A stretch of DNA of 31,195 nucleotides from a virus, in the IMG/VR virus record IMGVR_UViG_3300029728_000034. One strand, given 5' to 3'. The notes under the pieces are model-generated. The model had not been told where the DNA came from and ran no database searches. It worked only from the letters and a program-made list of their open reading frames with translations. The position numbers were made by a program, and so were the translations under genes. Positions 1 to 31,195 of this stretch are shown here, one piece after another. How positions within the stretch are numbered: the first letter of the stretch is position 1; each line of letters begins with the position of its first letter.

Positions 1-99
1 CAGGAGATATGATTTATGCTGGCAAGGCTTATAAATATCCTGAAACAGATAGAGTAGAGTTTTTATTAAATAATGTAGCTGAGAATTATCTATCTAATG
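1..99. repeat. Terminal direct repeat, copy 1 (identical to 31097..31195); circular-assembly overlap
   Basis: The 99 nt caggagatatgatttatgc...tatctaatg were read at both ends of the window and are identical. A single ORF runs through the junction in frame. Confidence 0.95.
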
Positions 100-914
100 G
101 TATTATATTTAATACTTCTAAAACTATAATATCTCCAGAATATTTGAAACCATTTACTTTGATAACATCTAGTGGAAATGAAAAACCAATTACTTTCTTC
201 AATGACTGGAGTTATAAAGATAGAGATCTAACTAAAGGCACTATGTTAAGTGATCCTATTACTGGTTTAGTTGATCCAAGGCAGTATTTAGTATCAAGTT
301 GAATTCTACCAACTGGAACTGGAGTTATTAATAGATTCTTTTATATAGATGGAGTACAATCTGCTATGGATATTAGTTTAAATTCTGGAATTAATGGATA
401 TACATATACAGAAGATTTAAGTAATAAATTATGGCCTTGTGGAAGCTATTTAATAGTAGGATTTGTAGAAGGTGGAAATATTAGTGATAGACAGATTAGA
501 TATGATATAGATACTACAGGTAAAGATTATGTGCTATATTATACTAATTCAGCAGGTGGATGAGATTCATTACTTGTTGAGGGTAATGTTAAAAAGAATG
601 ATGAGATTAAATCTGAAACATATACTCGTAAGGTATTAAATACATCACAAGAGTTTGCAAGAAATAAGTATTTGAATACTATAACTTCAAGCTGGATTCT
701 TTATACTGGTTATTTAAATGATATTCAAGCTTCTAAGATGTTTAATCTAATTGAGAGTACCAAAGTATATTTGCATAATCTTAAAGATAATACTATCACT
801 CCAGTATTGATTACAGATACAAATTGTGAATATAAAACTTATACTAATCAAGGTAAAAACAAGTTCTATTATACAATTAATGTAGAAGCTTCTCAAGATA
901 CTTATCGTAAATAA
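1..914 (+). CDS. 3' part of a wrap-around tail/baseplate structural protein (continues from 29830..31195; about 726 aa on the circle)
   Basis: Track ORFs 9..302, 366..563 and 672..914 share one frame and are separated only by TGA (300..302, 561..563). The frame matches 29830.. once the 31,096-bp period is applied. Stop is TAA at 912..914. The first full codon starts at 3. Confidence 0.8.
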
Positions 915-916
915 TT

Positions 917-3900
917 ATGAGAAAGAATATAAAACTATTTATTGCAAATAAAGAGGTTGACTGTAGTGAGGGAATTAGTCTTCCTATGACATATACTGTT
1001 GAGGATTTCCAAAACCCCACTATAGTCAAGAACTCGTTTAGTAAAACGATTTCTATACCTGGCACAAAGAATAATAATAAGATTTTTGGAGAGATTTATA
1101 AGTTAGATAGATTTCTCCATATAAAAGAAGGTAATTTCTCTGGAGTATATTTTGATCCTTCAAAACGAGTTGATTTTGGAATTTATAATAATGGCTATTT
1201 AGTTGAATCTGGATATATGCAATTAAATAGTATATCTATAAAACAAGCTATTATTACTTATAATATTACTTTATATGGAGGATTAGGAGATTTCTTTTAT
1301 GGTCTTAAATATAAAGAAGATGGTACTATTAGGACTCTTGCTGATTTACAATACTTTGTAACTGATGAAGATGGGAATACACTTCCTGCTGATACTGAAC
1401 TTAATTTTTATATTAACAAAGATTTTGTAAATACTTGTTTTGACTGAAGTAAAACGAATGAAGGAAGTCAAATATATGACTATTTAACATTCATTCCAGC
1501 ATATAATGGTTTATATGAAGATTTTGATAATGAAACTTGTTTAATAAATACTAATGAAAATAGTATATTTCCTACTAGTAAGACAGATTCAGGAGTTACA
1601 TATACACCTTATAATGGATATGGATTAGCTAAATTAAATAGAGCATATACAGAATGGGAGATGAGAGATCTTAGAAGTTATATGCAAAGGCCAGCTTTAA
1701 AATTGAGTAAGTTAATTGAAACTATCTGTAGAAAAGAGAATTCTGGATATGATGTAGTATTTGATCCTTCATTTTTTAATTGAAATAATCCGTATTGAAG
1801 TAAATCCTTTGTAGCTTTACCTTTATTATCTAATCTAGTAAGTGACGAAGAAGATGTAACAGAATCTGGCTTTTTAGTAGAAGATAGTAAATATAATTAT
1901 CAGGTAGGTATAAATAAAGGAGAATCTACATCAAGTCCTTTAAAATTATCCATTGCATCACCTGATATTGTTTACGATTCTGGAATAATTGATTTAAGTG
2001 AGGCTGGATTTAGAAAAAGCCTTTCTACAACTTTTTATTTTAAGTTAAAGTTTAATCGAACTGCAGGAAATGTTGGGGATAGATATTTTTTTGGATTTAG
2101 AAGGTATTTTAGCTCCTCTGCTCCTCCTTTTTATTCAGCATATAGAGGATACGCTGATGTTTGGCTAACAATTACTAATGAAGTAGATGATACTATTTAT
2201 ACTTCTGAAATACATAGATTTACAAATTCAGGAACCTACTCACATCCTATAGACAATGGGGTTAATCATTTTGGGTATTTTCAAAATAATGTATTTTATG
2301 ATACTTCTTCATTAACTAATGATTTTGTTATTAATATTACAAATTTTAAAATTCCAATTAATAAAATTAAAATTAAACTTAATGTTGTATGATCTACTGG
2401 AAATAGTGTTCGCCCTACTGGATTATTAAGTGAAGTAATAGAAAGAGGAGAGGATTACCAAGCTATTCCAAAAGGAGATCTTATAGTAGATCTTACTTCT
2501 CCCATTGAAATTACTACTTCTACAGAGGTACTTCAAAGTAATGCATTATTAACTAAAAAATTATTATTAAAAACAGAACAATCTCCTGCTGATTACTTAT
2601 TGAGTTATGCAAAACTATTTGGGTTATATTTTACAAAAGATATTGATAGTAAAACAATTAGAATATATACTAGAAATAATTTCTTTAAGAATATAATCTC
2701 TGATTGGAGTAAGAGAATAGATTATTCTAAAGATTTCAATGTAAATCCAATATTATTTGATAAGAAGTGATATAGAATGAGTTCTGAAGGTCCAGAAACT
2801 TATTTTTATAAAAAATACAATAAGGAATATTCTATATTATATGGTCAACAAAGATTAAATACTGGTTATAATTTTAATTCTGAAACAACTGAACTGTATA
2901 GTGATAATATATATGAAAATATAGTTTCTGCAAGATGGAGAAATAAATATTTTAGAAATTTTTACAATTCTTCTTCCCTTGTAGTTCCTGCATTTATGAA
3001 TGATAATATTACCTATACATTATTTAATAATAGCACTACTGAACTTAAGACTATAGATCAAGAGTTATACGGAGCTAATTTTATAGATCCCTCTAAAACC
3101 ACAGAATGATATAAAATCGCAGGTAATGATATATTTGCCAAAAATGTATTTTTCTCAATTGATGGTAATGAGGAATCTTTAGAGGATATCTCTCAATCCC
3201 TAGTATTCTTTAACGGTAATGTTCCTTTAACTGATGTAAAAGGAAATGAAGTAACATATTGAATTACAGATGATCTTACAGAAATGAACATATTAAATGA
3301 TCAGGAAATGTGTTATATATCTACTAAAAGTGAGAAAGATATTAGGGGGAATAAAATTGCTATAAAGAGAACTGTATTACCTCAATTTACAAGGTATACC
3401 GTTTCGTCCTCTAATGTTACTGCTTCTTGAGATTTTGGATTACCACAAGAGATTTATATTGATGATATAACTTATAATATCGGAAGTACTATTTATAGTA
3501 GATTCTGAAGTGAATTTTATAATGATCAATTTGATGTTAATACTAAAAAAGTTACCTGCTTTGTAAGATTGGGTGATTTAGATGTTAAGTATGATTTACT
3601 TAGACAGTTCTATTATTTTGAAGATTCTTACTGGATACTTAATAAGATTGATGCTTATGATATTAATTCAGATTCTACAGTTAGATGTGAATTTATTAAA
3701 GTTCAAGATATTAATAGTTATTTAGCTGGAATTCAAAATTTAGGTGAGTATATATCATTTGACGATTCAGATCCAGTTGTAGATTATAAAGCTGGGACTA
3801 AAAAGATTACAGTTACTTCTAATATTCCTTGAGAATTAGGATGATATAGTCCAAATGAAATTGTAAGCATTACACCTGAATCTGGGCAGCCTGGAGAAAC

Positions 3901-4276
3901 AGAATTGACAGTTACATATAATGAGAATACTACATATAATCAAAGGAGTTTCTATTTTAGTCTTTATAAACAAGGAAGTATAAATGGCCCTCAATGTATG
4001 TTTACTCAAACTCCAGACCCAAATAAAGCTATTCTTATTACAGGAAAGCTTCAAACTTCTACTGGAGGTATTCCTTCTGGCGTTAATCAGATTCTAACTG
4101 AAAATGATAATTTCTTAAATGTCACTTATATGAGAGATGATGGAAGTTATAGAATATATGCTCAAAATGGAGTTCAATTTTTATTTAGAGTATCTGACGG
4201 ACCAACAGGAACAGTTAAATATACAGAGAATTTAACACTAACAGAAGATACTGTTAAAAACGTAACTATAAACTAA
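917..4276 (+). CDS. Large tail-tip/baseplate (Tal-like) structural protein, 1119 aa, with a C-terminal BACON/Ig-like domain
   Basis: I translated the frame by hand from 917 to TAA 4274..4276. The only interruptions are 11 in-frame TGAs (1445, 1781, 1796, 2390, 2768, 3107, 3260, 3428, 3506, 3830, 3842). The C-terminus TSNIP-W-ELG-W-YSPNEIVSITPESGQPGETELTVTYNENTTYNQRSFYF fits the BACON pattern when TGA is Trp. Its position next to the tape-measure-like gene supports a tail role. Confidence 0.75.
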
Positions 4277-4277
4277 T

Positions 4278-6611
4278 ATGGCTGAAGAAATTAAAAAAGT
4301 AATTAGTGTAGATACTAAAACCAGTTCAAAGTCGATCAAGCAGCTACGAGAAGAAGTAGCTGGCTTGACGGCTGAACTTGAAGATCTTGAGATTGGTAGT
4401 ACTGACTATACTAAAAAGCTTGAAGAACTTGTTAATGTTCAAAATAAGTTAGGTGTTGCTACAGAATCTATGCAAGGTAAAACTGTAAATGCAGTTAAGG
4501 CGTTTGACAGTATCAATCAAGTAGCAGGAGGTTTAGCTGGAGGAGTTTCAGCTGTTAGTGCAGCATTCACTTTATTTGGAAAAGATACAGAGAATCTTCA
4601 AAAAACTATGGTTAAATTGCAAGCAGCAATTGCTATAGTTCAGGGAATTGGAGGATTAAAAGGTTTAGGTGAAGGTATTCTTAATGGAGTAAAATCATTT
4701 AAAGCCTTATCTGTAGCAATGGGTGGTGCTACGGCTGCAACTGGAGGATTATCTGTAGCAATGGGTGTGCTACGGTCTGCAATTATATCTACAGGAATTG
4801 GAGCTTTAGTTGTAGCTCTTGGTATGTTAATAGATTTTGCAATTAAAGCAGCATCAGGAATTGATGATTTAAAAATTAGTATTTCTGGTTTAAAAGATAT
4901 AACTGATCAATGAGGAACAAGTTACGCCAGAGCTAATACTGAAATTGCAGGATTGGAGAGACAAAGAGAGAGAGATTTAGCTGCTGGTAAAAAAAGTGAA
5001 ATACAAATTTGGAAAGATTATGCTGAAGCATTAGGAGATTTAGATGCTGAATTATTTCATCAATTTGGCAGTGTAACTAAAGCATATTCTGACTCATTTA
5101 CTAATATACTTAAAAGTAATAAATACTTCAAAAAAGAATTTAAGAAATCTGGATATGAAACTTGGGAAGATTATTCCGAAGCAATACAATGAGGATTAAA
5201 GAATAGTTCTAATGAAGTTGATTTCTTTTTAAGTAAGTTAAATGAGGATCAAAAAGCGGCTTATGATGAAGCTTCTGGTATTTATAATACATATCTTGAG
5301 AAGCGAAATGATTTAATGCAAAAATCTGCTGAAGCTTATGAAAAAGTTAAGTTAATGGAGATTGCTGCAGAACGTAAGCAGAGAGAAGATGCTAAAGCCC
5401 AGTATCTAAAGAATATAGAAGATAGAAAGAAACATAATCAAGATCTGCTTAAAGTTATTAACGATTTCTATGAAGAAAATAGAAAACTTCTTTTAGATGA
5501 TGAAGCAAGAGAACTTGATGAATTAAATAGAAACTACCAGAATCAATTAGATGCACTTAAAGAAGCCTATAATCTCAAATTAATAACAGTTAAAGAATAT
5601 AATGAGAGATTAAAGCAGGTAAATGATGCATATAATAAAGAGTGACTAGATAATAATAATGAACGTTATAGAGAAGACTTAGAAAATAGATTATCTGCAT
5701 TACAAGAAATGCAAGATAGGGAATCTCAATTATTTGCAAATAAAGAGGCTGCATTATCTGCAGGTAAATCTGGAAGTTATGAAACTAGAGTTCAACAATT
5801 TGGTTCAACGGATTTTTATCAATCTGGAGAAGATGTTCAAAGACAATATCAAGATACATTAGCTTATAATGAACAGTTATATAATCTCACTAAAGATAGA
5901 ATTACAAGAGAGAATGAATTGATGTCTCAACAGCAAGCTATTTTAGATGAGCAATATAACAATAAGCTGATAACTGAACAAGAATATGCCAATCAATCTC
6001 AAGCAATTAAATTACAGCAAGAAGCTAATGATATAGCTTTATCAGAAGCAGCTAATGCAAGAGAAGAAGCAGATCTTCAAGCATTTAAAGATAGACAAGC
6101 TAAAAAGCAACAGGCTATTCAAGCTACTATGAATGTAGCTTCTTCTTTAAGTGGAGCTTTAGCTAATGTATTTAAACAAGAAGCTAGTGATGATTCAAAA
6201 TCAGAGAAGCAAAGAGAGAAATCATTTAAAGTTTATAAAGCATTAGCTACTACTCAAGCTATTATTGATACTATCAGTTCTGCCCAAGGTGCATATAAAG
6301 CTATGGTGGGTATTCCATTTGTAGGACCTATTCTTGCTCCAATTGCTGCTGCTACAGCTGTTATTGCTGGTATTGCTAATGTTAAGGCTATCCAAAATGA
6401 GCAGCTTCCTTCATCTGGAGGTTCTGGAAGTGATGCAGGAACTACTGCTCCTGCTGCTTTAAATACTGCTCCTGTAGAATATACTCGAAACTTACTTGGC
6501 AATAAAGAGACTGATGAATTGAATCAACCAGTTAAATGTTATGTAGTTGAGAGTGATATTACTACTGCTCAAACTAAAGTTGCAGTTACAGAATCAAATG
6601 CAAGTTTCTAA
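4278..6611 (+). CDS. Tape measure protein-like, 777 aa
   Basis: Four same-frame ORF fragments are joined by TGA at 4911, 5190 and 5643. The protein has long Q/E/K/A-rich coiled-coil stretches plus Gly/Ala-rich hydrophobic segments (GGLAGGVSAVSAAFTLFG, GIPFVGPILAPIAAATAVIAGIANV), as is typical of tape measure proteins. Stop is TAA. Confidence 0.7.
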
Positions 6612-6613
6612 AG

Positions 6614-6631
6614 TGAGTAAAATTTATGACA
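6614..6631 (+). repeat. Degenerate copy (14 of 18 nt) of the conserved core TGAGTAAAAAACTTGACA
   Basis: TGAGTAAAATTTATGACA lies immediately after the tape-measure stop codon and is followed by a hairpin, the same layout as the full copies. Confidence 0.4.
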
Positions 6632-6675
6632 CACTACTATGTAAGTTGCTGATTATCAGTGCTTATATAGTAGTG
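6632..6675 (+). terminator. Hairpin after the tape-measure gene (9-bp stem cactactat/atagtagtg, 26-nt loop containing the palindrome ctgattatcag)
   Basis: The inverted repeat was read directly. There is no strong T-tract, so terminator function is uncertain. Confidence 0.3.
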
Positions 6676-6678
6676 CTA

Positions 6679-6727
6679 TGTCAAAATTTATTTATCTTAG
6701 ATACAAATTTGAGTAAAAAACTTGACA
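6679..6727 (+). promoter_or_regulatory. Conserved intergenic element, copy 1 (TGTCA...TGAGTAAAAAACTTGACA); candidate phage-specific promoter or regulatory site
   Basis: The 18-nt core at 6710..6727 is identical in all four copies. This copy lies between the tape-measure stop and the capsid operon start at 6807. The repeat is certain; the function is inferred. Confidence 0.6.
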
Positions 6728-6806
6728 TTTGATAGTATATAAATATATAAAAATAAAAGATTGTAACAATATTACATTTTTAAAATAGCTTATATATTAA
6801 TAAAAA

Positions 6807-7400
6807 ATGGAAAAAATGTATAATGATCTTCCATTATATCAAGCAATTATTGCTGATGATTGTGATGGAATAGAGTTCGTAGCATTGACCAGTAAACCTG
6901 CAACCCAAGTTAATTGGCTTGCTTTTGGGGAATCTCAGAAGTTCTCGATGGATGAAGAAAAACATATAGTTACTTCTTGTTTAATGGTATGTGATATACC
7001 TATATTTAGACGGGATAGTAAAAACGGAGAATATTATATTCAATATGATAAAGAAACTCTCCGTTTAATGGCTGAAAAAATGATGTATGATAAGAGAACT
7101 ACTGATGTAAATATTGAACATTTGGAAGATTCAGTAATTCCTGGAATAATTCTTCAAGAACTATATATTAAAGATATAGATAGAGGAATTAATCCAGTTG
7201 AATTTGCTGATTGTCCAGATGGTTCATTATTTGCTACTTATAAAGTAAATAATCCTGTTATATGGGATGCAATTAAAGCTGGCAAGTTTAAAGGGTTCTC
7301 TATTGAGGGATTGTTTACTTTAGAAAGACAATCTGATGAATATGAGGAACTTAAAGAGATTCAAAAAATGTTGAGAAAAATAAAAAGAGTTAAACATTAA
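6807..7400 (+). CDS. XkdF-like putative prohead protease / scaffold-associated protein
   Basis: The C-terminal motif VIWDAIKAGKFKGFSIEG resembles the XkdF-family signature W..vk.G...GfSigG. The gene lies directly upstream of scaffold-like and capsid genes. It has no TGA. Confidence 0.6.
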   Translation: MEKMYNDLPLYQAIIADDCDGIEFVALTSKPATQVNWLAFGESQKFSMDEEKHIVTSCLMVCDIPIFRRDSKNGEYYIQYDKETLRLMAEKMMYDKRTTDVNIEHLEDSVIPGIILQELYIKDIDRGINPVEFADCPDGSLFATYKVNNPVIWDAIKAGKFKGFSIEGLFTLERQSDEYEELKEIQKMLRKIKRVKH

Positions 7401-7406
7401 TTAATT

Positions 7407-8012
7407 ATGAGTAAATTCACAAAAATTAAACTTGAGTTAGCTAAGATGCTTGCAAAGTTCAGTGATGTTAAAACTGACAAGGCTGTGCTTACTTGGGATT
7501 CAGATGAGGATCTGAGAGAAGGTATGGATGTTTATGTAGCTGATGAAAATGGCGAATATGCACCTGCTGCTGATGGTGAGTATGTTACCGAAGATGGCAA
7601 AACGATTGTTGTTAAAGACGGTAAAGTAGAGTCCATTACTGATCCTAAAGCTGAAGTTGATCCTGAAGAGGGTATGAGAACTGTTGAGGTTGATGCTGCT
7701 TGTGGAGCTAAGAGAGTAAAAGCTGAGGAAGTTGCTGATCCTGCTGTTGAAACAGACGGTGTTAAAGAAACTGAGACTGATGCAATCGACGCTATTCATC
7801 GCGAAATTAATGAGCTCTATGATATTGTAGATAAGCTTGTTAAGAAAGTAGCAGAACTTGAAGGAAAGTCAGAAGCTACTGAAAAGACTGTAGAAAAAAT
7901 GAGTAAGATGAGTGCTGCTTTTTCAGCAGAGGAAACACTCGAAAATAAAACAACTGCTCCTATAAGTGGAATAGCAGAAATAGATAGAAAGCTTAAAAAC
8001 TTTATTGGTTAA
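7407..8012 (+). CDS. Scaffolding protein (acidic, coiled-coil)
   Basis: A 201-aa, highly acidic (D/E/K-rich), helix-rich protein located between the protease-like gene and the capsid gene. The call rests on position and composition. Confidence 0.55.
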   Translation: MSKFTKIKLELAKMLAKFSDVKTDKAVLTWDSDEDLREGMDVYVADENGEYAPAADGEYVTEDGKTIVVKDGKVESITDPKAEVDPEEGMRTVEVDAACGAKRVKAEEVADPAVETDGVKETETDAIDAIHREINELYDIVDKLVKKVAELEGKSEATEKTVEKMSKMSAAFSAEETLENKTTAPISGIAEIDRKLKNFIG

Positions 8013-8033
8013 TTTATAAAATTTTAAATAATT

Positions 8034-8933
8034 ATGGCAAATAGTCCTGTAATGACAACGCTTCCTGCTTATGTGGAGCAAAGACGTCTCCCTCTTATTA
8101 AGGAAGCGGTTTTAAAAGCTAAGAGTGCAAGTTTGTTTAATCTTCAGACAGATATTAAAACTGATGCTGCTCTTAACCTGTTATCTACCGATGTTCAGTT
8201 CGGTGATGGTCTTACTTGTGGTTGGGATGAGGCTGGAACTCAGACTCTTTCTCAGAGAATTCTTAAGACTGGTAATATTAAGATTAATATGGCATATTGC
8301 GATAAGGCTATGCTGAAATACTGGACTCAGTATGCAGTTAAGGTAGCCGCTGGTCAGAAGACTCTTCCTTTTGAAGAGGATTTCGTAAATGCTGTTGTAG
8401 AGAACGTAAAAGAGGCTATTGAGATAGCTATCTGGCAGGGTGATACGGCTTCAAAAACTAATAACTTGAAGTATTTTGATGGTCTGCTTAAGATTCTTGC
8501 TGCTGATGCTGTAGATGTAACAATTGCTGGAACATCTGCCTATACTGACATTATGGCAGTTTATAATGCAATTCCTGAGAAGGTTCTTGATGGTGCTTCT
8601 ATTCTTGTTGGTGCTGATATGTTCCGTAAGTTCGTAAATGAACTTGTTGAGAAGAACTATTTCCACTATAGCGGAGAGAGCCTTAATGGTGAGATTTATC
8701 TTCCTGGTTCACAGGTTAAGGTTATTGCTGTTAATGGTCTTAATGGAACTGATAAGATTGTTGCTGGTCAGTTAGACAAGAACTTCTTCTATGGTGTAGA
8801 TATGATGAATGATGAAGAGAAATTCGAATTGTGGTATTCACAGGATTTCCGCGAGTTCAGATTAGCTATTGAATTTAACGCTGGTGTACAAGTTGCTTTC
8901 CCTGACGAAGTAGTATTAGGTGCCAAGGCTTAA
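8034..8933 (+). CDS. Major capsid protein (HK97-fold class inferred)
   Basis: A 299-aa ORF following protease and scaffold. It has the best codon bias and the highest GC in the window. It is uninterrupted under either code (4 TGG, 0 TGA). Confidence 0.75.
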   Translation: MANSPVMTTLPAYVEQRRLPLIKEAVLKAKSASLFNLQTDIKTDAALNLLSTDVQFGDGLTCGWDEAGTQTLSQRILKTGNIKINMAYCDKAMLKYWTQYAVKVAAGQKTLPFEEDFVNAVVENVKEAIEIAIWQGDTASKTNNLKYFDGLLKILAADAVDVTIAGTSAYTDIMAVYNAIPEKVLDGASILVGADMFRKFVNELVEKNYFHYSGESLNGEIYLPGSQVKVIAVNGLNGTDKIVAGQLDKNFFYGVDMMNDEEKFELWYSQDFREFRLAIEFNAGVQVAFPDEVVLGAKA

Positions 8934-8973
8934 TTTCAATAGATTTTATTAACTTCTAAATGATATTGAAATT

Positions 8974-9498
8974 ATGGCTTGTTTAATAACTATCGCAGGA
9001 ATCACACTTGATTGCCAACCTTCATTGGGTGGAATCAAACAGGTATGGATTACCCAGTATGCAGATGTTAAAAGTGTAACGGTTGATCCTGAGAGCAATA
9101 TGATTTCAGCTATTACTCTTGAGTCTTCAGCTAAATGGTATAACTACCAATTTAGAAAGGCTACTGGTTCTCTAACCTCAACTTTAAATGTAGATGAAAG
9201 TGCTGGTGTTAATTATGTAAGTAATGAGCTTGCTCTTGTATTTACAAAGATGGAAACCGCAAAACGAGTAGAGATTGCAGCTTTATCAATTGGTCAGCTT
9301 GCAGTTGTTGTTGAAGATAGCAATGGTAAGTATTGGTTCTTAGGTAAAGATGATTATGTAAGCGCTTCCGCTGGTACGGGTGTTACTGGTACTGCTAAAG
9401 GTGATCAGAATGCTTATACTCTGACACTTTCAACAGATTCAGATTCTTATCCTTATGAGTTATCTGCAGAAGCTATCCAAAGCGTTGTAGGTGCTTAA
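8974..9498 (+). CDS. Major tail tube protein (siphovirus type)
   Basis: A 174-aa protein with the pattern ...LAVVVEDSNGKYWFLGKDDY...GTGVTGTAKGDQNAYTLTLS, which resembles tail-tube families. It is followed by the strongest intrinsic terminator in the window. Confidence 0.55.
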   Translation: MACLITIAGITLDCQPSLGGIKQVWITQYADVKSVTVDPESNMISAITLESSAKWYNYQFRKATGSLTSTLNVDESAGVNYVSNELALVFTKMETAKRVEIAALSIGQLAVVVEDSNGKYWFLGKDDYVSASAGTGVTGTAKGDQNAYTLTLSTDSDSYPYELSAEAIQSVVGA

Positions 9499-9507
9499 TA
9501 ACAGAAA

Positions 9508-9547
9508 GAGGGGCGAGTATTAATTTACTTGCCCCTTATTTTGTTTA
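9508..9547 (+). terminator. Rho-independent terminator after the capsid/tube operon
   Basis: A 10-bp GC-rich stem, ggggcgagta/tacttgcccc (one G-U pair), with a 6-nt loop, followed by ttattttgttt. Confidence 0.8.
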
Positions 9548-9589
9548 TATACCACATAATGAATAATTTATATTTTATAGAAAAATAAT

Positions 9590-10543
9590 ATGGCAATAGT
9601 ATTCACATCAGAACCAGTAGCTAAAAATACTACAACTAAAAATTTAGATTTAATTAAAGCTGCTGAATGTAAGTTACAAGAAAAATCAGTAGAATATACT
9701 CAAAATGCAGAGTTTGAAGTACTGCCAGATGAGGGATATGATGGAATGTCTAAGGTAAATGTATCTGTTGATGTAGTAGTTCCTACAGTTCAAGCTTCCA
9801 AAGCAATTACAATTACTCAGAATGGACCAATAGAGATTCTTCCTGACTCTGATTATGATGTTATGGAGAAAGTTGAAGCTACTATTAATGTGCCAACTTC
9901 TTCAACTTATGATATTACGCAAGCTGTAGTTAATTTATATATGTTTACTGGAACGTCTGTTCCTGCAAATGTTGTAGGTTGAGAAAATTTAGTTGATGGA
10001 AGATATAAATGTCAAGGATCAAACATTAAGGAATTCACTATGCAATTACCTAAGTTAGAAAATGGCAAATATATGTTTACAGAATGTGCTGATTTAACAT
10101 CATTCACTATTCCAATGCCTGAATTAACAGATGGGTCTAATATGTTTAGCAGAGGTGCCTTACCTGGATATAATAGCCTGAAAACACTTAATTTAGATGC
10201 TCCTAAATTAGTAACTACTACTAATATGTTTGGAGATTGCATTAGATTAACAGACGTAACATTAAACATTCCATCATACACAGCTCAAGAAGGTTCAATA
10301 AATCCTATATTTTCAAAATGTAGTGTAATTACTAATCTTACAGTAAACGGTGAGCTTAGAGCAGGATTATATCTATCAGCAAGTACCAATCTTACTACTG
10401 ATTCTTTAATGTCTGTTATTAATGCATTGGTTGATTTAACTGGAGAGGATAGCAAAACTTTAACATTAGGAGCTACCAATCTGGCAAAATTATCAGATGA
10501 ACAGAAAGCAATAGCTACTAATAAAAACTGGATATTAGCATAA
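9590..10543 (+). CDS. Receptor-binding/tail-fibre candidate 1, BspA/DUF285-like leucine-rich repeats, 317 aa
   Basis: ORFs 9590..9982 and 10040..10543 are in the same frame and joined by TGA 9980..9982. Repeats of the form MF..C..L (YMFTECADLTSF, NMFSRGAL, NMFGDCIRLTDV) are present. The C-terminal block LTGEDSKTLTL...LSDEQKAIATNKNWILA is shared with two paralogs. Confidence 0.65.
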
Positions 10544-10764
10544 TGGAACATTTACATATTGAAACTAGCATATTTATAAAGTTATACTCTGATGAAGGAT
10601 ATTTTATTACCTCATATAAAGAAGGTGATGATATTAAAGAGTATAGTGCATCAACTATTTTATATTGCCCTTTAACCTTTGATATATCTATTTATAGGGT
10701 TATTGATGCAGAAACAAATGAAAGATATTTAAAAGAACAAGAGGAATCTTATAAAAATAAATAA
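10543..10764 (+). CDS. Small conserved protein (73 aa), paralog of 14086..14322; possible fibre chaperone or adaptor
   Basis: It shares the EGY..T.YKEG.DIK.YS motif and the same position as 14086..14322. Its ATG overlaps the upstream TAA by 1 nt. Confidence 0.55.
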   Translation: MEHLHIETSIFIKLYSDEGYFITSYKEGDDIKEYSASTILYCPLTFDISIYRVIDAETNERYLKEQEESYKNK

Positions 10765-10765
10765 T

Positions 10766-12961
10766 ATGGCAAACGAAACTGAAAAGACAATTCTTCCTTA
10801 TCTTAATGTCCTTGAAGTCGAAACAATAGATAAGTCAAATGTGACTAAAGTTATTGTTATTGACAAGGATGATGAAGTTAAGGTTATGGATGGTTTTCAG
10901 TTAGGAACAAACAGTTATTTTGATATTCAAAATAAGCCTGAAATTAATGGAGTTGAGTTAAATGGAAGTATGACTTCTGATGAACTTGGAATTCCATCAG
11001 TTGAAGGTGTTGATAATCAGATTACTGAGAAACTAACTGACTATCCAACTAAAGAAGAGGTAACTGCAGAGATTACTGAAGCCACTGCTGGAAAGCAAAA
11101 TACACTTGTTCAAGGTGATGGTATAGTAATTGAAGAGAATACTATTTCTGCAGATTATAACACTATTCGTAACAAACCATCTTTAAATGGAACTGAATTA
11201 TCTGGAGCAGCTTCAATCGTACCTGCCATTAATATTCAATCAGTCCCATCTAAAGTAACTTTAGCTCCTGTATTTGGTAATCAAACTGGAGAAGCAGTTG
11301 AACTTCCAATATATAATACAGAGACTAACCAAGCTGGTATTGTTAATGGTCCTCTATATGCACAATTAGCAGATAAATATACTAAAGCTGAAATTGATGC
11401 TTTAAATACAGCTATTAATAAAGAGATAGCTTCAAAACAGGGAACGCTTACAGCAGGAAAGAATATATCTATTATAGATAATGTAATCTCTGCTTTTGAG
11501 AATCATTTCTTACTTAATTTAGATGAGAATGATCCTGTAAGACAGAAACATATCTATGACTTTATTAGAACTAATCTGGACTTCTATTTATTCTGCCAGA
11601 TTACATATAAAGGTGATATTATAGTTATTCCTGTTGCAACTATTGAGCATCCTGAAACTATTGATTTATATGGTTATTATTTCCAAGATAATGATGTACT
11701 AGTAGTTATTAATGCAATCTTAGTAAATAATGGTAATATGACTGTTAAAGTTACTGAGGTTGATCTTACTAATAAAGGATATACTAAAGAAGAAGTAGAT
11801 GCCAAACTTGAGGAAAAACAAGGAGTATTTGCTCCTCAAGCTCCATTAGCTTTTAATGAAGATAAGACTCAATTATCTGTAGATTTATCTACTTATGCAA
11901 CTAATGATAAGGTTAATACATTAGAAACTTCTTTAGAAGGAAAAATAGATCTAAAACAAGATAAAGGAGATTATGCTTTAAAGAGTGATATTCCAACTAA
12001 AGTTAGTGAGCTTACTAATGATTCTAACTTTGTAACTGAAGCAGAGGTTTCTGGAGATTTAGCAGGTAAAGCAGATAAGACTTATGTTGATGAGCAGCTT
12101 GCTACTAAACAGCCTGTAGGAGATTATGCAACAAAAACAGAACTTGCTGGTAAAGCTGATTCTTCTGTGGTAGAATCTTTATCTACTCAAGTAGCAACTA
12201 ATACTTCAGACATATCAATTATTAAAACAAAGCAAGAAGAAGATGGAAATAAGATTGATTCACTTGATAAAGAGATGGCTACTAAGCAAGATTTACTTGT
12301 AAGTGGAACTAATATCAAAACAATCAATAGTCAGTCTTTACTTGGAGAAGGTAATATAGAAATTGAAAGTGGTTCTAATATTCCATTTCTATTTATAAAT
12401 TCCACTACTCATCTTTCTGGAGATTTCGCTGCTGTTAAGAATGCTATAGCTAATAAAACACCATTTGAGCTTTATTATGTAAATATTCTAGGTTATGGTG
12501 ATATAGCAGCTCCAGAAGTATGTTTTGTTTCAGGAGAAAATATTCAAGCTACTTTCCATTTTGAAAGTACTACAGCTAATCATACTGTAGTTCAAACTAC
12601 TATTACTCCAACTGGAGTATCAGCAGATACTAGTTATCGTAGTTATCAGGAGCAATTAGTCTCTGGGACTAATATAAAGACTATTAATGGTGAAAGTATT
12701 TTAGGAGAAGGTAATCTTGAAATATCTGGAGGTGGAGGGACTACTGACTATACTCAGTTAACAAATAAACCTCAGATTAATTCTGTTGAGTTATCTGGCA
12801 ATAAGAGTTTATCAGATTTAGGTATTCAGCCTGCTGGAAACTATATTGAAGCTGGAACTGGAACCCCACCTCAAATAAATACTATTACTGTTCTAACTCA
12901 ATCAGAGTATGATGGTTTATCAACTAAAGATCCTAATACACAATATTTAATTGTAGAATAA
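10766..12961 (+). CDS. Tail fibre protein, 731 aa, internally repetitive
   Basis: Three NKP-x-ING-x-EL-G motifs are present. LVSGTNIKTIN..S.LGEGN.EI occurs twice (about 12296 and 12656). There are coiled heptad-like stretches (GKADKTYVDEQLATKQ, ELAGKADSS). The protein contains no Trp. Confidence 0.7.
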   Translation: MANETEKTILPYLNVLEVETIDKSNVTKVIVIDKDDEVKVMDGFQLGTNSYFDIQNKPEINGVELNGSMTSDELGIPSVEGVDNQITEKLTDYPTKEEVTAEITEATAGKQNTLVQGDGIVIEENTISADYNTIRNKPSLNGTELSGAASIVPAINIQSVPSKVTLAPVFGNQTGEAVELPIYNTETNQAGIVNGPLYAQLADKYTKAEIDALNTAINKEIASKQGTLTAGKNISIIDNVISAFENHFLLNLDENDPVRQKHIYDFIRTNLDFYLFCQITYKGDIIVIPVATIEHPETIDLYGYYFQDNDVLVVINAILVNNGNMTVKVTEVDLTNKGYTKEEVDAKLEEKQGVFAPQAPLAFNEDKTQLSVDLSTYATNDKVNTLETSLEGKIDLKQDKGDYALKSDIPTKVSELTNDSNFVTEAEVSGDLAGKADKTYVDEQLATKQPVGDYATKTELAGKADSSVVESLSTQVATNTSDISIIKTKQEEDGNKIDSLDKEMATKQDLLVSGTNIKTINSQSLLGEGNIEIESGSNIPFLFINSTTHLSGDFAAVKNAIANKTPFELYYVNILGYGDIAAPEVCFVSGENIQATFHFESTTANHTVVQTTITPTGVSADTSYRSYQEQLVSGTNIKTINGESILGEGNLEISGGGGTTDYTQLTNKPQINSVELSGNKSLSDLGIQPAGNYIEAGTGTPPQINTITVLTQSEYDGLSTKDPNTQYLIVE

Positions 12962-12962
12962 T

Positions 12963-14102
12963 ATGAATATTAGAGATGATTTAAAGACATTTTATGTAGG
13001 CGACAGACAAGGTACTGCTATTTATGTCGGCAGTACCAAAGTCTGGCCTATCAATCCTTGTAATCCACAAATAGTTACAGTTGCTAATCCAGTTCCTCAA
13101 GGTACTACAATAGTTGATCCTTGCAGTTATGTATTTAGCAGTTATGATGGAACTATAAATGATATACAAAGGGATTGAATGGGTAGAGGATCTGGTTATA
13201 ATTCTACAGTAATTAGCTTCACTGCTGATTTAAGTGAATTAGCCCTTAATATAGATGGTGTACCTCTTTGTAGTATTATAGGTTCTGCTCAAACATATGC
13301 AGATGTAAAGTTAAATAGTGGAGATTTAAGTAAAAAAGGAGGGTTTTTTAACACATCTCATTTTGATCTAAATAACCAGGAGATTACTAATCTTAATGAA
13401 GCATATGGACGATGGGCTAATGAATCTCAAATTTGGGGTCAAATAATACATAGTGCTACTTTATCTAATGTTAAAATACCTACAACTACTAAAGAAGTAA
13501 GTGCAAATTATTTATTTATTGGAGTAGAAATAGATAATAATGATTTCTCTGTAATGAATAATTTTCAAAATCTTGTATTAGTAGATCCAAAATGGGCATT
13601 TGCAGAAACTAGTGATGGAGCTACTAATATAGATAATATAACGATTAATATTCCATTTAAAGGAGATTGTAATCATATGTTTCATAGAGCATTATATCTA
13701 ACAACTATTCCAAGTAATTTTACCTTTACTGGAATTACAGATATAAGCTATATGTTTAGTGCTTGTAGTAGGTTAATAGCTACACCAGAAATAGATTGCC
13801 ATCTTGTTACAGATTGTACTAGTTTTGCGGCATCTTGTCCAGAATTAGTAACTGTAGGAGCTTTAAATGGATTAGGAGAGAGTTTAACTAAAGGAGGCAT
13901 TCTTTATTTTGCACAATCTCCAAATCTATCTACAGATTCATTACAAACTATAGCTGAATCTATTGGCACAGCAGTAGCCTCTTATACAAGTATATCATTC
14001 AAATCTACTGTATATGATAAATTAACAAGTGAACAGAAATCATTAATAGCTTCAAAGAATTGAAGTATAAATCGATTGCATAATTATGAAAATTGAAATT
14101 AA
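12963..14102 (+). CDS. Receptor-binding candidate 2, LRR/DUF285-like paralog, 379 aa
   Basis: ORFs 12963..13178 and 13179..14063 share a frame across TGA 13176. Reading through TGA 14061 and TGA 14094 reaches TAA 14100..14102. The shared C-terminal block is ...LTSEQKSLIASKN-W. Motifs such as CNHMFHRALYLTTIP and SYMFSACSRLIATP are present. Confidence 0.6.
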
Positions 14103-14322
14103 AGAAAAATATAAAGTAGTTAGTCCAGAAGAAGGTTATGTACTTACTAACTATAAAGAAGGAATGGATATTAAATTATACAGTTCATTTACTGAATGTA
14201 TCTGTCCTTTAAGTTGCTATTTAGAGCATCTATCAGAAGTCTCTTTAGATAAGGATGCTGAATATAAAGAATTAGCTATTAAAGCTTCTAAAGAGTATGA
14301 GGAATCAATAAAAGTTAGATAA
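14086..14322 (+). CDS. Small conserved protein (78 aa), paralog of 10543..10764
   Basis: The EEGYVLTNYKEGMDIKLYS motif matches 10543..10764, and the cassette position is the same. Confidence 0.55.
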   Translation: MKIEIKEKYKVVSPEEGYVLTNYKEGMDIKLYSSFTECICPLSCYLEHLSEVSLDKDAEYKELAIKASKEYEESIKVR

Positions 14323-14324
14323 TT

Positions 14325-14978
14325 ATGATTATACTTAAGAACACTAAAAATACACAAACTTTTTATGTAAGTAAGAAATGTGGTATTGAATCTGGACAAC
14401 TTCCTGTTGGTTCTTATACTAAGATTGAAGCAGATGAAAGATTCCAACCTAAAGGTAATTACATTTCTGAAGAGAAAGCAGAAGAGTTAATTGATACTAA
14501 AGTAACAGAAAGTATTGAAGATCAAGTTCCTCCTTTAGTAGATCAATCTATAGATGCTAAGCTTGTTCCAATTAATACTGAGATTACTAATCTTAAAGGG
14601 GAAGTTGAGGAGTTAGAAACTTCTAAGATGGAAGTATTCCAAGCTAATCAACCTCTATCTTTACATAGAAATGGAGAAGGTTTGCAACTATCTGTAGATT
14701 TAAGTAATTATGCAACTAAAGTAGAAATTCCTGATACTAGTGATTTTGCTACTAAAGAAGAACTTACAGCTGTAGAGAATAAGATTCCTGATGTATCTGG
14801 ATTAGCTACTAAAGATGAAGTTGCACTTAAAGCAGATAAAAGTGAGTTATCAAACTATGTAACTACAGATGCATATAATACAAAGATGACAGAGTTAGAT
14901 GGAGAAATCTCAGCAATTCAAGCTCAGATTGGTAATATTTCAACTACTCTTGATACAATTAATGGTGAAGTAATCTAA
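14325..14978 (+). CDS. Short tail fibre protein, 217 aa
   Basis: It shares LQLSVDLSNYATK and repeated ATKEEL/ATKDEV/KADKSEL motifs with the 10766..12961 fibre. The C-terminus is coiled-coil-like. Confidence 0.6.
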   Translation: MIILKNTKNTQTFYVSKKCGIESGQLPVGSYTKIEADERFQPKGNYISEEKAEELIDTKVTESIEDQVPPLVDQSIDAKLVPINTEITNLKGEVEELETSKMEVFQANQPLSLHRNGEGLQLSVDLSNYATKVEIPDTSDFATKEELTAVENKIPDVSGLATKDEVALKADKSELSNYVTTDAYNTKMTELDGEISAIQAQIGNISTTLDTINGEVI

Positions 14979-14979
14979 T

Positions 14980-15951
14980 ATGGCAAATACAATTTCTGAT
15001 AAATTAACGTATCTTGAAGGTACTAAGAGTGCCATTAAAGATGCTATTGTAGCTAAAGGTGTTGCTGTATCAGATTCCGATACCTTTAGAAGCTATGCAG
15101 ATAAGATAGGACAGATTTCTGGAGGTGGTGGAGGAAAGGTTAATTTAAATGATTATGGATTAACATTTGCATATTCTAGTATGACACAAGAGCAATATAA
15201 TAATAATATAGAATATTCTCTTCCAGATAATATAAATCATTGATTTGAGGGGACTAATTTCAGATCTACAATAGATATATCAAGTCATATTGATCTGTCT
15301 AAAGTATATGACGCATCATATGCCTTCCAAAACACATATAATATATATATTGATAATATAAGAATTAGTGTTGGGAATTCGTACGCATTTTCTGGATTTC
15401 AAGGCATACTAAATAATTTAGAATTAATTAATACCTTATACTCTGGTCAAAATTATGCAACAAGAACATTCTTTAATGCTTCTAATTTACCAACTACTTT
15501 AAAAGTGATAAATGAAGTTGATACTGGTGTATCATCTTTACAATTTTTCTTTTATTCTGTTAGAAGTAATGTTCCTGAAATTGAAGTTATTAATGGACAA
15601 CTATCTTTATATCGTTACTTTAGTTCATATGATGAGGGTGTTACAACAGTAGGAAAAATTAAATTAAATAATTGCACATTAACAGCAGATCTAAATAAAA
15701 CTTCAATATGTGCATCTGCTAATACTACTGTTACTTATTTTGGGGGTGTTGAAGGAGCTGATAAAAGTATGAATTTAGCAAATTTTAGAGCACTAAATAG
15801 TCAATCAGTAACTGATATTATTACAAATGTTAGTGATTTAACTGGAAAGGATACCAAAACTTTAACTTTTTATACTAACGTTTATAATGCACTTACTGAG
15901 GAACAGAAATCATTAGCTACATCTAAAAACTGAACTTTAGCATCAGCATAA
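14980..15951 (+). CDS. Receptor-binding candidate 3, LRR-like paralog, 323 aa
   Basis: ORFs 14980..15243 and 15505..15933 are in the same frame. I translated across the gap by hand and found only TGA 15241 and TGA 15931 as interruptions. Stop is TAA 15949..15951. The C-terminus is LTGKDTKTLTF...LTEEQKSLATSKN-W-TLASA. Confidence 0.65.
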
Positions 15952-15955
15952 TTTT

Positions 15956-16005
15956 TGTCAGTTTTTATTTTTTCTTAGTACTTTGAGTGAGTAAAAAACT
16001 TGACA
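15956..16005 (+). promoter_or_regulatory. Conserved intergenic element, copy 2
   Basis: tgtcagtttttattttttcttagtactttgagtgagtaaaaaacttgaca. The core at 15988..16005 is identical to the other copies. It starts 5 nt after the upstream stop codon. Confidence 0.6.
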
Positions 16006-16031
16006 TTAAAGGAGGCTTAGGTCTCCTTTAA
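16006..16031 (+). terminator. Hairpin directly following element copy 2 (ttaaaggag / ctcctttaa, 8-nt loop)
   Basis: A 9-bp stem read directly, followed by ttatttta. It could be a terminator or a 5'-terminal stabilising hairpin. Confidence 0.45.
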
Positions 16032-16077
16032 TTATTTTAATACATTAGTAAATTGGTTTATATTTTAAGAAAAAGAT

Positions 16078-16107
16078 ATGTAAAAGTAATGTAAAACTAT
16101 GTAAAAT
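16078..16107 (+). repeat. Three tandem ATGTAAAA units (period 11 then 10 nt) abutting the 16108 start codon
   Basis: atgtaaaagta atgtaaaact atgtaaaat ATG. Each unit is a minimal start-stop (ATG TAA). Confidence 0.7.
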
Positions 16108-16500
16108 ATGAACTACAGTTTAATTCTTCAACATACAACTACTAAAGAAGTTTATACATTTAATCTTGAAAATCAGAATTATTCTGAGAATATCTACTAT
16201 AAGTTTGATATTACACTTCAAGAAGGAATGAGAGACGGTGAATATCAATATATTTTATTTACTAATCCAAATAAATTTCAAGTTATAGTTGATGTAAACA
16301 ATCCATTTAGATCAGAGTTATATGGCAATCCAGTTATTCTGGTTACATATAATAATACTCTTACTAATGGTACTCAGATATTAGTTGCTGGTAAACCTAT
16401 ACCTATATTGGGAACAGGATTAATAAGAATTGGAGATTATGAAAATAATAATTATCAATACGACAAACCTAATACATACGTAAGTTATGAGCGAAAATAA
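16108..16500 (+). CDS. Hypothetical protein, 130 aa (first gene of the portal-containing unit)
   Basis: An intact ORF with an ATG start and TAA stop, overlapped by the portal start. I recognised no motif. Confidence 0.5.
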   Translation: MNYSLILQHTTTKEVYTFNLENQNYSENIYYKFDITLQEGMRDGEYQYILFTNPNKFQVIVDVNNPFRSELYGNPVILVTYNNTLTNGTQILVAGKPIPILGTGLIRIGDYENNNYQYDKPNTYVSYERK

Positions 16501-17578
16501 AACAAAAGTTCAGTTAAGTGCTATTGATCCATTTATTGCAAGTAATATCGTATTACCTACAGAAACTAAAGTGAGAGGAAAAGATTATGTAATGTGAGGA
16601 GAAGATAATAAATATCCATTATATCTATGGGATTTATATTTAAATGTTGCCACTCTCCAATCCATTATTAATGGTTCTGCTGACTTTATTGTTGGTAACG
16701 ATGTTAAATGTAATGCTCCAGGATTTGAAGTAGTTGTAAACAAGAAAGGTGAAACAATAGTTGATATAATGAGAAAAATCACTATTGATAAGATGATATT
16801 CGGAGGTTATGCTATCCAAGTAATTAGAGATATGCTTGGAAGAGTTGCAGAGATATATCATATTGATTTTATGAATGTAAGGTCGAGTGAAAAGAATGAT
16901 GTATTATATTATGCAACTGATTGGACAGCTTGGTCTGTAAAAGCTATAAAATATCCAAAATTTGGAGCTGGGGATGAAAATCCAGCTAGTATATTTTATA
17001 ATAAAGGTTATATAACAAGAGGAGTATATCCTATTCCTGTTTATGGAGCTGCTATTTTATCTTGTGAAACTGAGAAAAATATTAATGAATTCCATTTAAA
17101 TAATATCAATAATGGATTTATGGGTAATCTTATTATTAACTTTAATAATGGGGAACCTACAGATGAAATTAGAGAGGAGATTGAGAGGAATATTAATGAG
17201 AAGTTCTCTGGTTATCAGAATGCTGGCAGAATATTGATTTCATATAATGCAGATGAGGCAAATAAGACTACTATTGAAAGATTAGATTCTGATGATTTTG
17301 ATGAGAAATATCAATCATTATCTGAGAGAACCAGAGATCAAATATTCTGTGCCTTCAGAGCTAATCCTTCGTTGTTCGGTTTAAACTATAGCTCAGGATT
17401 TAATGAAAATGAGTTTAATGAAGCATTTAAGCTATATAATCGTACTTTTGTACGCCCAATACAATCAGAAATTTGTGACTCATTTGATAAAATCTTCGGC
17501 ATTAAGAATAGTATTACTATTGAACCATTTAGTTTAACTCCAAAAGGAATGTCAGACAATGCAGAAAATGTTGAATAA
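16487..17578 (+). CDS. Portal protein, 363 aa
   Basis: ATG 16487 is in the same frame as track ORF 16769..17578, with a single TGA at 16595. The N-terminus DYVM-W-GEDNKYPLYL and the body motifs (YNKGYITRGVYPIP, RANPSLFG) are portal-like. Confidence 0.7.
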
Positions 17579-18221
17579 TTATACAGTGTACTGCCATAAG
17601 AATATAGCTGATAATAAATTATATTTTGGAATAACATCACTTACTTTAAATAATAGATGGGGAACTAAAGGTCAAGGTTACAAGAATAATCTTTATTTTA
17701 GCAGAGCAATTAAAAAATATGGTTGAGATAATTTTGAGCATATTATAATTAGAGATAATCTTCCAGAAGCTTGTGCTAAGACTTTAGAAAAGATTCTGAT
17801 TTATAAGTATAATACTAGAAATCCAAAATATGGGTATAATTTAACTGATGGAGGAGACGGTACTTGTGGATATTCTTTTTCACAAGATTATAAAGATAGT
17901 CTTAGAATTATAAGATCAGGAGAAAATAACTCATTTTATGGTAAACAGCATTCAGATGAAAGCAAGCGTAAAATGAGGGAGGCAAGATTAGGCAAAACTC
18001 CTTGAAATAAAGGTATGAAACTCTCAGATAAAGAAAAACAACTAATTTCAGAACGTCAGTGCAAAAAAGTATATAAGTATGATTTAGATGGTAATTTTAT
18101 TTGTGAGTATAAATCAGCTAAGGAAGCTGGAGAGAAGAATAATGTAGATTCTTCTAGTATATCTAGATCTTGTAGAAAAAATAAACCCTGCAAAAATTAT
18201 AAATATTATTATGGAATATAG
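17568..18221 (+). CDS. GIY-YIG homing endonuclease 1 (with NUMOD3-like repeats and a C-terminal DNA-binding domain)
   Basis: MLNNYTVYCHKNIADNKLYFGIT (a GIY-YIG variant), then AIKKYG-W-DNFEH, NNSFYGKQHSDESKRKM and GKTP-W-NKG. TGAs are at 17724 and 18003. The ATG overlaps the portal 3' end. Stop is TAG. Confidence 0.8.
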
Positions 18222-18888
18222 AAATGTACTATTAATATCTGAAGATTATATAAAATCAGAATCCAATTTAGACAATAATGTTTCTGGTAAATATCTTCAG
18301 TCAGCAATTAAACTTGCACAAGATATTGAGCTTCAGTCATTAATTGGAACTAAGCTCTTAGAAAAGATTCAGAAATTAGTAATTGATTGGAAAGATCCAA
18401 ATAAACCAGTTCATCCAATAGAACCTCCTATTTATGATCCTACTTCAATAGATGACCCAGAAAATCATAGATATAAAGAATTGCTAGATTACTATATTCA
18501 GCCTTATTTACTTTATCAAGTATTAAGTGAGATTACTATACCCATCTCATTTAAGCTGAGTAATTTTGGGGTTATGAGGACTGATGATGAGAAAGATTTA
18601 ACTTCTGATATTAGCCAAGTTAATCTTATTAAGAAATATTATAGAGATAAAGCAGATTTCTTTAAAACGAGATTACAAAATTGGGTAATTACATATTATA
18701 ATGATTTTCCTGAATTGTATTCTTATAAACCTCTTAAAGATATGTATCCAAATATGTATTCAAGTTCATCTTGTACTATTTGGTTAGGTGGAGCTAGAGG
18801 TAAAGGTTGGAGATATAATTCTTGTGAAGGTCCTCTGCAAAGAGCTTATGATTTCCCTTCAAGTGATAACAATAAAAAGAGTAAGTAA
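18211..18888 (+). CDS. Putative head-tail connector / head completion protein
   Basis: A 225-aa ORF after portal. Its N-terminal pattern (ISEDYIKSES.LD.NV...YLQSAIKLAQDIELQSLIGTKL) resembles gp6-like adaptor families. The call is based on position and is weak. Confidence 0.4.
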   Translation: MEYRNVLLISEDYIKSESNLDNNVSGKYLQSAIKLAQDIELQSLIGTKLLEKIQKLVIDWKDPNKPVHPIEPPIYDPTSIDDPENHRYKELLDYYIQPYLLYQVLSEITIPISFKLSNFGVMRTDDEKDLTSDISQVNLIKKYYRDKADFFKTRLQNWVITYYNDFPELYSYKPLKDMYPNMYSSSSCTIWLGGARGKGWRYNSCEGPLQRAYDFPSSDNNKKSK

Positions 18889-18889
18889 A

Positions 18890-19315
18890 ATGACGTATTT
18901 TGAATTAATAAACAATTTAAAAGCTTGTGCTCTTGAAGAACCCAATATTAATTTTGTAGGAAGTAAGGATATATATGAACTTAATAGTATCCCAACTATT
19001 GAATATAATGTATTTTATATAACTCCAAATACATTTAATATGGATGAGGATACTATTACTTACTCTTTAAATCTCTATTTTATAGCAAGATGGGATGAAA
19101 CTGATAATAATCAGCTTGAAGAGCAATCAGCTGGAATATTAGCATTAACTAATATAATTAACCGATTTAATAACCAATATCCAGAAGTTGATATTTCTTA
19201 TCCTTTAATTTTTACTCCATTTTATCAGAAGTTCAAAGATATTTGTACTGGAGTATTTGTTAGAGTTGATTTAGCTGTAGACAATACTCTGGGTACTTGT
19301 TCTGATAATATGTAA
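18890..19315 (+). CDS. Hypothetical structural (neck/tail-terminator region) protein, 141 aa
   Basis: I preferred ATG 18890, just after the upstream TAA, over the track's alternative start at 18788, which would overlap the previous gene by 100 nt. Confidence 0.5.
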   Translation: MTYFELINNLKACALEEPNINFVGSKDIYELNSIPTIEYNVFYITPNTFNMDEDTITYSLNLYFIARWDETDNNQLEEQSAGILALTNIINRFNNQYPEVDISYPLIFTPFYQKFKDICTGVFVRVDLAVDNTLGTCSDNM

Positions 19316-19968
19316 TGGAAAATAAATTAAACTGGTTTGGAAAGGTATTAGAATGAGTAGATAAATATGGACTGTGGAAAATAATTAAAGGTGGATTTGG
19401 ATTTATATTTATTTCTTATGTAATAATTATAAGTACTAATCCAGGAATAATATATGATAAAGTTGTAAGTTATATAGAAACAGTTCATAATACTAATCAA
19501 GTAATACGACAAGAAGCGGATCTTAAGGTTAGATATATCCTTAAAGATCTTTTAAATGATACGAATGCAGATAGAGCTTGAGTTATTGAGTATCATAATG
19601 GCACTTCAGGATTAGGAGGATTACCATTCACTTATGGAATTATGAATAGTGAAGAAACAGAACCTGGAGTTGCTCCAGTTTCAAGTCACTATAAAGACTT
19701 CCTATTATCTGATTATTTATTTATATTGGAAACATCTAAAAAAGGAGGATGATTTGGAGATGTTGAAGATATAAAGGAATTAGATAGAAGAATGTATTAT
19801 GCATTTAAATCTAATGAGGTTAATAAGATTGCAATATTCTATTTAAAATCAGAAGATAGAGATATTGGAATTTTAGGATTATCTTATTGTGATAATGAGA
19901 TGCCAGTTGATACTTGAGTAAAACTAAGAGATACAGGAATTAAAGTAAGTATAATTTTAAATAAATAA
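19315..19968 (+). CDS. Membrane-anchored protein of unknown function, 217 aa
   Basis: I translated it by hand. It has 4 sense TGAs (19354, 19579, 19750, 19915) and an N-terminal TM helix (IIKGGFGFIFISYVIIISTNP). It lies immediately upstream of the holin-like gene and the endolysin. Confidence 0.6.
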
Positions 19969-19971
19969 GTT

Positions 19972-20133
19972 ATGAAATATTGGATGAAATATTTAATAGC
20001 AATAGTAATTATAATCTTAGTATTTTTAATGGTAAAAGTAATTCCATTTTGGATTACATTAGTACTCATAGCACTTGGTGCAGGATGTCATTTATTTTAC
20101 CGTTATACTATGCTTAAAGATATTATTAAATAA
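19972..20133 (+). CDS. Holin candidate, 53 aa, two predicted TM helices
   Basis: MKYWMKYLIAIVIIILVFLMVKVIPFWITLVLIALGAGCHLFYRY... Its stop overlaps the endolysin ATG (taATGa). Confidence 0.45.
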   Translation: MKYWMKYLIAIVIIILVFLMVKVIPFWITLVLIALGAGCHLFYRYTMLKDIIK

Positions 20134-20585
20134 TGAAGTATTTTACTATTAGTGAATTAACAAGATCTGATACAGCTTCTATTAAGAAGATAGATAATAC
20201 TCCAAATAAAGAGATTACTGAACACCTTATAGAGTTAGTCGAGAAACTTTTAGACCCATTAAGAAGTGCTTGGGCAGAGTATTGTGATGACAATCAGCTT
20301 GGCAATGCAGGCATCAGGATTTCCTCTGGTTTTAGGAATAAGGAGCTTAATAAAGCAGTGGGAGGATCTTCAACTTCTGCTCATTTAACAGGGTATGCAG
20401 CAGATATATCTCCAATTAATGGTAATATGAAAGTATTCCAAAGTTGGATTGCTGAAGCTATTGAAGAATTTGATTTCGACCAGTTGATATATGAAAGGCC
20501 TAGGAATGGTATAGCTAGTTGAATACACTTGGGATTAAAGAATAAAGACGGGATGCAAAGACGACAGAAATTTACTATTATATAA
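20133..20585 (+). CDS. Endolysin, peptidase M15 (VanY / L-Ala-D-Glu peptidase-like), 150 aa
   Basis: It carries SSGFRNKELNKAVGGSSTSAHLTGYAADI (the H-x6-D zinc motif) and, downstream, W-IHLG. TGA 20520 is read as Trp. Stop is TAA 20583..20585. Confidence 0.75.
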
Positions 20586-21154
20586 TGTTTTACTATTGTT
20601 ATAAAATAATTTTAACTGCAGGTACATTAAGAGGCAAGTATTATATTGGGAAAAGGATTTATAGAGGTAAAGACATAAATAAAGATCCATATAAAGGATC
20701 AGGAAGGATTATTACTAATTATTACAAAAGATTCCCTAATGCATACCAAAAGATTATTTTGGCAACTTGCACTAATGCAGATGAATTATCTAAATTAGAA
20801 TACAAACTAATTGGAGATAAATGGGACACTGATCCTATGTGTTTAAATTTGAAACCTGGAGGAGAAGGAGGCAATTACGGAGTCAAATTTAATTCTGAAT
20901 GAAAGAAGAAACTGTCTAATTCTAATAAGGGAAAGAAACATAATTGCCCAGAATCTTGAAGAGTTAAAGTAGATGCTCATAACAAACAAAGATGTCGTAA
21001 AGTAGCTCAGTATGATTTAGATGGTAATTTTATTCAAGAGTATGAAAGTTGCACAGAAGCAGCCAAATCTGTAGGAACTGATAGAGGAGCTATTAGTAGA
21101 GTATGTGGTGGATTAGCAAATACAGCTAAAGGATTCAAGTGAAGATATGTTTAA
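20585..21154 (+). CDS. GIY-YIG homing endonuclease 2, 189 aa
   Basis: YCYKIIL...GKYYIGK at the N-terminus, a NUMOD3-like segment (KKLSNSNKGKKH), and the C-terminus VAQYDLDGNFIQEYESCTEAAKSVG...AKGFK-W-RYV. TGAs are at 20900, 20957 and 21140. Confidence 0.7.
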
Positions 21155-21162
21155 TAAAAAAG

Positions 21163-21189
21163 AAAAGGAGGGCAAATAACCCTCCTTTT
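21163..21189. terminator. Bidirectional intrinsic terminator at the convergence of plus and minus transcription
   Basis: aaaaggaggg caaataa ccctcctttt forms a 10-bp stem with an A-tract upstream and a T-tract downstream. It sits between the stop codons of convergent genes (21154 and 21193). Confidence 0.8.
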
Positions 21190-21192
21190 TGT

Positions 21193-21333
21193 TTATTCCA
21201 TTATCTCAAATAATTTCTCATCTTTAGGTATTAAATCTCCTGTTTGTAAGTCTACTAAAAACTTACTATTTTCTGGTATTACATATACATAATACACTCC
21301 ATTTATACATACTTTATAGGTTTGGTATTTCAT
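21193..21333 (-). CDS. Hypothetical small protein, 46 aa
   Basis: MKYQTYKVCINGVYYVYVIPENSKFLVDLQTGDLIPKDEKLFEIME. It is tightly packed with its neighbours. Confidence 0.4.
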   Translation of the reverse strand: MKYQTYKVCINGVYYVYVIPENSKFLVDLQTGDLIPKDEKLFEIME

Positions 21334-21334
21334 A

Positions 21335-21475
21335 TTAATCAGTATATGTTGCATTAGTAATTTCTGGTTTTGGCATTTCTTCTACTTCTTCCCAAACTAA
21401 ACCTCTATTCTGGTTTTCTAGTTGAACTATTCTGTATTCTAGTTCTTCAAGCTTTTTAAATAAATGATCATCCAT
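21335..21475 (-). CDS. Hypothetical small coiled-coil protein, 46 aa
   Basis: MDDHLFKKLEELEYRIVQLENQNRGLVWEEVEEMPKPEITNATYTD. Confidence 0.4.
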   Translation of the reverse strand: MDDHLFKKLEELEYRIVQLENQNRGLVWEEVEEMPKPEITNATYTD

Positions 21476-21477
21476 AA

Positions 21478-21639
21478 TTAATCAAATTTAGAAATAAACA
21501 TATAATCTTTATTTTTTAATACTTTGTCTATAATATCACCAAATCTTTTAGTAGCCTCTTTACATTCGAGCATTCATTTATCCAATTCTTTAATATACTC
21601 TTCTGTTTGTTTAATTGTTTCTTTAATATCACTTTCCAT
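21478..21639 (-). CDS. Hypothetical small protein, 53 aa
   Basis: MESDIKETIKQTEEYIKELDK-W-MLECKEATKRFGDIIDKVLKNKDYMFISKFD, with one sense TGA (plus-strand 21574..21576). Confidence 0.4.
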
Positions 21640-21657
21640 ATCACAAATATAATATTT

Positions 21658-23379
21658 TTATTTATTAAATACAAATTTTTTATTAATAATTACATAACCT
21701 TCAGTTTGTTTACCATTTACTCTTTTCTGGCATTTTTTAACTTCATAATATTTATCAATTTCTGTTGCTTTTGGAGTAATAGTAATATCACTAATTTCAT
21801 AAGCTTCTTTAACAAACTTTTTAATATCAGCGTTAGAATACCACATTCCAAGAGTAATTGATTGATTTAACTTCTTAGCTGCTTTATTATCTGCACTTTT
21901 ATTTGATTTCTTTAATAGAGCATCTTTAATATCCGAAATGCAATATTTCAAGCTTGCCATCTTTTCGAATCCTAATTTACTAATAGCTTCTGGTAACCAA
22001 GGATATTTAATAATAGCATCATTTAAGAGTGGAGTATTCAGTTTAAATTTATTTTCCCATTCTGTTCTAACTTCTTTAATTAGTTCTTTAAATGGTTTAT
22101 TATCAGATTCAAAATCAATCTTAATAGAGTTGTCTTCACATTCTATTACTTTTTTAAATCCATTCTTTATATATTCTTTATTAAGATTCGTTCTAATAGA
22201 ATATAAACCTCTTGTCACTTTAAAGTTAAAAATATCTACCTTAGCCATATTTGGATCAAATGTAAATGTAAAATCATCATTTACTTGGATATAAGTATCA
22301 GATGTAAATTCTTTAAGTTTCTTTCTTGCAACTTCAGGCATTGCATTGTAAGCATCTACAGCAATCTTAGTTTCCTCAATATTCTGGATATTCTTCTTTT
22401 TAAAGTCTTCATAACTAATATCTGCATATCTTGTTGCTGAGTAAAGATGAGTTATCCAGTTTAAATATTTACTATTTCTAATTCTGCCAGCAATCTGTTG
22501 GATTGAAGTTGAGATGTCAAGAAGAGTTTGTGCTTTTTGAGCATCACTTACTACTACAATTCTTCCATTTTCATCATAAATATCAGAACCTTCAAATACT
22601 GTAGAAGTTAATAAATTTATTTTCTTAGGTTCATCTAATACTGTAGAATTATGAATTGATAATTTGGTTTTATTGTTTTTGGAATATATAACTCTGGTAT
22701 TCTCTTCTGTAAGTTTAGCTTTCTGAATAAGATTCTTTATAAAGTCTACAGAATTTACAAATATATAAACATTACCTTCGACTTGATTATTAAGAACAGC
22801 ATTAATTAATTTAATAGTTGAAGCTTCAACATTCTTACATTTAACGGCTTGTACCTTGGTTTCAATAACATCATCCCATTCTTGCTTTACTAATTCTAAA
22901 TCTTTTAATTCATCTAATACAAACTCTTCTTCAAGAGGAGTAGCAGTCATAAATGTAAAATCTTTAAATAATTCATAGTTCTCTAAAACAGGTTTAATAG
23001 CATCCTTTCTAAAGCTATACTGATTAAATAGTATATGATATTCATCTACTAATAAACTATATTCTTTAGTATTAACTGCAGAAATAACTTTTGGAAGTGA
23101 GTTATATGTAACAATAATTTTAGGACATTTAACACTCTCTACGTAATCTTTAATCTCTTTAATAGTAGCTCCAGCATAAACTCCAAATATCTTCTCAGTA
23201 CGTCTTTCATTTGGATATTGTTGAAGTTTATTTTCAACTAAGCTAGTAAATGGAACACAAATAACATAAGGCTTATTACATTCAATTGCCATTGAAGTTC
23301 CTCCACATCCAACTTTTCCTTTATCAAATAAACAGTTAGTTGGCAACTCATTAATCAAATTGTTTAAATATGTTTTCAT
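21658..23379 (-). CDS. Superfamily-2 (DEAD/DEAH-like) helicase, 573 aa; probable replication protein
   Basis: Motifs read in order: GKVGCGGTS (an atypical Walker A), LLVDEYH (DExH), MTATP, QQIAGRIRN (QxxGRxxR). It has 5 TGG codons and no TGA. Confidence 0.7.
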   Translation of the reverse strand: MKTYLNNLINELPTNCLFDKGKVGCGGTSMAIECNKPYVICVPFTSLVENKLQQYPNERRTEKIFGVYAGATIKEIKDYVESVKCPKIIVTYNSLPKVISAVNTKEYSLLVDEYHILFNQYSFRKDAIKPVLENYELFKDFTFMTATPLEEEFVLDELKDLELVKQEWDDVIETKVQAVKCKNVEASTIKLINAVLNNQVEGNVYIFVNSVDFIKNLIQKAKLTEENTRVIYSKNNKTKLSIHNSTVLDEPKKINLLTSTVFEGSDIYDENGRIVVVSDAQKAQTLLDISTSIQQIAGRIRNSKYLNWITHLYSATRYADISYEDFKKKNIQNIEETKIAVDAYNAMPEVARKKLKEFTSDTYIQVNDDFTFTFDPNMAKVDIFNFKVTRGLYSIRTNLNKEYIKNGFKKVIECEDNSIKIDFESDNKPFKELIKEVRTEWENKFKLNTPLLNDAIIKYPWLPEAISKLGFEKMASLKYCISDIKDALLKKSNKSADNKAAKKLNQSITLGMWYSNADIKKFVKEAYEISDITITPKATEIDKYYEVKKCQKRVNGKQTEGYVIINKKFVFNK

Positions 23380-23409
23380 AATTTTAATAATTTAAATAGT
23401 TAAAGTTTT

Positions 23410-23459
23410 TGTCAATATTTTTATTTTCTTACTACTAAATTTGAGTAAAAAACTTGACA
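23410..23459 (+). promoter_or_regulatory. Conserved intergenic element, copy 3 (plus orientation inside the minus-strand gene block)
   Basis: tgtcaatatttttattttcttactactaaatttgagtaaaaaacttgaca. The core at 23442..23459 is identical to the other copies. It contains TAAATTTG, a perfect TAnnTTTG box. Confidence 0.6.
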
Positions 23460-23475
23460 GTAAGATTCAAAAAGT

Positions 23476-23494
23476 GGCAGGATTTTCACCTGCC
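23476..23494 (-). terminator. Intrinsic terminator for the upstream minus-strand genes
   Basis: The minus strand reads ggcagg tgaaaat cctgcc followed by acttttt. It sits between the stop at 23509 and the helicase start at 23379. Confidence 0.55.
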
Positions 23495-23508
23495 TAGAAG
23501 TAATAGAA

Positions 23509-23664
23509 TTACTTATTTTTACTAAAATAAGCTGCAATTGTAGGAGAGTTAGCTAATAAGTTAGCAAATTGTTCATCAGAACAAGGAATTGAATTCTCCA
23601 TAGTGCTCTTAATTGTATTATCTTCAATAATAATTGTTCCATTGTTTTTAATCGAATTTTTCAT
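23509..23664 (-). CDS. Hypothetical small protein, 51 aa
   Basis: MKNSIKNNGTIIIEDNTIKSTMENSIPCSDEQFANLLANSPTIAAYFSKNK, with a promoter-like motif 41 nt upstream. Confidence 0.4.
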   Translation of the reverse strand: MKNSIKNNGTIIIEDNTIKSTMENSIPCSDEQFANLLANSPTIAAYFSKNK

Positions 23665-23705
23665 AGTCTTTAAAATTTTAATTATAATAATCTATTTTGA
23701 TAGTA

Positions 23706-23737
23706 CATATATACAACATTTTTATTTAAAATCCAAA
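23706..23737 (-). promoter_or_regulatory. Bacteroidota-type promoter (TTTG-N20-TATATATG) reading leftward
   Basis: The minus strand reads tatTTGGattttaaataaaaatgttgTATATATGtactat. The -7 region block matches 21 of 23 nt with the plus-strand promoter at 24316..24347. Confidence 0.5.
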
Positions 23738-23754
23738 TAATTTAGCAATTATTT

Positions 23755-24243
23755 TTAATAAATTTTTGGTCAAAATTCTAACTCACTAAAACTTAGTAGT
23801 TTATCTGATTCATATAAATCTAATGCTGATGGTTCCATATAGTAAATTTCAAAACATCTATCAAAAGAGCCTAAGTACTGTCTCTTTCCCTTAGATACAT
23901 TATATTTGTTTTCTAAAGTTTGAACTACTATATTTCCGCCTTTATTTTGATTATATCCATTATTTAGGGAATTATATTTAGATATATAATATATTTCAAG
24001 ATTATTTAACTTTACTATTAAATCTTCTAAATTATCATCTAATTCCTCTAATATTTCTCATTTAAACTTATCTATTCCGTATTTTCTAAAAGCGTTATAT
24101 AATGGATAATTATAAGCTTTATTACTTGGATCTGTACTTACAAACTTGTGTTTATTCCATCTTTTGTTAATATTAGTTCTAGTTTGACCAATATAACACT
24201 TATTATTTATTGTATTAGTTATTTTATAAATATACCCTTTCAT
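23755..24243 (-). CDS. GIY-YIG homing endonuclease 3, 162 aa
   Basis: MKGYIYKITNTINNKCYIGQT is a canonical GIY...YIG motif. I checked the reading codon by codon through TGA at 24058..24060 and 23770..23772 to TAA (plus-strand 23755..23757). Confidence 0.8.
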
Positions 24244-24263
24244 AGTTTATTATTTTCATATTG

Positions 24264-24295
24264 CAAATATATGAATAATTTTTTAATTATGCAAG
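24264..24295 (-). promoter_or_regulatory. Bacteroidota-type promoter (CTTG-N20-TATATTTG) for GIY-YIG 3
   Basis: The minus strand reads cTTGcataattaaaaaattattcaTATATTTGcaat, with 20 nt between the -7 box and the ATG. Confidence 0.45.
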
Positions 24296-24315
24296 AAAAA
24301 TAAATGAAAAAAATA

Positions 24316-24347
24316 TTTGGAAATATGAATTTTTTGTTGTATATTTG
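24316..24347 (+). promoter_or_regulatory. Bacteroidota-type promoter (TTTG-N20-TATATTTG) for the rightward early genes
   Basis: It matches the known Bacteroides primary-sigma consensus TTTG / TAnnTTTG exactly, with a 20-nt spacer, 46 nt upstream of ATG 24394. Confidence 0.6.
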
Positions 24348-24393
24348 TACTATGAAAGTAAGACATAATATTAACAATTAAACTTTATAAATT

Positions 24394-24633
24394 ATGAAAA
24401 CTATATTTAAATATGCAATTATTGCAACGATTATTTTAATGGGAATAGCTGGTATTAGAGTATATAATGCTTATGGAGACTACCAAACTAAAACATTTGA
24501 GCTTAGATTAGAACAGGCAGAACTTCAGCATAAATTAGACTCTGTAATGTGGCATAATCCTGGAAGTTCAGAAGTATCTGAATTATATGAACAGTATTGT
24601 GATGTAACCTTAAAAATTCATAATGTAAGATAA
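24394..24633 (+). CDS. Small membrane protein, 79 aa
   Basis: It has an N-terminal TM helix (FKYAIIATIILMGIAGI) and is the first gene downstream of the rightward promoter. Confidence 0.55.
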   Translation: MKTIFKYAIIATIILMGIAGIRVYNAYGDYQTKTFELRLEQAELQHKLDSVMWHNPGSSEVSELYEQYCDVTLKIHNVR

Positions 24634-25070
24634 TGAAAACAGATATAAGAAGTTTAGTCTTTATAAAGAATCTATTTAAAGATAAATATAATATAGATAT
24701 AGAATGATGTAAAGACGATTATTCCAGGTATGATGGAACATTTAATTGGAATGGAATTGATTATATAATTGAAGTTAAAAGAAGAAGATTCAATTCTAAT
24801 AAATATCCAACCACTATTATTAATAGGGATAAATTTGATATGCTATCAAGAAATAATTCTATATTAGTAATAATATTTGATGATGGAGTATATATATTTA
24901 AAGATATAAAACAAGCCTTTATAAAGGATTCTATGAAATATGGTTGTTCTACAACAGATTTTGGAGGAACTTATGGCTATTCATTAAAAACAGAGTTGTC
25001 TTTAAAGAAAGCCATTAAGATAGATGTAAATACAGAATTTAGTAATTATATAGCAAATGATAGCCTATAA
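24633..25070 (+). CDS. Possible PD-(D/E)XK-fold nuclease, 145 aa
   Basis: ATG 24633 overlaps the upstream TAA. It has one sense TGA (24705). YDGTFNWNGIDYIIEVKRR fits the D...(D/E)xK pattern, but only weakly. Confidence 0.4.
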
Positions 25071-25551
25071 AAGAATACTTAATTTTGAAAACTACCAAAT
25101 TGGAACTGATGGCTCAATATGAAGTTTAAGAGCATCAGTTCCAAAGAGGTTAAAACCTCAAGTAAAAACTAATGGGTACTTTACAGTAACATTATATAAT
25201 AAAAATTTGAAAAAGAAGTGTTATATACATAGATTAGTAGCTGAAACTTTTATATCTAATCCGAATAACTATCCTTGTATAAATCATAAGGATGAAAATA
25301 AATCAAATAATAATGTAAGTAATTTAGAATGGTGTACTTATAATTATAATAATAATTATGGAACTCATAATCTGCGAGCTGGATATAGTCATAAGAAACC
25401 AATACTGCAATTACTAAATGGAATAGTTATTAAAAGATGGGATTCAGCAATAGATGCTGAGAGAGAACTAAATATACAATCTAGAAATATTGTAAAGGTT
25501 CTTAAAGGGCAGCGAAAAACAGCAGGAGGATATATGTGAACATATGAGTAA
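25057..25551 (+). CDS. HNH homing endonuclease (NUMOD4-like N-terminus, HNH core, C-terminal DNA-binding domain), 164 aa
   Basis: MIAYKRILNFENYQIGTDGSI-W-SL...NGYFTVTLYNK..KKCYIHRLVAETFISNPNNYPCINHKDENKSNNNVSNLEW...TAGGYM-W-TYE. TGAs are at 25120 and 25537. Confidence 0.85.
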
Positions 25552-25852
25552 TAACGAAATTGTAGAAAAGTACTATCCATTTATTATGGAACTTAAGCAA
25601 AAATTTGGTGCAGATGATGACTGTGTTCAAATGATTTTTGTAGAAATACTAGAGTATTCAAATCCAAAATTAAATCAGCTTGATAGCAAAAATGAATTGA
25701 AATTTTGGATTACAAGATTATTTAAGAATTATTGGTTTAGTAAAACAAGTAGATATTACTATACCTATAAGAAATATTATGAGATTGTTAAAGAACCACT
25801 TGAACAACAAAATGACGAATTGGAGGATTGATTAAATGAAACGGAAGATTAA
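25544..25852 (+). CDS. Sigma-70 family (ECF-like) region-2-only protein, 102 aa
   Basis: ADDDCVQMIFVEILEY...LKFWITRLFKNYWFSKTSR follows the ECF region-2 pattern (AeDlvQevF...WL.rIa.N...d..R). It has one TGA (25829) and stops at TAA 25850..25852. Confidence 0.5.
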
Positions 25853-26081
25853 TATTGACGATTTACTTACTGAGTATGAAATAGACTATAGTATGTTTAC
25901 AAATATGGATGATAGACTATTAAATATATATCCAAAATGACTTGAGCTTAATAAGGCAGATAAGACAGTAATCATATTATATGCTGAATATCACAGTTAT
26001 AGAGAAGTGGGAAGAATATTAGGAATTAGTCATACTACAATTCAAAGATTTATTAAACAAATAAGAGAGAGATTATGTTAG
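25836..26081 (+). CDS. Sigma-70 region-4-like HTH protein, 81 aa
   Basis: ADKTVIILYAEYHSYREVGRILGISHTTIQRFIKQIRERL matches the region-4 HTH pattern. It is a separate ORF in a different frame from the region-2 ORF, with a 17-nt overlap. It has one TGA (25938) and a TAG stop. Confidence 0.55.
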
Positions 26082-26404
26082 AATTATTTATAATAGCAGT
26101 AATAATAGTCTTTATAATTGATTTATCTGGGGCTTTGGATAGTTTTAAACATAGTATTTGAAAAAGACTATTTAAAGGTATGCCTTATAAAGAAGATTGA
26201 AGACTAAAACCTTTAGATTGCAGTTTATGTATGACTTGGTGAATTGGATTAATATATATTCTTATTACAAGTCAATTTTCAATTTTAATGGTTGGATATA
26301 TTGCACTATTAGCATTTATGACTCCAATTATTAAAGATATTATGATATTATTAAAAGATGCATCTACTAAGCTGATAGATGTTATATACAAACTTATTGA
26401 TTAA
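26075..26404 (+). CDS. Small integral membrane protein with a CxxC motif, 109 aa
   Basis: I translated it by hand. It has 3 sense TGAs, a PLDCSLCMTW-W motif and hydrophobic segments at both ends. Confidence 0.5.
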
Positions 26405-26493
26405 AAATTATATTTTATGGAAACAGAAGTTATTTATCACTACAAGAATGGAAAGTTAATTTCTATATTTACTTATACTAAAAAGTGCTAATT

Positions 26494-26829
26494 ATGAAAC
26501 AATTAACAGAAGAGCAGTTTAAATATTTAAGAGGATTTGAAGATAGATTTGTAACTGCAACTAAGTCTAATTATTGCAGAAATGTACAAAAGCAGGATGT
26601 AATTAAGCTTAAAGAGATTTATGAATATTTAATTGAACAAGAATATAGAATGAGCGTAGCTTGTGCTACTTGTATACTTAATCTTATAAAGAGGATTGCC
26701 CCAATCTATTTTGAATATCAAGAAAAACTAAAGGAAAATGAAAGTAAAGAATCAGGAACTGCCGAAGAAAATAGGGAGACCGAAAAAGGAAGAAGTAAAA
26801 GAGGATCAAATAGACGAACAAAAAACTAA
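26494..26829 (+). CDS. Hypothetical protein, 111 aa
   Basis: I preferred ATG 26494 over the track's GTG 26485. The C-terminal 30 aa are low-complexity and overlap the terS start. Confidence 0.45.
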   Translation: MKQLTEEQFKYLRGFEDRFVTATKSNYCRNVQKQDVIKLKEIYEYLIEQEYRMSVACATCILNLIKRIAPIYFEYQEKLKENESKESGTAEENRETEKGRSKRGSNRRTKN

Positions 26830-27190
26830 ATATCTTTATGCAGCAAGATTATTTAATAAAGGGTGGTCCAGAAATAAAGTAAGTGAGGAACTTCAAACTA
26901 AATATGGAGTTGGGCAAACTACTGCTGCTAAATATATTAGAGAAGCTTATAAGATTATTGCAGATAAAAACGATAATCTTATAAAGAATTTAAGACATAT
27001 ACAATTAACAAGATTGGAAACATTGTTGGATATTGCTATTAGTAAAAATGATGTAAGATCTGCTACTGAGGTTATTAAAACAATAAATTCTATGTTTGGA
27101 TTAAATCAACCAGAAATTCAAGTTAATATTCAAAATAATGAATGCCAATTTAAATTTGGAGACCCTATTATAAATGACAAGGATATATAA
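26738..27190 (+). CDS. terS: Terminase small subunit candidate, 150 aa
   Basis: It has a basic N-terminus (GRPKKEE), an HTH-like segment (WSRNKVSEELQTKYGVGQTTAAKYIREAY) and a helical C-terminus. It lies directly upstream of terL and overlaps it. Confidence 0.55.
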   Translation: MKVKNQELPKKIGRPKKEEVKEDQIDEQKTKYLYAARLFNKGWSRNKVSEELQTKYGVGQTTAAKYIREAYKIIADKNDNLIKNLRHIQLTRLETLLDIAISKNDVRSATEVIKTINSMFGLNQPEIQVNIQNNECQFKFGDPIINDKDI

Positions 27191-28421
27191 AGGATATAGG
27201 CCATTTATGTACCAATATAAGGTTCATATAGCTATGGCAGATGCTTATAGATCTGGAAGGATATTTACAATTAAAGCTAAACGACAAGTAGGTAAATCAT
27301 TCTTAGCTGAAAATGAATTATTACGATTTGCAATTAACTATCCAAAAACAGTCAATTGTATAGTAGAACCTACTCTTGGGCAATCAAGAAAAGTGTTTAA
27401 AGAAATAGTTAATGCTATAGCTGAAGCAGATATTCTTAAACGTAAGAATGAAACTTTGCTTGAATTAGAGTTTAATAATGGCAGTTCTATATTATTTAGA
27501 TCTGGAGAACAAATGGATTCGTTACGAGGATTCTCTGTAAGTGGATTACTTGTATTAGATGAGGCTGCTTACTTAAAAGATGAAGTATTTGAAATTATTA
27601 AACCTACTACTGATGTGTGGTCTGCTCCAATATTAATTATTAGTACTCCAAGGTTCCGAGAGGGTTTCTTTTATGACTGCTTTACTAAAGGGTTAGATCC
27701 GAAATATGACAAGTTCTATAAATCATTTGATTGAGCTTTAGAAGATACATCTATGCTTTTAGATAAAGAGAAGTTAGAGATGTATCGACTTACAACCTCA
27801 AAAAATAAATTTAGAACCGAATACTTAGGGGAATTTGCAGATGATGATGGATGTTTATTTAATAATATAGCTAATTGCATAATTGAGAAAAAACCAGATT
27901 ATCAGAGTCTTTATATAGGAATAGACTGGGCTACTGGGAGTGGTAAAGACTATACTTGTGTTACTGCTTTAAATGAATCTGGACAAATGGTCTTTATAAA
28001 GTATTTTAACGATAAAACTCCAACAGAGCAAGTTGATTTATTAACAAATATACTAACTGAGTATCAAGGATTTATAAAGATTGTGCAAGTTGAACAAAAC
28101 TCAATTGGTAGTGTCTTCTATGATATGTTAGTTCGGAAGAATCCGAAAATCAGGATTATACGATTCTTAACTACTAATAAGAGTAAGGCAGATATAGTTA
28201 ATAAGCTTCAAGCTGCTTTGGAGAATGAAAAGATAGGATTATTAAAAGATGATAAACTTTTAAATGAGTTAAGACTATATGAAGCTTCATATAATCCAAA
28301 AACTGGAAATGTTAGTTATAATGCTCCATCTGGATTTAATGATGATACAGTAATTTCATTAATGCTAGCCTATGACTCATTAAATACAAACAAAGGACAT
28401 TATAATATTAAAATTAAATAG
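27174..28421 (+). CDS. terL: Terminase large subunit, 415 aa
   Basis: Walker A is KAKRQVGKS and Walker B is GLLVLDEAAY. A C-terminal nuclease-like region includes GIDWATGSGKDYT and FNDDTVISL. The two ORF fragments are joined by TGA 27732. Confidence 0.85.
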
Positions 28422-28422
28422 T

Positions 28423-29082
28423 ATGAATGTAGCAACTAAATGGGAAGAAGTATCTTTAAAGAAATTCCAAGCTTTAAATACATTTATTATGAGTGATGTA
28501 AAAATGACAGATTTAGATAGGAGTATCGAGATCTACTCATTACTTACAGATAACCCAGATGAAGCAATGGATGCTTTATTAAATATGACCGTAGATCAAT
28601 TATCTGCAGAACTTAGTAAGATTCATTTTATTGTAAATAAATATAAATCCAAAGTTCCAGAAACTGAGTATGATATTGATGGTAATAAATATACAGTTCA
28701 ATTAAATCTCAGAAATATGACTGCTGCTCAGTATATTGATTTTCAGAACTTTTATAAAGATTATGAAAAGAATCAGAAGTATATATTCTTATGCTTTTTA
28801 ATTCCTAAAGGAAAGAAGTATAATGAGGGTTATGATGTAATGGAACTAGCAGAAGATTTATATGATAAGATTCCAATTACTATTGTTACTGATGTAATGG
28901 TTTTTTTTTGCAAATTATTAGAGAGCTTAACCATAGCTACCCTAATCTCTTCAATGCGGGAGATGAAGAAATTGATGAAAAAGGAGAAAGATCCAGTAAA
29001 GAAACATCAATTACGGAAGAGGATAGTTCAAGCGAGACAAACTCTGAATTTAGTCAAAAATGGAACTGGATTTGTTGAATAG
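28423..29082 (+). CDS. Tail assembly chaperone candidate (G-like product), 219 aa
   Basis: It contains a T9 slippery run, and a 140-nt coding-like stretch in the -1 frame lies beyond its TAG stop. The call rests mainly on this frameshift architecture. Confidence 0.45.
   Translation: MNVATKWEEVSLKKFQALNTFIMSDVKMTDLDRSIEIYSLLTDNPDEAMDALLNMTVDQLSAELSKIHFIVNKYKSKVPETEYDIDGNKYTVQLNLRNMTAAQYIDFQNFYKDYEKNQKYIFLCFLIPKGKKYNEGYDVMELAEDLYDKIPITIVTDVMVFFCKLLESLTIATLISSMREMKKLMKKEKDPVKKHQLRKRIVQARQTLNLVKNGTGFVE
28901..28909 (+). other. T9 homopolymer; candidate -1 ribosomal frameshift (U_UUU_UUU) or transcriptional slippage site
   Basis: gta atg gtT TTT TTT tgc in the zero frame is a perfect X_XXY_YYZ heptamer. 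Confidence 0.5.
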
Positions 29083-29225
29083 ACAGAGTTAGTGAAGTAA
29101 CAAGGTTAAACTGGCATCAAGTATATGATATGCAGATTCAAGAGTTTTTGAATATTATTTGCTACTTACTTGATAAAGGGAAAGAAGAAAAAAGACAAAT
29201 AGATCTTTGAAAAGCTAAACACTAA
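28908..29225 (+). CDS. -1 frame extension (GT-like fusion C-terminus), about 105 codons
   Basis: The -1 frame is open from the T9 run to TAA 29223..29225. It reads LQIIRELNHSYPNLFNAGDEEIDEKGERSSKETSITEEDSSSETNSEFSQKWNWIC-W-IDRVSEVTRLNWHQVYDMQIQEFLNIICYLLDKGKEEKRQIDL-W-KAKH. There is no independent start codon for the last 140 nt. Confidence 0.45.
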
Positions 29226-29227
29226 AA

Positions 29228-29277
29228 TGTCAGTTTTTATTTATTTTAACTACTAAAAGTGAGTAAAAAACTTGACA
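29228..29277 (+). promoter_or_regulatory. Conserved intergenic element, copy 4
   Basis: tgtcagtttttatttattttaactactaaaagtgagtaaaaaacttgaca. The core at 29260..29277 is identical to the other copies. It starts 3 nt after TAA 29225. Confidence 0.6.
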
Positions 29278-29280
29278 CTT

Positions 29281-29305
29281 AAATAGGGAGTAAATCTCCC
29301 TATTT
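29281..29305 (+). terminator. Hairpin directly following element copy 4 (aaatagggag / ctccctattt, 5-nt loop)
   Basis: A 10-bp stem read directly, followed by gtgttt. Confidence 0.45.
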
Positions 29306-29347
29306 GTGTTTAGATACTCAATATGAGAATGATATATTTTAGTAAAA

Positions 29348-29827
29348 ATGGCAAATCAAGTTTTGGATTTTCCCAATTTAGAAGCTGTCTTAAAACAATA
29401 TGGAGAACAATTACTTTCTATATATAGGCAGAAATTACTACAAACTGGTTCAGATGATACGGGAACTCTTGGTAATACACTTAATTATATAGTTGAAGAT
29501 CAAGATGAAGTATATGAAGTTAGTTTGCAAATACAAGATTATTGGAAGTATGTTGAGGATGGCAGAAATGCAGGAAAGTTTCCTCCTATTAGTGATATAA
29601 AAAGATGGATACAAACTAAACCTGTATTACCTCGTATATATAACGGATCACTTCCAACTATTGATCAATTAGCATATTTAATAGCAAGAAAGATTTCCAA
29701 AAGAGGAATTGAAGGCAAACATATATTAGAGGAATCATTAACTGAATTAGATGCTTATATGTTATTAGATGATGCAATTACAAAAGATTTAGAAACACAA
29801 GTTGATAATGTATTTAAAAACTTTTAA
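29348..29827 (+). CDS. HK97 gp10-like neck / tail-completion protein, 159 aa
   Basis: DTGTLGNTLNYIVEDQDEVYEVSLQIQDYWKYVEDGRNAG resembles the gp10-family pattern (TG.L..s.......v.v.....Y..yVE.G). Confidence 0.5.
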   Translation: MANQVLDFPNLEAVLKQYGEQLLSIYRQKLLQTGSDDTGTLGNTLNYIVEDQDEVYEVSLQIQDYWKYVEDGRNAGKFPPISDIKRWIQTKPVLPRIYNGSLPTIDQLAYLIARKISKRGIEGKHILEESLTELDAYMLLDDAITKDLETQVDNVFKNF

Positions 29828-29829
29828 AA

Positions 29830-31195
29830 ATGGCATTTATACCAAGTAAATTAGGAATATATAATGCATCAAGGAGTTTTCCTGTTAAATGGAATAATCC
29901 TGGATGGGGAATTACTGGAGAATATGATTATTGGACTTGGGGAGATGATTATACTGAAGAAGGGCCTTTAAATGTAACTATACAGGATCCAAGTAAAGAA
30001 GGATGTACAATACAATTTTTATCTCCTACAACAATAACTACTGATTCTTCTACTGTATTTCATTTTTATCCTAGAGGTATTACTACTGCTTTATTAGGGG
30101 AAGATTTACCAATTAATTTACATAGTAAAGCTCCTGGATATTATCCTGCTAATGGCACCATTAAAGTACCAAATACTGGTGGAGAATATACAGTAGAGTA
30201 TATATTAAATAGATCAGATATTATTAAATGAGATGCAGCAGTTGTTAATGCTACAGCTTTAGTTAATATGGAAGTTCTGGATTGGGATTCCTGCTCTATT
30301 AAGTTTAAAGTTACAGTAAGAGCTAATACTCAATGAAATACTGATTTAACTGCAACTATCCAATTAGGGGCTTATTATGATACTAATAAATTTATTAGTT
30401 ATAGTTATGGCTTTAAGATTGAAAAAAGCAATACTCCAGAAGATTTAAAGTTAGTAGTAACTCCTTCATCTGGAACTTATGGAGCAGCTGCTTTTGTTAC
30501 TGAAGAATTTCATTTAAGTACAACTAAAGCAGAAGAAACAATTACCTCATTTAATGTTACTTGTTCTCAAGCCAGTAATATTAAAAAGGATATTGTTGAT
30601 AACTATTTTGTATTAACTGTTCCAGAGAATAAAACTACTAATAATTTGGAGTTTAGTGCAATGGTTACTGCAACAACTTCTGGAGGTTATACTCTTGAAG
30701 CTACAGTTCCAATTAAACAAGCTGCAACATCTTTAATGATTCCTAATACTAATTATGAAGTAAGTTGAACTGCATCTACATTAAATATAATGGGTACAGG
30801 ATCAAACAACTTAGATGATGTTGTATTTAGTATTCCTGTAGGTTGGATTAGTGGTCAGAAGTTCTCTGTGAATCCTCAAGGTGTAGCAACTATTAGTTTG
30901 AACATTGCAGAAAATTCAGGTTTATCTTCTAGACAAGCAACTATTGGAGTATCTGTTATAAAGAATAGTTTAAGTATTATTAATTTATCTATTAATATTA
31001 CACAATCTGTTAAATCTGATATATCTCCTATTTGGAAAGATTATGTTTGGGAAGAAATTATCAGTTCTGATTTTATTGAATATCATCTAGATTATGCAGG
31101 AGATATGATTTATGCTGGCAAGGCTTATAAATATCCTGAAACAGATAGAGTAGAGTTTTTATTAAATAATGTAGCTGAGAATTATCTATCTAATG
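29830..31195 (+). CDS. 5' part of the wrap-around tail/baseplate structural protein with Ig/BACON-like repeats (continues at 1..914)
   Basis: I translated it codon by codon to the window end. The only interruptions are TGA at 30229, 30334 and 30766. The segment EVS-W-TASTLNIMGT...VGWISGQKFSVNPQGVATISLNIAENSGLSSRQATIGV is BACON-like. Confidence 0.8.
31097..31195. repeat. Terminal direct repeat, copy 2 (identical to 1..99)
   Basis: Direct comparison of the two ends of the window. Confidence 0.95.

What the first reader, a model, noticed from the sequence alone, without database searches (positions are those of the whole stretch)
1..31195. Genome-wide reassignment of TGA (opal) to Trp
Under the standard code the large genes break into same-frame fragments. 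For example, 917..4276 is cut into 12 pieces, the tape-measure-like gene into 4, and terL, portal and all three LRR proteins into 2 or more. Reading TGA as a sense codon fuses every fragment set into one full-length protein. I counted 48 sense TGAs in 19 CDS, plus 2 in the frameshift extension. Every CDS I called ends in TAA or TAG, so TGA is never needed as a stop. Two lines of evidence point to Trp rather than Gly. First, the paralogs align directly: the shared C-terminal K-N-W uses TGG at 10529..10531 and TGA at 14061..14063 and 15931..15933. Second, TGAs fall on positions that are Trp in the relevant families. These are the two Trp of the BACON pattern (3830, 3842, 30766), P-W-NKG of NUMOD3 (18003), KYG-W-DNF in GIY-YIG (17724), G-[FY]-x-W-[RKT]-Y at the end of the endonuclease DNA-binding domains (21140, 25537), and W-I-H before the last His of the M15 peptidase (20520). 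Stop-codon recoding in phages is already known, but this is a compact 31-kb example with internal paralog evidence.
Basis: partly seen in the sequence, partly recalled or inferred. Interest (0 to 1): 0.8.

Follow-up and report, generated by a model that had tools for sequence, protein, structure and literature searches.

The report
Gut phage reads TGA as tryptophan
This is a complete 31-kb phage genome, probably from the human gut, in which the stop codon TGA encodes tryptophan in about half of the genes; this kind of recoding is already known, but neither this phage nor its relatives carries the tRNA that would read TGA, so how it is decoded is open.

Summary
The window is a complete circular 31,096-bp phage genome with an exact 99-nt terminal repeat. 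It has 47 in-frame TGAs in 18 of 34 genes, plus 2 in a conserved -1 frameshift extension. All 34 stops are TAA or TAG.

- **TGA means Trp.** In about 40 close relatives, window TGAs align to TGA (668) or TGG (247) and to Gly codons only twice. In TGA-free relatives, TGA lies opposite W in 45 of 122 cases and opposite G once. That matches TGG, which lies opposite W in 169 of 389.
- **Not uniform.** Across relatives, the capsid genes and the minus-strand helicase-like gene almost never use TGA. The major capsid gene has 0 TGA against 153 TGG.
- **No suppressor tRNA.** None was found in the window or in any fetched locus of its relatives.
- **Host.** There are no Shine-Dalgarno sites. The endolysin's nearest cellular homologues are in Bacteroides and Phocaeicola. 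A 2.26-kb fibre segment is shared at 91-100% identity with roughly 168-kb TGA-recoded crAss-like phages. This points to a standard-code Bacteroidales host.

So the decoder is probably supplied in trans or by an unknown mechanism. Stop-codon recoding in gut phages is known, so this is a new member of a known kind and of moderate interest.

The parts
1..99 (.). Terminal direct repeat, identical to 31097-31195. It marks a circularly closed assembly; the genome unit is 31,096 bp.
   Evidence: 100% identity over 99 nt
29830..31195 (+). 5' part of a 726-aa virion or tail gene that continues through the junction into 1..914. It has 5 sense TGAs in all (30229, 30334, 30766, 300, 561) and a weak BACON-like stretch.
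   Evidence: (position 561 = W in 8/8 TGA-free relatives)
1..914 (+). 3' part of the same 726-aa gene. It ends in TAA.
917..4276 (+). 1119-aa tail gene with 11 sense TGAs (1445, 1781, 1796, 2390, 2768, 3107, 3260, 3428, 3506, 3830, 3842). The C-terminus gives a sub-threshold BACON_2 match.
4278..6611 (+). 777-aa tape-measure-like gene with 3 sense TGAs (4911, 5190, 5643).
6807..9498 (+). Head module: XkdF-type protease, scaffold-like gene, major capsid gene 8034-8933, and gene 8974-9498. It has 0 TGA and 10 TGG in the window. Across unique relatives the module has 7 TGA against 332 TGG.
9590..10543 (+). LRR_5-like protein, paralogue 1. It has a sense TGA at 9980; the C-terminal K-N-W uses TGG at 10529.
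10766..12961 (+). 731-aa tail fibre with a Phage_tail_C end and no Trp codon at all. In some relatives a 2.26-kb segment of this gene is shared with large crAss-like phages.
12963..14102 (+). LRR-like paralogue 2 with sense TGAs at 13176, 14061 (K-N-W) and 14094.
14980..15951 (+). LRR-like paralogue 3 with sense TGAs at 15241 and 15931 (K-N-W). Relatives use TGA for all Trp codons in this gene (36 TGA, 0 TGG).
16487..17578 (+). Portal gene with a sense TGA at 16595. TGA-free relatives have W or Y there in 17 of 17 cases.
17559..18221 (+). GIY-YIG / NUMOD3 / NUMOD1 homing-endonuclease-like gene with TGAs at 17724 and 18003.
19315..19968 (+). 217-aa protein of unknown function just upstream of the endolysin. 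Its position and hydrophobic N-terminal stretch suggest a holin. It has 4 sense TGAs (19354, 19579, 19750, 19915).
   Evidence: holin reading is inference from gene position and the sequence read
20133..20585 (+). Peptidase_M15_3 endolysin. The TGA at 20520 lies in the W-x-H motif.
20585..21154 (+). NUMOD1 endonuclease-like gene with TGAs at 20900, 20957 and 21140.
21658..23379 (-). 573-aa helicase-like gene on the minus strand. It has 0 TGA and 5 TGG in the window, and 1 TGA against 79 TGG across relatives.
23755..24240 (-). GIY-YIG-like ORF on the minus strand with 2 TGAs (24060, 23772). Its start codon is uncertain.
24633..26404 (+). Five small genes, each with 1-3 sense TGAs: 24633-25070, the HNH/NUMOD4 gene 25057-25551, 25544-25852, the HTH-like gene 25836-26081, and the membrane protein gene 26075-26404.
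27174..28421 (+). Large terminase gene with a sense TGA at 27732. Standard-code relatives L036 and L037 have W there.
28423..29225 (+). 219-aa gene (to 29082) plus a conserved -1 frame extension to 29225 that holds TGAs at 29076 and 29208.

Best explanation
**What is shown.**
- The window is the complete circular genome (31,096 bp, 29.6% GC) of an uncultured tailed phage.
- UGA is translated as tryptophan at 47 positions in 18 of 34 genes, and at 2 more in a -1 frameshift extension.
- Termination uses only UAA and UAG.
- The recoding is shared by a clade of about 40 close relatives in IMG/VR. A syntenic relative with 66% capsid identity has no TGA at all in its genes over the 20.7 kb fetched, either as sense or as stop.
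- TGA use is graded. It makes up roughly half or more of the Trp codons in tail, receptor-binding, lysis, endonuclease and small regulatory genes (31% in the 726-aa virion gene). It is almost absent from the capsid-module genes and from the minus-strand helicase-like gene.
- Neither the window nor any fetched locus of its relatives encodes a tRNA.

**What is inferred.**
- The host is a Bacteroidales bacterium that uses the standard code.
- The recoding therefore belongs to the phage, as in other recoded gut phages.
- An efficient UGA decoder must come from outside the phage's own tRNA repertoire. It could be a UCA suppressor tRNA resident in the host cell. It could come from co-infecting TGA-recoded crAss-like phages, with which this clade exchanges fibre genes. 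It could also be a phage protein that disables release factor 2, so that host Trp-tRNA reads UGA.
- Avoidance of TGA in the most abundantly made proteins fits a decoder that is limiting or only conditionally available.
For: **TGA = Trp.** See, with the numbers given under the first-reader verdict.

**Complete genome.** Exact 99-nt terminal repeat, and one gene reads through the junction.

**No tRNA.**
- ARAGORN finds none at default or relaxed settings.
- Rfam at E <= 1 finds no tRNA.
- ARAGORN finds none in L001-L099.
- The conserved non-coding stretches fold as terminator-type hairpins, not cloverleaves.

**Graded use of TGA** (TGA against TGG over unique relatives).
- Low: major capsid 0/153, scaffold 0/24, gene 8974 1/92, protease 6/63, portal 14/117, helicase-like 1/79.
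- High: 1119-aa tail gene 208/200, gene 19315 81/57, TerL 44/58, gene 14980 36/0.
- In the window, head module plus helicase-like gene give 0/15 against 47/51 for the rest (Fisher p = 1.6e-4).

**Host signals.**
- SD-like motifs lie upstream of 4 of 32 starts, against a background of 13%.
- The endolysin is 47-53% identical over its full length to chromosomal genes of Bacteroides and Phocaeicola species.
- BACON_2 and BACON are the top Pfam matches for two tail-protein segments, though both are sub-threshold.
- A 2,256-nt fibre segment holding 8-9 sense TGAs is 91-100% identical between small-phage contigs (including a 30.8-kb contig) and 85-170-kb TGA-recoded phages.
- The TerL of those large phages matches mainly crAss-like and other Bacteroidota phages in the phage collection.

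**Literature.**
- Known bacterial UGA-to-Trp lineages are Mycoplasmatales, Entomoplasmatales and insect endosymbionts, from a screen of more than 250,000 genomes (PMC8629427).
Against: - The host was not identified directly. There is no CRISPR spacer match and no prophage; the scan of species genomes with TerL found nothing.
- All host signals are indirect. Absence of SD sites also occurs in some Mollicutes.
- TGA occurs in genes of every module, including small genes that may be early. A phage that must first install a decoder should not do that.
- I did not find a suppressor tRNA in the roughly 31 kb of the large crAss-like phages that I could read. A published table lists several opal-recoded Zeta crAss-like phages without one (PMC12386605). 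That would also fit a host that reads UGA natively.
- No candidate RF2-targeting or tRNA-modifying protein was identified; most small proteins have no family match.
Confidence: 0.6

Rival explanations
1. The phage simply mirrors its host. The host is a bacterium that natively reads UGA as Trp (code 4: no RF2, with tRNA-Trp UCA), so no phage tRNA is needed. The large phages that share fibre genes infect the same code-4 host.
For: - No tRNA in the window or in any fetched locus of its relatives.
- Low GC of 29.6%.
- All stops are TAA or TAG.
- TGA occurs in all modules, including small non-structural genes.
- The large phages use TGA densely throughout the 31 kb examined, and no tRNA was seen there.
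- Several opal-recoded Zeta crAss-like phages lack Sup-TCA (PMC12386605, Table 1).
- 22 of 27 code-4 phages in INPHARED are Mycoplasma or Spiroplasma viruses that share the host code (PMC11210395).
Against: - The known free-living code-4 bacteria, Mycoplasmatales and Entomoplasmatales (PMC8629427), lack peptidoglycan (established knowledge). This phage has an M15 peptidoglycan peptidase.
- The closest cellular homologues of that endolysin are in Bacteroides and Phocaeicola.
- The strong, lineage-wide avoidance of TGA in capsid, portal and helicase-like genes is not expected where UGA is a normal, efficiently read Trp codon in an AT-rich genome.
- The large partner phages are crAss-like by TerL. 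Cultured members of that group infect Bacteroidota.
Confidence: 0.22
2. TGA encodes glycine (code 25), as in phages of Absconditabacteria and Gracilibacteria.
For: Code-25 phages exist in human-associated samples (10.1101/2021.08.26.457843; PMC10746230). One TerL relative (L038) has Gly opposite the TGA at 27732.
Against: - Gly codons lie opposite window TGA in 2 of about 1,090 aligned cells in close relatives.
- Gly lies opposite TGA in 1 of 122 cells in TGA-free relatives, against 45 W.
- W is invariant opposite the endolysin TGA.
Confidence: 0.01
3. The in-frame TGAs are real stops or artefacts: pseudogenes, sequencing errors, or low-level readthrough that yields mostly truncated products.
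For: Under the standard code, gene callers do emit truncated products. The protein database holds 127-129-aa endolysin entries cut at the TGA.
Against: - The same positions are held as TGA or TGG across dozens of independently assembled relatives.
- The protein sequence downstream of each TGA is conserved in frame, down to 40% identity relatives.
- Eleven stops in one essential 1119-aa tail gene could not be bypassed by leaky readthrough.
- The TAG-sense control gives no gain in ORF coverage.
Confidence: 0.01

Closest known systems
TGA-to-Trp recoded crAss-like phages (Zeta group, proposed Echekviridae, e.g. phage Lera; PMC7886860, PMC12386605)
   Same: - Same reassignment (opal to Trp), inferred in the same way.
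- Human-gut setting and low GC.
- Rich in homing endonucleases.
- The major capsid gene of one Zeta example is reported free of recoded stops.
- Some members also lack a detectable Sup-TCA tRNA.
- The clade studied here shares a 2.26-kb fibre segment at 91-100% identity with roughly 168-kb TGA-recoded crAss-like phages.
   Different: - The genome is five to six times smaller (31 kb against 145-192 kb).
- It has no tRNA genes at all, and no phage RNA polymerase or replication block.
- Its TerL is not crAss-like. The best matches in the phage collection are Thermus, Meiothermus and haloarchaeal viruses at under 30% identity.
- I did not place the large partner phages within the Zeta group; I only showed that their TerL is crAss-like.
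Small recoded gut phages Garnet, Amethyst and Topaz (22-34 kb; Borges et al., 10.1101/2021.08.26.457843)
   Same: - Small genomes with a reassigned stop codon.
- Standard-code Bacteroidota or Firmicutes hosts are predicted.
- Structural and lysis genes carry the recoded codon.
- One or a few genes are kept free of it.
   Different: - The curated representatives and prophages of those clades are TAG-to-Gln recoded and temperate, and their integrase is the gene kept stop-free.
- This phage is TGA-to-Trp recoded and no integrase was found.
- Its codon-free genes are the capsid module and a helicase-like gene, not only an early or lysogeny gene.
- Relatedness to those clades was not tested, because their sequences are not in the tools.
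Phages of Mycoplasma and Spiroplasma (native code-4 hosts; PMC11210395)
   Same: TGA = Trp, no need for a suppressor tRNA, low GC.
   Different: Those hosts lack peptidoglycan (established knowledge). This phage carries an M15 peptidoglycan peptidase with Bacteroides/Phocaeicola affinities and avoids TGA in its most highly expressed genes.
Agate and Jade TGA-recoded phages (127-200 kb; 10.1101/2021.08.26.457843)
   Same: Code 4. TGA accumulates in structural and lysis genes. Close relatives with and without recoding exist.
   Different: Those are large genomes. Some Jade genomes carry a code-change operon (Sup-tRNA, TrpRS, RF1). Nothing of that kind is present here.

Membership tests
Stop-codon-recoded phage, genetic code 4 (TGA = Trp) | Conserved genes are interrupted by in-frame TGA and become full length when TGA is read as sense | tested here: met
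   ORF coverage rises from 0.767 to 0.92 and the longest ORF from 742 to 1121 aa. The TAG-sense control gives 0.789 and 742 aa. TerL, portal, endolysin and endonuclease genes are restored.
Stop-codon-recoded phage, genetic code 4 (TGA = Trp) | TGA positions align with Trp in homologues | tested here: met
   TGA aligns to TGG 247 times and to Gly codons twice in close relatives. In TGA-free relatives, W is opposite TGA in 45/122 and G in 1/122. W is opposite the endolysin TGA in 16/16 and 9/9 homologues.
Stop-codon-recoded phage, genetic code 4 (TGA = Trp) | TGA is not used for termination | tested here: met
   Stops are 30 TAA, 4 TAG and 0 TGA.
Stop-codon-recoded phage, genetic code 4 (TGA = Trp) | Phage-encoded suppressor tRNA (anticodon UCA). 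This is frequent in such phages but not universal. | tested here: not met
   No tRNA by ARAGORN at default or relaxed settings, none by Rfam, and none in the relatives' loci L001-L099.
Recoding as a late-gene switch (Borges et al. model) | The recoded codon is concentrated in late structural and lysis genes and absent from early genes | tested here: inconclusive
   Tail, fibre and lysis genes are TGA-rich and the helicase-like gene is TGA-free, which fits the model. But the capsid, scaffold and protease genes are also TGA-free, and small non-structural genes at 24633-26404 carry TGA. Expression timing is unknown.
Code 25 phage (TGA = Gly; Absconditabacteria or Gracilibacteria hosts) | TGA positions align with Gly | tested here: not met
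Phage of a native code-4 host (Mycoplasmatales or Entomoplasmatales) | The host lacks a cell wall and reads UGA natively, and phage genes show affinities to that host group | tested here: not met
   An M15 peptidoglycan peptidase is present. Its nearest cellular homologues are in Bacteroides and Phocaeicola. The host itself was not identified, so this rests on indirect evidence.
Crassvirales (crAss-like phages) | crAss-type TerL, portal and capsid genes, and a genome of about 100-190 kb with a phage RNA polymerase block | tested here: not met
   The window TerL matches Thermus, Meiothermus and haloarchaeal viruses at under 30% identity, and none of the 25 best rows listed is crAss-like. The capsid gene has no match in the phage collection. 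The genome is 31 kb. Only a fibre segment is shared with crAss-like phages.
BACON domain proteins (Pfam PF13004, PF19190) | Match to the Pfam model at or above the gathering score | tested here: not met
   These are the best Pfam matches for two segments, but they score 17-19 bits against a cut-off of 25 (E 1e-3 to 4e-3). The TGA at 30766 lies outside the matched stretch.

The most novel reading that the evidence does not exclude
This tRNA-less phage clade may read UGA as Trp inside a standard-code Bacteroidales cell by a route not yet demonstrated for any phage. One possibility is that it exploits the suppressor environment set up by co-infecting TGA-recoded crAss-like phages, with which it swaps TGA-containing fibre genes. 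The other is that one of its roughly 15 uncharacterised small proteins disables release factor 2, so that host tRNA-Trp reads UGA while RF1 terminates at its UAA and UAG stops.
Probability: 0.3. Interest if true: 0.85.

Novelty: new member of a known kind. Interest (0 to 1): 0.42.

Why it matters
TGA-to-Trp recoding in gut phages is established, so the reassignment itself adds little. What this genome offers is a minimal, complete case. It has 34 genes and no tRNA, and dozens of natural variants show that selection keeps TGA out of the capsid and helicase-like genes. It also exchanges genes directly with large phages that use the same code. This narrows an open question: how do recoded phages without a suppressor tRNA get their stop codon read in a standard-code host? 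The answer must lie either in a short list of phage proteins or in a trans-supplied decoder. The genome also shows that sharing a code lets TGA-containing gene modules pass between unrelated phages. On the practical side, public protein sets hold truncated versions of these proteins, called under code 11.

Tried and rejected
- **Close matches in the GenBank phage collection.** Megablast of 25 kb of the window found nothing. The capsid protein found nothing. TerL found only distant matches.
- **Prophage or host search.** TerL against one genome per GTDB species found no relative.
- **The 148-kb IMG/VR contig as a possible prophage in host DNA.** I walked it in three steps. It is an assembly join of a large crAss-like phage and the small phage through a 2,256-nt repeat, identical at contig positions 116,530-118,785 and 146,376-148,631. 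It contains no host DNA.
- **Hidden tRNA.** Relaxed ARAGORN gave only nonsense calls with kilobase-long introns. Rfam gave two chance-level matches, snoR43 and sraA. The conserved non-coding stretches are hairpin terminators.
- **Suppressor tRNA in the large partner phages.** About 31 kb around their TerL and fibre genes holds no tRNA.
- **Bacteroidetes-type promoter motif TAnnTTTG.** It is not enriched: 41 found against 45.8 expected. I dropped it as host evidence.
- **My first impression of strong Shine-Dalgarno sites.** One AAGGAGG turned out to be part of a hairpin. A systematic count shows SD motifs at background level.
- **PHROGs on ten uncharacterised proteins** gave no functional assignment.
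- **PDB sequence search with the endolysin** aligned only residues 43-94, so it said nothing about the TGA position.

Full report
**1. What the window is.** The window has 29.6% GC. Its first 99 bases are repeated exactly at its end (1-99 = 31097-31195). The ORF that starts at 29830 reads through this junction into 9..914. Pfam identifies these phage genes:
- large terminase (27174-28421)
- portal (16487-17578)
- XkdF-type protease (6807-7400)
- Peptidase_M15_3 endolysin (20133-20585)
- a fibre with a Phage_tail_C end (10766-12961)
- GIY-YIG/NUMOD and HNH/NUMOD endonuclease-like genes

Nearly all genes are on the + strand. Two are not: a 573-aa helicase-like gene (21658-23379) and a GIY-YIG-like ORF (23755-24240).

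**2.
- Under the standard code, ORFs of at least 100 aa cover 0.767 of the sequence and the longest is 742 aa.
- With TGA as sense, coverage is 0.92 and the longest ORF is 1121 aa.
- Making TAG sense instead gives 0.789 and 742 aa.
- I count 47 in-frame TGAs and 66 TGGs in 34 genes, 18 of which contain TGA.
- All 34 stops are TAA (30) or TAG (4).
- Counting TGA as Trp brings Trp to 1.17% of codons, against 0.68% with TGG alone.
- The two extra TGAs in a 'frameshift extension' are also real. The -1 frame peptide that extends gene 28423-29082 to 29225 is conserved as protein down to relatives of about 40% identity, and the TGA at 29208 aligns with W there.

**3. TGA means Trp.** A terminase query found 38 related loci in IMG/VR, 35 of them at 80-100% identity. 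A capsid query found 58 more.
- *Close relatives, aligned codon by codon.* Window TGAs align to TGA 668 times, TGG 247, TAT 39, Phe codons 16, and Gly codons 2. TGA in relatives lies opposite window TGG 177 times. This flipping between TGA and TGG at fixed positions is what synonymous codons do.
- *An unbiased test.* I masked every TGA as X and aligned the window proteins to 20 TGA-free relatives translated with the standard code. TGA lies opposite W in 45 of 122 cells, Y in 11, F in 5 and G in 1. TGG gives W in 169 of 389.
- *The endolysin.* W lies opposite the TGA at 20520 in all 16 aligned database homologues and in all nine Bacteroides/Phocaeicola chromosomal homologues.
- *The weak point.* The BACON argument does not hold up well. 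BACON_2 and BACON are the best Pfam matches for two segments, but they fall below the gathering score, and the TGA at 30766 lies outside the matched stretch.

**4. The recoding is not uniform.** I counted TGA against TGG per gene family over unique sequences of relatives.
- Low TGA: major capsid 0/153, scaffold 0/24, gene 8974 1/92, protease 6/63, portal 14/117, helicase-like gene 1/79.
- High TGA: 1119-aa tail gene 208/200, gene 19315 81/57, TerL 44/58, gene 14980 36/0.
- In the window alone, head module plus helicase-like gene give 0/15 against 47/51 elsewhere (Fisher p = 1.6e-4).

TGA and TGG interchange freely in the other genes at the same divergence. Their absence from the capsid and helicase-like genes therefore reflects selection, not lack of time. 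This fits a decoder that is limiting or not always present. It does not fit a simple 'late genes only' switch, because capsid genes are late.

**5. No decoder in the genome.**
- ARAGORN finds no tRNA in the window. Relaxed settings give only nonsense calls.
- Rfam at E <= 1 finds no tRNA.
- No tRNA occurs in any fetched locus of the relatives.
- The conserved intergenic stretches fold as terminator-type hairpins.

The published surveys report the same gap for many code-4 phages. Only 35% of them (10.1101/2021.08.26.457843) or 15% (PMC11210395) have a detectable Sup-TCA tRNA. Yutin et al. raised a host-encoded or highly divergent suppressor as the possible explanation (PMC7886860).

**6. Evolutionary setting.** Relatives down to 72% capsid identity are recoded. 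L079, at 66% capsid identity, is syntenic and has 28% GC. Its 20 called genes over the 20.7 kb fetched have no in-frame TGA and no TGA stop (17 TAA, 3 TAG), so it is compatible with either code. More distant relatives (GC 35-62%) show no sign of TGA recoding.

**7. Host clues, all indirect.**
- SD-like motifs precede 4 of 32 starts, against a background of 13%. This is typical of Bacteroidota, though it also occurs in some Mollicutes.
- The endolysin's closest cellular homologues are 47-53% identical over the full length. They lie in Bacteroides and Phocaeicola genomes next to contractile-injection-system genes and Mfa-like fimbrillin genes.
- The 148-kb IMG/VR contig that looked like a prophage is an assembly join. 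Its last 2,256 nt are identical to an internal stretch of a fibre gene.
- That stretch occurs at 91-99% identity in genuine 85-170-kb phages, and also inside ordinary small-phage contigs such as a 30.8-kb one. It carries 8-9 sense TGAs.
- The large phages are TGA-recoded. Their 772-aa TerL matches mainly crAss-like and other Bacteroidota phages.

So the small clade and large crAss-like phages exchange receptor-binding modules, which implies a shared host and a shared code. The bacteria known to read UGA as Trp are Mycoplasmatales, Entomoplasmatales and insect endosymbionts (PMC8629427). None is a plausible host for a phage with a peptidoglycan peptidase of Bacteroides/Phocaeicola affinity.

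**8. Most likely mechanism.** Shown: UGA is read as Trp, termination relies on UAA and UAG only, and the phage has no tRNA of its own. Inferred: the host is a standard-code Bacteroidales. If so, efficient decoding needs one of three things, because eleven TGAs in one essential gene rule out leaky readthrough:
- a UCA suppressor tRNA supplied in trans, by an element resident in the host
- a UCA suppressor tRNA supplied by the co-infecting recoded crAss-like phages
- inactivation of RF2 by a phage protein, so that host tRNA-Trp reads UGA while RF1 serves the phage's UAA and UAG stops

I could not discriminate between these. The main rival is a native code-4 host, at about 0.2. It is supported by the lack of tRNA in every genome examined, including the parts of the large phages that I could read. 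It is opposed by the endolysin, by the TGA avoidance pattern, and by the known distribution of code 4.

**9. Comparison and novelty.** TGA-to-Trp recoding is documented in crAss-like phages (PMC7886860, PMC12386605), in Jade, Sapphire and Agate phages, in small clades of gut phages (10.1101/2021.08.26.457843), and in gut virus catalogues (PMC11210395). In the MGV catalogue, 0.5% of non-crAss viruses are recoded (PMC8241571). Some public gene calls for this clade are already full length (150-aa endolysin entries), alongside versions truncated at the TGA. The finding is therefore a new member of a known kind. Its added value is threefold: a complete, tRNA-less, 34-gene genome; selection against TGA in the capsid and helicase-like genes; and exchange of a TGA-bearing module with unrelated large phages.

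**10. Origin.** The origin of the window in the human gut is my inference. It rests on the numbering of the IMG/VR record (consistent with the MGV catalogue) and on 'human feces' as the source of the related GenBank records. I did not verify it.

Noticed in passing
window 1-99 and 31097-31195: Exact 99-nt terminal repeat. The window is a complete circular genome of 31,096 bp, and the first and last ORFs are one 726-aa gene.
   Followed up: yes
window 6687-6727, 15956-16015, 23410-23469, 29228-29287: Four copies of an intergenic motif ending in GAGTAAAAAACTTGACA. Three are followed at once by a short GC-rich hairpin. They sit at the boundaries of gene blocks and are conserved in relatives. They could be promoter or regulatory elements, but they do not fit a sigma-70 spacing.
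   Followed up: partly
window 9507-9545 and 6613-6695: A strong intrinsic terminator lies just after the head genes (z = -6.2). A long hairpin follows the tape-measure-like gene (z = -5.1). Both are highly conserved among relatives.
   Followed up: partly
window 6807-9498 and 21658-23379 (-): The capsid-module genes and the helicase-like gene avoid TGA across about 35 relatives (major capsid 0 TGA against 153 TGG). Neighbouring genes use TGA for about half of their Trp codons.
   Followed up: yes
window 28423-29225: A -1 frame extension of the 219-aa gene is conserved as protein down to relatives of about 40% identity. This looks like a programmed frameshift of the tail-chaperone type. I did not define the slippery site.
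   Followed up: partly
window 10766-12961; loci L068 13811-16066, L073 13780-16035, L100 16323-18578: In some relatives the fibre gene carries a 2.26-kb segment that is 91-100% identical to a fibre gene of 85-170-kb TGA-recoded crAss-like phages. IMG/VR contig IMGVR_UViG_3300045988_175865 (148,631 nt) is an assembly chimera of the two phages through this repeat.
   Followed up: yes
window 10766-12961: The 731-aa fibre protein contains no Trp codon at all, neither TGG nor TGA.
   Followed up: no
window 17559-18221, 20585-21154, 23755-24240 (-), 25057-25551: Four homing-endonuclease-like genes (GIY-YIG/NUMOD and HNH/NUMOD) in 31 kb. All contain TGA. Their presence and sequence vary between relatives, and similar genes occur in the large crAss-like phages.
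   Followed up: partly
locus L079 (IMGVR_UViG_3300029905_000019): This syntenic relative (66% capsid identity, 28% GC) uses TGA neither as sense nor as stop in its 20 called genes. It may represent a TGA-free intermediate state.
   Followed up: partly
window, all gene starts: There are no Shine-Dalgarno motifs (4 of 32 starts, at background level). Most starts follow an A/T-rich stretch, often directly after the TAA of the preceding gene.
   Followed up: yes
window 20133-20585; proteins P0019, P0024-P0033 and others: The public protein collection holds 127-129-aa versions of the endolysin cut at the TGA, some named 'putative chitinase' or 'YcbK', alongside full 150-aa versions. These are annotation artefacts of calling genes under code 11.
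   Followed up: partly
window 25544-26081: Two adjacent small genes each contain a TGA. The second has a C-terminal helix-turn-helix-like stretch, which by eye resembles sigma-factor region 4. They might form a split regulator. No family match supports this.
   Followed up: no

What the first reader, a model, noticed from the sequence alone, without database searches (positions are those of the whole stretch)
23410..23459. A four-copy ~50-bp element with an invariant 18-nt core divides the plus strand into four operon-sized units
The copies lie at 6679..6727, 15956..16005, 23410..23459 and 29228..29277. They share TGTCA at the left end, a T-rich segment, cTTAsTACtAAA, and an 18/18-identical core TGAGTAAAAAACTTGACA. 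In a genome this AT-rich and otherwise divergent, that level of conservation implies selection. All four copies are in plus orientation, including copy 3, which sits inside the minus-strand gene block. Copies 2, 3 and 4 are each followed within 1-16 nt by a stable hairpin whose sequence differs between copies. Copy 1 is followed only by a weak AT hairpin. The copies begin 3-5 nt after the last stop codon of one gene block in three cases, and each precedes the next block. The resulting units are 23442 -> early/packaging/chaperone genes, 29260 -> tail genes across the window junction, 6710 -> capsid and fibre genes, and 15988 -> portal/connector/lysis genes. The element matches neither the Bacteroidota TTTG/TAnnTTTG promoter nor a sigma-70 promoter, because no -10 box lies at the right spacing after TTGACA. 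My working hypothesis is a phage-specific middle/late promoter read by the phage's own split sigma factor (25544..26081). The variable hairpins would then form 5'-terminal stabilisers of each transcript. Alternatives are a nut-like antitermination site, a binding array for a phage DNA-binding protein, or a small TIR-bounded repeat (TGTCA...TGACA).
Basis: partly seen in the sequence, partly recalled or inferred. Interest (0 to 1): 0.78.

Follow-up and report, generated by a model that had tools for sequence, protein, structure and literature searches.

The report
Palindromic intergenic repeat in a phage
A real, strongly conserved 50-base near-palindrome sits at four gene-block boundaries of a small TGA-recoded phage genome, but it is probably a protein-recognition or structural control site and not the phage late promoter, which appears to be a different motif nearby.

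Summary
TGAGTAAAAAACTTGACA occurs four times, all on the + strand, each inside a 49-50 nt element (0 of 100 shuffles reach four copies).

The window is a complete circular ~31.1 kb phage genome. It reads TGA as Trp, has no Shine-Dalgarno sequences, and uses Bacteroidota-type early promoters.

About 35 variants of the element occur in relatives, only where TerL is at least 80% identical. In these variants:
- TGAGTAAAAA, the TGT...ACA ends and TTTTTAT stay fixed.
- "TTGACA" changes to TAGACA or GTTACA, with matching changes in the left arm.
- At junction 4 the element is inverted in 17 genomes, while the following terminator and the downstream motif keep their orientation.
- Copy 3 always lies 24-34 nt from the start of a minus-strand gene.

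Relatives at 56-63% TerL identity keep the sigma-like ORF pair and the gene order but lack the element.

A separate motif, TAC-N15/16-TATATnTTA, precedes all four late units (4 hits against 0.34 expected). It persists in relatives that lack the element, so it is the better late-promoter candidate.

Best reading (about 0.33): a DNA-level palindromic recognition site at unit boundaries. Rivals are an RNA hairpin, a promoter or small-RNA gene, and a selfish recombination cassette. Function is unproven.

The parts
6679..6727 (+). Element copy 1 (49 nt; TGTCAA...TGAGTAAAAAACTTGACA). It lies 67 nt after the TMP stop and 79 nt before the ATG at 6807.
   Evidence: 41.2 bits
15956..16005 (+). Element copy 2 (50 nt). 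It lies 4 nt after the stop at 15949-15951 and abuts a terminator-like hairpin.
   Evidence: (50.7 bits)
23410..23459 (+). Element copy 3 (50 nt). Its left arm is 30 nt from the start codon (23379) of the minus-strand 573-aa gene. The same arrangement is seen at 24-34 nt in 25 related genomes.
   Evidence: 45.1 bits
29228..29277 (+). Element copy 4 (50 nt). It lies 2 nt after the stop (29223-29225) of the -1-frame extension ORF. It is inverted in place in 17 related genomes.
   Evidence: 52.6 bits
6615..6632 (+). Degenerate solo right half (TGAGTAAAATTTATGACA) directly after the TMP stop codon. It has no left arm and is probably a relic.
   Evidence: 8.6 bits
16005..16032 (+). Hairpin followed by UUAUUUUAAU: an intrinsic-terminator-like site after copy 2.
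   Evidence: -15.6 kcal/mol, z -5.9
29280..29306 (+). Hairpin followed by GUGUUU: a terminator-like site after copy 4. It keeps the same orientation in relatives where the element is inverted.
   Evidence: -15.5 kcal/mol, z -4.5
23476..23494 (-). Hairpin with its U-run (ACUUUUUG) on the minus strand: the terminator of the upstream minus-strand small gene(s), 16 nt from copy 3.
   Evidence: -11.3 kcal/mol
6773..6799 (+). Two-block motif TAC-N15-TATATATTA, 7 nt before the ATG at 6807 (candidate late promoter).
9550..9577 (+). Two-block motif TAC-N16-TATATTTTA before the ATG at 9590. It is preceded by a strong terminator (9508-9537) but by no 50-nt element.
16041..16067 (+). Two-block motif TAC-N15-TATATTTTA, downstream of copy 2 and its terminator and before the unit starting at 16108.
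29315..29341 (+). Two-block motif TAC-N15-TATATTTTA, 6 nt before the ATG at 29348, downstream of copy 4 and its terminator.
24316..24347 (+). Bacteroidota-type host promoter TTTG-N20-TATATTTG in front of the early + block (24394). No element lies next to it.
   Evidence: homologous sites in L166/L105
25544..25852 (+). It is always paired with the next ORF. Its sigma identity is not confirmed.
25836..26081 (+). 81-aa HTH protein with a Sigma70_r4_2/HTH_50 match. It is a candidate DNA-binding partner, but its recognition helix is also conserved in relatives that lack the element.

Best explanation
The element is a clade-specific 48-51 bp quasi-palindrome: TGT-N3/4-TTTTTAT ... nTAC-N5/6-TGAGTAAAAA-N4/5-ACA. 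It occupies the few non-coding gaps at the boundaries of non-early transcription units.

I think it works on double-stranded DNA as the recognition site of a DNA-binding protein, phage-encoded or less likely host. That protein would modulate transcription at these boundaries as an operator, an upstream site or a road-block. The element is not the core late promoter.

**Shown:**
- its anatomy and its distribution;
- tolerance of both orientations with the sequence kept intact;
- fixed proximity to one gene start;
- independence from the sigma-like genes;
- the existence of a separate late-promoter-like motif.

**Inferred:**
- that a protein binds it;
- that the effect is on transcription.
For: 1. 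Orientation tolerance with conservation. At junction 4 the element is inverted in 17 of 41 TerL-oriented related loci. TGAGTAAAAA and both arms stay intact in two different flank contexts, and the terminator and downstream motif stay put.
2. Copy 3 is on the + strand in 25 of 25 genomes that carry the 572/573-aa gene. Its left arm lies 24-34 nt from that minus-strand gene's ATG. No + strand gene ends there, so it cannot be a 3'-UTR element there.
3. An extra copy in six genomes lies 20 nt before a minus-strand ATG with no terminator between them.
4. The invariant positions are two-fold symmetric: T1 G2 T3 / A48 C49 A50 and TTTTA / TAAAA. Conservation stops sharply at TGT and ACA.
5. Length is held at 48-51 nt. 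Spacer and core lengths compensate each other.
6. At junction 4 the element and its terminator form an 80/80-identical island inside flanks that are 50-75% identical.
7. The element never lies beside the three Bacteroidota-type host promoters.
8. The late units have their own motif, TAC-N15/16-TATATnTTA (4 hits against 0.34 expected). That motif persists in relatives lacking the element, so the element is an add-on and not the promoter.
Against: - No binding protein was identified.
- The r4-like HTH has the same recognition helix (SHTTI[QA]RFIK) in L166, which lacks the element. It therefore does not co-vary with the element.
- Half-sites about 37 bp apart are unusual for a dimeric regulator.
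- The most conserved block (TGAGTAAAAA, plus TAC) is asymmetric.
- The variable parts of the arms co-vary: own arm pairing scores 7.6 against 6.7 for permuted arms, reached in 1 of 5000 permutations.
- The sense strand folds into a hairpin of about 20 bp that is rich in G.U pairs. It is more stable than the antisense strand in 34 of 36 variants. Both this and the arm co-variation point to intrastrand pairing in RNA or ssDNA and not to duplex recognition.
- Distances to the next ATG vary from 20 to 102 nt.
- Copies 3 and 4 are degenerate in one lineage (L105/L115), so the site is dispensable there.
Confidence: 0.33

Rival explanations
1. RNA hairpin. The element is transcribed as the end of the upstream unit and folds into a stem of about 20 bp with a conserved loop (nUAC) and a conserved 3' arm (UGAGUAAAAA). 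The hairpin would act with the terminator just downstream. Possible roles are a processing or stability site (like T7 RNase III sites) or a nut/put/RAT-like signal that controls read-through.
For: - Sense-strand folds average -10.9 kcal/mol against -6.1 for antisense. Sense is more stable in 34 of 36 variants because U-rich 5' arms pair with G/A-rich 3' arms through G.U pairs. z-scores range from -1.9 to -7.4.
- Arm changes are compensated: TGTCAG/TTGACA, TGTCTA/TAGACA and TGTAAC/GTTACA.
- In four of six locus types the element is co-oriented with transcription and starts 1-4 nt after a stop codon (10 nt at the TGTAAC-type junction-1 copies). At the junctions followed by a hairpin (2 and 4) that terminator starts 0-3 nt after the element.
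- The last terminator of the + strand (21162-21190) and the strong internal one (9508-9537) have no element. This would fit selective read-through control.
Against: - Copy 3 (25 of 25 genomes) has no upstream + strand gene, and its sense strand is not part of any predicted transcript.
- The inverted junction-4 copies (17 genomes) keep the DNA sequence. The mRNA-sense hairpin therefore loses its G.U pairs (about -7.6 against -11.2 for the commonest inverted form) and carries the complement of the core.
- Hybrid arms with mismatches (TGTCTA/TTGACA) are commoner than the compensated form.
- RNAalifold gave no consensus on the MAFFT alignment.
- There is no Rfam match.
Confidence: 0.22
2. Promoter. 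One version is the reader's unidirectional phage-factor promoter, with the start at the ACA end or at TGAG. A second version is a back-to-back pair of outward-facing, -10-only promoters (RTAAAAA-N5-7-CA at both ends). In either case the transcripts would be short RNAs ending at the adjacent terminator (sibling sRNAs sharing the 5' sequence GAGUAAAAAACUUGACA), or they would need antitermination to reach the genes.
For: - Conservation ends exactly at ACA, 6-8 nt after an A/T hexamer, on both ends.
- In five of six locus types the core points towards the next gene block.
- Copy 3 and the extra copy lie 20-34 nt from ATGs that have no other recognisable promoter.
- The left arm plus centre resembles ECF-type architecture (TGTCAn or TGTAAC, N16/17, nTAC). 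This resemblance comes from my own recall of ECF promoters and was not tested.
- All inverted copies have a palindromic GTAC centre.
- The element is absent next to host-type early promoters.
Against: - Terminator-like hairpins start 0-3 nt after copies 2 and 4.
- A separate, statistically supported motif sits between those terminators and the late ATGs. It is conserved in relatives that lack the element.
- The sigma-like pair occurs widely without the element.
- The 'r2' ORF is not confirmed as sigma.
- The putative discriminator or -35 bases vary between copies within one genome.
- The element is inverted at junction 4.
- There is no match to the Bacteroidota -33/-7 consensus, except that the TT allele creates TAAATTTG.
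- No 15/18 or better complement of the core exists elsewhere in the phage to serve as an sRNA target.
Confidence: 0.2
3. Selfish or neutral repeat. On this view the element is a small TIR-bounded, MITE/REP-like sequence, or a PeSL-like cassette together with its terminator. It spread into the few tolerated intergenic gaps and persists through gene conversion. Its main consequence is to provide homology for modular recombination.
For: - Its taxonomic range is limited to the clade with TerL at or above 80%.
- Relative to L166/L167/L168, the element plus its terminator looks like an insertion between the stop codon and a pre-existing leader.
- It occurs in both orientations, and there are degenerate or relic copies (6615-6632; L105/L115).
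- The same TT/AG dimorphism recurs just before TGAG at several paralogous copies, and arms are swapped between otherwise identical copies. Both suggest conversion between copies.
- It forms an identity island between diverged modules.
Against: - There are no target-site duplications.
- No transposase or recombinase is encoded in the genome.
- No filled-site versus empty-site pairs were found among close relatives.
- No multi-copy occurrence was seen in 185,579 species genomes: 25 scattered single hits, which is chance level.
- Copies at different junctions differ widely in their interiors but keep TGAGTAAAAA and the termini. This argues for purifying selection and against recent spread.
Confidence: 0.17

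Closest known systems
PeSL cassettes (promoter-early stem-loops) of T4-like phages (PMC2839356, PMC4122927)
   Same: Both are short conserved intergenic cassettes. They start right after the upstream stop codon, combine a conserved AT-rich or TTGACA-containing motif with a terminator stem-loop, recur many times per genome, and sit at the borders of mosaic modules as islands of identity.
   Different: PeSLs are complete sigma-70 promoters (TTGACA-N17-TATAAT) with the stem-loop inside or beside the promoter. Here no -10 follows at the right spacing in copies 2-4. The host uses Bacteroidota-type promoters. The element is itself a 50-bp quasi-palindrome, it can be inverted, and the terminator is a separate hairpin.
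Stoperators of Cluster A mycobacteriophages (from my own knowledge, not checked in the library)
   Same: Both are dispersed copies of an asymmetric, nearly invariant motif in short intergenic gaps at unit ends. Most copies share one orientation, and the motif would act on DNA through a single phage protein.
   Different: Stoperators are 13-14 bp, non-palindromic and number 20-30 per genome. They are bound by the prophage repressor, and no repressor or integrase is seen here. The shared heptamer TGTCAAG is most likely coincidence.
T7 RNase III processing sites, lambda nut and HK022 put RNA elements (from my own knowledge)
   Same: Both kinds are intercistronic hairpins of about 50 nt, repeated along one strand and placed just before or after unit boundaries and terminators.
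   Different: Those elements act only in the sense RNA. Here two conserved locus types are not in any sense transcript. No N-like, Q-like or RNase partner was identified. nut and put sites lie near promoters and not before each terminator.
REP / MITE-type palindromic repeats (e.g. Correia elements) (from my own knowledge)
   Same: Both have terminal inverted repeats, an extragenic position just after stop codons, copies in both orientations, and hairpin-forming transcripts.
   Different: This element has no target-site duplication. It is not multi-copy in any bacterial genome searched. There are only 4-5 copies, at orthologous positions, in one phage clade.
T4 late promoters (TATAAATA, read by gp55 with gp33) (from my own knowledge). 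This comparison concerns the neighbouring motif, not the element.
   Same: TAC-N15/16-TATATnTTA is an A/T-rich box directly before the late units, in a phage that carries a small sigma-like pair.
   Different: It has a second upstream block (nTAC), lies 6-12 nt from the ATG at three of the four units (40 nt at 16108), and is untested.

Membership tests
Sigma-70-type promoter (TTGACA-N16-18-TATAAT) | A -10 hexamer 16-18 nt after the TTGACA | tested here: not met
   Copies 2, 3 and 4 have CTCCTT, GCAGGA and TCTCCC at that position. Only copy 1 has TATATA/TATAAA. TTGACA itself is replaced by TAGACA or GTTACA in relatives.
Bacteroidota sigma-A promoter (-33 TTTG / -7 TAnnTTTG) | TAnnTTTG with TTTG 17-23 nt upstream | tested here: not met
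   Only the TT allele (copy 3, 23436-23443) gives TAAATTTG, and it has no well-spaced TTTG. Other copies read TAAAAGTG or TACTTTGA. Canonical sites exist elsewhere, for example 24316-24347.
   The ORF pair is present in L121-L142 and L166-L168. The element is absent from all 30 such loci at E<=0.01.
   The element is inverted at junction 4 in 17 genomes.
   No transcriptome data are available.
Split sigma factor (regions 2 and 4 as separate proteins) | A region-4 HTH | tested here: met
   Pfam Sigma70_r4_2 at E=5e-6 (26.5 bits, cut-off 25.7) and HTH_50 at E=1e-7.
Split sigma factor (regions 2 and 4 as separate proteins) | A region-2 fold or sequence | tested here: inconclusive
   The window protein has no Pfam hit. 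One of 16 homologues gives Sigma70_r2 at E=0.008. The profile search against PDB sequences finds no sigma. An AF2 model with pLDDT 81 gives no Foldseek hit at E<=0.001. The sequence pattern DL.QE..L.LL...W/F..R...N is reminiscent of region 2 only by eye.
Intrinsic terminator (the element itself) | A GC-containing stem with a short loop, followed by a U-run | tested here: not met
   The stem is AU/GU-rich and no U-run follows ACA. The separate hairpins downstream do meet the definition.
PeSL cassette | A complete early promoter with an embedded or adjacent terminator stem-loop, recurring at module borders | tested here: inconclusive
   The terminator adjacency and the module-border identity island are met. 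The promoter part is not demonstrated and does not fit the host consensus.
MITE / REP-like mobile repeat | Terminal inverted repeats | tested here: met
   Arms of 12-13 nt with fixed TGT/ACA ends.
MITE / REP-like mobile repeat | Target-site duplication, filled and empty sites, and many copies in a host genome | tested here: not met
   No duplications flank any copy. The GTDB scan returned only 25 scattered single hits. Only orthologous positions are occupied.
Invertible promoter (inverton) | The same element found in both orientations at one locus within a population, plus a recombinase | tested here: not met
   The TGTAAC type is always inverted at junction 4 and always direct at junction 1. 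No recombinase gene was found. Read-level heterogeneity could not be examined.
Structured RNA family (Rfam) | A match to a curated covariance model | tested here: not met
   No hit at the element at E<=5.
nut/put/RAT-like antitermination RNA | Sense-strand transcription upstream of the controlled terminator at every copy | tested here: not met
   This fails for copy 3 and for the inverted junction-4 copies.

The most novel reading that the evidence does not exclude
The element is a new kind of phage control module: a 50-bp quasi-palindrome carrying two back-to-back, outward-facing -10-only start sites (RTAAAAA-N5-7-CA). It would be read or bound by a two-polypeptide sigma-like factor (the 81-aa r4-like HTH plus its 102-aa partner). 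Together with its terminator it would move as a regulatory cassette between modules of TGA-recoded phages that infect a host with Bacteroidota-type promoters. Its symmetry would let it work in either orientation.
Probability: 0.12. Interest if true: 0.7.

Novelty: new variant of a known kind. Interest (0 to 1): 0.45.

Why it matters
Conserved intergenic repeats are the main handle on gene regulation in uncultured phages. This family is abundant in metagenomes: hundreds of near-identical TerL sequences, no cultured relative and no INPHARED match. It combines TGA-to-Trp recoding with Bacteroidota-style promoters and no suppressor tRNA.

Telling its true late promoter apart from an accessory palindromic element gives two concrete, testable cis-elements, plus a candidate two-protein regulator.

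If the palindrome is a protein-recognition site that tolerates inversion and travels with its terminator, it would extend the idea of the mobile regulatory cassette beyond the T4-like phages where PeSLs were described. If it is only a selfish repeat, it still marks the recombination seams of this phage family.

Tried and rejected
1. Sigma-70 reading of TTGACA. There is no -10 at the right spacing in copies 2-4, the hexamer varies in relatives, and the host promoters are of the Bacteroidota type.
2. Rfam search at E<=5. Nothing was found at the element.
3. Host or prophage identification by scanning 185,579 species genomes for the 18-mer. The result was 25 unrelated single hits, which is chance level. 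INPHARED megablast found no match. tblastn with TerL found only relatives below 30% identity.
4. The 148-kb IMG/VR contig that carries the phage at its end could not be read beyond the fetched stretches.
5. MITE test. No target-site duplications were found.
6. Active inversion switch. No variant was seen in both orientations at one locus.
7. RNAalifold on the MAFFT alignment gave no consensus because indels put the arms out of register. I replaced it with per-sequence folds and an arm-permutation test.
8. sRNA-target idea. No 15/18 or better complement of the core exists elsewhere in the genome, and shorter matches are uninformative.
9. 'TTGAGTA' iteron link to L166. The motif is not enriched.
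10. TAC-N6-TGAG and TTAGnTAC as shared motifs between the element and the late-promoter regions. The statistics are only weak, so this remains a lead.
11. Helical phasing between the element and the TATATTTTA box. Gaps of 10, 25, 53-55 and 64 nt are too few and too irregular to support a claim.
12. Structural confirmation of sigma region 2. It failed.
13. ECF-like reading (TGTCAn/TGTAAC-N16/17-nTAC). It rests on recalled consensus sequences only and could not be tested.
Full report
**1. The observation**

The 18-mer TGAGTAAAAAACTTGACA occurs exactly four times, at 6710, 15988, 23442 and 29260, all on the + strand. No further site matches within three mismatches. Chance expectation is 0.11, and 0 of 100 shuffles reach four. 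Each core ends a 49-50 nt unit that begins with TGTCA, continues T-rich, and carries cTTAsTAC 5-6 nt before TGAG.

A sequence-only covariance model built from 34 variants recovers just these four full copies (41-53 bits). The next hit scores 11.7 bits.

Stable hairpins follow copy 2 (-15.6 kcal/mol) and copy 4 (-15.5). One lies beside copy 3 (-11.3). Only a non-significant one follows copy 1.

**2. What the genome is**

- ORFs tile the sequence only if TGA is read through.
- In-frame TGA codons align mostly with Trp in standard-code relatives: 75 of 188 aligned cells are W and only 4 are G (TerL W187).
- No gene ends in TGA, and TGA codons occur in early and late genes alike.
- No tRNA gene is present.
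- There is no Shine-Dalgarno sequence before any gene.
- The window has a 99-nt exact terminal repeat, so it is a complete circular assembly of about 31.1 kb.

The gene order is as follows.
- + strand late genes run from 29348 across the junction to 21154.
- A minus-strand block covers 21193-24243. It includes a 573-aa helicase-like gene and a GIY-YIG endonuclease.
- A + strand block, 24394-29225, carries an HNH endonuclease, a 102-aa plus 81-aa ORF pair, TerS and TerL.

Three non-coding sites match the Bacteroidota promoter consensus TTTG-N19-21-TAnnTTTG (the consensus itself is from my own knowledge):
- 24316-24347, before the + early block;
- 24264-24271 on the minus strand, before the GIY-YIG gene;
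- 21645-21675 on the minus strand.

Homologous sites occur in relatives. There is no cultured relative.

**3.

- Copy 2 starts 4 nt after a stop codon.
- Copy 4 starts 2 nt after the stop of a -1-frame ORF (28869-29225) that extends the 219-aa gene.
- Copy 1 is 67 nt after the TMP stop. A degenerate solo core (6615-6632) sits directly after that stop.
- Copy 3 is 30 nt from the start codon of the minus-strand 573-aa gene, not after a stop.
- The hairpin beside copy 3 has its U-run on the minus strand.
- Other unit boundaries have terminators but no element: 9508-9537 (-21.3 kcal/mol) and 21162-21190.

**4. Relatives**

The exact 18-mer is found in 62 IMG/VR stretches, almost all from contigs of about 30 kb belonging to one family. 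TerL homologues fall into tiers of 100, about 88, 81, 63, 57 and about 50% identity. Loci around them were fetched and oriented.

Searching all fetched loci gives about 35 distinct variants of the element, all in the clade with TerL at or above 80%. Three further collection scans with variant patterns added only the same family plus chance hits.

None of 30 loci with TerL at or below 63% has a match at E<=0.01. At the orthologous junctions of L166, L167 and L168 the genes either abut or are separated by a plain terminator. The sequence just before the next ATG is still conserved there. The element plus its terminator therefore looks like a clade-specific insertion.

**5. Anatomy across the variants**

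*Invariant parts.* The fixed positions are T1 G2 (T3), TTT(TA) at 9-13, A25 C26 of 'TAC', TGAGTAAAAA at 33-42, and A48 C49 A50. Length stays at 48-51 nt, because a 16-nt spacer goes with an 18-nt core and a 17-nt spacer with a 17-nt core. One lineage has TTAGTAAAAAA in place of TGAG....

*Variable arm positions.* Positions 4-7 and their partners vary, so 'TTGACA' is not fixed.
- Fully or mostly paired forms are TGTCAG/CTTGACA, TGTCAA/TTGACA, TGTCTA/TAGACA and TGTAAC/GTTACA.
- Mismatched hybrids also exist (TGTCTA/TTGACA, TGCAAC/GTTACA).
- Each variant's own arms pair better than permuted arms (7.6 against 6.7; reached in 1 of 5000 permutations). The sequences are related, so this overstates independence.
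- One genome can carry two arm types, for example TGTAAC at junctions 1 and 4 and TGTCA at junctions 2 and 3. The arms therefore co-vary per copy and not per genome.

*Folding.* As RNA the sense strand folds into a hairpin of about 20 bp that uses G.U pairs. Mean energy is -10.9 kcal/mol against -6.1 for antisense, and sense is more stable in 34 of 36 variants.

**6. Position and orientation**

Counts are over the window plus 41 TerL-oriented loci.

| Locus type | Orientation and context | Cases |
|---|---|---|
| Junctions 1, 2 and 4 | + between + genes | 27 |
| Junction 4 | inverted between + genes | 17 |
| Copy 3 | +, left arm 24-34 nt from the ATG of the minus-strand 572/573-aa gene | 25 (every genome with that gene) |
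| Extra copy | minus, between minus-strand genes; 2 nt after the 572-aa stop, 20 nt before the next ATG, no terminator | 6 |

In the inverted junction-4 copies, the terminator and the motif before the next ATG keep their orientation and spacing. The gap from the element to TATATTTTA is 53-55 nt in both orientations. All inverted copies have a palindromic GTAC centre.

In one lineage (L105/L115) copies 3 and 4 are degenerate. They have lost TGTCA, and the core reads TGAGAAAAAAAC or TTACAAAAAAAC.

Between the window and L088, junction 4 shows an 80/80-identical island covering the element plus terminator, inside flanks that are 50-75% identical.

**7. A better late-promoter candidate**

The two-block motif TAC-N15/16-TATAT[ACT]TTA occurs exactly four times in the window. 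All four are on the + strand and in non-coding DNA: 6773-6799, 9550-9577, 16041-16067 and 29315-29341. Each lies after a hairpin and just before the first ATG of a late unit (6807, 9590, 16108, 29348). The expectation is 0.34, with a maximum of 3 in 300 resamplings.

The motif is present at the orthologous junctions of L166 and L167, which lack the element (ATTAC-N15-TATATATTA; TTAC-N15-TATATCTTA). The unit at 9590 has a terminator and this motif but no 50-nt element.

The layout of a late junction is therefore: stop codon, then the element (at three of the four junctions), then a hairpin, then the TAC-N15-TATATTTTA motif, then the ATG.

**8. The sigma question**

The 81-aa ORF matches Sigma70_r4_2 (E=5e-6, above the curated cut-off) and HTH_50.

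The 102-aa ORF upstream is always paired with it as a separate, overlapping or adjacent ORF. This holds even in GC-rich relatives that use the standard code, so the split is real. Its identity as region 2 is not established:
- it has no Pfam hit, and only 1 of 16 homologues reaches E=0.008;
- a profile search against PDB sequences finds no sigma;
- a pLDDT-81 model finds nothing with Foldseek.

The HTH recognition helix is nearly the same in L166, which lacks the element. The target of the pair is therefore more likely something shared by all relatives, such as the late motif.

**9. Weighing the explanations**

*Unidirectional sigma-dependent promoter.* This is contradicted by several results:
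- the sigma-like pair occurs widely without the element;
- the junction-4 copy is inverted in 17 genomes;
- the 'TTGACA' part varies;
- terminators follow copies 2 and 4 immediately;
- an independent late motif exists.

*3'-UTR RNA hairpin.* This explains the G.U-rich sense folds, the arm co-variation and the position next to stop codons. It cannot cover copy 3, which has no upstream + strand gene in 25 of 25 genomes. It also cannot cover the inverted copies, which keep the DNA sequence rather than the RNA structure.

*Selfish repeat.* This fits the restricted range, the relic copies and the signs of conversion between copies. It does not fit the missing duplications, the absence of host copies, and the selective invariance of the core among otherwise diverged paralogues.

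*Duplex-DNA recognition site.* This is the reading that leaves the fewest contradictions. It tolerates either orientation and variable distance. Its symmetric invariant positions (TGT, TTTTA / TAAAA, ACA) would be the contacts. The arm co-variation would be a by-product of intrastrand correction in a quasi-palindrome. No binding protein is identified, and the asymmetric core is not explained.

I put this reading at about 0.33, the RNA hairpin at 0.22, a promoter or small-RNA gene at 0.20, and a selfish cassette at 0.17.

**10. Comparison with known systems**

The closest published analogue is the PeSL cassette of T4-like phages. PeSLs are conserved promoter-plus-stem-loop units that start at the upstream stop codon, recur at module borders and mediate modular shuffling. 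The present element differs in four ways. It lacks a demonstrable promoter. It is itself a 50-bp palindrome. It is separable from its terminator. It is invertible.

Functionally it also resembles stoperator arrays and intercistronic processing or antitermination hairpins, but it fails defining features of each (see the membership table). I class it as a new variant of a known kind: conserved intergenic regulatory repeats of phages.

**11. Limits**

- All evidence is comparative.
- Most genomes come from one IMG/VR data set and are closely related.
- No transcript or binding data exist.
- The host is unknown.
- The promoter consensus sequences used for comparison are from my own knowledge of the literature, apart from the PeSL papers that I read.

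Noticed in passing
whole window; e.g. TerL codon 187 (27732-27734): The genome reads TGA as Trp: 45 in-frame TGA codons against 60 TGG, in early and late genes alike, and no gene ends in TGA. It has no tRNA gene and no Shine-Dalgarno sequences. Its early promoters are of the Bacteroidota type (TTTG-N20-TATATTTG). This combination points to a host that natively reads TGA as Trp yet uses Bacteroidota-style transcription and translation signals. More distant relatives use the standard code.
   Followed up: partly
window 6773-6799, 9550-9577, 16041-16067, 29315-29341: The two-block motif TAC-N15/16-TATAT[ACT]TTA lies directly before the first ATG of all four + strand late units (4 hits against 0.34 expected). 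It is conserved in relatives that lack the 50-nt element. It is the likely late promoter, possibly giving leaderless or very short-leader mRNAs at three of the four units.
   Followed up: partly
window 28423-29082 and 28869-29225: The 219-aa gene after TerL is followed by a -1-frame ORF whose C-terminal 47 codons look like real protein (...EFLNIICYLLDKGKEEKRQIDLWKAKH). The equivalent stretch is coding-like in all relatives, including standard-code ones. This is probably a conserved programmed frameshift, in an unusual position for a tail-chaperone-type shift.
   Followed up: partly
window 25544-25852 and 25836-26081: A 102-aa helical protein and an 81-aa sigma-r4-like HTH protein are conserved as two separate ORFs, overlapping by 17 nt here. 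This holds across relatives down to about 30% identity. The pair may be a two-polypeptide sigma-like factor, but the first protein has no detectable sigma region 2 fold.
   Followed up: yes
window 16078-16110: Three tandem repeats of about 11 nt, each holding an ATG-TAA or TG-TAA mini start-stop unit (atgtaaaagta atgtaaaacta tgtaaaat), lie immediately before the ATG at 16108. They are conserved in L167 (atgtaaattaatgtaaaactttgtaaaaATG).
   Followed up: no
window 17559-18221, 20585-21154, 23755-24243, 25057-25551: The genome carries three GIY-YIG genes and one HNH/NUMOD free-standing homing-endonuclease gene. Their presence, position and even strand differ among genomes whose TerL is 99% identical, so they are the main source of gene-content variation in the family.
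   Followed up: partly
window 29240-29319 compared with L088 12049-12128: This is an 80/80-identical island (element plus terminator plus GTGTTTAGATAC) inside coding flanks that are only 50-75% identical. The same TT/AG dimorphism just before TGAG recurs at junctions 1, 3 and 4 (and a comparable one at 2) in different genomes. Both observations suggest gene conversion between copies.
   Followed up: partly
L166 5190-5260: A relative that lacks the element has three direct repeats of ATTTTGAGTAC(C/T)ACC, 22-23 nt apart, beside a minus-strand HTH_36 gene. They look like iterons or operators and share TTTGAGTA with the element core. The heptamer alone is not enriched.
   Followed up: partly
L142 2752-2845, 8936-9029, 12604-12697: A distant standard-code relative carries three copies of a long perfect hairpin (AAAAATGTAACATAACAAATAC...GTATTTGTTATGTTACATTTTTT) at unit boundaries. 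It also has a four-copy motif TTTATCCAT-N-GAAAAAATGTTTATTATTAAT. Each sub-family therefore seems to have its own boundary repeats.
   Followed up: no
L105 3029-3226 compared with L088 6979-7158: A 59-65-aa early gene (MKTKQIEALEYFLD...) lies on opposite strands in different lineages, together with its own Bacteroidota-type promoter. This is a small inversion within the divergent early region.
   Followed up: no
IMGVR_UViG_3300045988_175865 (L015, L017, L115): One family member occupies the last ~32 kb of a 148.6-kb contig. The remaining 116 kb could be host DNA (a prophage) or a chimeric assembly. It could not be fetched.
   Followed up: no
window 1-99 and 31097-31195: There is a 99-nt exact terminal direct repeat, so the window is a circularly closed assembly. 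The ORF at 9-914 is the tail end of a longer ORF that starts near 30231.
   Followed up: yes

What the first reader, a model, noticed from the sequence alone, without database searches (positions are those of the whole stretch)
24394..26404. No visible decoder for UGA, and early/regulatory genes are recoded too
Known recoded phages of standard-code hosts usually keep early genes free of the recoded stop and carry a suppressor tRNA and/or release-factor genes. Here the first genes downstream of the host-type promoters are already recoded. The putative nuclease has a TGA at codon 25, the HNH gene at codon 22, the sigma region-4 ORF at codon 35, and the membrane protein has three. GIY-YIG 3 on the other arm has two. 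The intergenic gaps are short, none longer than about 200 nt, and I saw no cloverleaf-capable GC-rich stems or T-loop-like GTTCRA sequences in them. No RF-like or aaRS-like ORF exists. So UGA must be readable at the moment of infection. Either the host natively reads UGA as Trp, or it provides a suppressor. That conflicts with the other host signals. TTTG-N20-TAnnTTTG promoters, absent Shine-Dalgarno sequences and BACON domains point to Bacteroidota, which use the standard code. The peptidoglycan-degrading M15 endolysin argues against wall-less code-4 Mollicutes.
Basis: inference. Interest (0 to 1): 0.7.

Follow-up and report, generated by a model that had tools for sequence, protein, structure and literature searches.

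The report
Gut phage reads UGA without own tRNA
This is a complete 31-kb gut phage genome that uses the stop codon TGA as tryptophan in half of its genes yet carries no tRNA, release factor or synthetase to do so; that situation is already documented for such phages, but nobody knows how the codon gets read.

Summary
The window is a complete phage genome (99-bp terminal repeat, 31,096 bp unique). TGA encodes Trp in 18 of 35 genes, including the flagged 24394-26404 region. No tRNA, RF or aaRS exists in it, in about 100 loci of its clade, or in a sister clade. The interpretation needs correcting in three ways. (1) Lack of a suppressor is usual for code-4 phages: 35% have one in Borges et al., 3 of 17 in Pfennig et al. 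(2) A TGA-free set does exist clade-wide: the first rightward gene, the SF2 helicase, most of the small leftward ORFs, the capsid, scaffold and holin-like genes. Two of the flagged "early" recoded genes are homing endonucleases, and one is absent from most relatives. (3) Recoding is partial: TGA is 42% of Trp codons, against 69-97% A-ending in comparable codon pairs. Host signals favour a standard-code Bacteroidota host: no Shine-Dalgarno sequences, TATATTTG -7 boxes, relatives integrated in Bacteroides, and co-assembly with a TGA-recoded crAss-like phage. The most likely mechanism is decoding supplied in trans by the host, probably tRNA-Trp(CCA) reading UGA with RF2 competition relieved. This is inferred, not shown. 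It is a new member of a known kind, and a small, clean test case for an open question.

The parts
1..99 (.). Direct terminal repeat, identical to 31097-31195. It marks a complete, circularly closed or DTR genome of 31,096 bp.
   Evidence: Exact 99-bp match of the two ends. The ORF starting at 29830 runs in frame through the end into 9-914, giving a 726-aa protein; the gene call in L001 agrees.
24316..24347 (+). Bacteroidota-type promoter match (TTTG-N20-TATATTTG), 47 nt upstream of ATG 24394. A mirror -7 box, TATATTTG, lies on the minus strand at 24264-24271, 21 nt before ATG 24243.
   Evidence: The count is no more than chance; the position and orientation are suggestive.
24394..24633 (+). 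First rightward gene: 79 aa with an N-terminal TM helix. TGA-free (1 TGG).
   Evidence: 0 TGA among 30 homologous Trp codons in relatives. No family hit.
24633..25070 (+). 145-aa ORF with a PD-(D/E)xK-like motif (D..IEVK); the nuclease assignment is unverified. In-frame TGA at codon 25 (24705-24707).
   Evidence: TGA conserved 31/31. No Pfam, PHROG, NCBIfam or PDB hit. A positional analogue ('YAVECKHRR') exists in the standard-code relative L190.
25057..25551 (+). HNH homing endonuclease (HNH_3 + NUMOD4 + I-HmuI NUMOD-like). TGA at codons 22 and 161.
   Evidence: TGA and TGG interchange at both codons in relatives.
25544..25852 (+). Region-2-like half of a split ECF-type sigma factor (102 aa). 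TGA at codon 96 (25829-25831).
   Evidence: NCBIfam TIGR02937, model positions 4-104, E 8e-4. Codon 96 is TGA in 22 and TGG in 8 relatives. Conserved in standard-code relatives.
25836..26081 (+). Region-4/HTH half of the split sigma factor (81 aa). TGA at codon 35 (25938-25940).
   Evidence: Pfam HTH_50 and Sigma70_r4_2. TIGR02937 positions 117-161. TGA in 33 and TGG in 4 relatives.
26075..26404 (+). Conserved small membrane protein (109 aa). TGA at codons 29, 42 and 56.
   Evidence: Standard-code relatives have W at positions 29 and 56. Homologs occur in Bacteroides prophages L006 and L007.
23755..24243 (-). GIY-YIG homing endonuclease ('GIY-YIG 3'), first gene of the leftward operon. TGA at codons 62 and 158. 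A mobile insertion.
   Evidence: Pfam GIY-YIG. Present in only 3-4 relatives and absent from the 80% relative L180.
21658..23379 (-). SF2 helicase (573 aa), probable replication/origin helicase. TGA-free with 5 TGG.
   Evidence: AlphaFold2 pLDDT 81. Foldseek matches SF2 helicases, including the HSV-1 origin-binding protein. 2 TGA among 100 Trp codons clade-wide. Homologs sit in elements integrated in Bacteroidota-type contigs.
21193..21639 (-). Three small leftward ORFs (53, 46 and 53 aa) downstream of the helicase, largely TGA-free. They are unknowns and the only unassigned early products.
   Evidence: By eye, similar small ORFs occur in the sister clade ('GLVWEE').
27174..28421 (+). Terminase large subunit. 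The in-frame TGA at codon 187 (27732-27734) bridges the ATPase and nuclease domains.
   Evidence: Pfam Terminase_6N + Terminase_6C. Homologs have W or F at this position. The identical 415-aa protein is in the database.
917..4276 (+). 1119-aa tail protein with 11 in-frame TGA and 5 TGG, and a C-terminal BACON-like segment. It sets the requirement for efficient decoding.
   Evidence: W is conserved in standard-code relatives at positions 618 and 864. Yield calculation. BACON_2 at 19.5 bits, sub-threshold.
8034..8933 (+). Major capsid protein gene, TGA-free (4 TGG). With the protease (6807-7400), scaffold-like gene (7407-8012) and the 174-aa gene (8974-9498) it forms a TGA-avoiding head block.
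   Evidence: Clade-wide TGA counts: capsid 0/151, scaffold 0/26, 174-aa gene 1/111. The control shows no general preference for G-ending codons.
19972..20585 (+). Lysis cassette: a holin-like 53-aa 2-TM ORF (19972-20133, TGA-free) and a Peptidase_M15_3 endolysin (20133-20585, 1 TGA). It implies a peptidoglycan-bearing host.

Best explanation
The window is the complete genome of a virulent-looking tailed phage. It has an HK97-type head module, a tape-measure protein and no integrase. It belongs to an abundant, uncultured human-gut clade that has partly reassigned TGA to tryptophan and encodes no decoder.

Shown:
- TGA means Trp.
- TGA is never used as a stop.
- There is no tRNA, RF or aaRS in the whole clade.
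- TGA is tolerated in low-copy and dispensable genes (fibres, tape measure, TerL, regulators, homing endonucleases).
- TGA is excluded from the most abundantly needed genes and from a small early set (capsid, scaffold, holin-like, SF2 helicase, first rightward gene).

Inferred:
- The host is a standard-code Bacteroidota bacterium.
- UGA is read in trans by the host's own tRNA-Trp(CCA) through C·A third-position pairing. Some bacteria, including a few Bacteroidales, carry a 4-bp-anticodon-stem form that reads UGA better.
- The 1119-aa tail protein has 11 TGAs, so per-codon efficiency must be about 0.8-0.9 or higher. RF2 competition must therefore be largely removed during infection, most plausibly by an unidentified phage early product. 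The phage itself never needs RF2, since all 35 genes stop at TAA or TAG.
- Slow near-cognate decoding would explain why highly expressed genes keep TGG, and would make TGA density a built-in attenuator or timer of gene expression.
For: TGA = Trp.

Complete genome without tRNA, RF or aaRS.

Clade-wide absence of tRNAs: about 100 loci, with at least 6 relatives' contigs fully covered. The sister clade's complete 28.7-kb genome also lacks tRNAs. Detection control, tRNA-Ser in L189.

Partial recoding: TGA 47 against TGG 66 (42%), while A-ending fractions are 0.69-0.97 in other NNR pairs; 18 of 35 genes are recoded. Native code-4 genomes use TGA for 80-90% of Trp codons (Pfennig et al.). Phages of native code-25 hosts have about 90% of genes recoded (Borges et al.).

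Gene-specific avoidance; it is not a general codon bias.

All stops are TAA or TAG. The closest standard-code relative has no TGA stop in its structural half (TAA 19, TAG 3) and one possible TGA stop in its early half.

Yield argument.

Host signals:
- SD cores in only 4 of 35 genes, against 43-50% in true Firmicutes prophages and 0-15% in Bacteroides prophages.
- TATATTTG boxes before both divergent operons.
- TerL relatives integrated in 189- and 587-kb Bacteroides contigs.
- Helicase homologs in Bacteroidota-type integrated elements, including a TAG-recoded prophage next to a standard-code flank.
- Co-assembly with a TGA-recoded crAss-like phage.
- M15 endolysin plus holin-like gene.

Literature:
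- Sup-TCA is rare in code-4 phages, while Sup-CTA is common in TAG phages. This asymmetry is expected if UGA, unlike UAG, can be read by a resident tRNA.
- 4-bp-stem tRNA-Trp(CCA) raises UGA read-through in E. coli and is the sole Trp decoder in code-4 Ca. Zinderia. 24 Bacteroidales genomes carry only this form and have fewer UGA stops.
Against: - No host genome, host tRNA-Trp sequence or RF2 antagonist has been identified. None of the early proteins resembles anything known to act on translation.
- The 4-bp-stem tRNA-Trp is rare in Bacteroidales (24 against 1,672 genomes), and its measured effect in E. coli was only about 2.5-fold, under overexpression.
- No +4 nucleotide context bias distinguishes TGA from TGG codons. 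Competition with RF2 might have produced such a bias.
- Core genes just behind the host-type promoter are recoded, so any phage-made switch would have to act very early or come from the leftward operon.
- Host assignment rests on indirect signals. MAG bin labels of the nearest TerL relatives are mixed (Bacteroidia and Clostridia).
Confidence: 0.4

Rival explanations
1. The host itself decodes UGA with a cognate tRNA. Either it is a so-far unrecognised walled, SD-less code-4 lineage without RF2, or it is a standard-code strain carrying a chromosomal or prophage-borne tRNA(UCA) suppressor. The phage has simply adapted to it.
For: - No decoder in more than 70 recoded genomes of two clades.
- TGA is never a stop.
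- Promoter-proximal core genes are recoded; in the sister clade even the first rightward gene is.
- New UGA->Trp lineages are still being found, such as Patescibacteriota JAKLIH01, and 0.3% of standard-code genomes carry suppressor tRNAs.
- A second, unrelated TGA-recoded phage (crAss-like) occurs in the same assembly. That is what a host-level property would produce.
Against: - TGA is only 42% of Trp codons, against 80-90% in native code-4 genomes, and only 51% of genes are recoded, against about 90% for phages of native code-25 hosts.
- TGA is strongly avoided clade-wide in the capsid, scaffold, holin-like and helicase genes, which would be pointless if UGA were an ordinary sense codon.
- Known UGA->Trp bacteria fall in four phyla, none of them Bacteroidota.
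- The endolysin and holin-like gene argue against Mollicutes.
- Recoded prophages of this gene pool sit in standard-code hosts (L183; Borges et al.).
Confidence: 0.25
2. Borrowed decoder. The small phage relies on a suppressor tRNA or other code-switch machinery supplied by another element in the same cell, for example the co-occurring large TGA-recoded crAss-like phage. It would be a translational dependant of a helper.
For: - A 148.6-kb contig joins about 117 kb of a TGA-recoded crAss-like phage to a complete copy of a small-phage relative, in frame, at a conserved fibre motif.
- Some opal-recoded Zeta crAss-like phages carry Sup-TCA.
- Fibre shafts are homologous (36% aa), which is compatible with a shared host.
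Against: - The two pure phages share no k-mer longer than 21 nt, so the join may be an assembly artefact.
- About 30 kb of the large phage scanned contains no tRNA, and 4 of 6 opal-recoded Zeta genomes lack Sup-TCA themselves.
- The small phage has complete replication, packaging, head, tail and lysis modules and is very abundant as stand-alone 29-33-kb contigs. An obligate need for co-infection in every cycle is costly.
Confidence: 0.08
3. The phage does encode a decoder, but it is a non-canonical RNA (split, permuted, intron-containing or highly divergent tRNA, or another adaptor) that ARAGORN and the Rfam tRNA model miss.
For: - Borges et al. and Pfennig et al. both raise this possibility.
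- The genome has a conserved four-copy intergenic hairpin element, with strong fold z-scores for two copies.
- A sister-clade genome has an ORF-less ~350-nt insert behind a duplicated early promoter, with no Rfam match.
Against: - Only about 1.2 kb of the genome is non-coding, in pieces of 265 nt or less.
- The hairpin elements are AU-rich stem-loops followed by terminator-like hairpins, with no cloverleaf, no UCA loop and no acceptor-like end.
- Relaxed ARAGORN gives only candidates inside ORFs, none with a UCA anticodon. Rfam at E<=10 gives nothing tRNA-like.
- The ~350-nt insert is absent from the window's clade.
Confidence: 0.1
4. Artefact: the in-frame TGAs are genuine stops (pseudogenes, a defective genome) or sequencing errors, and nothing needs decoding.
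For: None beyond the formal possibility. One TGA (sigma-r2 ORF, codon 96) lies 6 codons before the TAA and could function as a stop without harm.
Against: - The same TGA positions are conserved in dozens of independently assembled genomes and alternate only with TGG.
- They align with W in standard-code homologs.
- Reading frames stay conserved on both sides of each TGA.
- Coverage gain is specific to TGA.
Confidence: 0.01

Closest known systems
Small stop-codon-recoded gut phages of Borges et al. (Garnet/Amethyst ~34 kb, Topaz ~22 kb), and code-4 phages in general
   Same: - Gut origin, about 30 kb, low GC.
- Recoded stop in structural and lysis genes.
- Probable standard-code Bacteroidota host.
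- TGA stops vacated in standard-code relatives before recoding.
- No detectable suppressor tRNA, as in 65% of code-4 genomes.
- The helicase gene is shared with a TAG-recoded, Garnet-like prophage in a Bacteroidota-type contig.
   Different: - No integrase, whereas Garnet and Topaz are temperate.
- TGA rather than TAG.
- The recoded codon is excluded from the capsid, scaffold and holin-like genes rather than enriched in structural and lysis genes.
- Promoter-proximal regulatory genes are recoded.
- Membership of a named clade could not be tested, because no reference sequences were at hand.
TGA-recoded Jade/Agate and opal-recoded Zeta crAss-like phages with self-encoded switch machinery
   Same: [quoted passage not shown] A crAss-like TGA-recoded phage co-occurs with this one.
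   Different: Those phages have 100-200-kb genomes with many tRNAs and, in some, Sup-TCA, RF1 and TrpRS in a standard-code 'switch operon'. This genome has 31 kb, 35 main gene calls plus a few small ORFs, and none of these components.
[quoted passage not shown] Zinderia; Fakih et al. 2026)
   Same: UGA is read as Trp with no UCA tRNA. This fits the specificity for Trp and the absence of a phage tRNA.
   Different: Those are cellular genomes in which the release factor is lost or weakened. Here the reading would have to occur in a host that still uses UGA stops, and nothing about the host tRNA is known. This is a resemblance in how it may work, not a tested membership.
Phages of native code-4 or code-25 hosts (Mycoplasma/Spiroplasma phages; code-25 phages of Absconditabacteria)
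   Same: No need for a phage-encoded decoder. Recoded codons occur throughout, including early genes.
   Different: - TGA = Trp, not Gly.
- TGA under-used (42%), and only 51% of genes recoded.
- Peptidoglycan-directed lysis cassette.
- SD-less, Bacteroidota-type expression signals.
Programmed leaky UGA read-through (e.g. the Qbeta A1 protein)
   Same: Host tRNA-Trp reads UGA, with no phage tRNA (my own knowledge of the Qbeta system).
   Different: Leaky read-through works at a few percent on a single codon to make a minor extended product. Here up to 11 TGAs lie inside one essential ORF, which needs near-complete decoding.

Membership tests
TGA->Trp (code 4) recoded phage | Coding density and ORF length are restored when TGA, and only TGA, is read as sense. 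| tested here: met
   Coverage 62% -> 87% for TGA and 63% for TAG. The same holds in all relatives with at least 72% capsid identity.
TGA->Trp (code 4) recoded phage | In-frame TGA aligns with Trp in homologs that use the standard code. | tested here: met
   W 82, F 49, Y 23, G 4 over 33 sites and 72 standard-code loci. TGA<->TGG interchange in relatives.
TGA->Trp (code 4) recoded phage | TGA is not used as a terminator. | tested here: met
   35 genes: TAA 31, TAG 4. By construction no code-4 ORF ends in TGA, but homolog lengths agree: TerL is 415 aa and L001 gene lengths match.
Code 25 (TGA->Gly) phage of Absconditabacteria/Gracilibacteria | In-frame TGA aligns with Gly. | tested here: not met
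   G at only 4 of about 280 aligned cells.
Recoded phage with self-encoded code-switch machinery | Suppressor tRNA with an anticodon matching the recoded stop (UCA). | tested here: not met
   for the complete genome. for the clade and sister clade.
Recoded phage with self-encoded code-switch machinery | Release factor (RF1 for TGA recoding) and/or a cognate aaRS (TrpRS). | tested here: not met
   No such family in Pfam, NCBIfam or PHROGs scans of the ORFs.
Two-phase 'early standard code, late alternative code' architecture (Ivanova/Yutin/Borges model) | Early and replication genes are free of the recoded stop. | tested here: inconclusive
   Met for the SF2 helicase (2/100), most small leftward ORFs and the first rightward gene (0/30), and for the sister clade's leftward operon. 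Not met for the nuclease-like, sigma and membrane genes directly downstream of the same host-type promoter. Expression timing is unknown.
Two-phase 'early standard code, late alternative code' architecture (Ivanova/Yutin/Borges model) | Structural and lysis genes preferentially use the recoded stop. | tested here: not met
   Capsid 0/151, scaffold 0/26, 174-aa head/tail gene 1/111, holin-like 0/54, portal 10%. Tail, fibre and tape-measure genes are at 30-92%.
Phage of a native code-4 host (Mollicutes type) | TGA is the dominant Trp codon (80-90% in native code-4 genomes) and nearly all genes are recoded. | tested here: not met
   42% of Trp codons and 51% of genes. Reference values.
Phage of a native code-4 host (Mollicutes type) | No need for peptidoglycan lysis functions (wall-less host). 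| tested here: not met
   Peptidase_M15_3 endolysin preceded by a 2-TM holin-like ORF.
Bacteroidota-infecting phage | Translation starts without Shine-Dalgarno sequences. | tested here: met
   4 of 35 genes have an SD core of 4 nt or more. The same crude measure gives 43-50% in Firmicutes prophages and 0-15% in Bacteroides prophages and all close relatives. Not exclusive to Bacteroidota.
Bacteroidota-infecting phage | Promoters of the -33 TTTG / -7 TAnnTTTG type. | tested here: inconclusive
   2 full matches against 2.15 expected. However, TATATTTG lies in the correct orientation before both divergent operons and before the small ORF at 21639. The same promoter, duplicated, is present in the sister clade.
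Bacteroidota-infecting phage | BACON domains in virion proteins. | tested here: inconclusive
   BACON_2 at 19.5 bits and BACON at 17 bits, against cutoffs of 25. They are the top hits only when the segments are scanned alone, and none appears at E<=0.01 on the whole proteins.
Bacteroidota-infecting phage | Relatives integrated in, or linked to, Bacteroidota genomes. | tested here: met
   TerL relatives (39%) inside 189- and 587-kb Bacteroides contigs. Helicase homologs (44-47%) in elements with Arm-DNA-bind_5 integrases and BACON-bearing flanks. These are distant relatives, so support is moderate.
Garnet/Amethyst/Topaz clades (Borges et al.) | Terminase phylogeny placing the genome inside the named clade. 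| not testable with these tools
   No reference sequences for these clades were available. Only indirect links exist: size, host phylum, and a helicase shared with a TAG-recoded prophage.

The most novel reading that the evidence does not exclude
A tRNA-free, protein-only switch of the genetic code. An early product of this 31-kb phage (one of the TGA-free small ORFs or the 79-aa membrane protein) neutralises host RF2. Resident tRNA-Trp(CCA) then reads UGA, host genes ending in UGA are mistranslated, and the number of TGAs in each phage gene sets how much and how late it is made. That would explain why the capsid, scaffold, holin-like and helicase genes keep TGG, and why the split sigma factor and tail genes carry TGA.
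Probability: 0.25. Interest if true: 0.85.

Novelty: new member of a known kind. Interest (0 to 1): 0.5.

Why it matters
[quoted passage not shown] The literature falls back on undetected tRNAs or incomplete genomes. This clade removes both excuses. The genomes are complete, tiny (35 main gene calls plus a few small ORFs, about 1.2 kb non-coding), abundant, and uniformly free of tRNAs across two sister clades, so the decoder must be cellular or unconventional.

The gene-by-gene pattern constrains the mechanism. TGA is excluded from the most expressed genes and from a small early set, while one essential gene carries up to 11 TGAs. Decoding must therefore be efficient but costly.

If a host can be cultured (Bacteroidales are tractable), the system offers a direct test of two ideas: whether RF2 antagonism plus near-cognate tRNA-Trp suffices to change a cell's code, and whether a recoded stop acts as an expression timer. 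There is also a practical point: such genomes are mis-annotated and under-detected when code 11 is assumed.

Tried and rejected
- **Relaxed tRNA searches.** ARAGORN at ps80, and in mitochondrial and intron modes, gave only low-scoring candidates inside ORFs, none with UCA. Rfam at E<=10 gave only chance snoRNA/miRNA-type hits.
- **Host from the 148.6-kb contig.** I hoped for a prophage junction. It is instead a join of a crAss-like TGA-recoded phage with the small phage at a short fibre motif, with no host DNA.
- **Sup-TCA in the large phage.** No tRNA in about 30 kb scanned.
- **Cultured relatives.** The capsid gave no hit, and TerL reached only about 29% identity to Halorubrum and Thermus phages.
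- **+4 nucleotide context of TGA versus TGG.** No difference.
- **Nuclease-like gene as a recoding-specific candidate.** BLAST found it only in recoded clades, but a positional analogue with the same motif exists in the closest standard-code relative. Rejected.
- **Frameshift fusion of the two sigma halves.** Excluded, because the second ORF's frame has a TAA immediately before its ATG (sequence).
- **Four-copy hairpin element as a decoder.** Rejected on structure.
- **Single-sequence AlphaFold of the helicase.** Unusable at pLDDT 36; repeated with an alignment.
- **MAG bin labels.** Acutalibacteraceae, Clostridia and Bacillales labels for close TerL relatives were not trusted. Those contigs are phage-sized and SD-less, unlike genuine Firmicutes prophages.

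Full report
**What the window is.** The 31,195-base window ends in an exact 99-bp direct repeat of its start, so it is a complete phage genome of 31,096 bp. GC is about 29%. Read with TGA as sense it holds 35 main gene calls plus a few small ORFs.
- One long rightward series starts at 24394 and wraps through the terminal repeat to 21154. In order it holds small early/regulatory genes, terS and TerL, tail genes, tape measure, head protease, scaffold and capsid, fibres, portal, head-completion genes, and a holin-like gene plus an M15 endolysin.
- A short leftward operon runs from 24243 down to 21193. It holds a GIY-YIG endonuclease, a 51-aa ORF, a 573-aa protein and three small ORFs.
- The 573-aa protein has no sequence-level family. 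An AlphaFold2 model built on 54 homologs (pLDDT 81) matches SF2 helicases, including the herpesvirus origin-binding helicase, so it is probably the replication helicase.
- There is no integrase.

**Checking the observation.** The recoding is real and specific.
- ORFs of 100 aa or more cover 62% of the genome under code 11, 87% with TGA as sense and 63% with TAG as sense.
- TerL is split into its ATPase and nuclease halves unless TGA-187 is read through. An identical 415-aa TerL and hundreds of homologs exist.
- A Codetta-style tally against 72 standard-code relatives puts W (82), F (49) and Y (23) opposite the TGA codons, and G only 4 times. The meaning is therefore Trp, not the Gly of code 25.
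- Across dozens of independently assembled relatives, the same codons alternate between TGA and TGG and almost nothing else.

No decoder is encoded.
- ARAGORN finds nothing at default, 95% or circular settings. At very relaxed settings it finds only low-scoring candidates inside ORFs, none with a UCA anticodon.
- The Rfam tRNA and tmRNA models find nothing at E<=10.
- No RF or aaRS family appears in the Pfam, NCBIfam or PHROGs scans.
- The methods do detect tRNAs in this phage group when present. One sister-clade variant has a 51.5-bit tRNA-Ser(GCU) right behind its early promoter.

- One non-coding gap is 265 nt. Two apparent gaps of 376 and 504 nt are filled by small minus-strand ORFs.
- GC-rich hairpins do exist, but they are terminator-like.

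**The clade.**
- TerL has 905 database relatives.
- All relatives with at least 80% TerL identity or at least 72% capsid identity have about 28-32% GC and are TGA-recoded. They lack tRNAs in about 100 loci anchored on TerL, capsid or portal, and at least six contigs of 26-34 kb are fully covered.
- A sister clade (TerL 56%, 28.7 kb) is likewise recoded and has no tRNA.
- Relatives at about 50% TerL identity use the standard code. So does a syntenic, equally AT-rich relative with 66% capsid identity.
- That closest standard-code relative has no TGA stop in its structural half (TAA 19, TAG 3) and one possible TGA stop in its early half. TGA had therefore largely been vacated before it reappeared as Trp, as Borges et al. 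describe.
- No cultured phage is close.

**How complete is the recoding?**
- Only 18 of 35 genes contain TGA. TGA supplies 47 of 113 Trp codons (42%), although A-ending codons make up 69-97% of comparable NNR pairs.
- Native code-4 genomes use TGA for 80-90% of Trp codons. Phages of native code-25 hosts have about 90% of genes recoded.

The distribution among genes is strongly non-random across the clade (fraction of homologous Trp codons that are TGA):

| TGA-avoiding genes | TGA / Trp codons | TGA-using genes | TGA share |
|---|---|---|---|
| Capsid | 0/151 | Three homing endonucleases | 78-80% |
| Scaffold | 0/26 | One fibre (LRR 3) | 92% |
| 174-aa gene | 1/111 | Sigma region-4 half | 89% |
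| Holin-like | 0/54 | Membrane protein | 73% |
| SF2 helicase | 2/100 | Tape measure | 65% |
| First rightward gene | 0/30 | Nuclease-like gene | 52% |
| Portal | 10% | 1119-aa tail protein | 50% |
| | | TerL | 45% |

- This is not a general preference for G-ending codons. The TGA-poor set has an NNA fraction of 0.70 against 0.79 in the rest, while its TGA fraction is 0.04 against 0.56 (the sets were defined post hoc).
- The sister clade shows the same split: leftward operon TGA-free, rightward genes heavily recoded.
- The 1119-aa tail gene has 11 TGAs. A per-codon efficiency of 3% would yield about 1e-17 of full-length product, and even 50% yields 5e-4. Decoding must therefore be near-complete, about 0.8-0.9 or higher.
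- Together these facts indicate that UGA is read efficiently but at a cost, and perhaps not from the first minute.

**The flagged region itself.**
- A promoter matching the Bacteroidota consensus (TTTG-N20-TATATTTG) lies 47 nt before ATG 24394. A mirror TATATTTG lies 21 nt before the leftward ATG at 24243. The sister clade has the same promoter, duplicated.
- No + strand terminator lies between 24394 and 29082, so the genes are probably co-transcribed.
- The first gene (79 aa, membrane-anchored) is TGA-free.
- The nuclease-like ORF has a D..E-x-K motif, but no database support for the nuclease call. Its TGA at codon 25 is invariant (31/31).
- The HNH gene is a homing endonuclease.
- The next two ORFs are the region-2 and region-4 halves of an ECF-type sigma factor, encoded separately. 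TIGR02937 matches positions 4-104 in one and 117-161 in the other. A TAA lies just before the second ATG, which excludes a frameshift fusion.
- These two ORFs, the membrane protein and the following 111-aa gene are conserved next to terS/TerL in standard-code relatives and in integrated Bacteroides prophages. They are therefore core genes whose TGAs must be decoded.
- On the other arm, GIY-YIG 3 is present in only 3-4 relatives and absent from an 80% relative, so its TGAs say nothing about early expression.
It is not right for the leftward operon or the very first rightward gene.

**Host.**
- Shine-Dalgarno cores occur before only 4 of 35 genes. The same crude measure gives 43-50% in prophages of cultured Firmicutes and 0-15% in Bacteroides prophages. 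All closer TerL relatives also score 0-15%, including phage-sized contigs binned as Clostridia.
- TerL relatives at 39% identity are integrated in 189-kb and 587-kb Bacteroides contigs, and the nearest MAG-binned relatives are mostly Bacteroidia.
- Homologs of the helicase (44-47%) sit in integrated elements with Bacteroidota-type integrases and BACON-bearing flanks. One is a TAG-recoded prophage beside a standard-code host flank.
- BACON domains in the tail proteins are only sub-threshold.
- The lysis cassette implies peptidoglycan.
- Known UGA->Trp bacteria belong to four phyla, none of them Bacteroidota.
- GenBank relatives of associated sequences come from human faeces.
- I put a standard-code Bacteroidota host at roughly 0.65-0.7.

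**An unexpected neighbour.**
- A 148.6-kb IMG/VR contig that seemed to hold an 80% relative as a prophage turned out to be something else. About 117 kb of it is a large phage, joined in frame to a full small-phage genome at a conserved fibre motif (…SLDSLG|IQPAGNY…).
- The large phage occurs in at least 13 contigs of 85-168 kb and is itself strongly TGA-recoded (code-4 coverage 0.93-0.98 against 0.45-0.56).
- Its TerL is crAss-like, and every labelled host among its matches is a Bacteroidota.
- The two pure phages share no k-mer longer than 21 nt. The join therefore proves only co-assembly and homologous fibre architecture.
- About 30 kb of the large phage contains no tRNA.
- Published Zeta crAss-like genomes (155-183 kb, mostly Bacteroidales hosts) include six opal-recoded members. 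Only two have a Sup-TCA, although the others carry 18-25 tRNAs.

**What is already known.**
- Borges et al. found TGA suppressors in only 35% of code-4 phage genomes. They suggested divergent tRNAs or phage modification of host tRNAs and machinery.
- Pfennig et al. found Sup-TCA in 3 of 17 complete code-11/4 genomes, against Sup-CTA in 225 of 303 TAG-recoded genomes. They suggested host suppressors, non-canonical tRNAs or incompleteness.
- 'No visible decoder' is therefore the usual state for TGA->Trp phages. The asymmetry with TAG is itself a clue: UGA, unlike UAG, has a resident near-cognate reader.
- Fakih et al. [quoted passage not shown] It is the only Trp decoder in code-4 Ca. Zinderia and occurs as the sole form in 6.5% of standard-code bacteria. 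That group includes 24 Bacteroidales genomes with reduced UGA-stop usage.

**Most likely mechanism** (inferred; overall confidence about 0.4).
- Decoding is supplied by the cell: host tRNA-Trp(CCA) reads UGA.
- Because up to 11 TGAs must be passed in one protein, RF2 must be largely out of the competition.
- The phage never needs RF2, since all its stops are TAA or TAG. An early anti-RF2 function is therefore plausible. The only unassigned TGA-free early products are the 79-aa protein and the small leftward ORFs.
- Slow near-cognate decoding would explain why the capsid, scaffold, holin-like and helicase genes keep TGG. It would also turn TGA density into an attenuator or timer, including for the phage's own sigma factor.
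- Weak points: no host, no candidate factor with any recognisable fold or family, rarity of the 4-bp tRNA form in Bacteroidales, and no +4 context signal.

**Rivals.**
- A host with a cognate tRNA(UCA) or a native code-4 host: 0.25. It is disfavoured by the partial, gene-selective use of TGA.
- An undetected non-canonical phage RNA: 0.10. Little non-coding space is left, and the four-copy hairpin element is not tRNA-like.
- A decoder borrowed from a co-infecting recoded phage: 0.08.
- Artefact: about 0.01, refuted.

**Verdict.**
Decoding must come in trans, and the host is probably a standard-code Bacteroidota. But it overstates the contrast with known recoded phages and overlooks the TGA-free gene set.
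- This is a new member of a known kind. Its value is as an unusually small, complete and abundant test case for an acknowledged open question.

Noticed in passing
window 6687-6727, 15956-16015, 23410-23469, 29228-29287 (all + strand): A four-copy intergenic element, TGTCA(G/A)TTTTT…GAGTAAAAAACTTGACA, forms a long AU-rich hairpin. Each copy is followed within 1-20 nt by a GC-rich, terminator-like hairpin. The copies sit at module boundaries: tape measure|head, fibres|portal, helicase start, and 219-aa gene|tail. RNA fold z-scores are -4.2 and -4.9 for two copies. The element is conserved in an 80% relative. It is possibly a phage-specific promoter/operator, perhaps a target of the phage's own split sigma factor, or an antitermination or processing signal. 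It is not tRNA-like.
   Followed up: partly
window 25544-25852 and 25836-26081: An ECF-type sigma factor is encoded as two separate overlapping ORFs: a region-2 half of 102 aa and a region-4 half of 81 aa. A TAA lies directly before the second ATG, and one of the genome's very few GGAGG motifs lies 9 nt upstream of it. The pair is conserved in standard-code relatives too.
   Followed up: partly
L192/L180/L205 (IMGVR_UViG_3300045988_175865, 148.6 kb); L191-L218: This contig is a join of about 117 kb of a TGA-recoded crAss-like phage with a complete small-phage genome. The large phage family is seen in at least 13 contigs of 85-168 kb with 32-34% GC. The join is in frame within fibre genes at a short conserved motif. 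It could be a chimeric assembly or a real fibre-module recombination; this was not resolved. No tRNA was found in about 30 kb of the large phage.
   Followed up: partly
L187 5516-5875 (sister-clade genome, ENA ERZ28654171 scaffold_825): An ORF-less insert of about 350 nt, with higher GC (40-50% against 28%), lies behind a duplicated copy of the early Bacteroidota-type promoter. It has no Rfam match and a fold z-score of -2.3. It sits where the variant L189 carries a tRNA-Ser(GCU). It may be a novel ncRNA gene, and it is absent from the window's clade.
   Followed up: partly
L014 and L015 (MAG contigs labelled Bacillales and Ca. Scybalousia); L183 (ENA ERZ28598220 scaffold_71): The same TerL superfamily and the same helicase family also occur in TAG-recoded elements. 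L014 and L015 have code-15 coverage of 0.87 and 0.94 against 0.42 and 0.62 for code 11. L183 is a TAG-recoded prophage (0.89 against 0.48) integrated next to tRNA-Thr and a standard-code host flank of 39% GC. Its helicase and integrase are intact under the standard code.
   Followed up: partly
window 17559-18221, 20585-21154, 23755-24243(-), 25057-25551: A 31-kb genome carries four homing endonuclease genes (three GIY-YIG and one HNH), and all are TGA-rich (46-80% of Trp codons clade-wide). GIY-YIG 3 is present in only a few relatives, so these genes are actively mobile within the clade.
   Followed up: partly
window 9590-10543, 12963-14102, 14980-15951: Three paralogous BspA-type LRR fibre proteins share a C-terminal '…KNW(I/S/T)…' motif in which the Trp is TGG in one copy and TGA in the other two. 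This is an internal demonstration that TGA = Trp. Each is followed by a small 73-78-aa ORF, possibly a chaperone or assembly factor.
   Followed up: no
L190 4100-4912 (closest standard-code relative, IMGVR_UViG_3300029905_000019): The only TGA-terminated ORF in this relative (191 aa) is followed in the same frame, after one codon, by a 77-aa hydrophobic ORF. It could be a genuine TGA stop or the first in-frame TGA of an incipient recoding.
   Followed up: no
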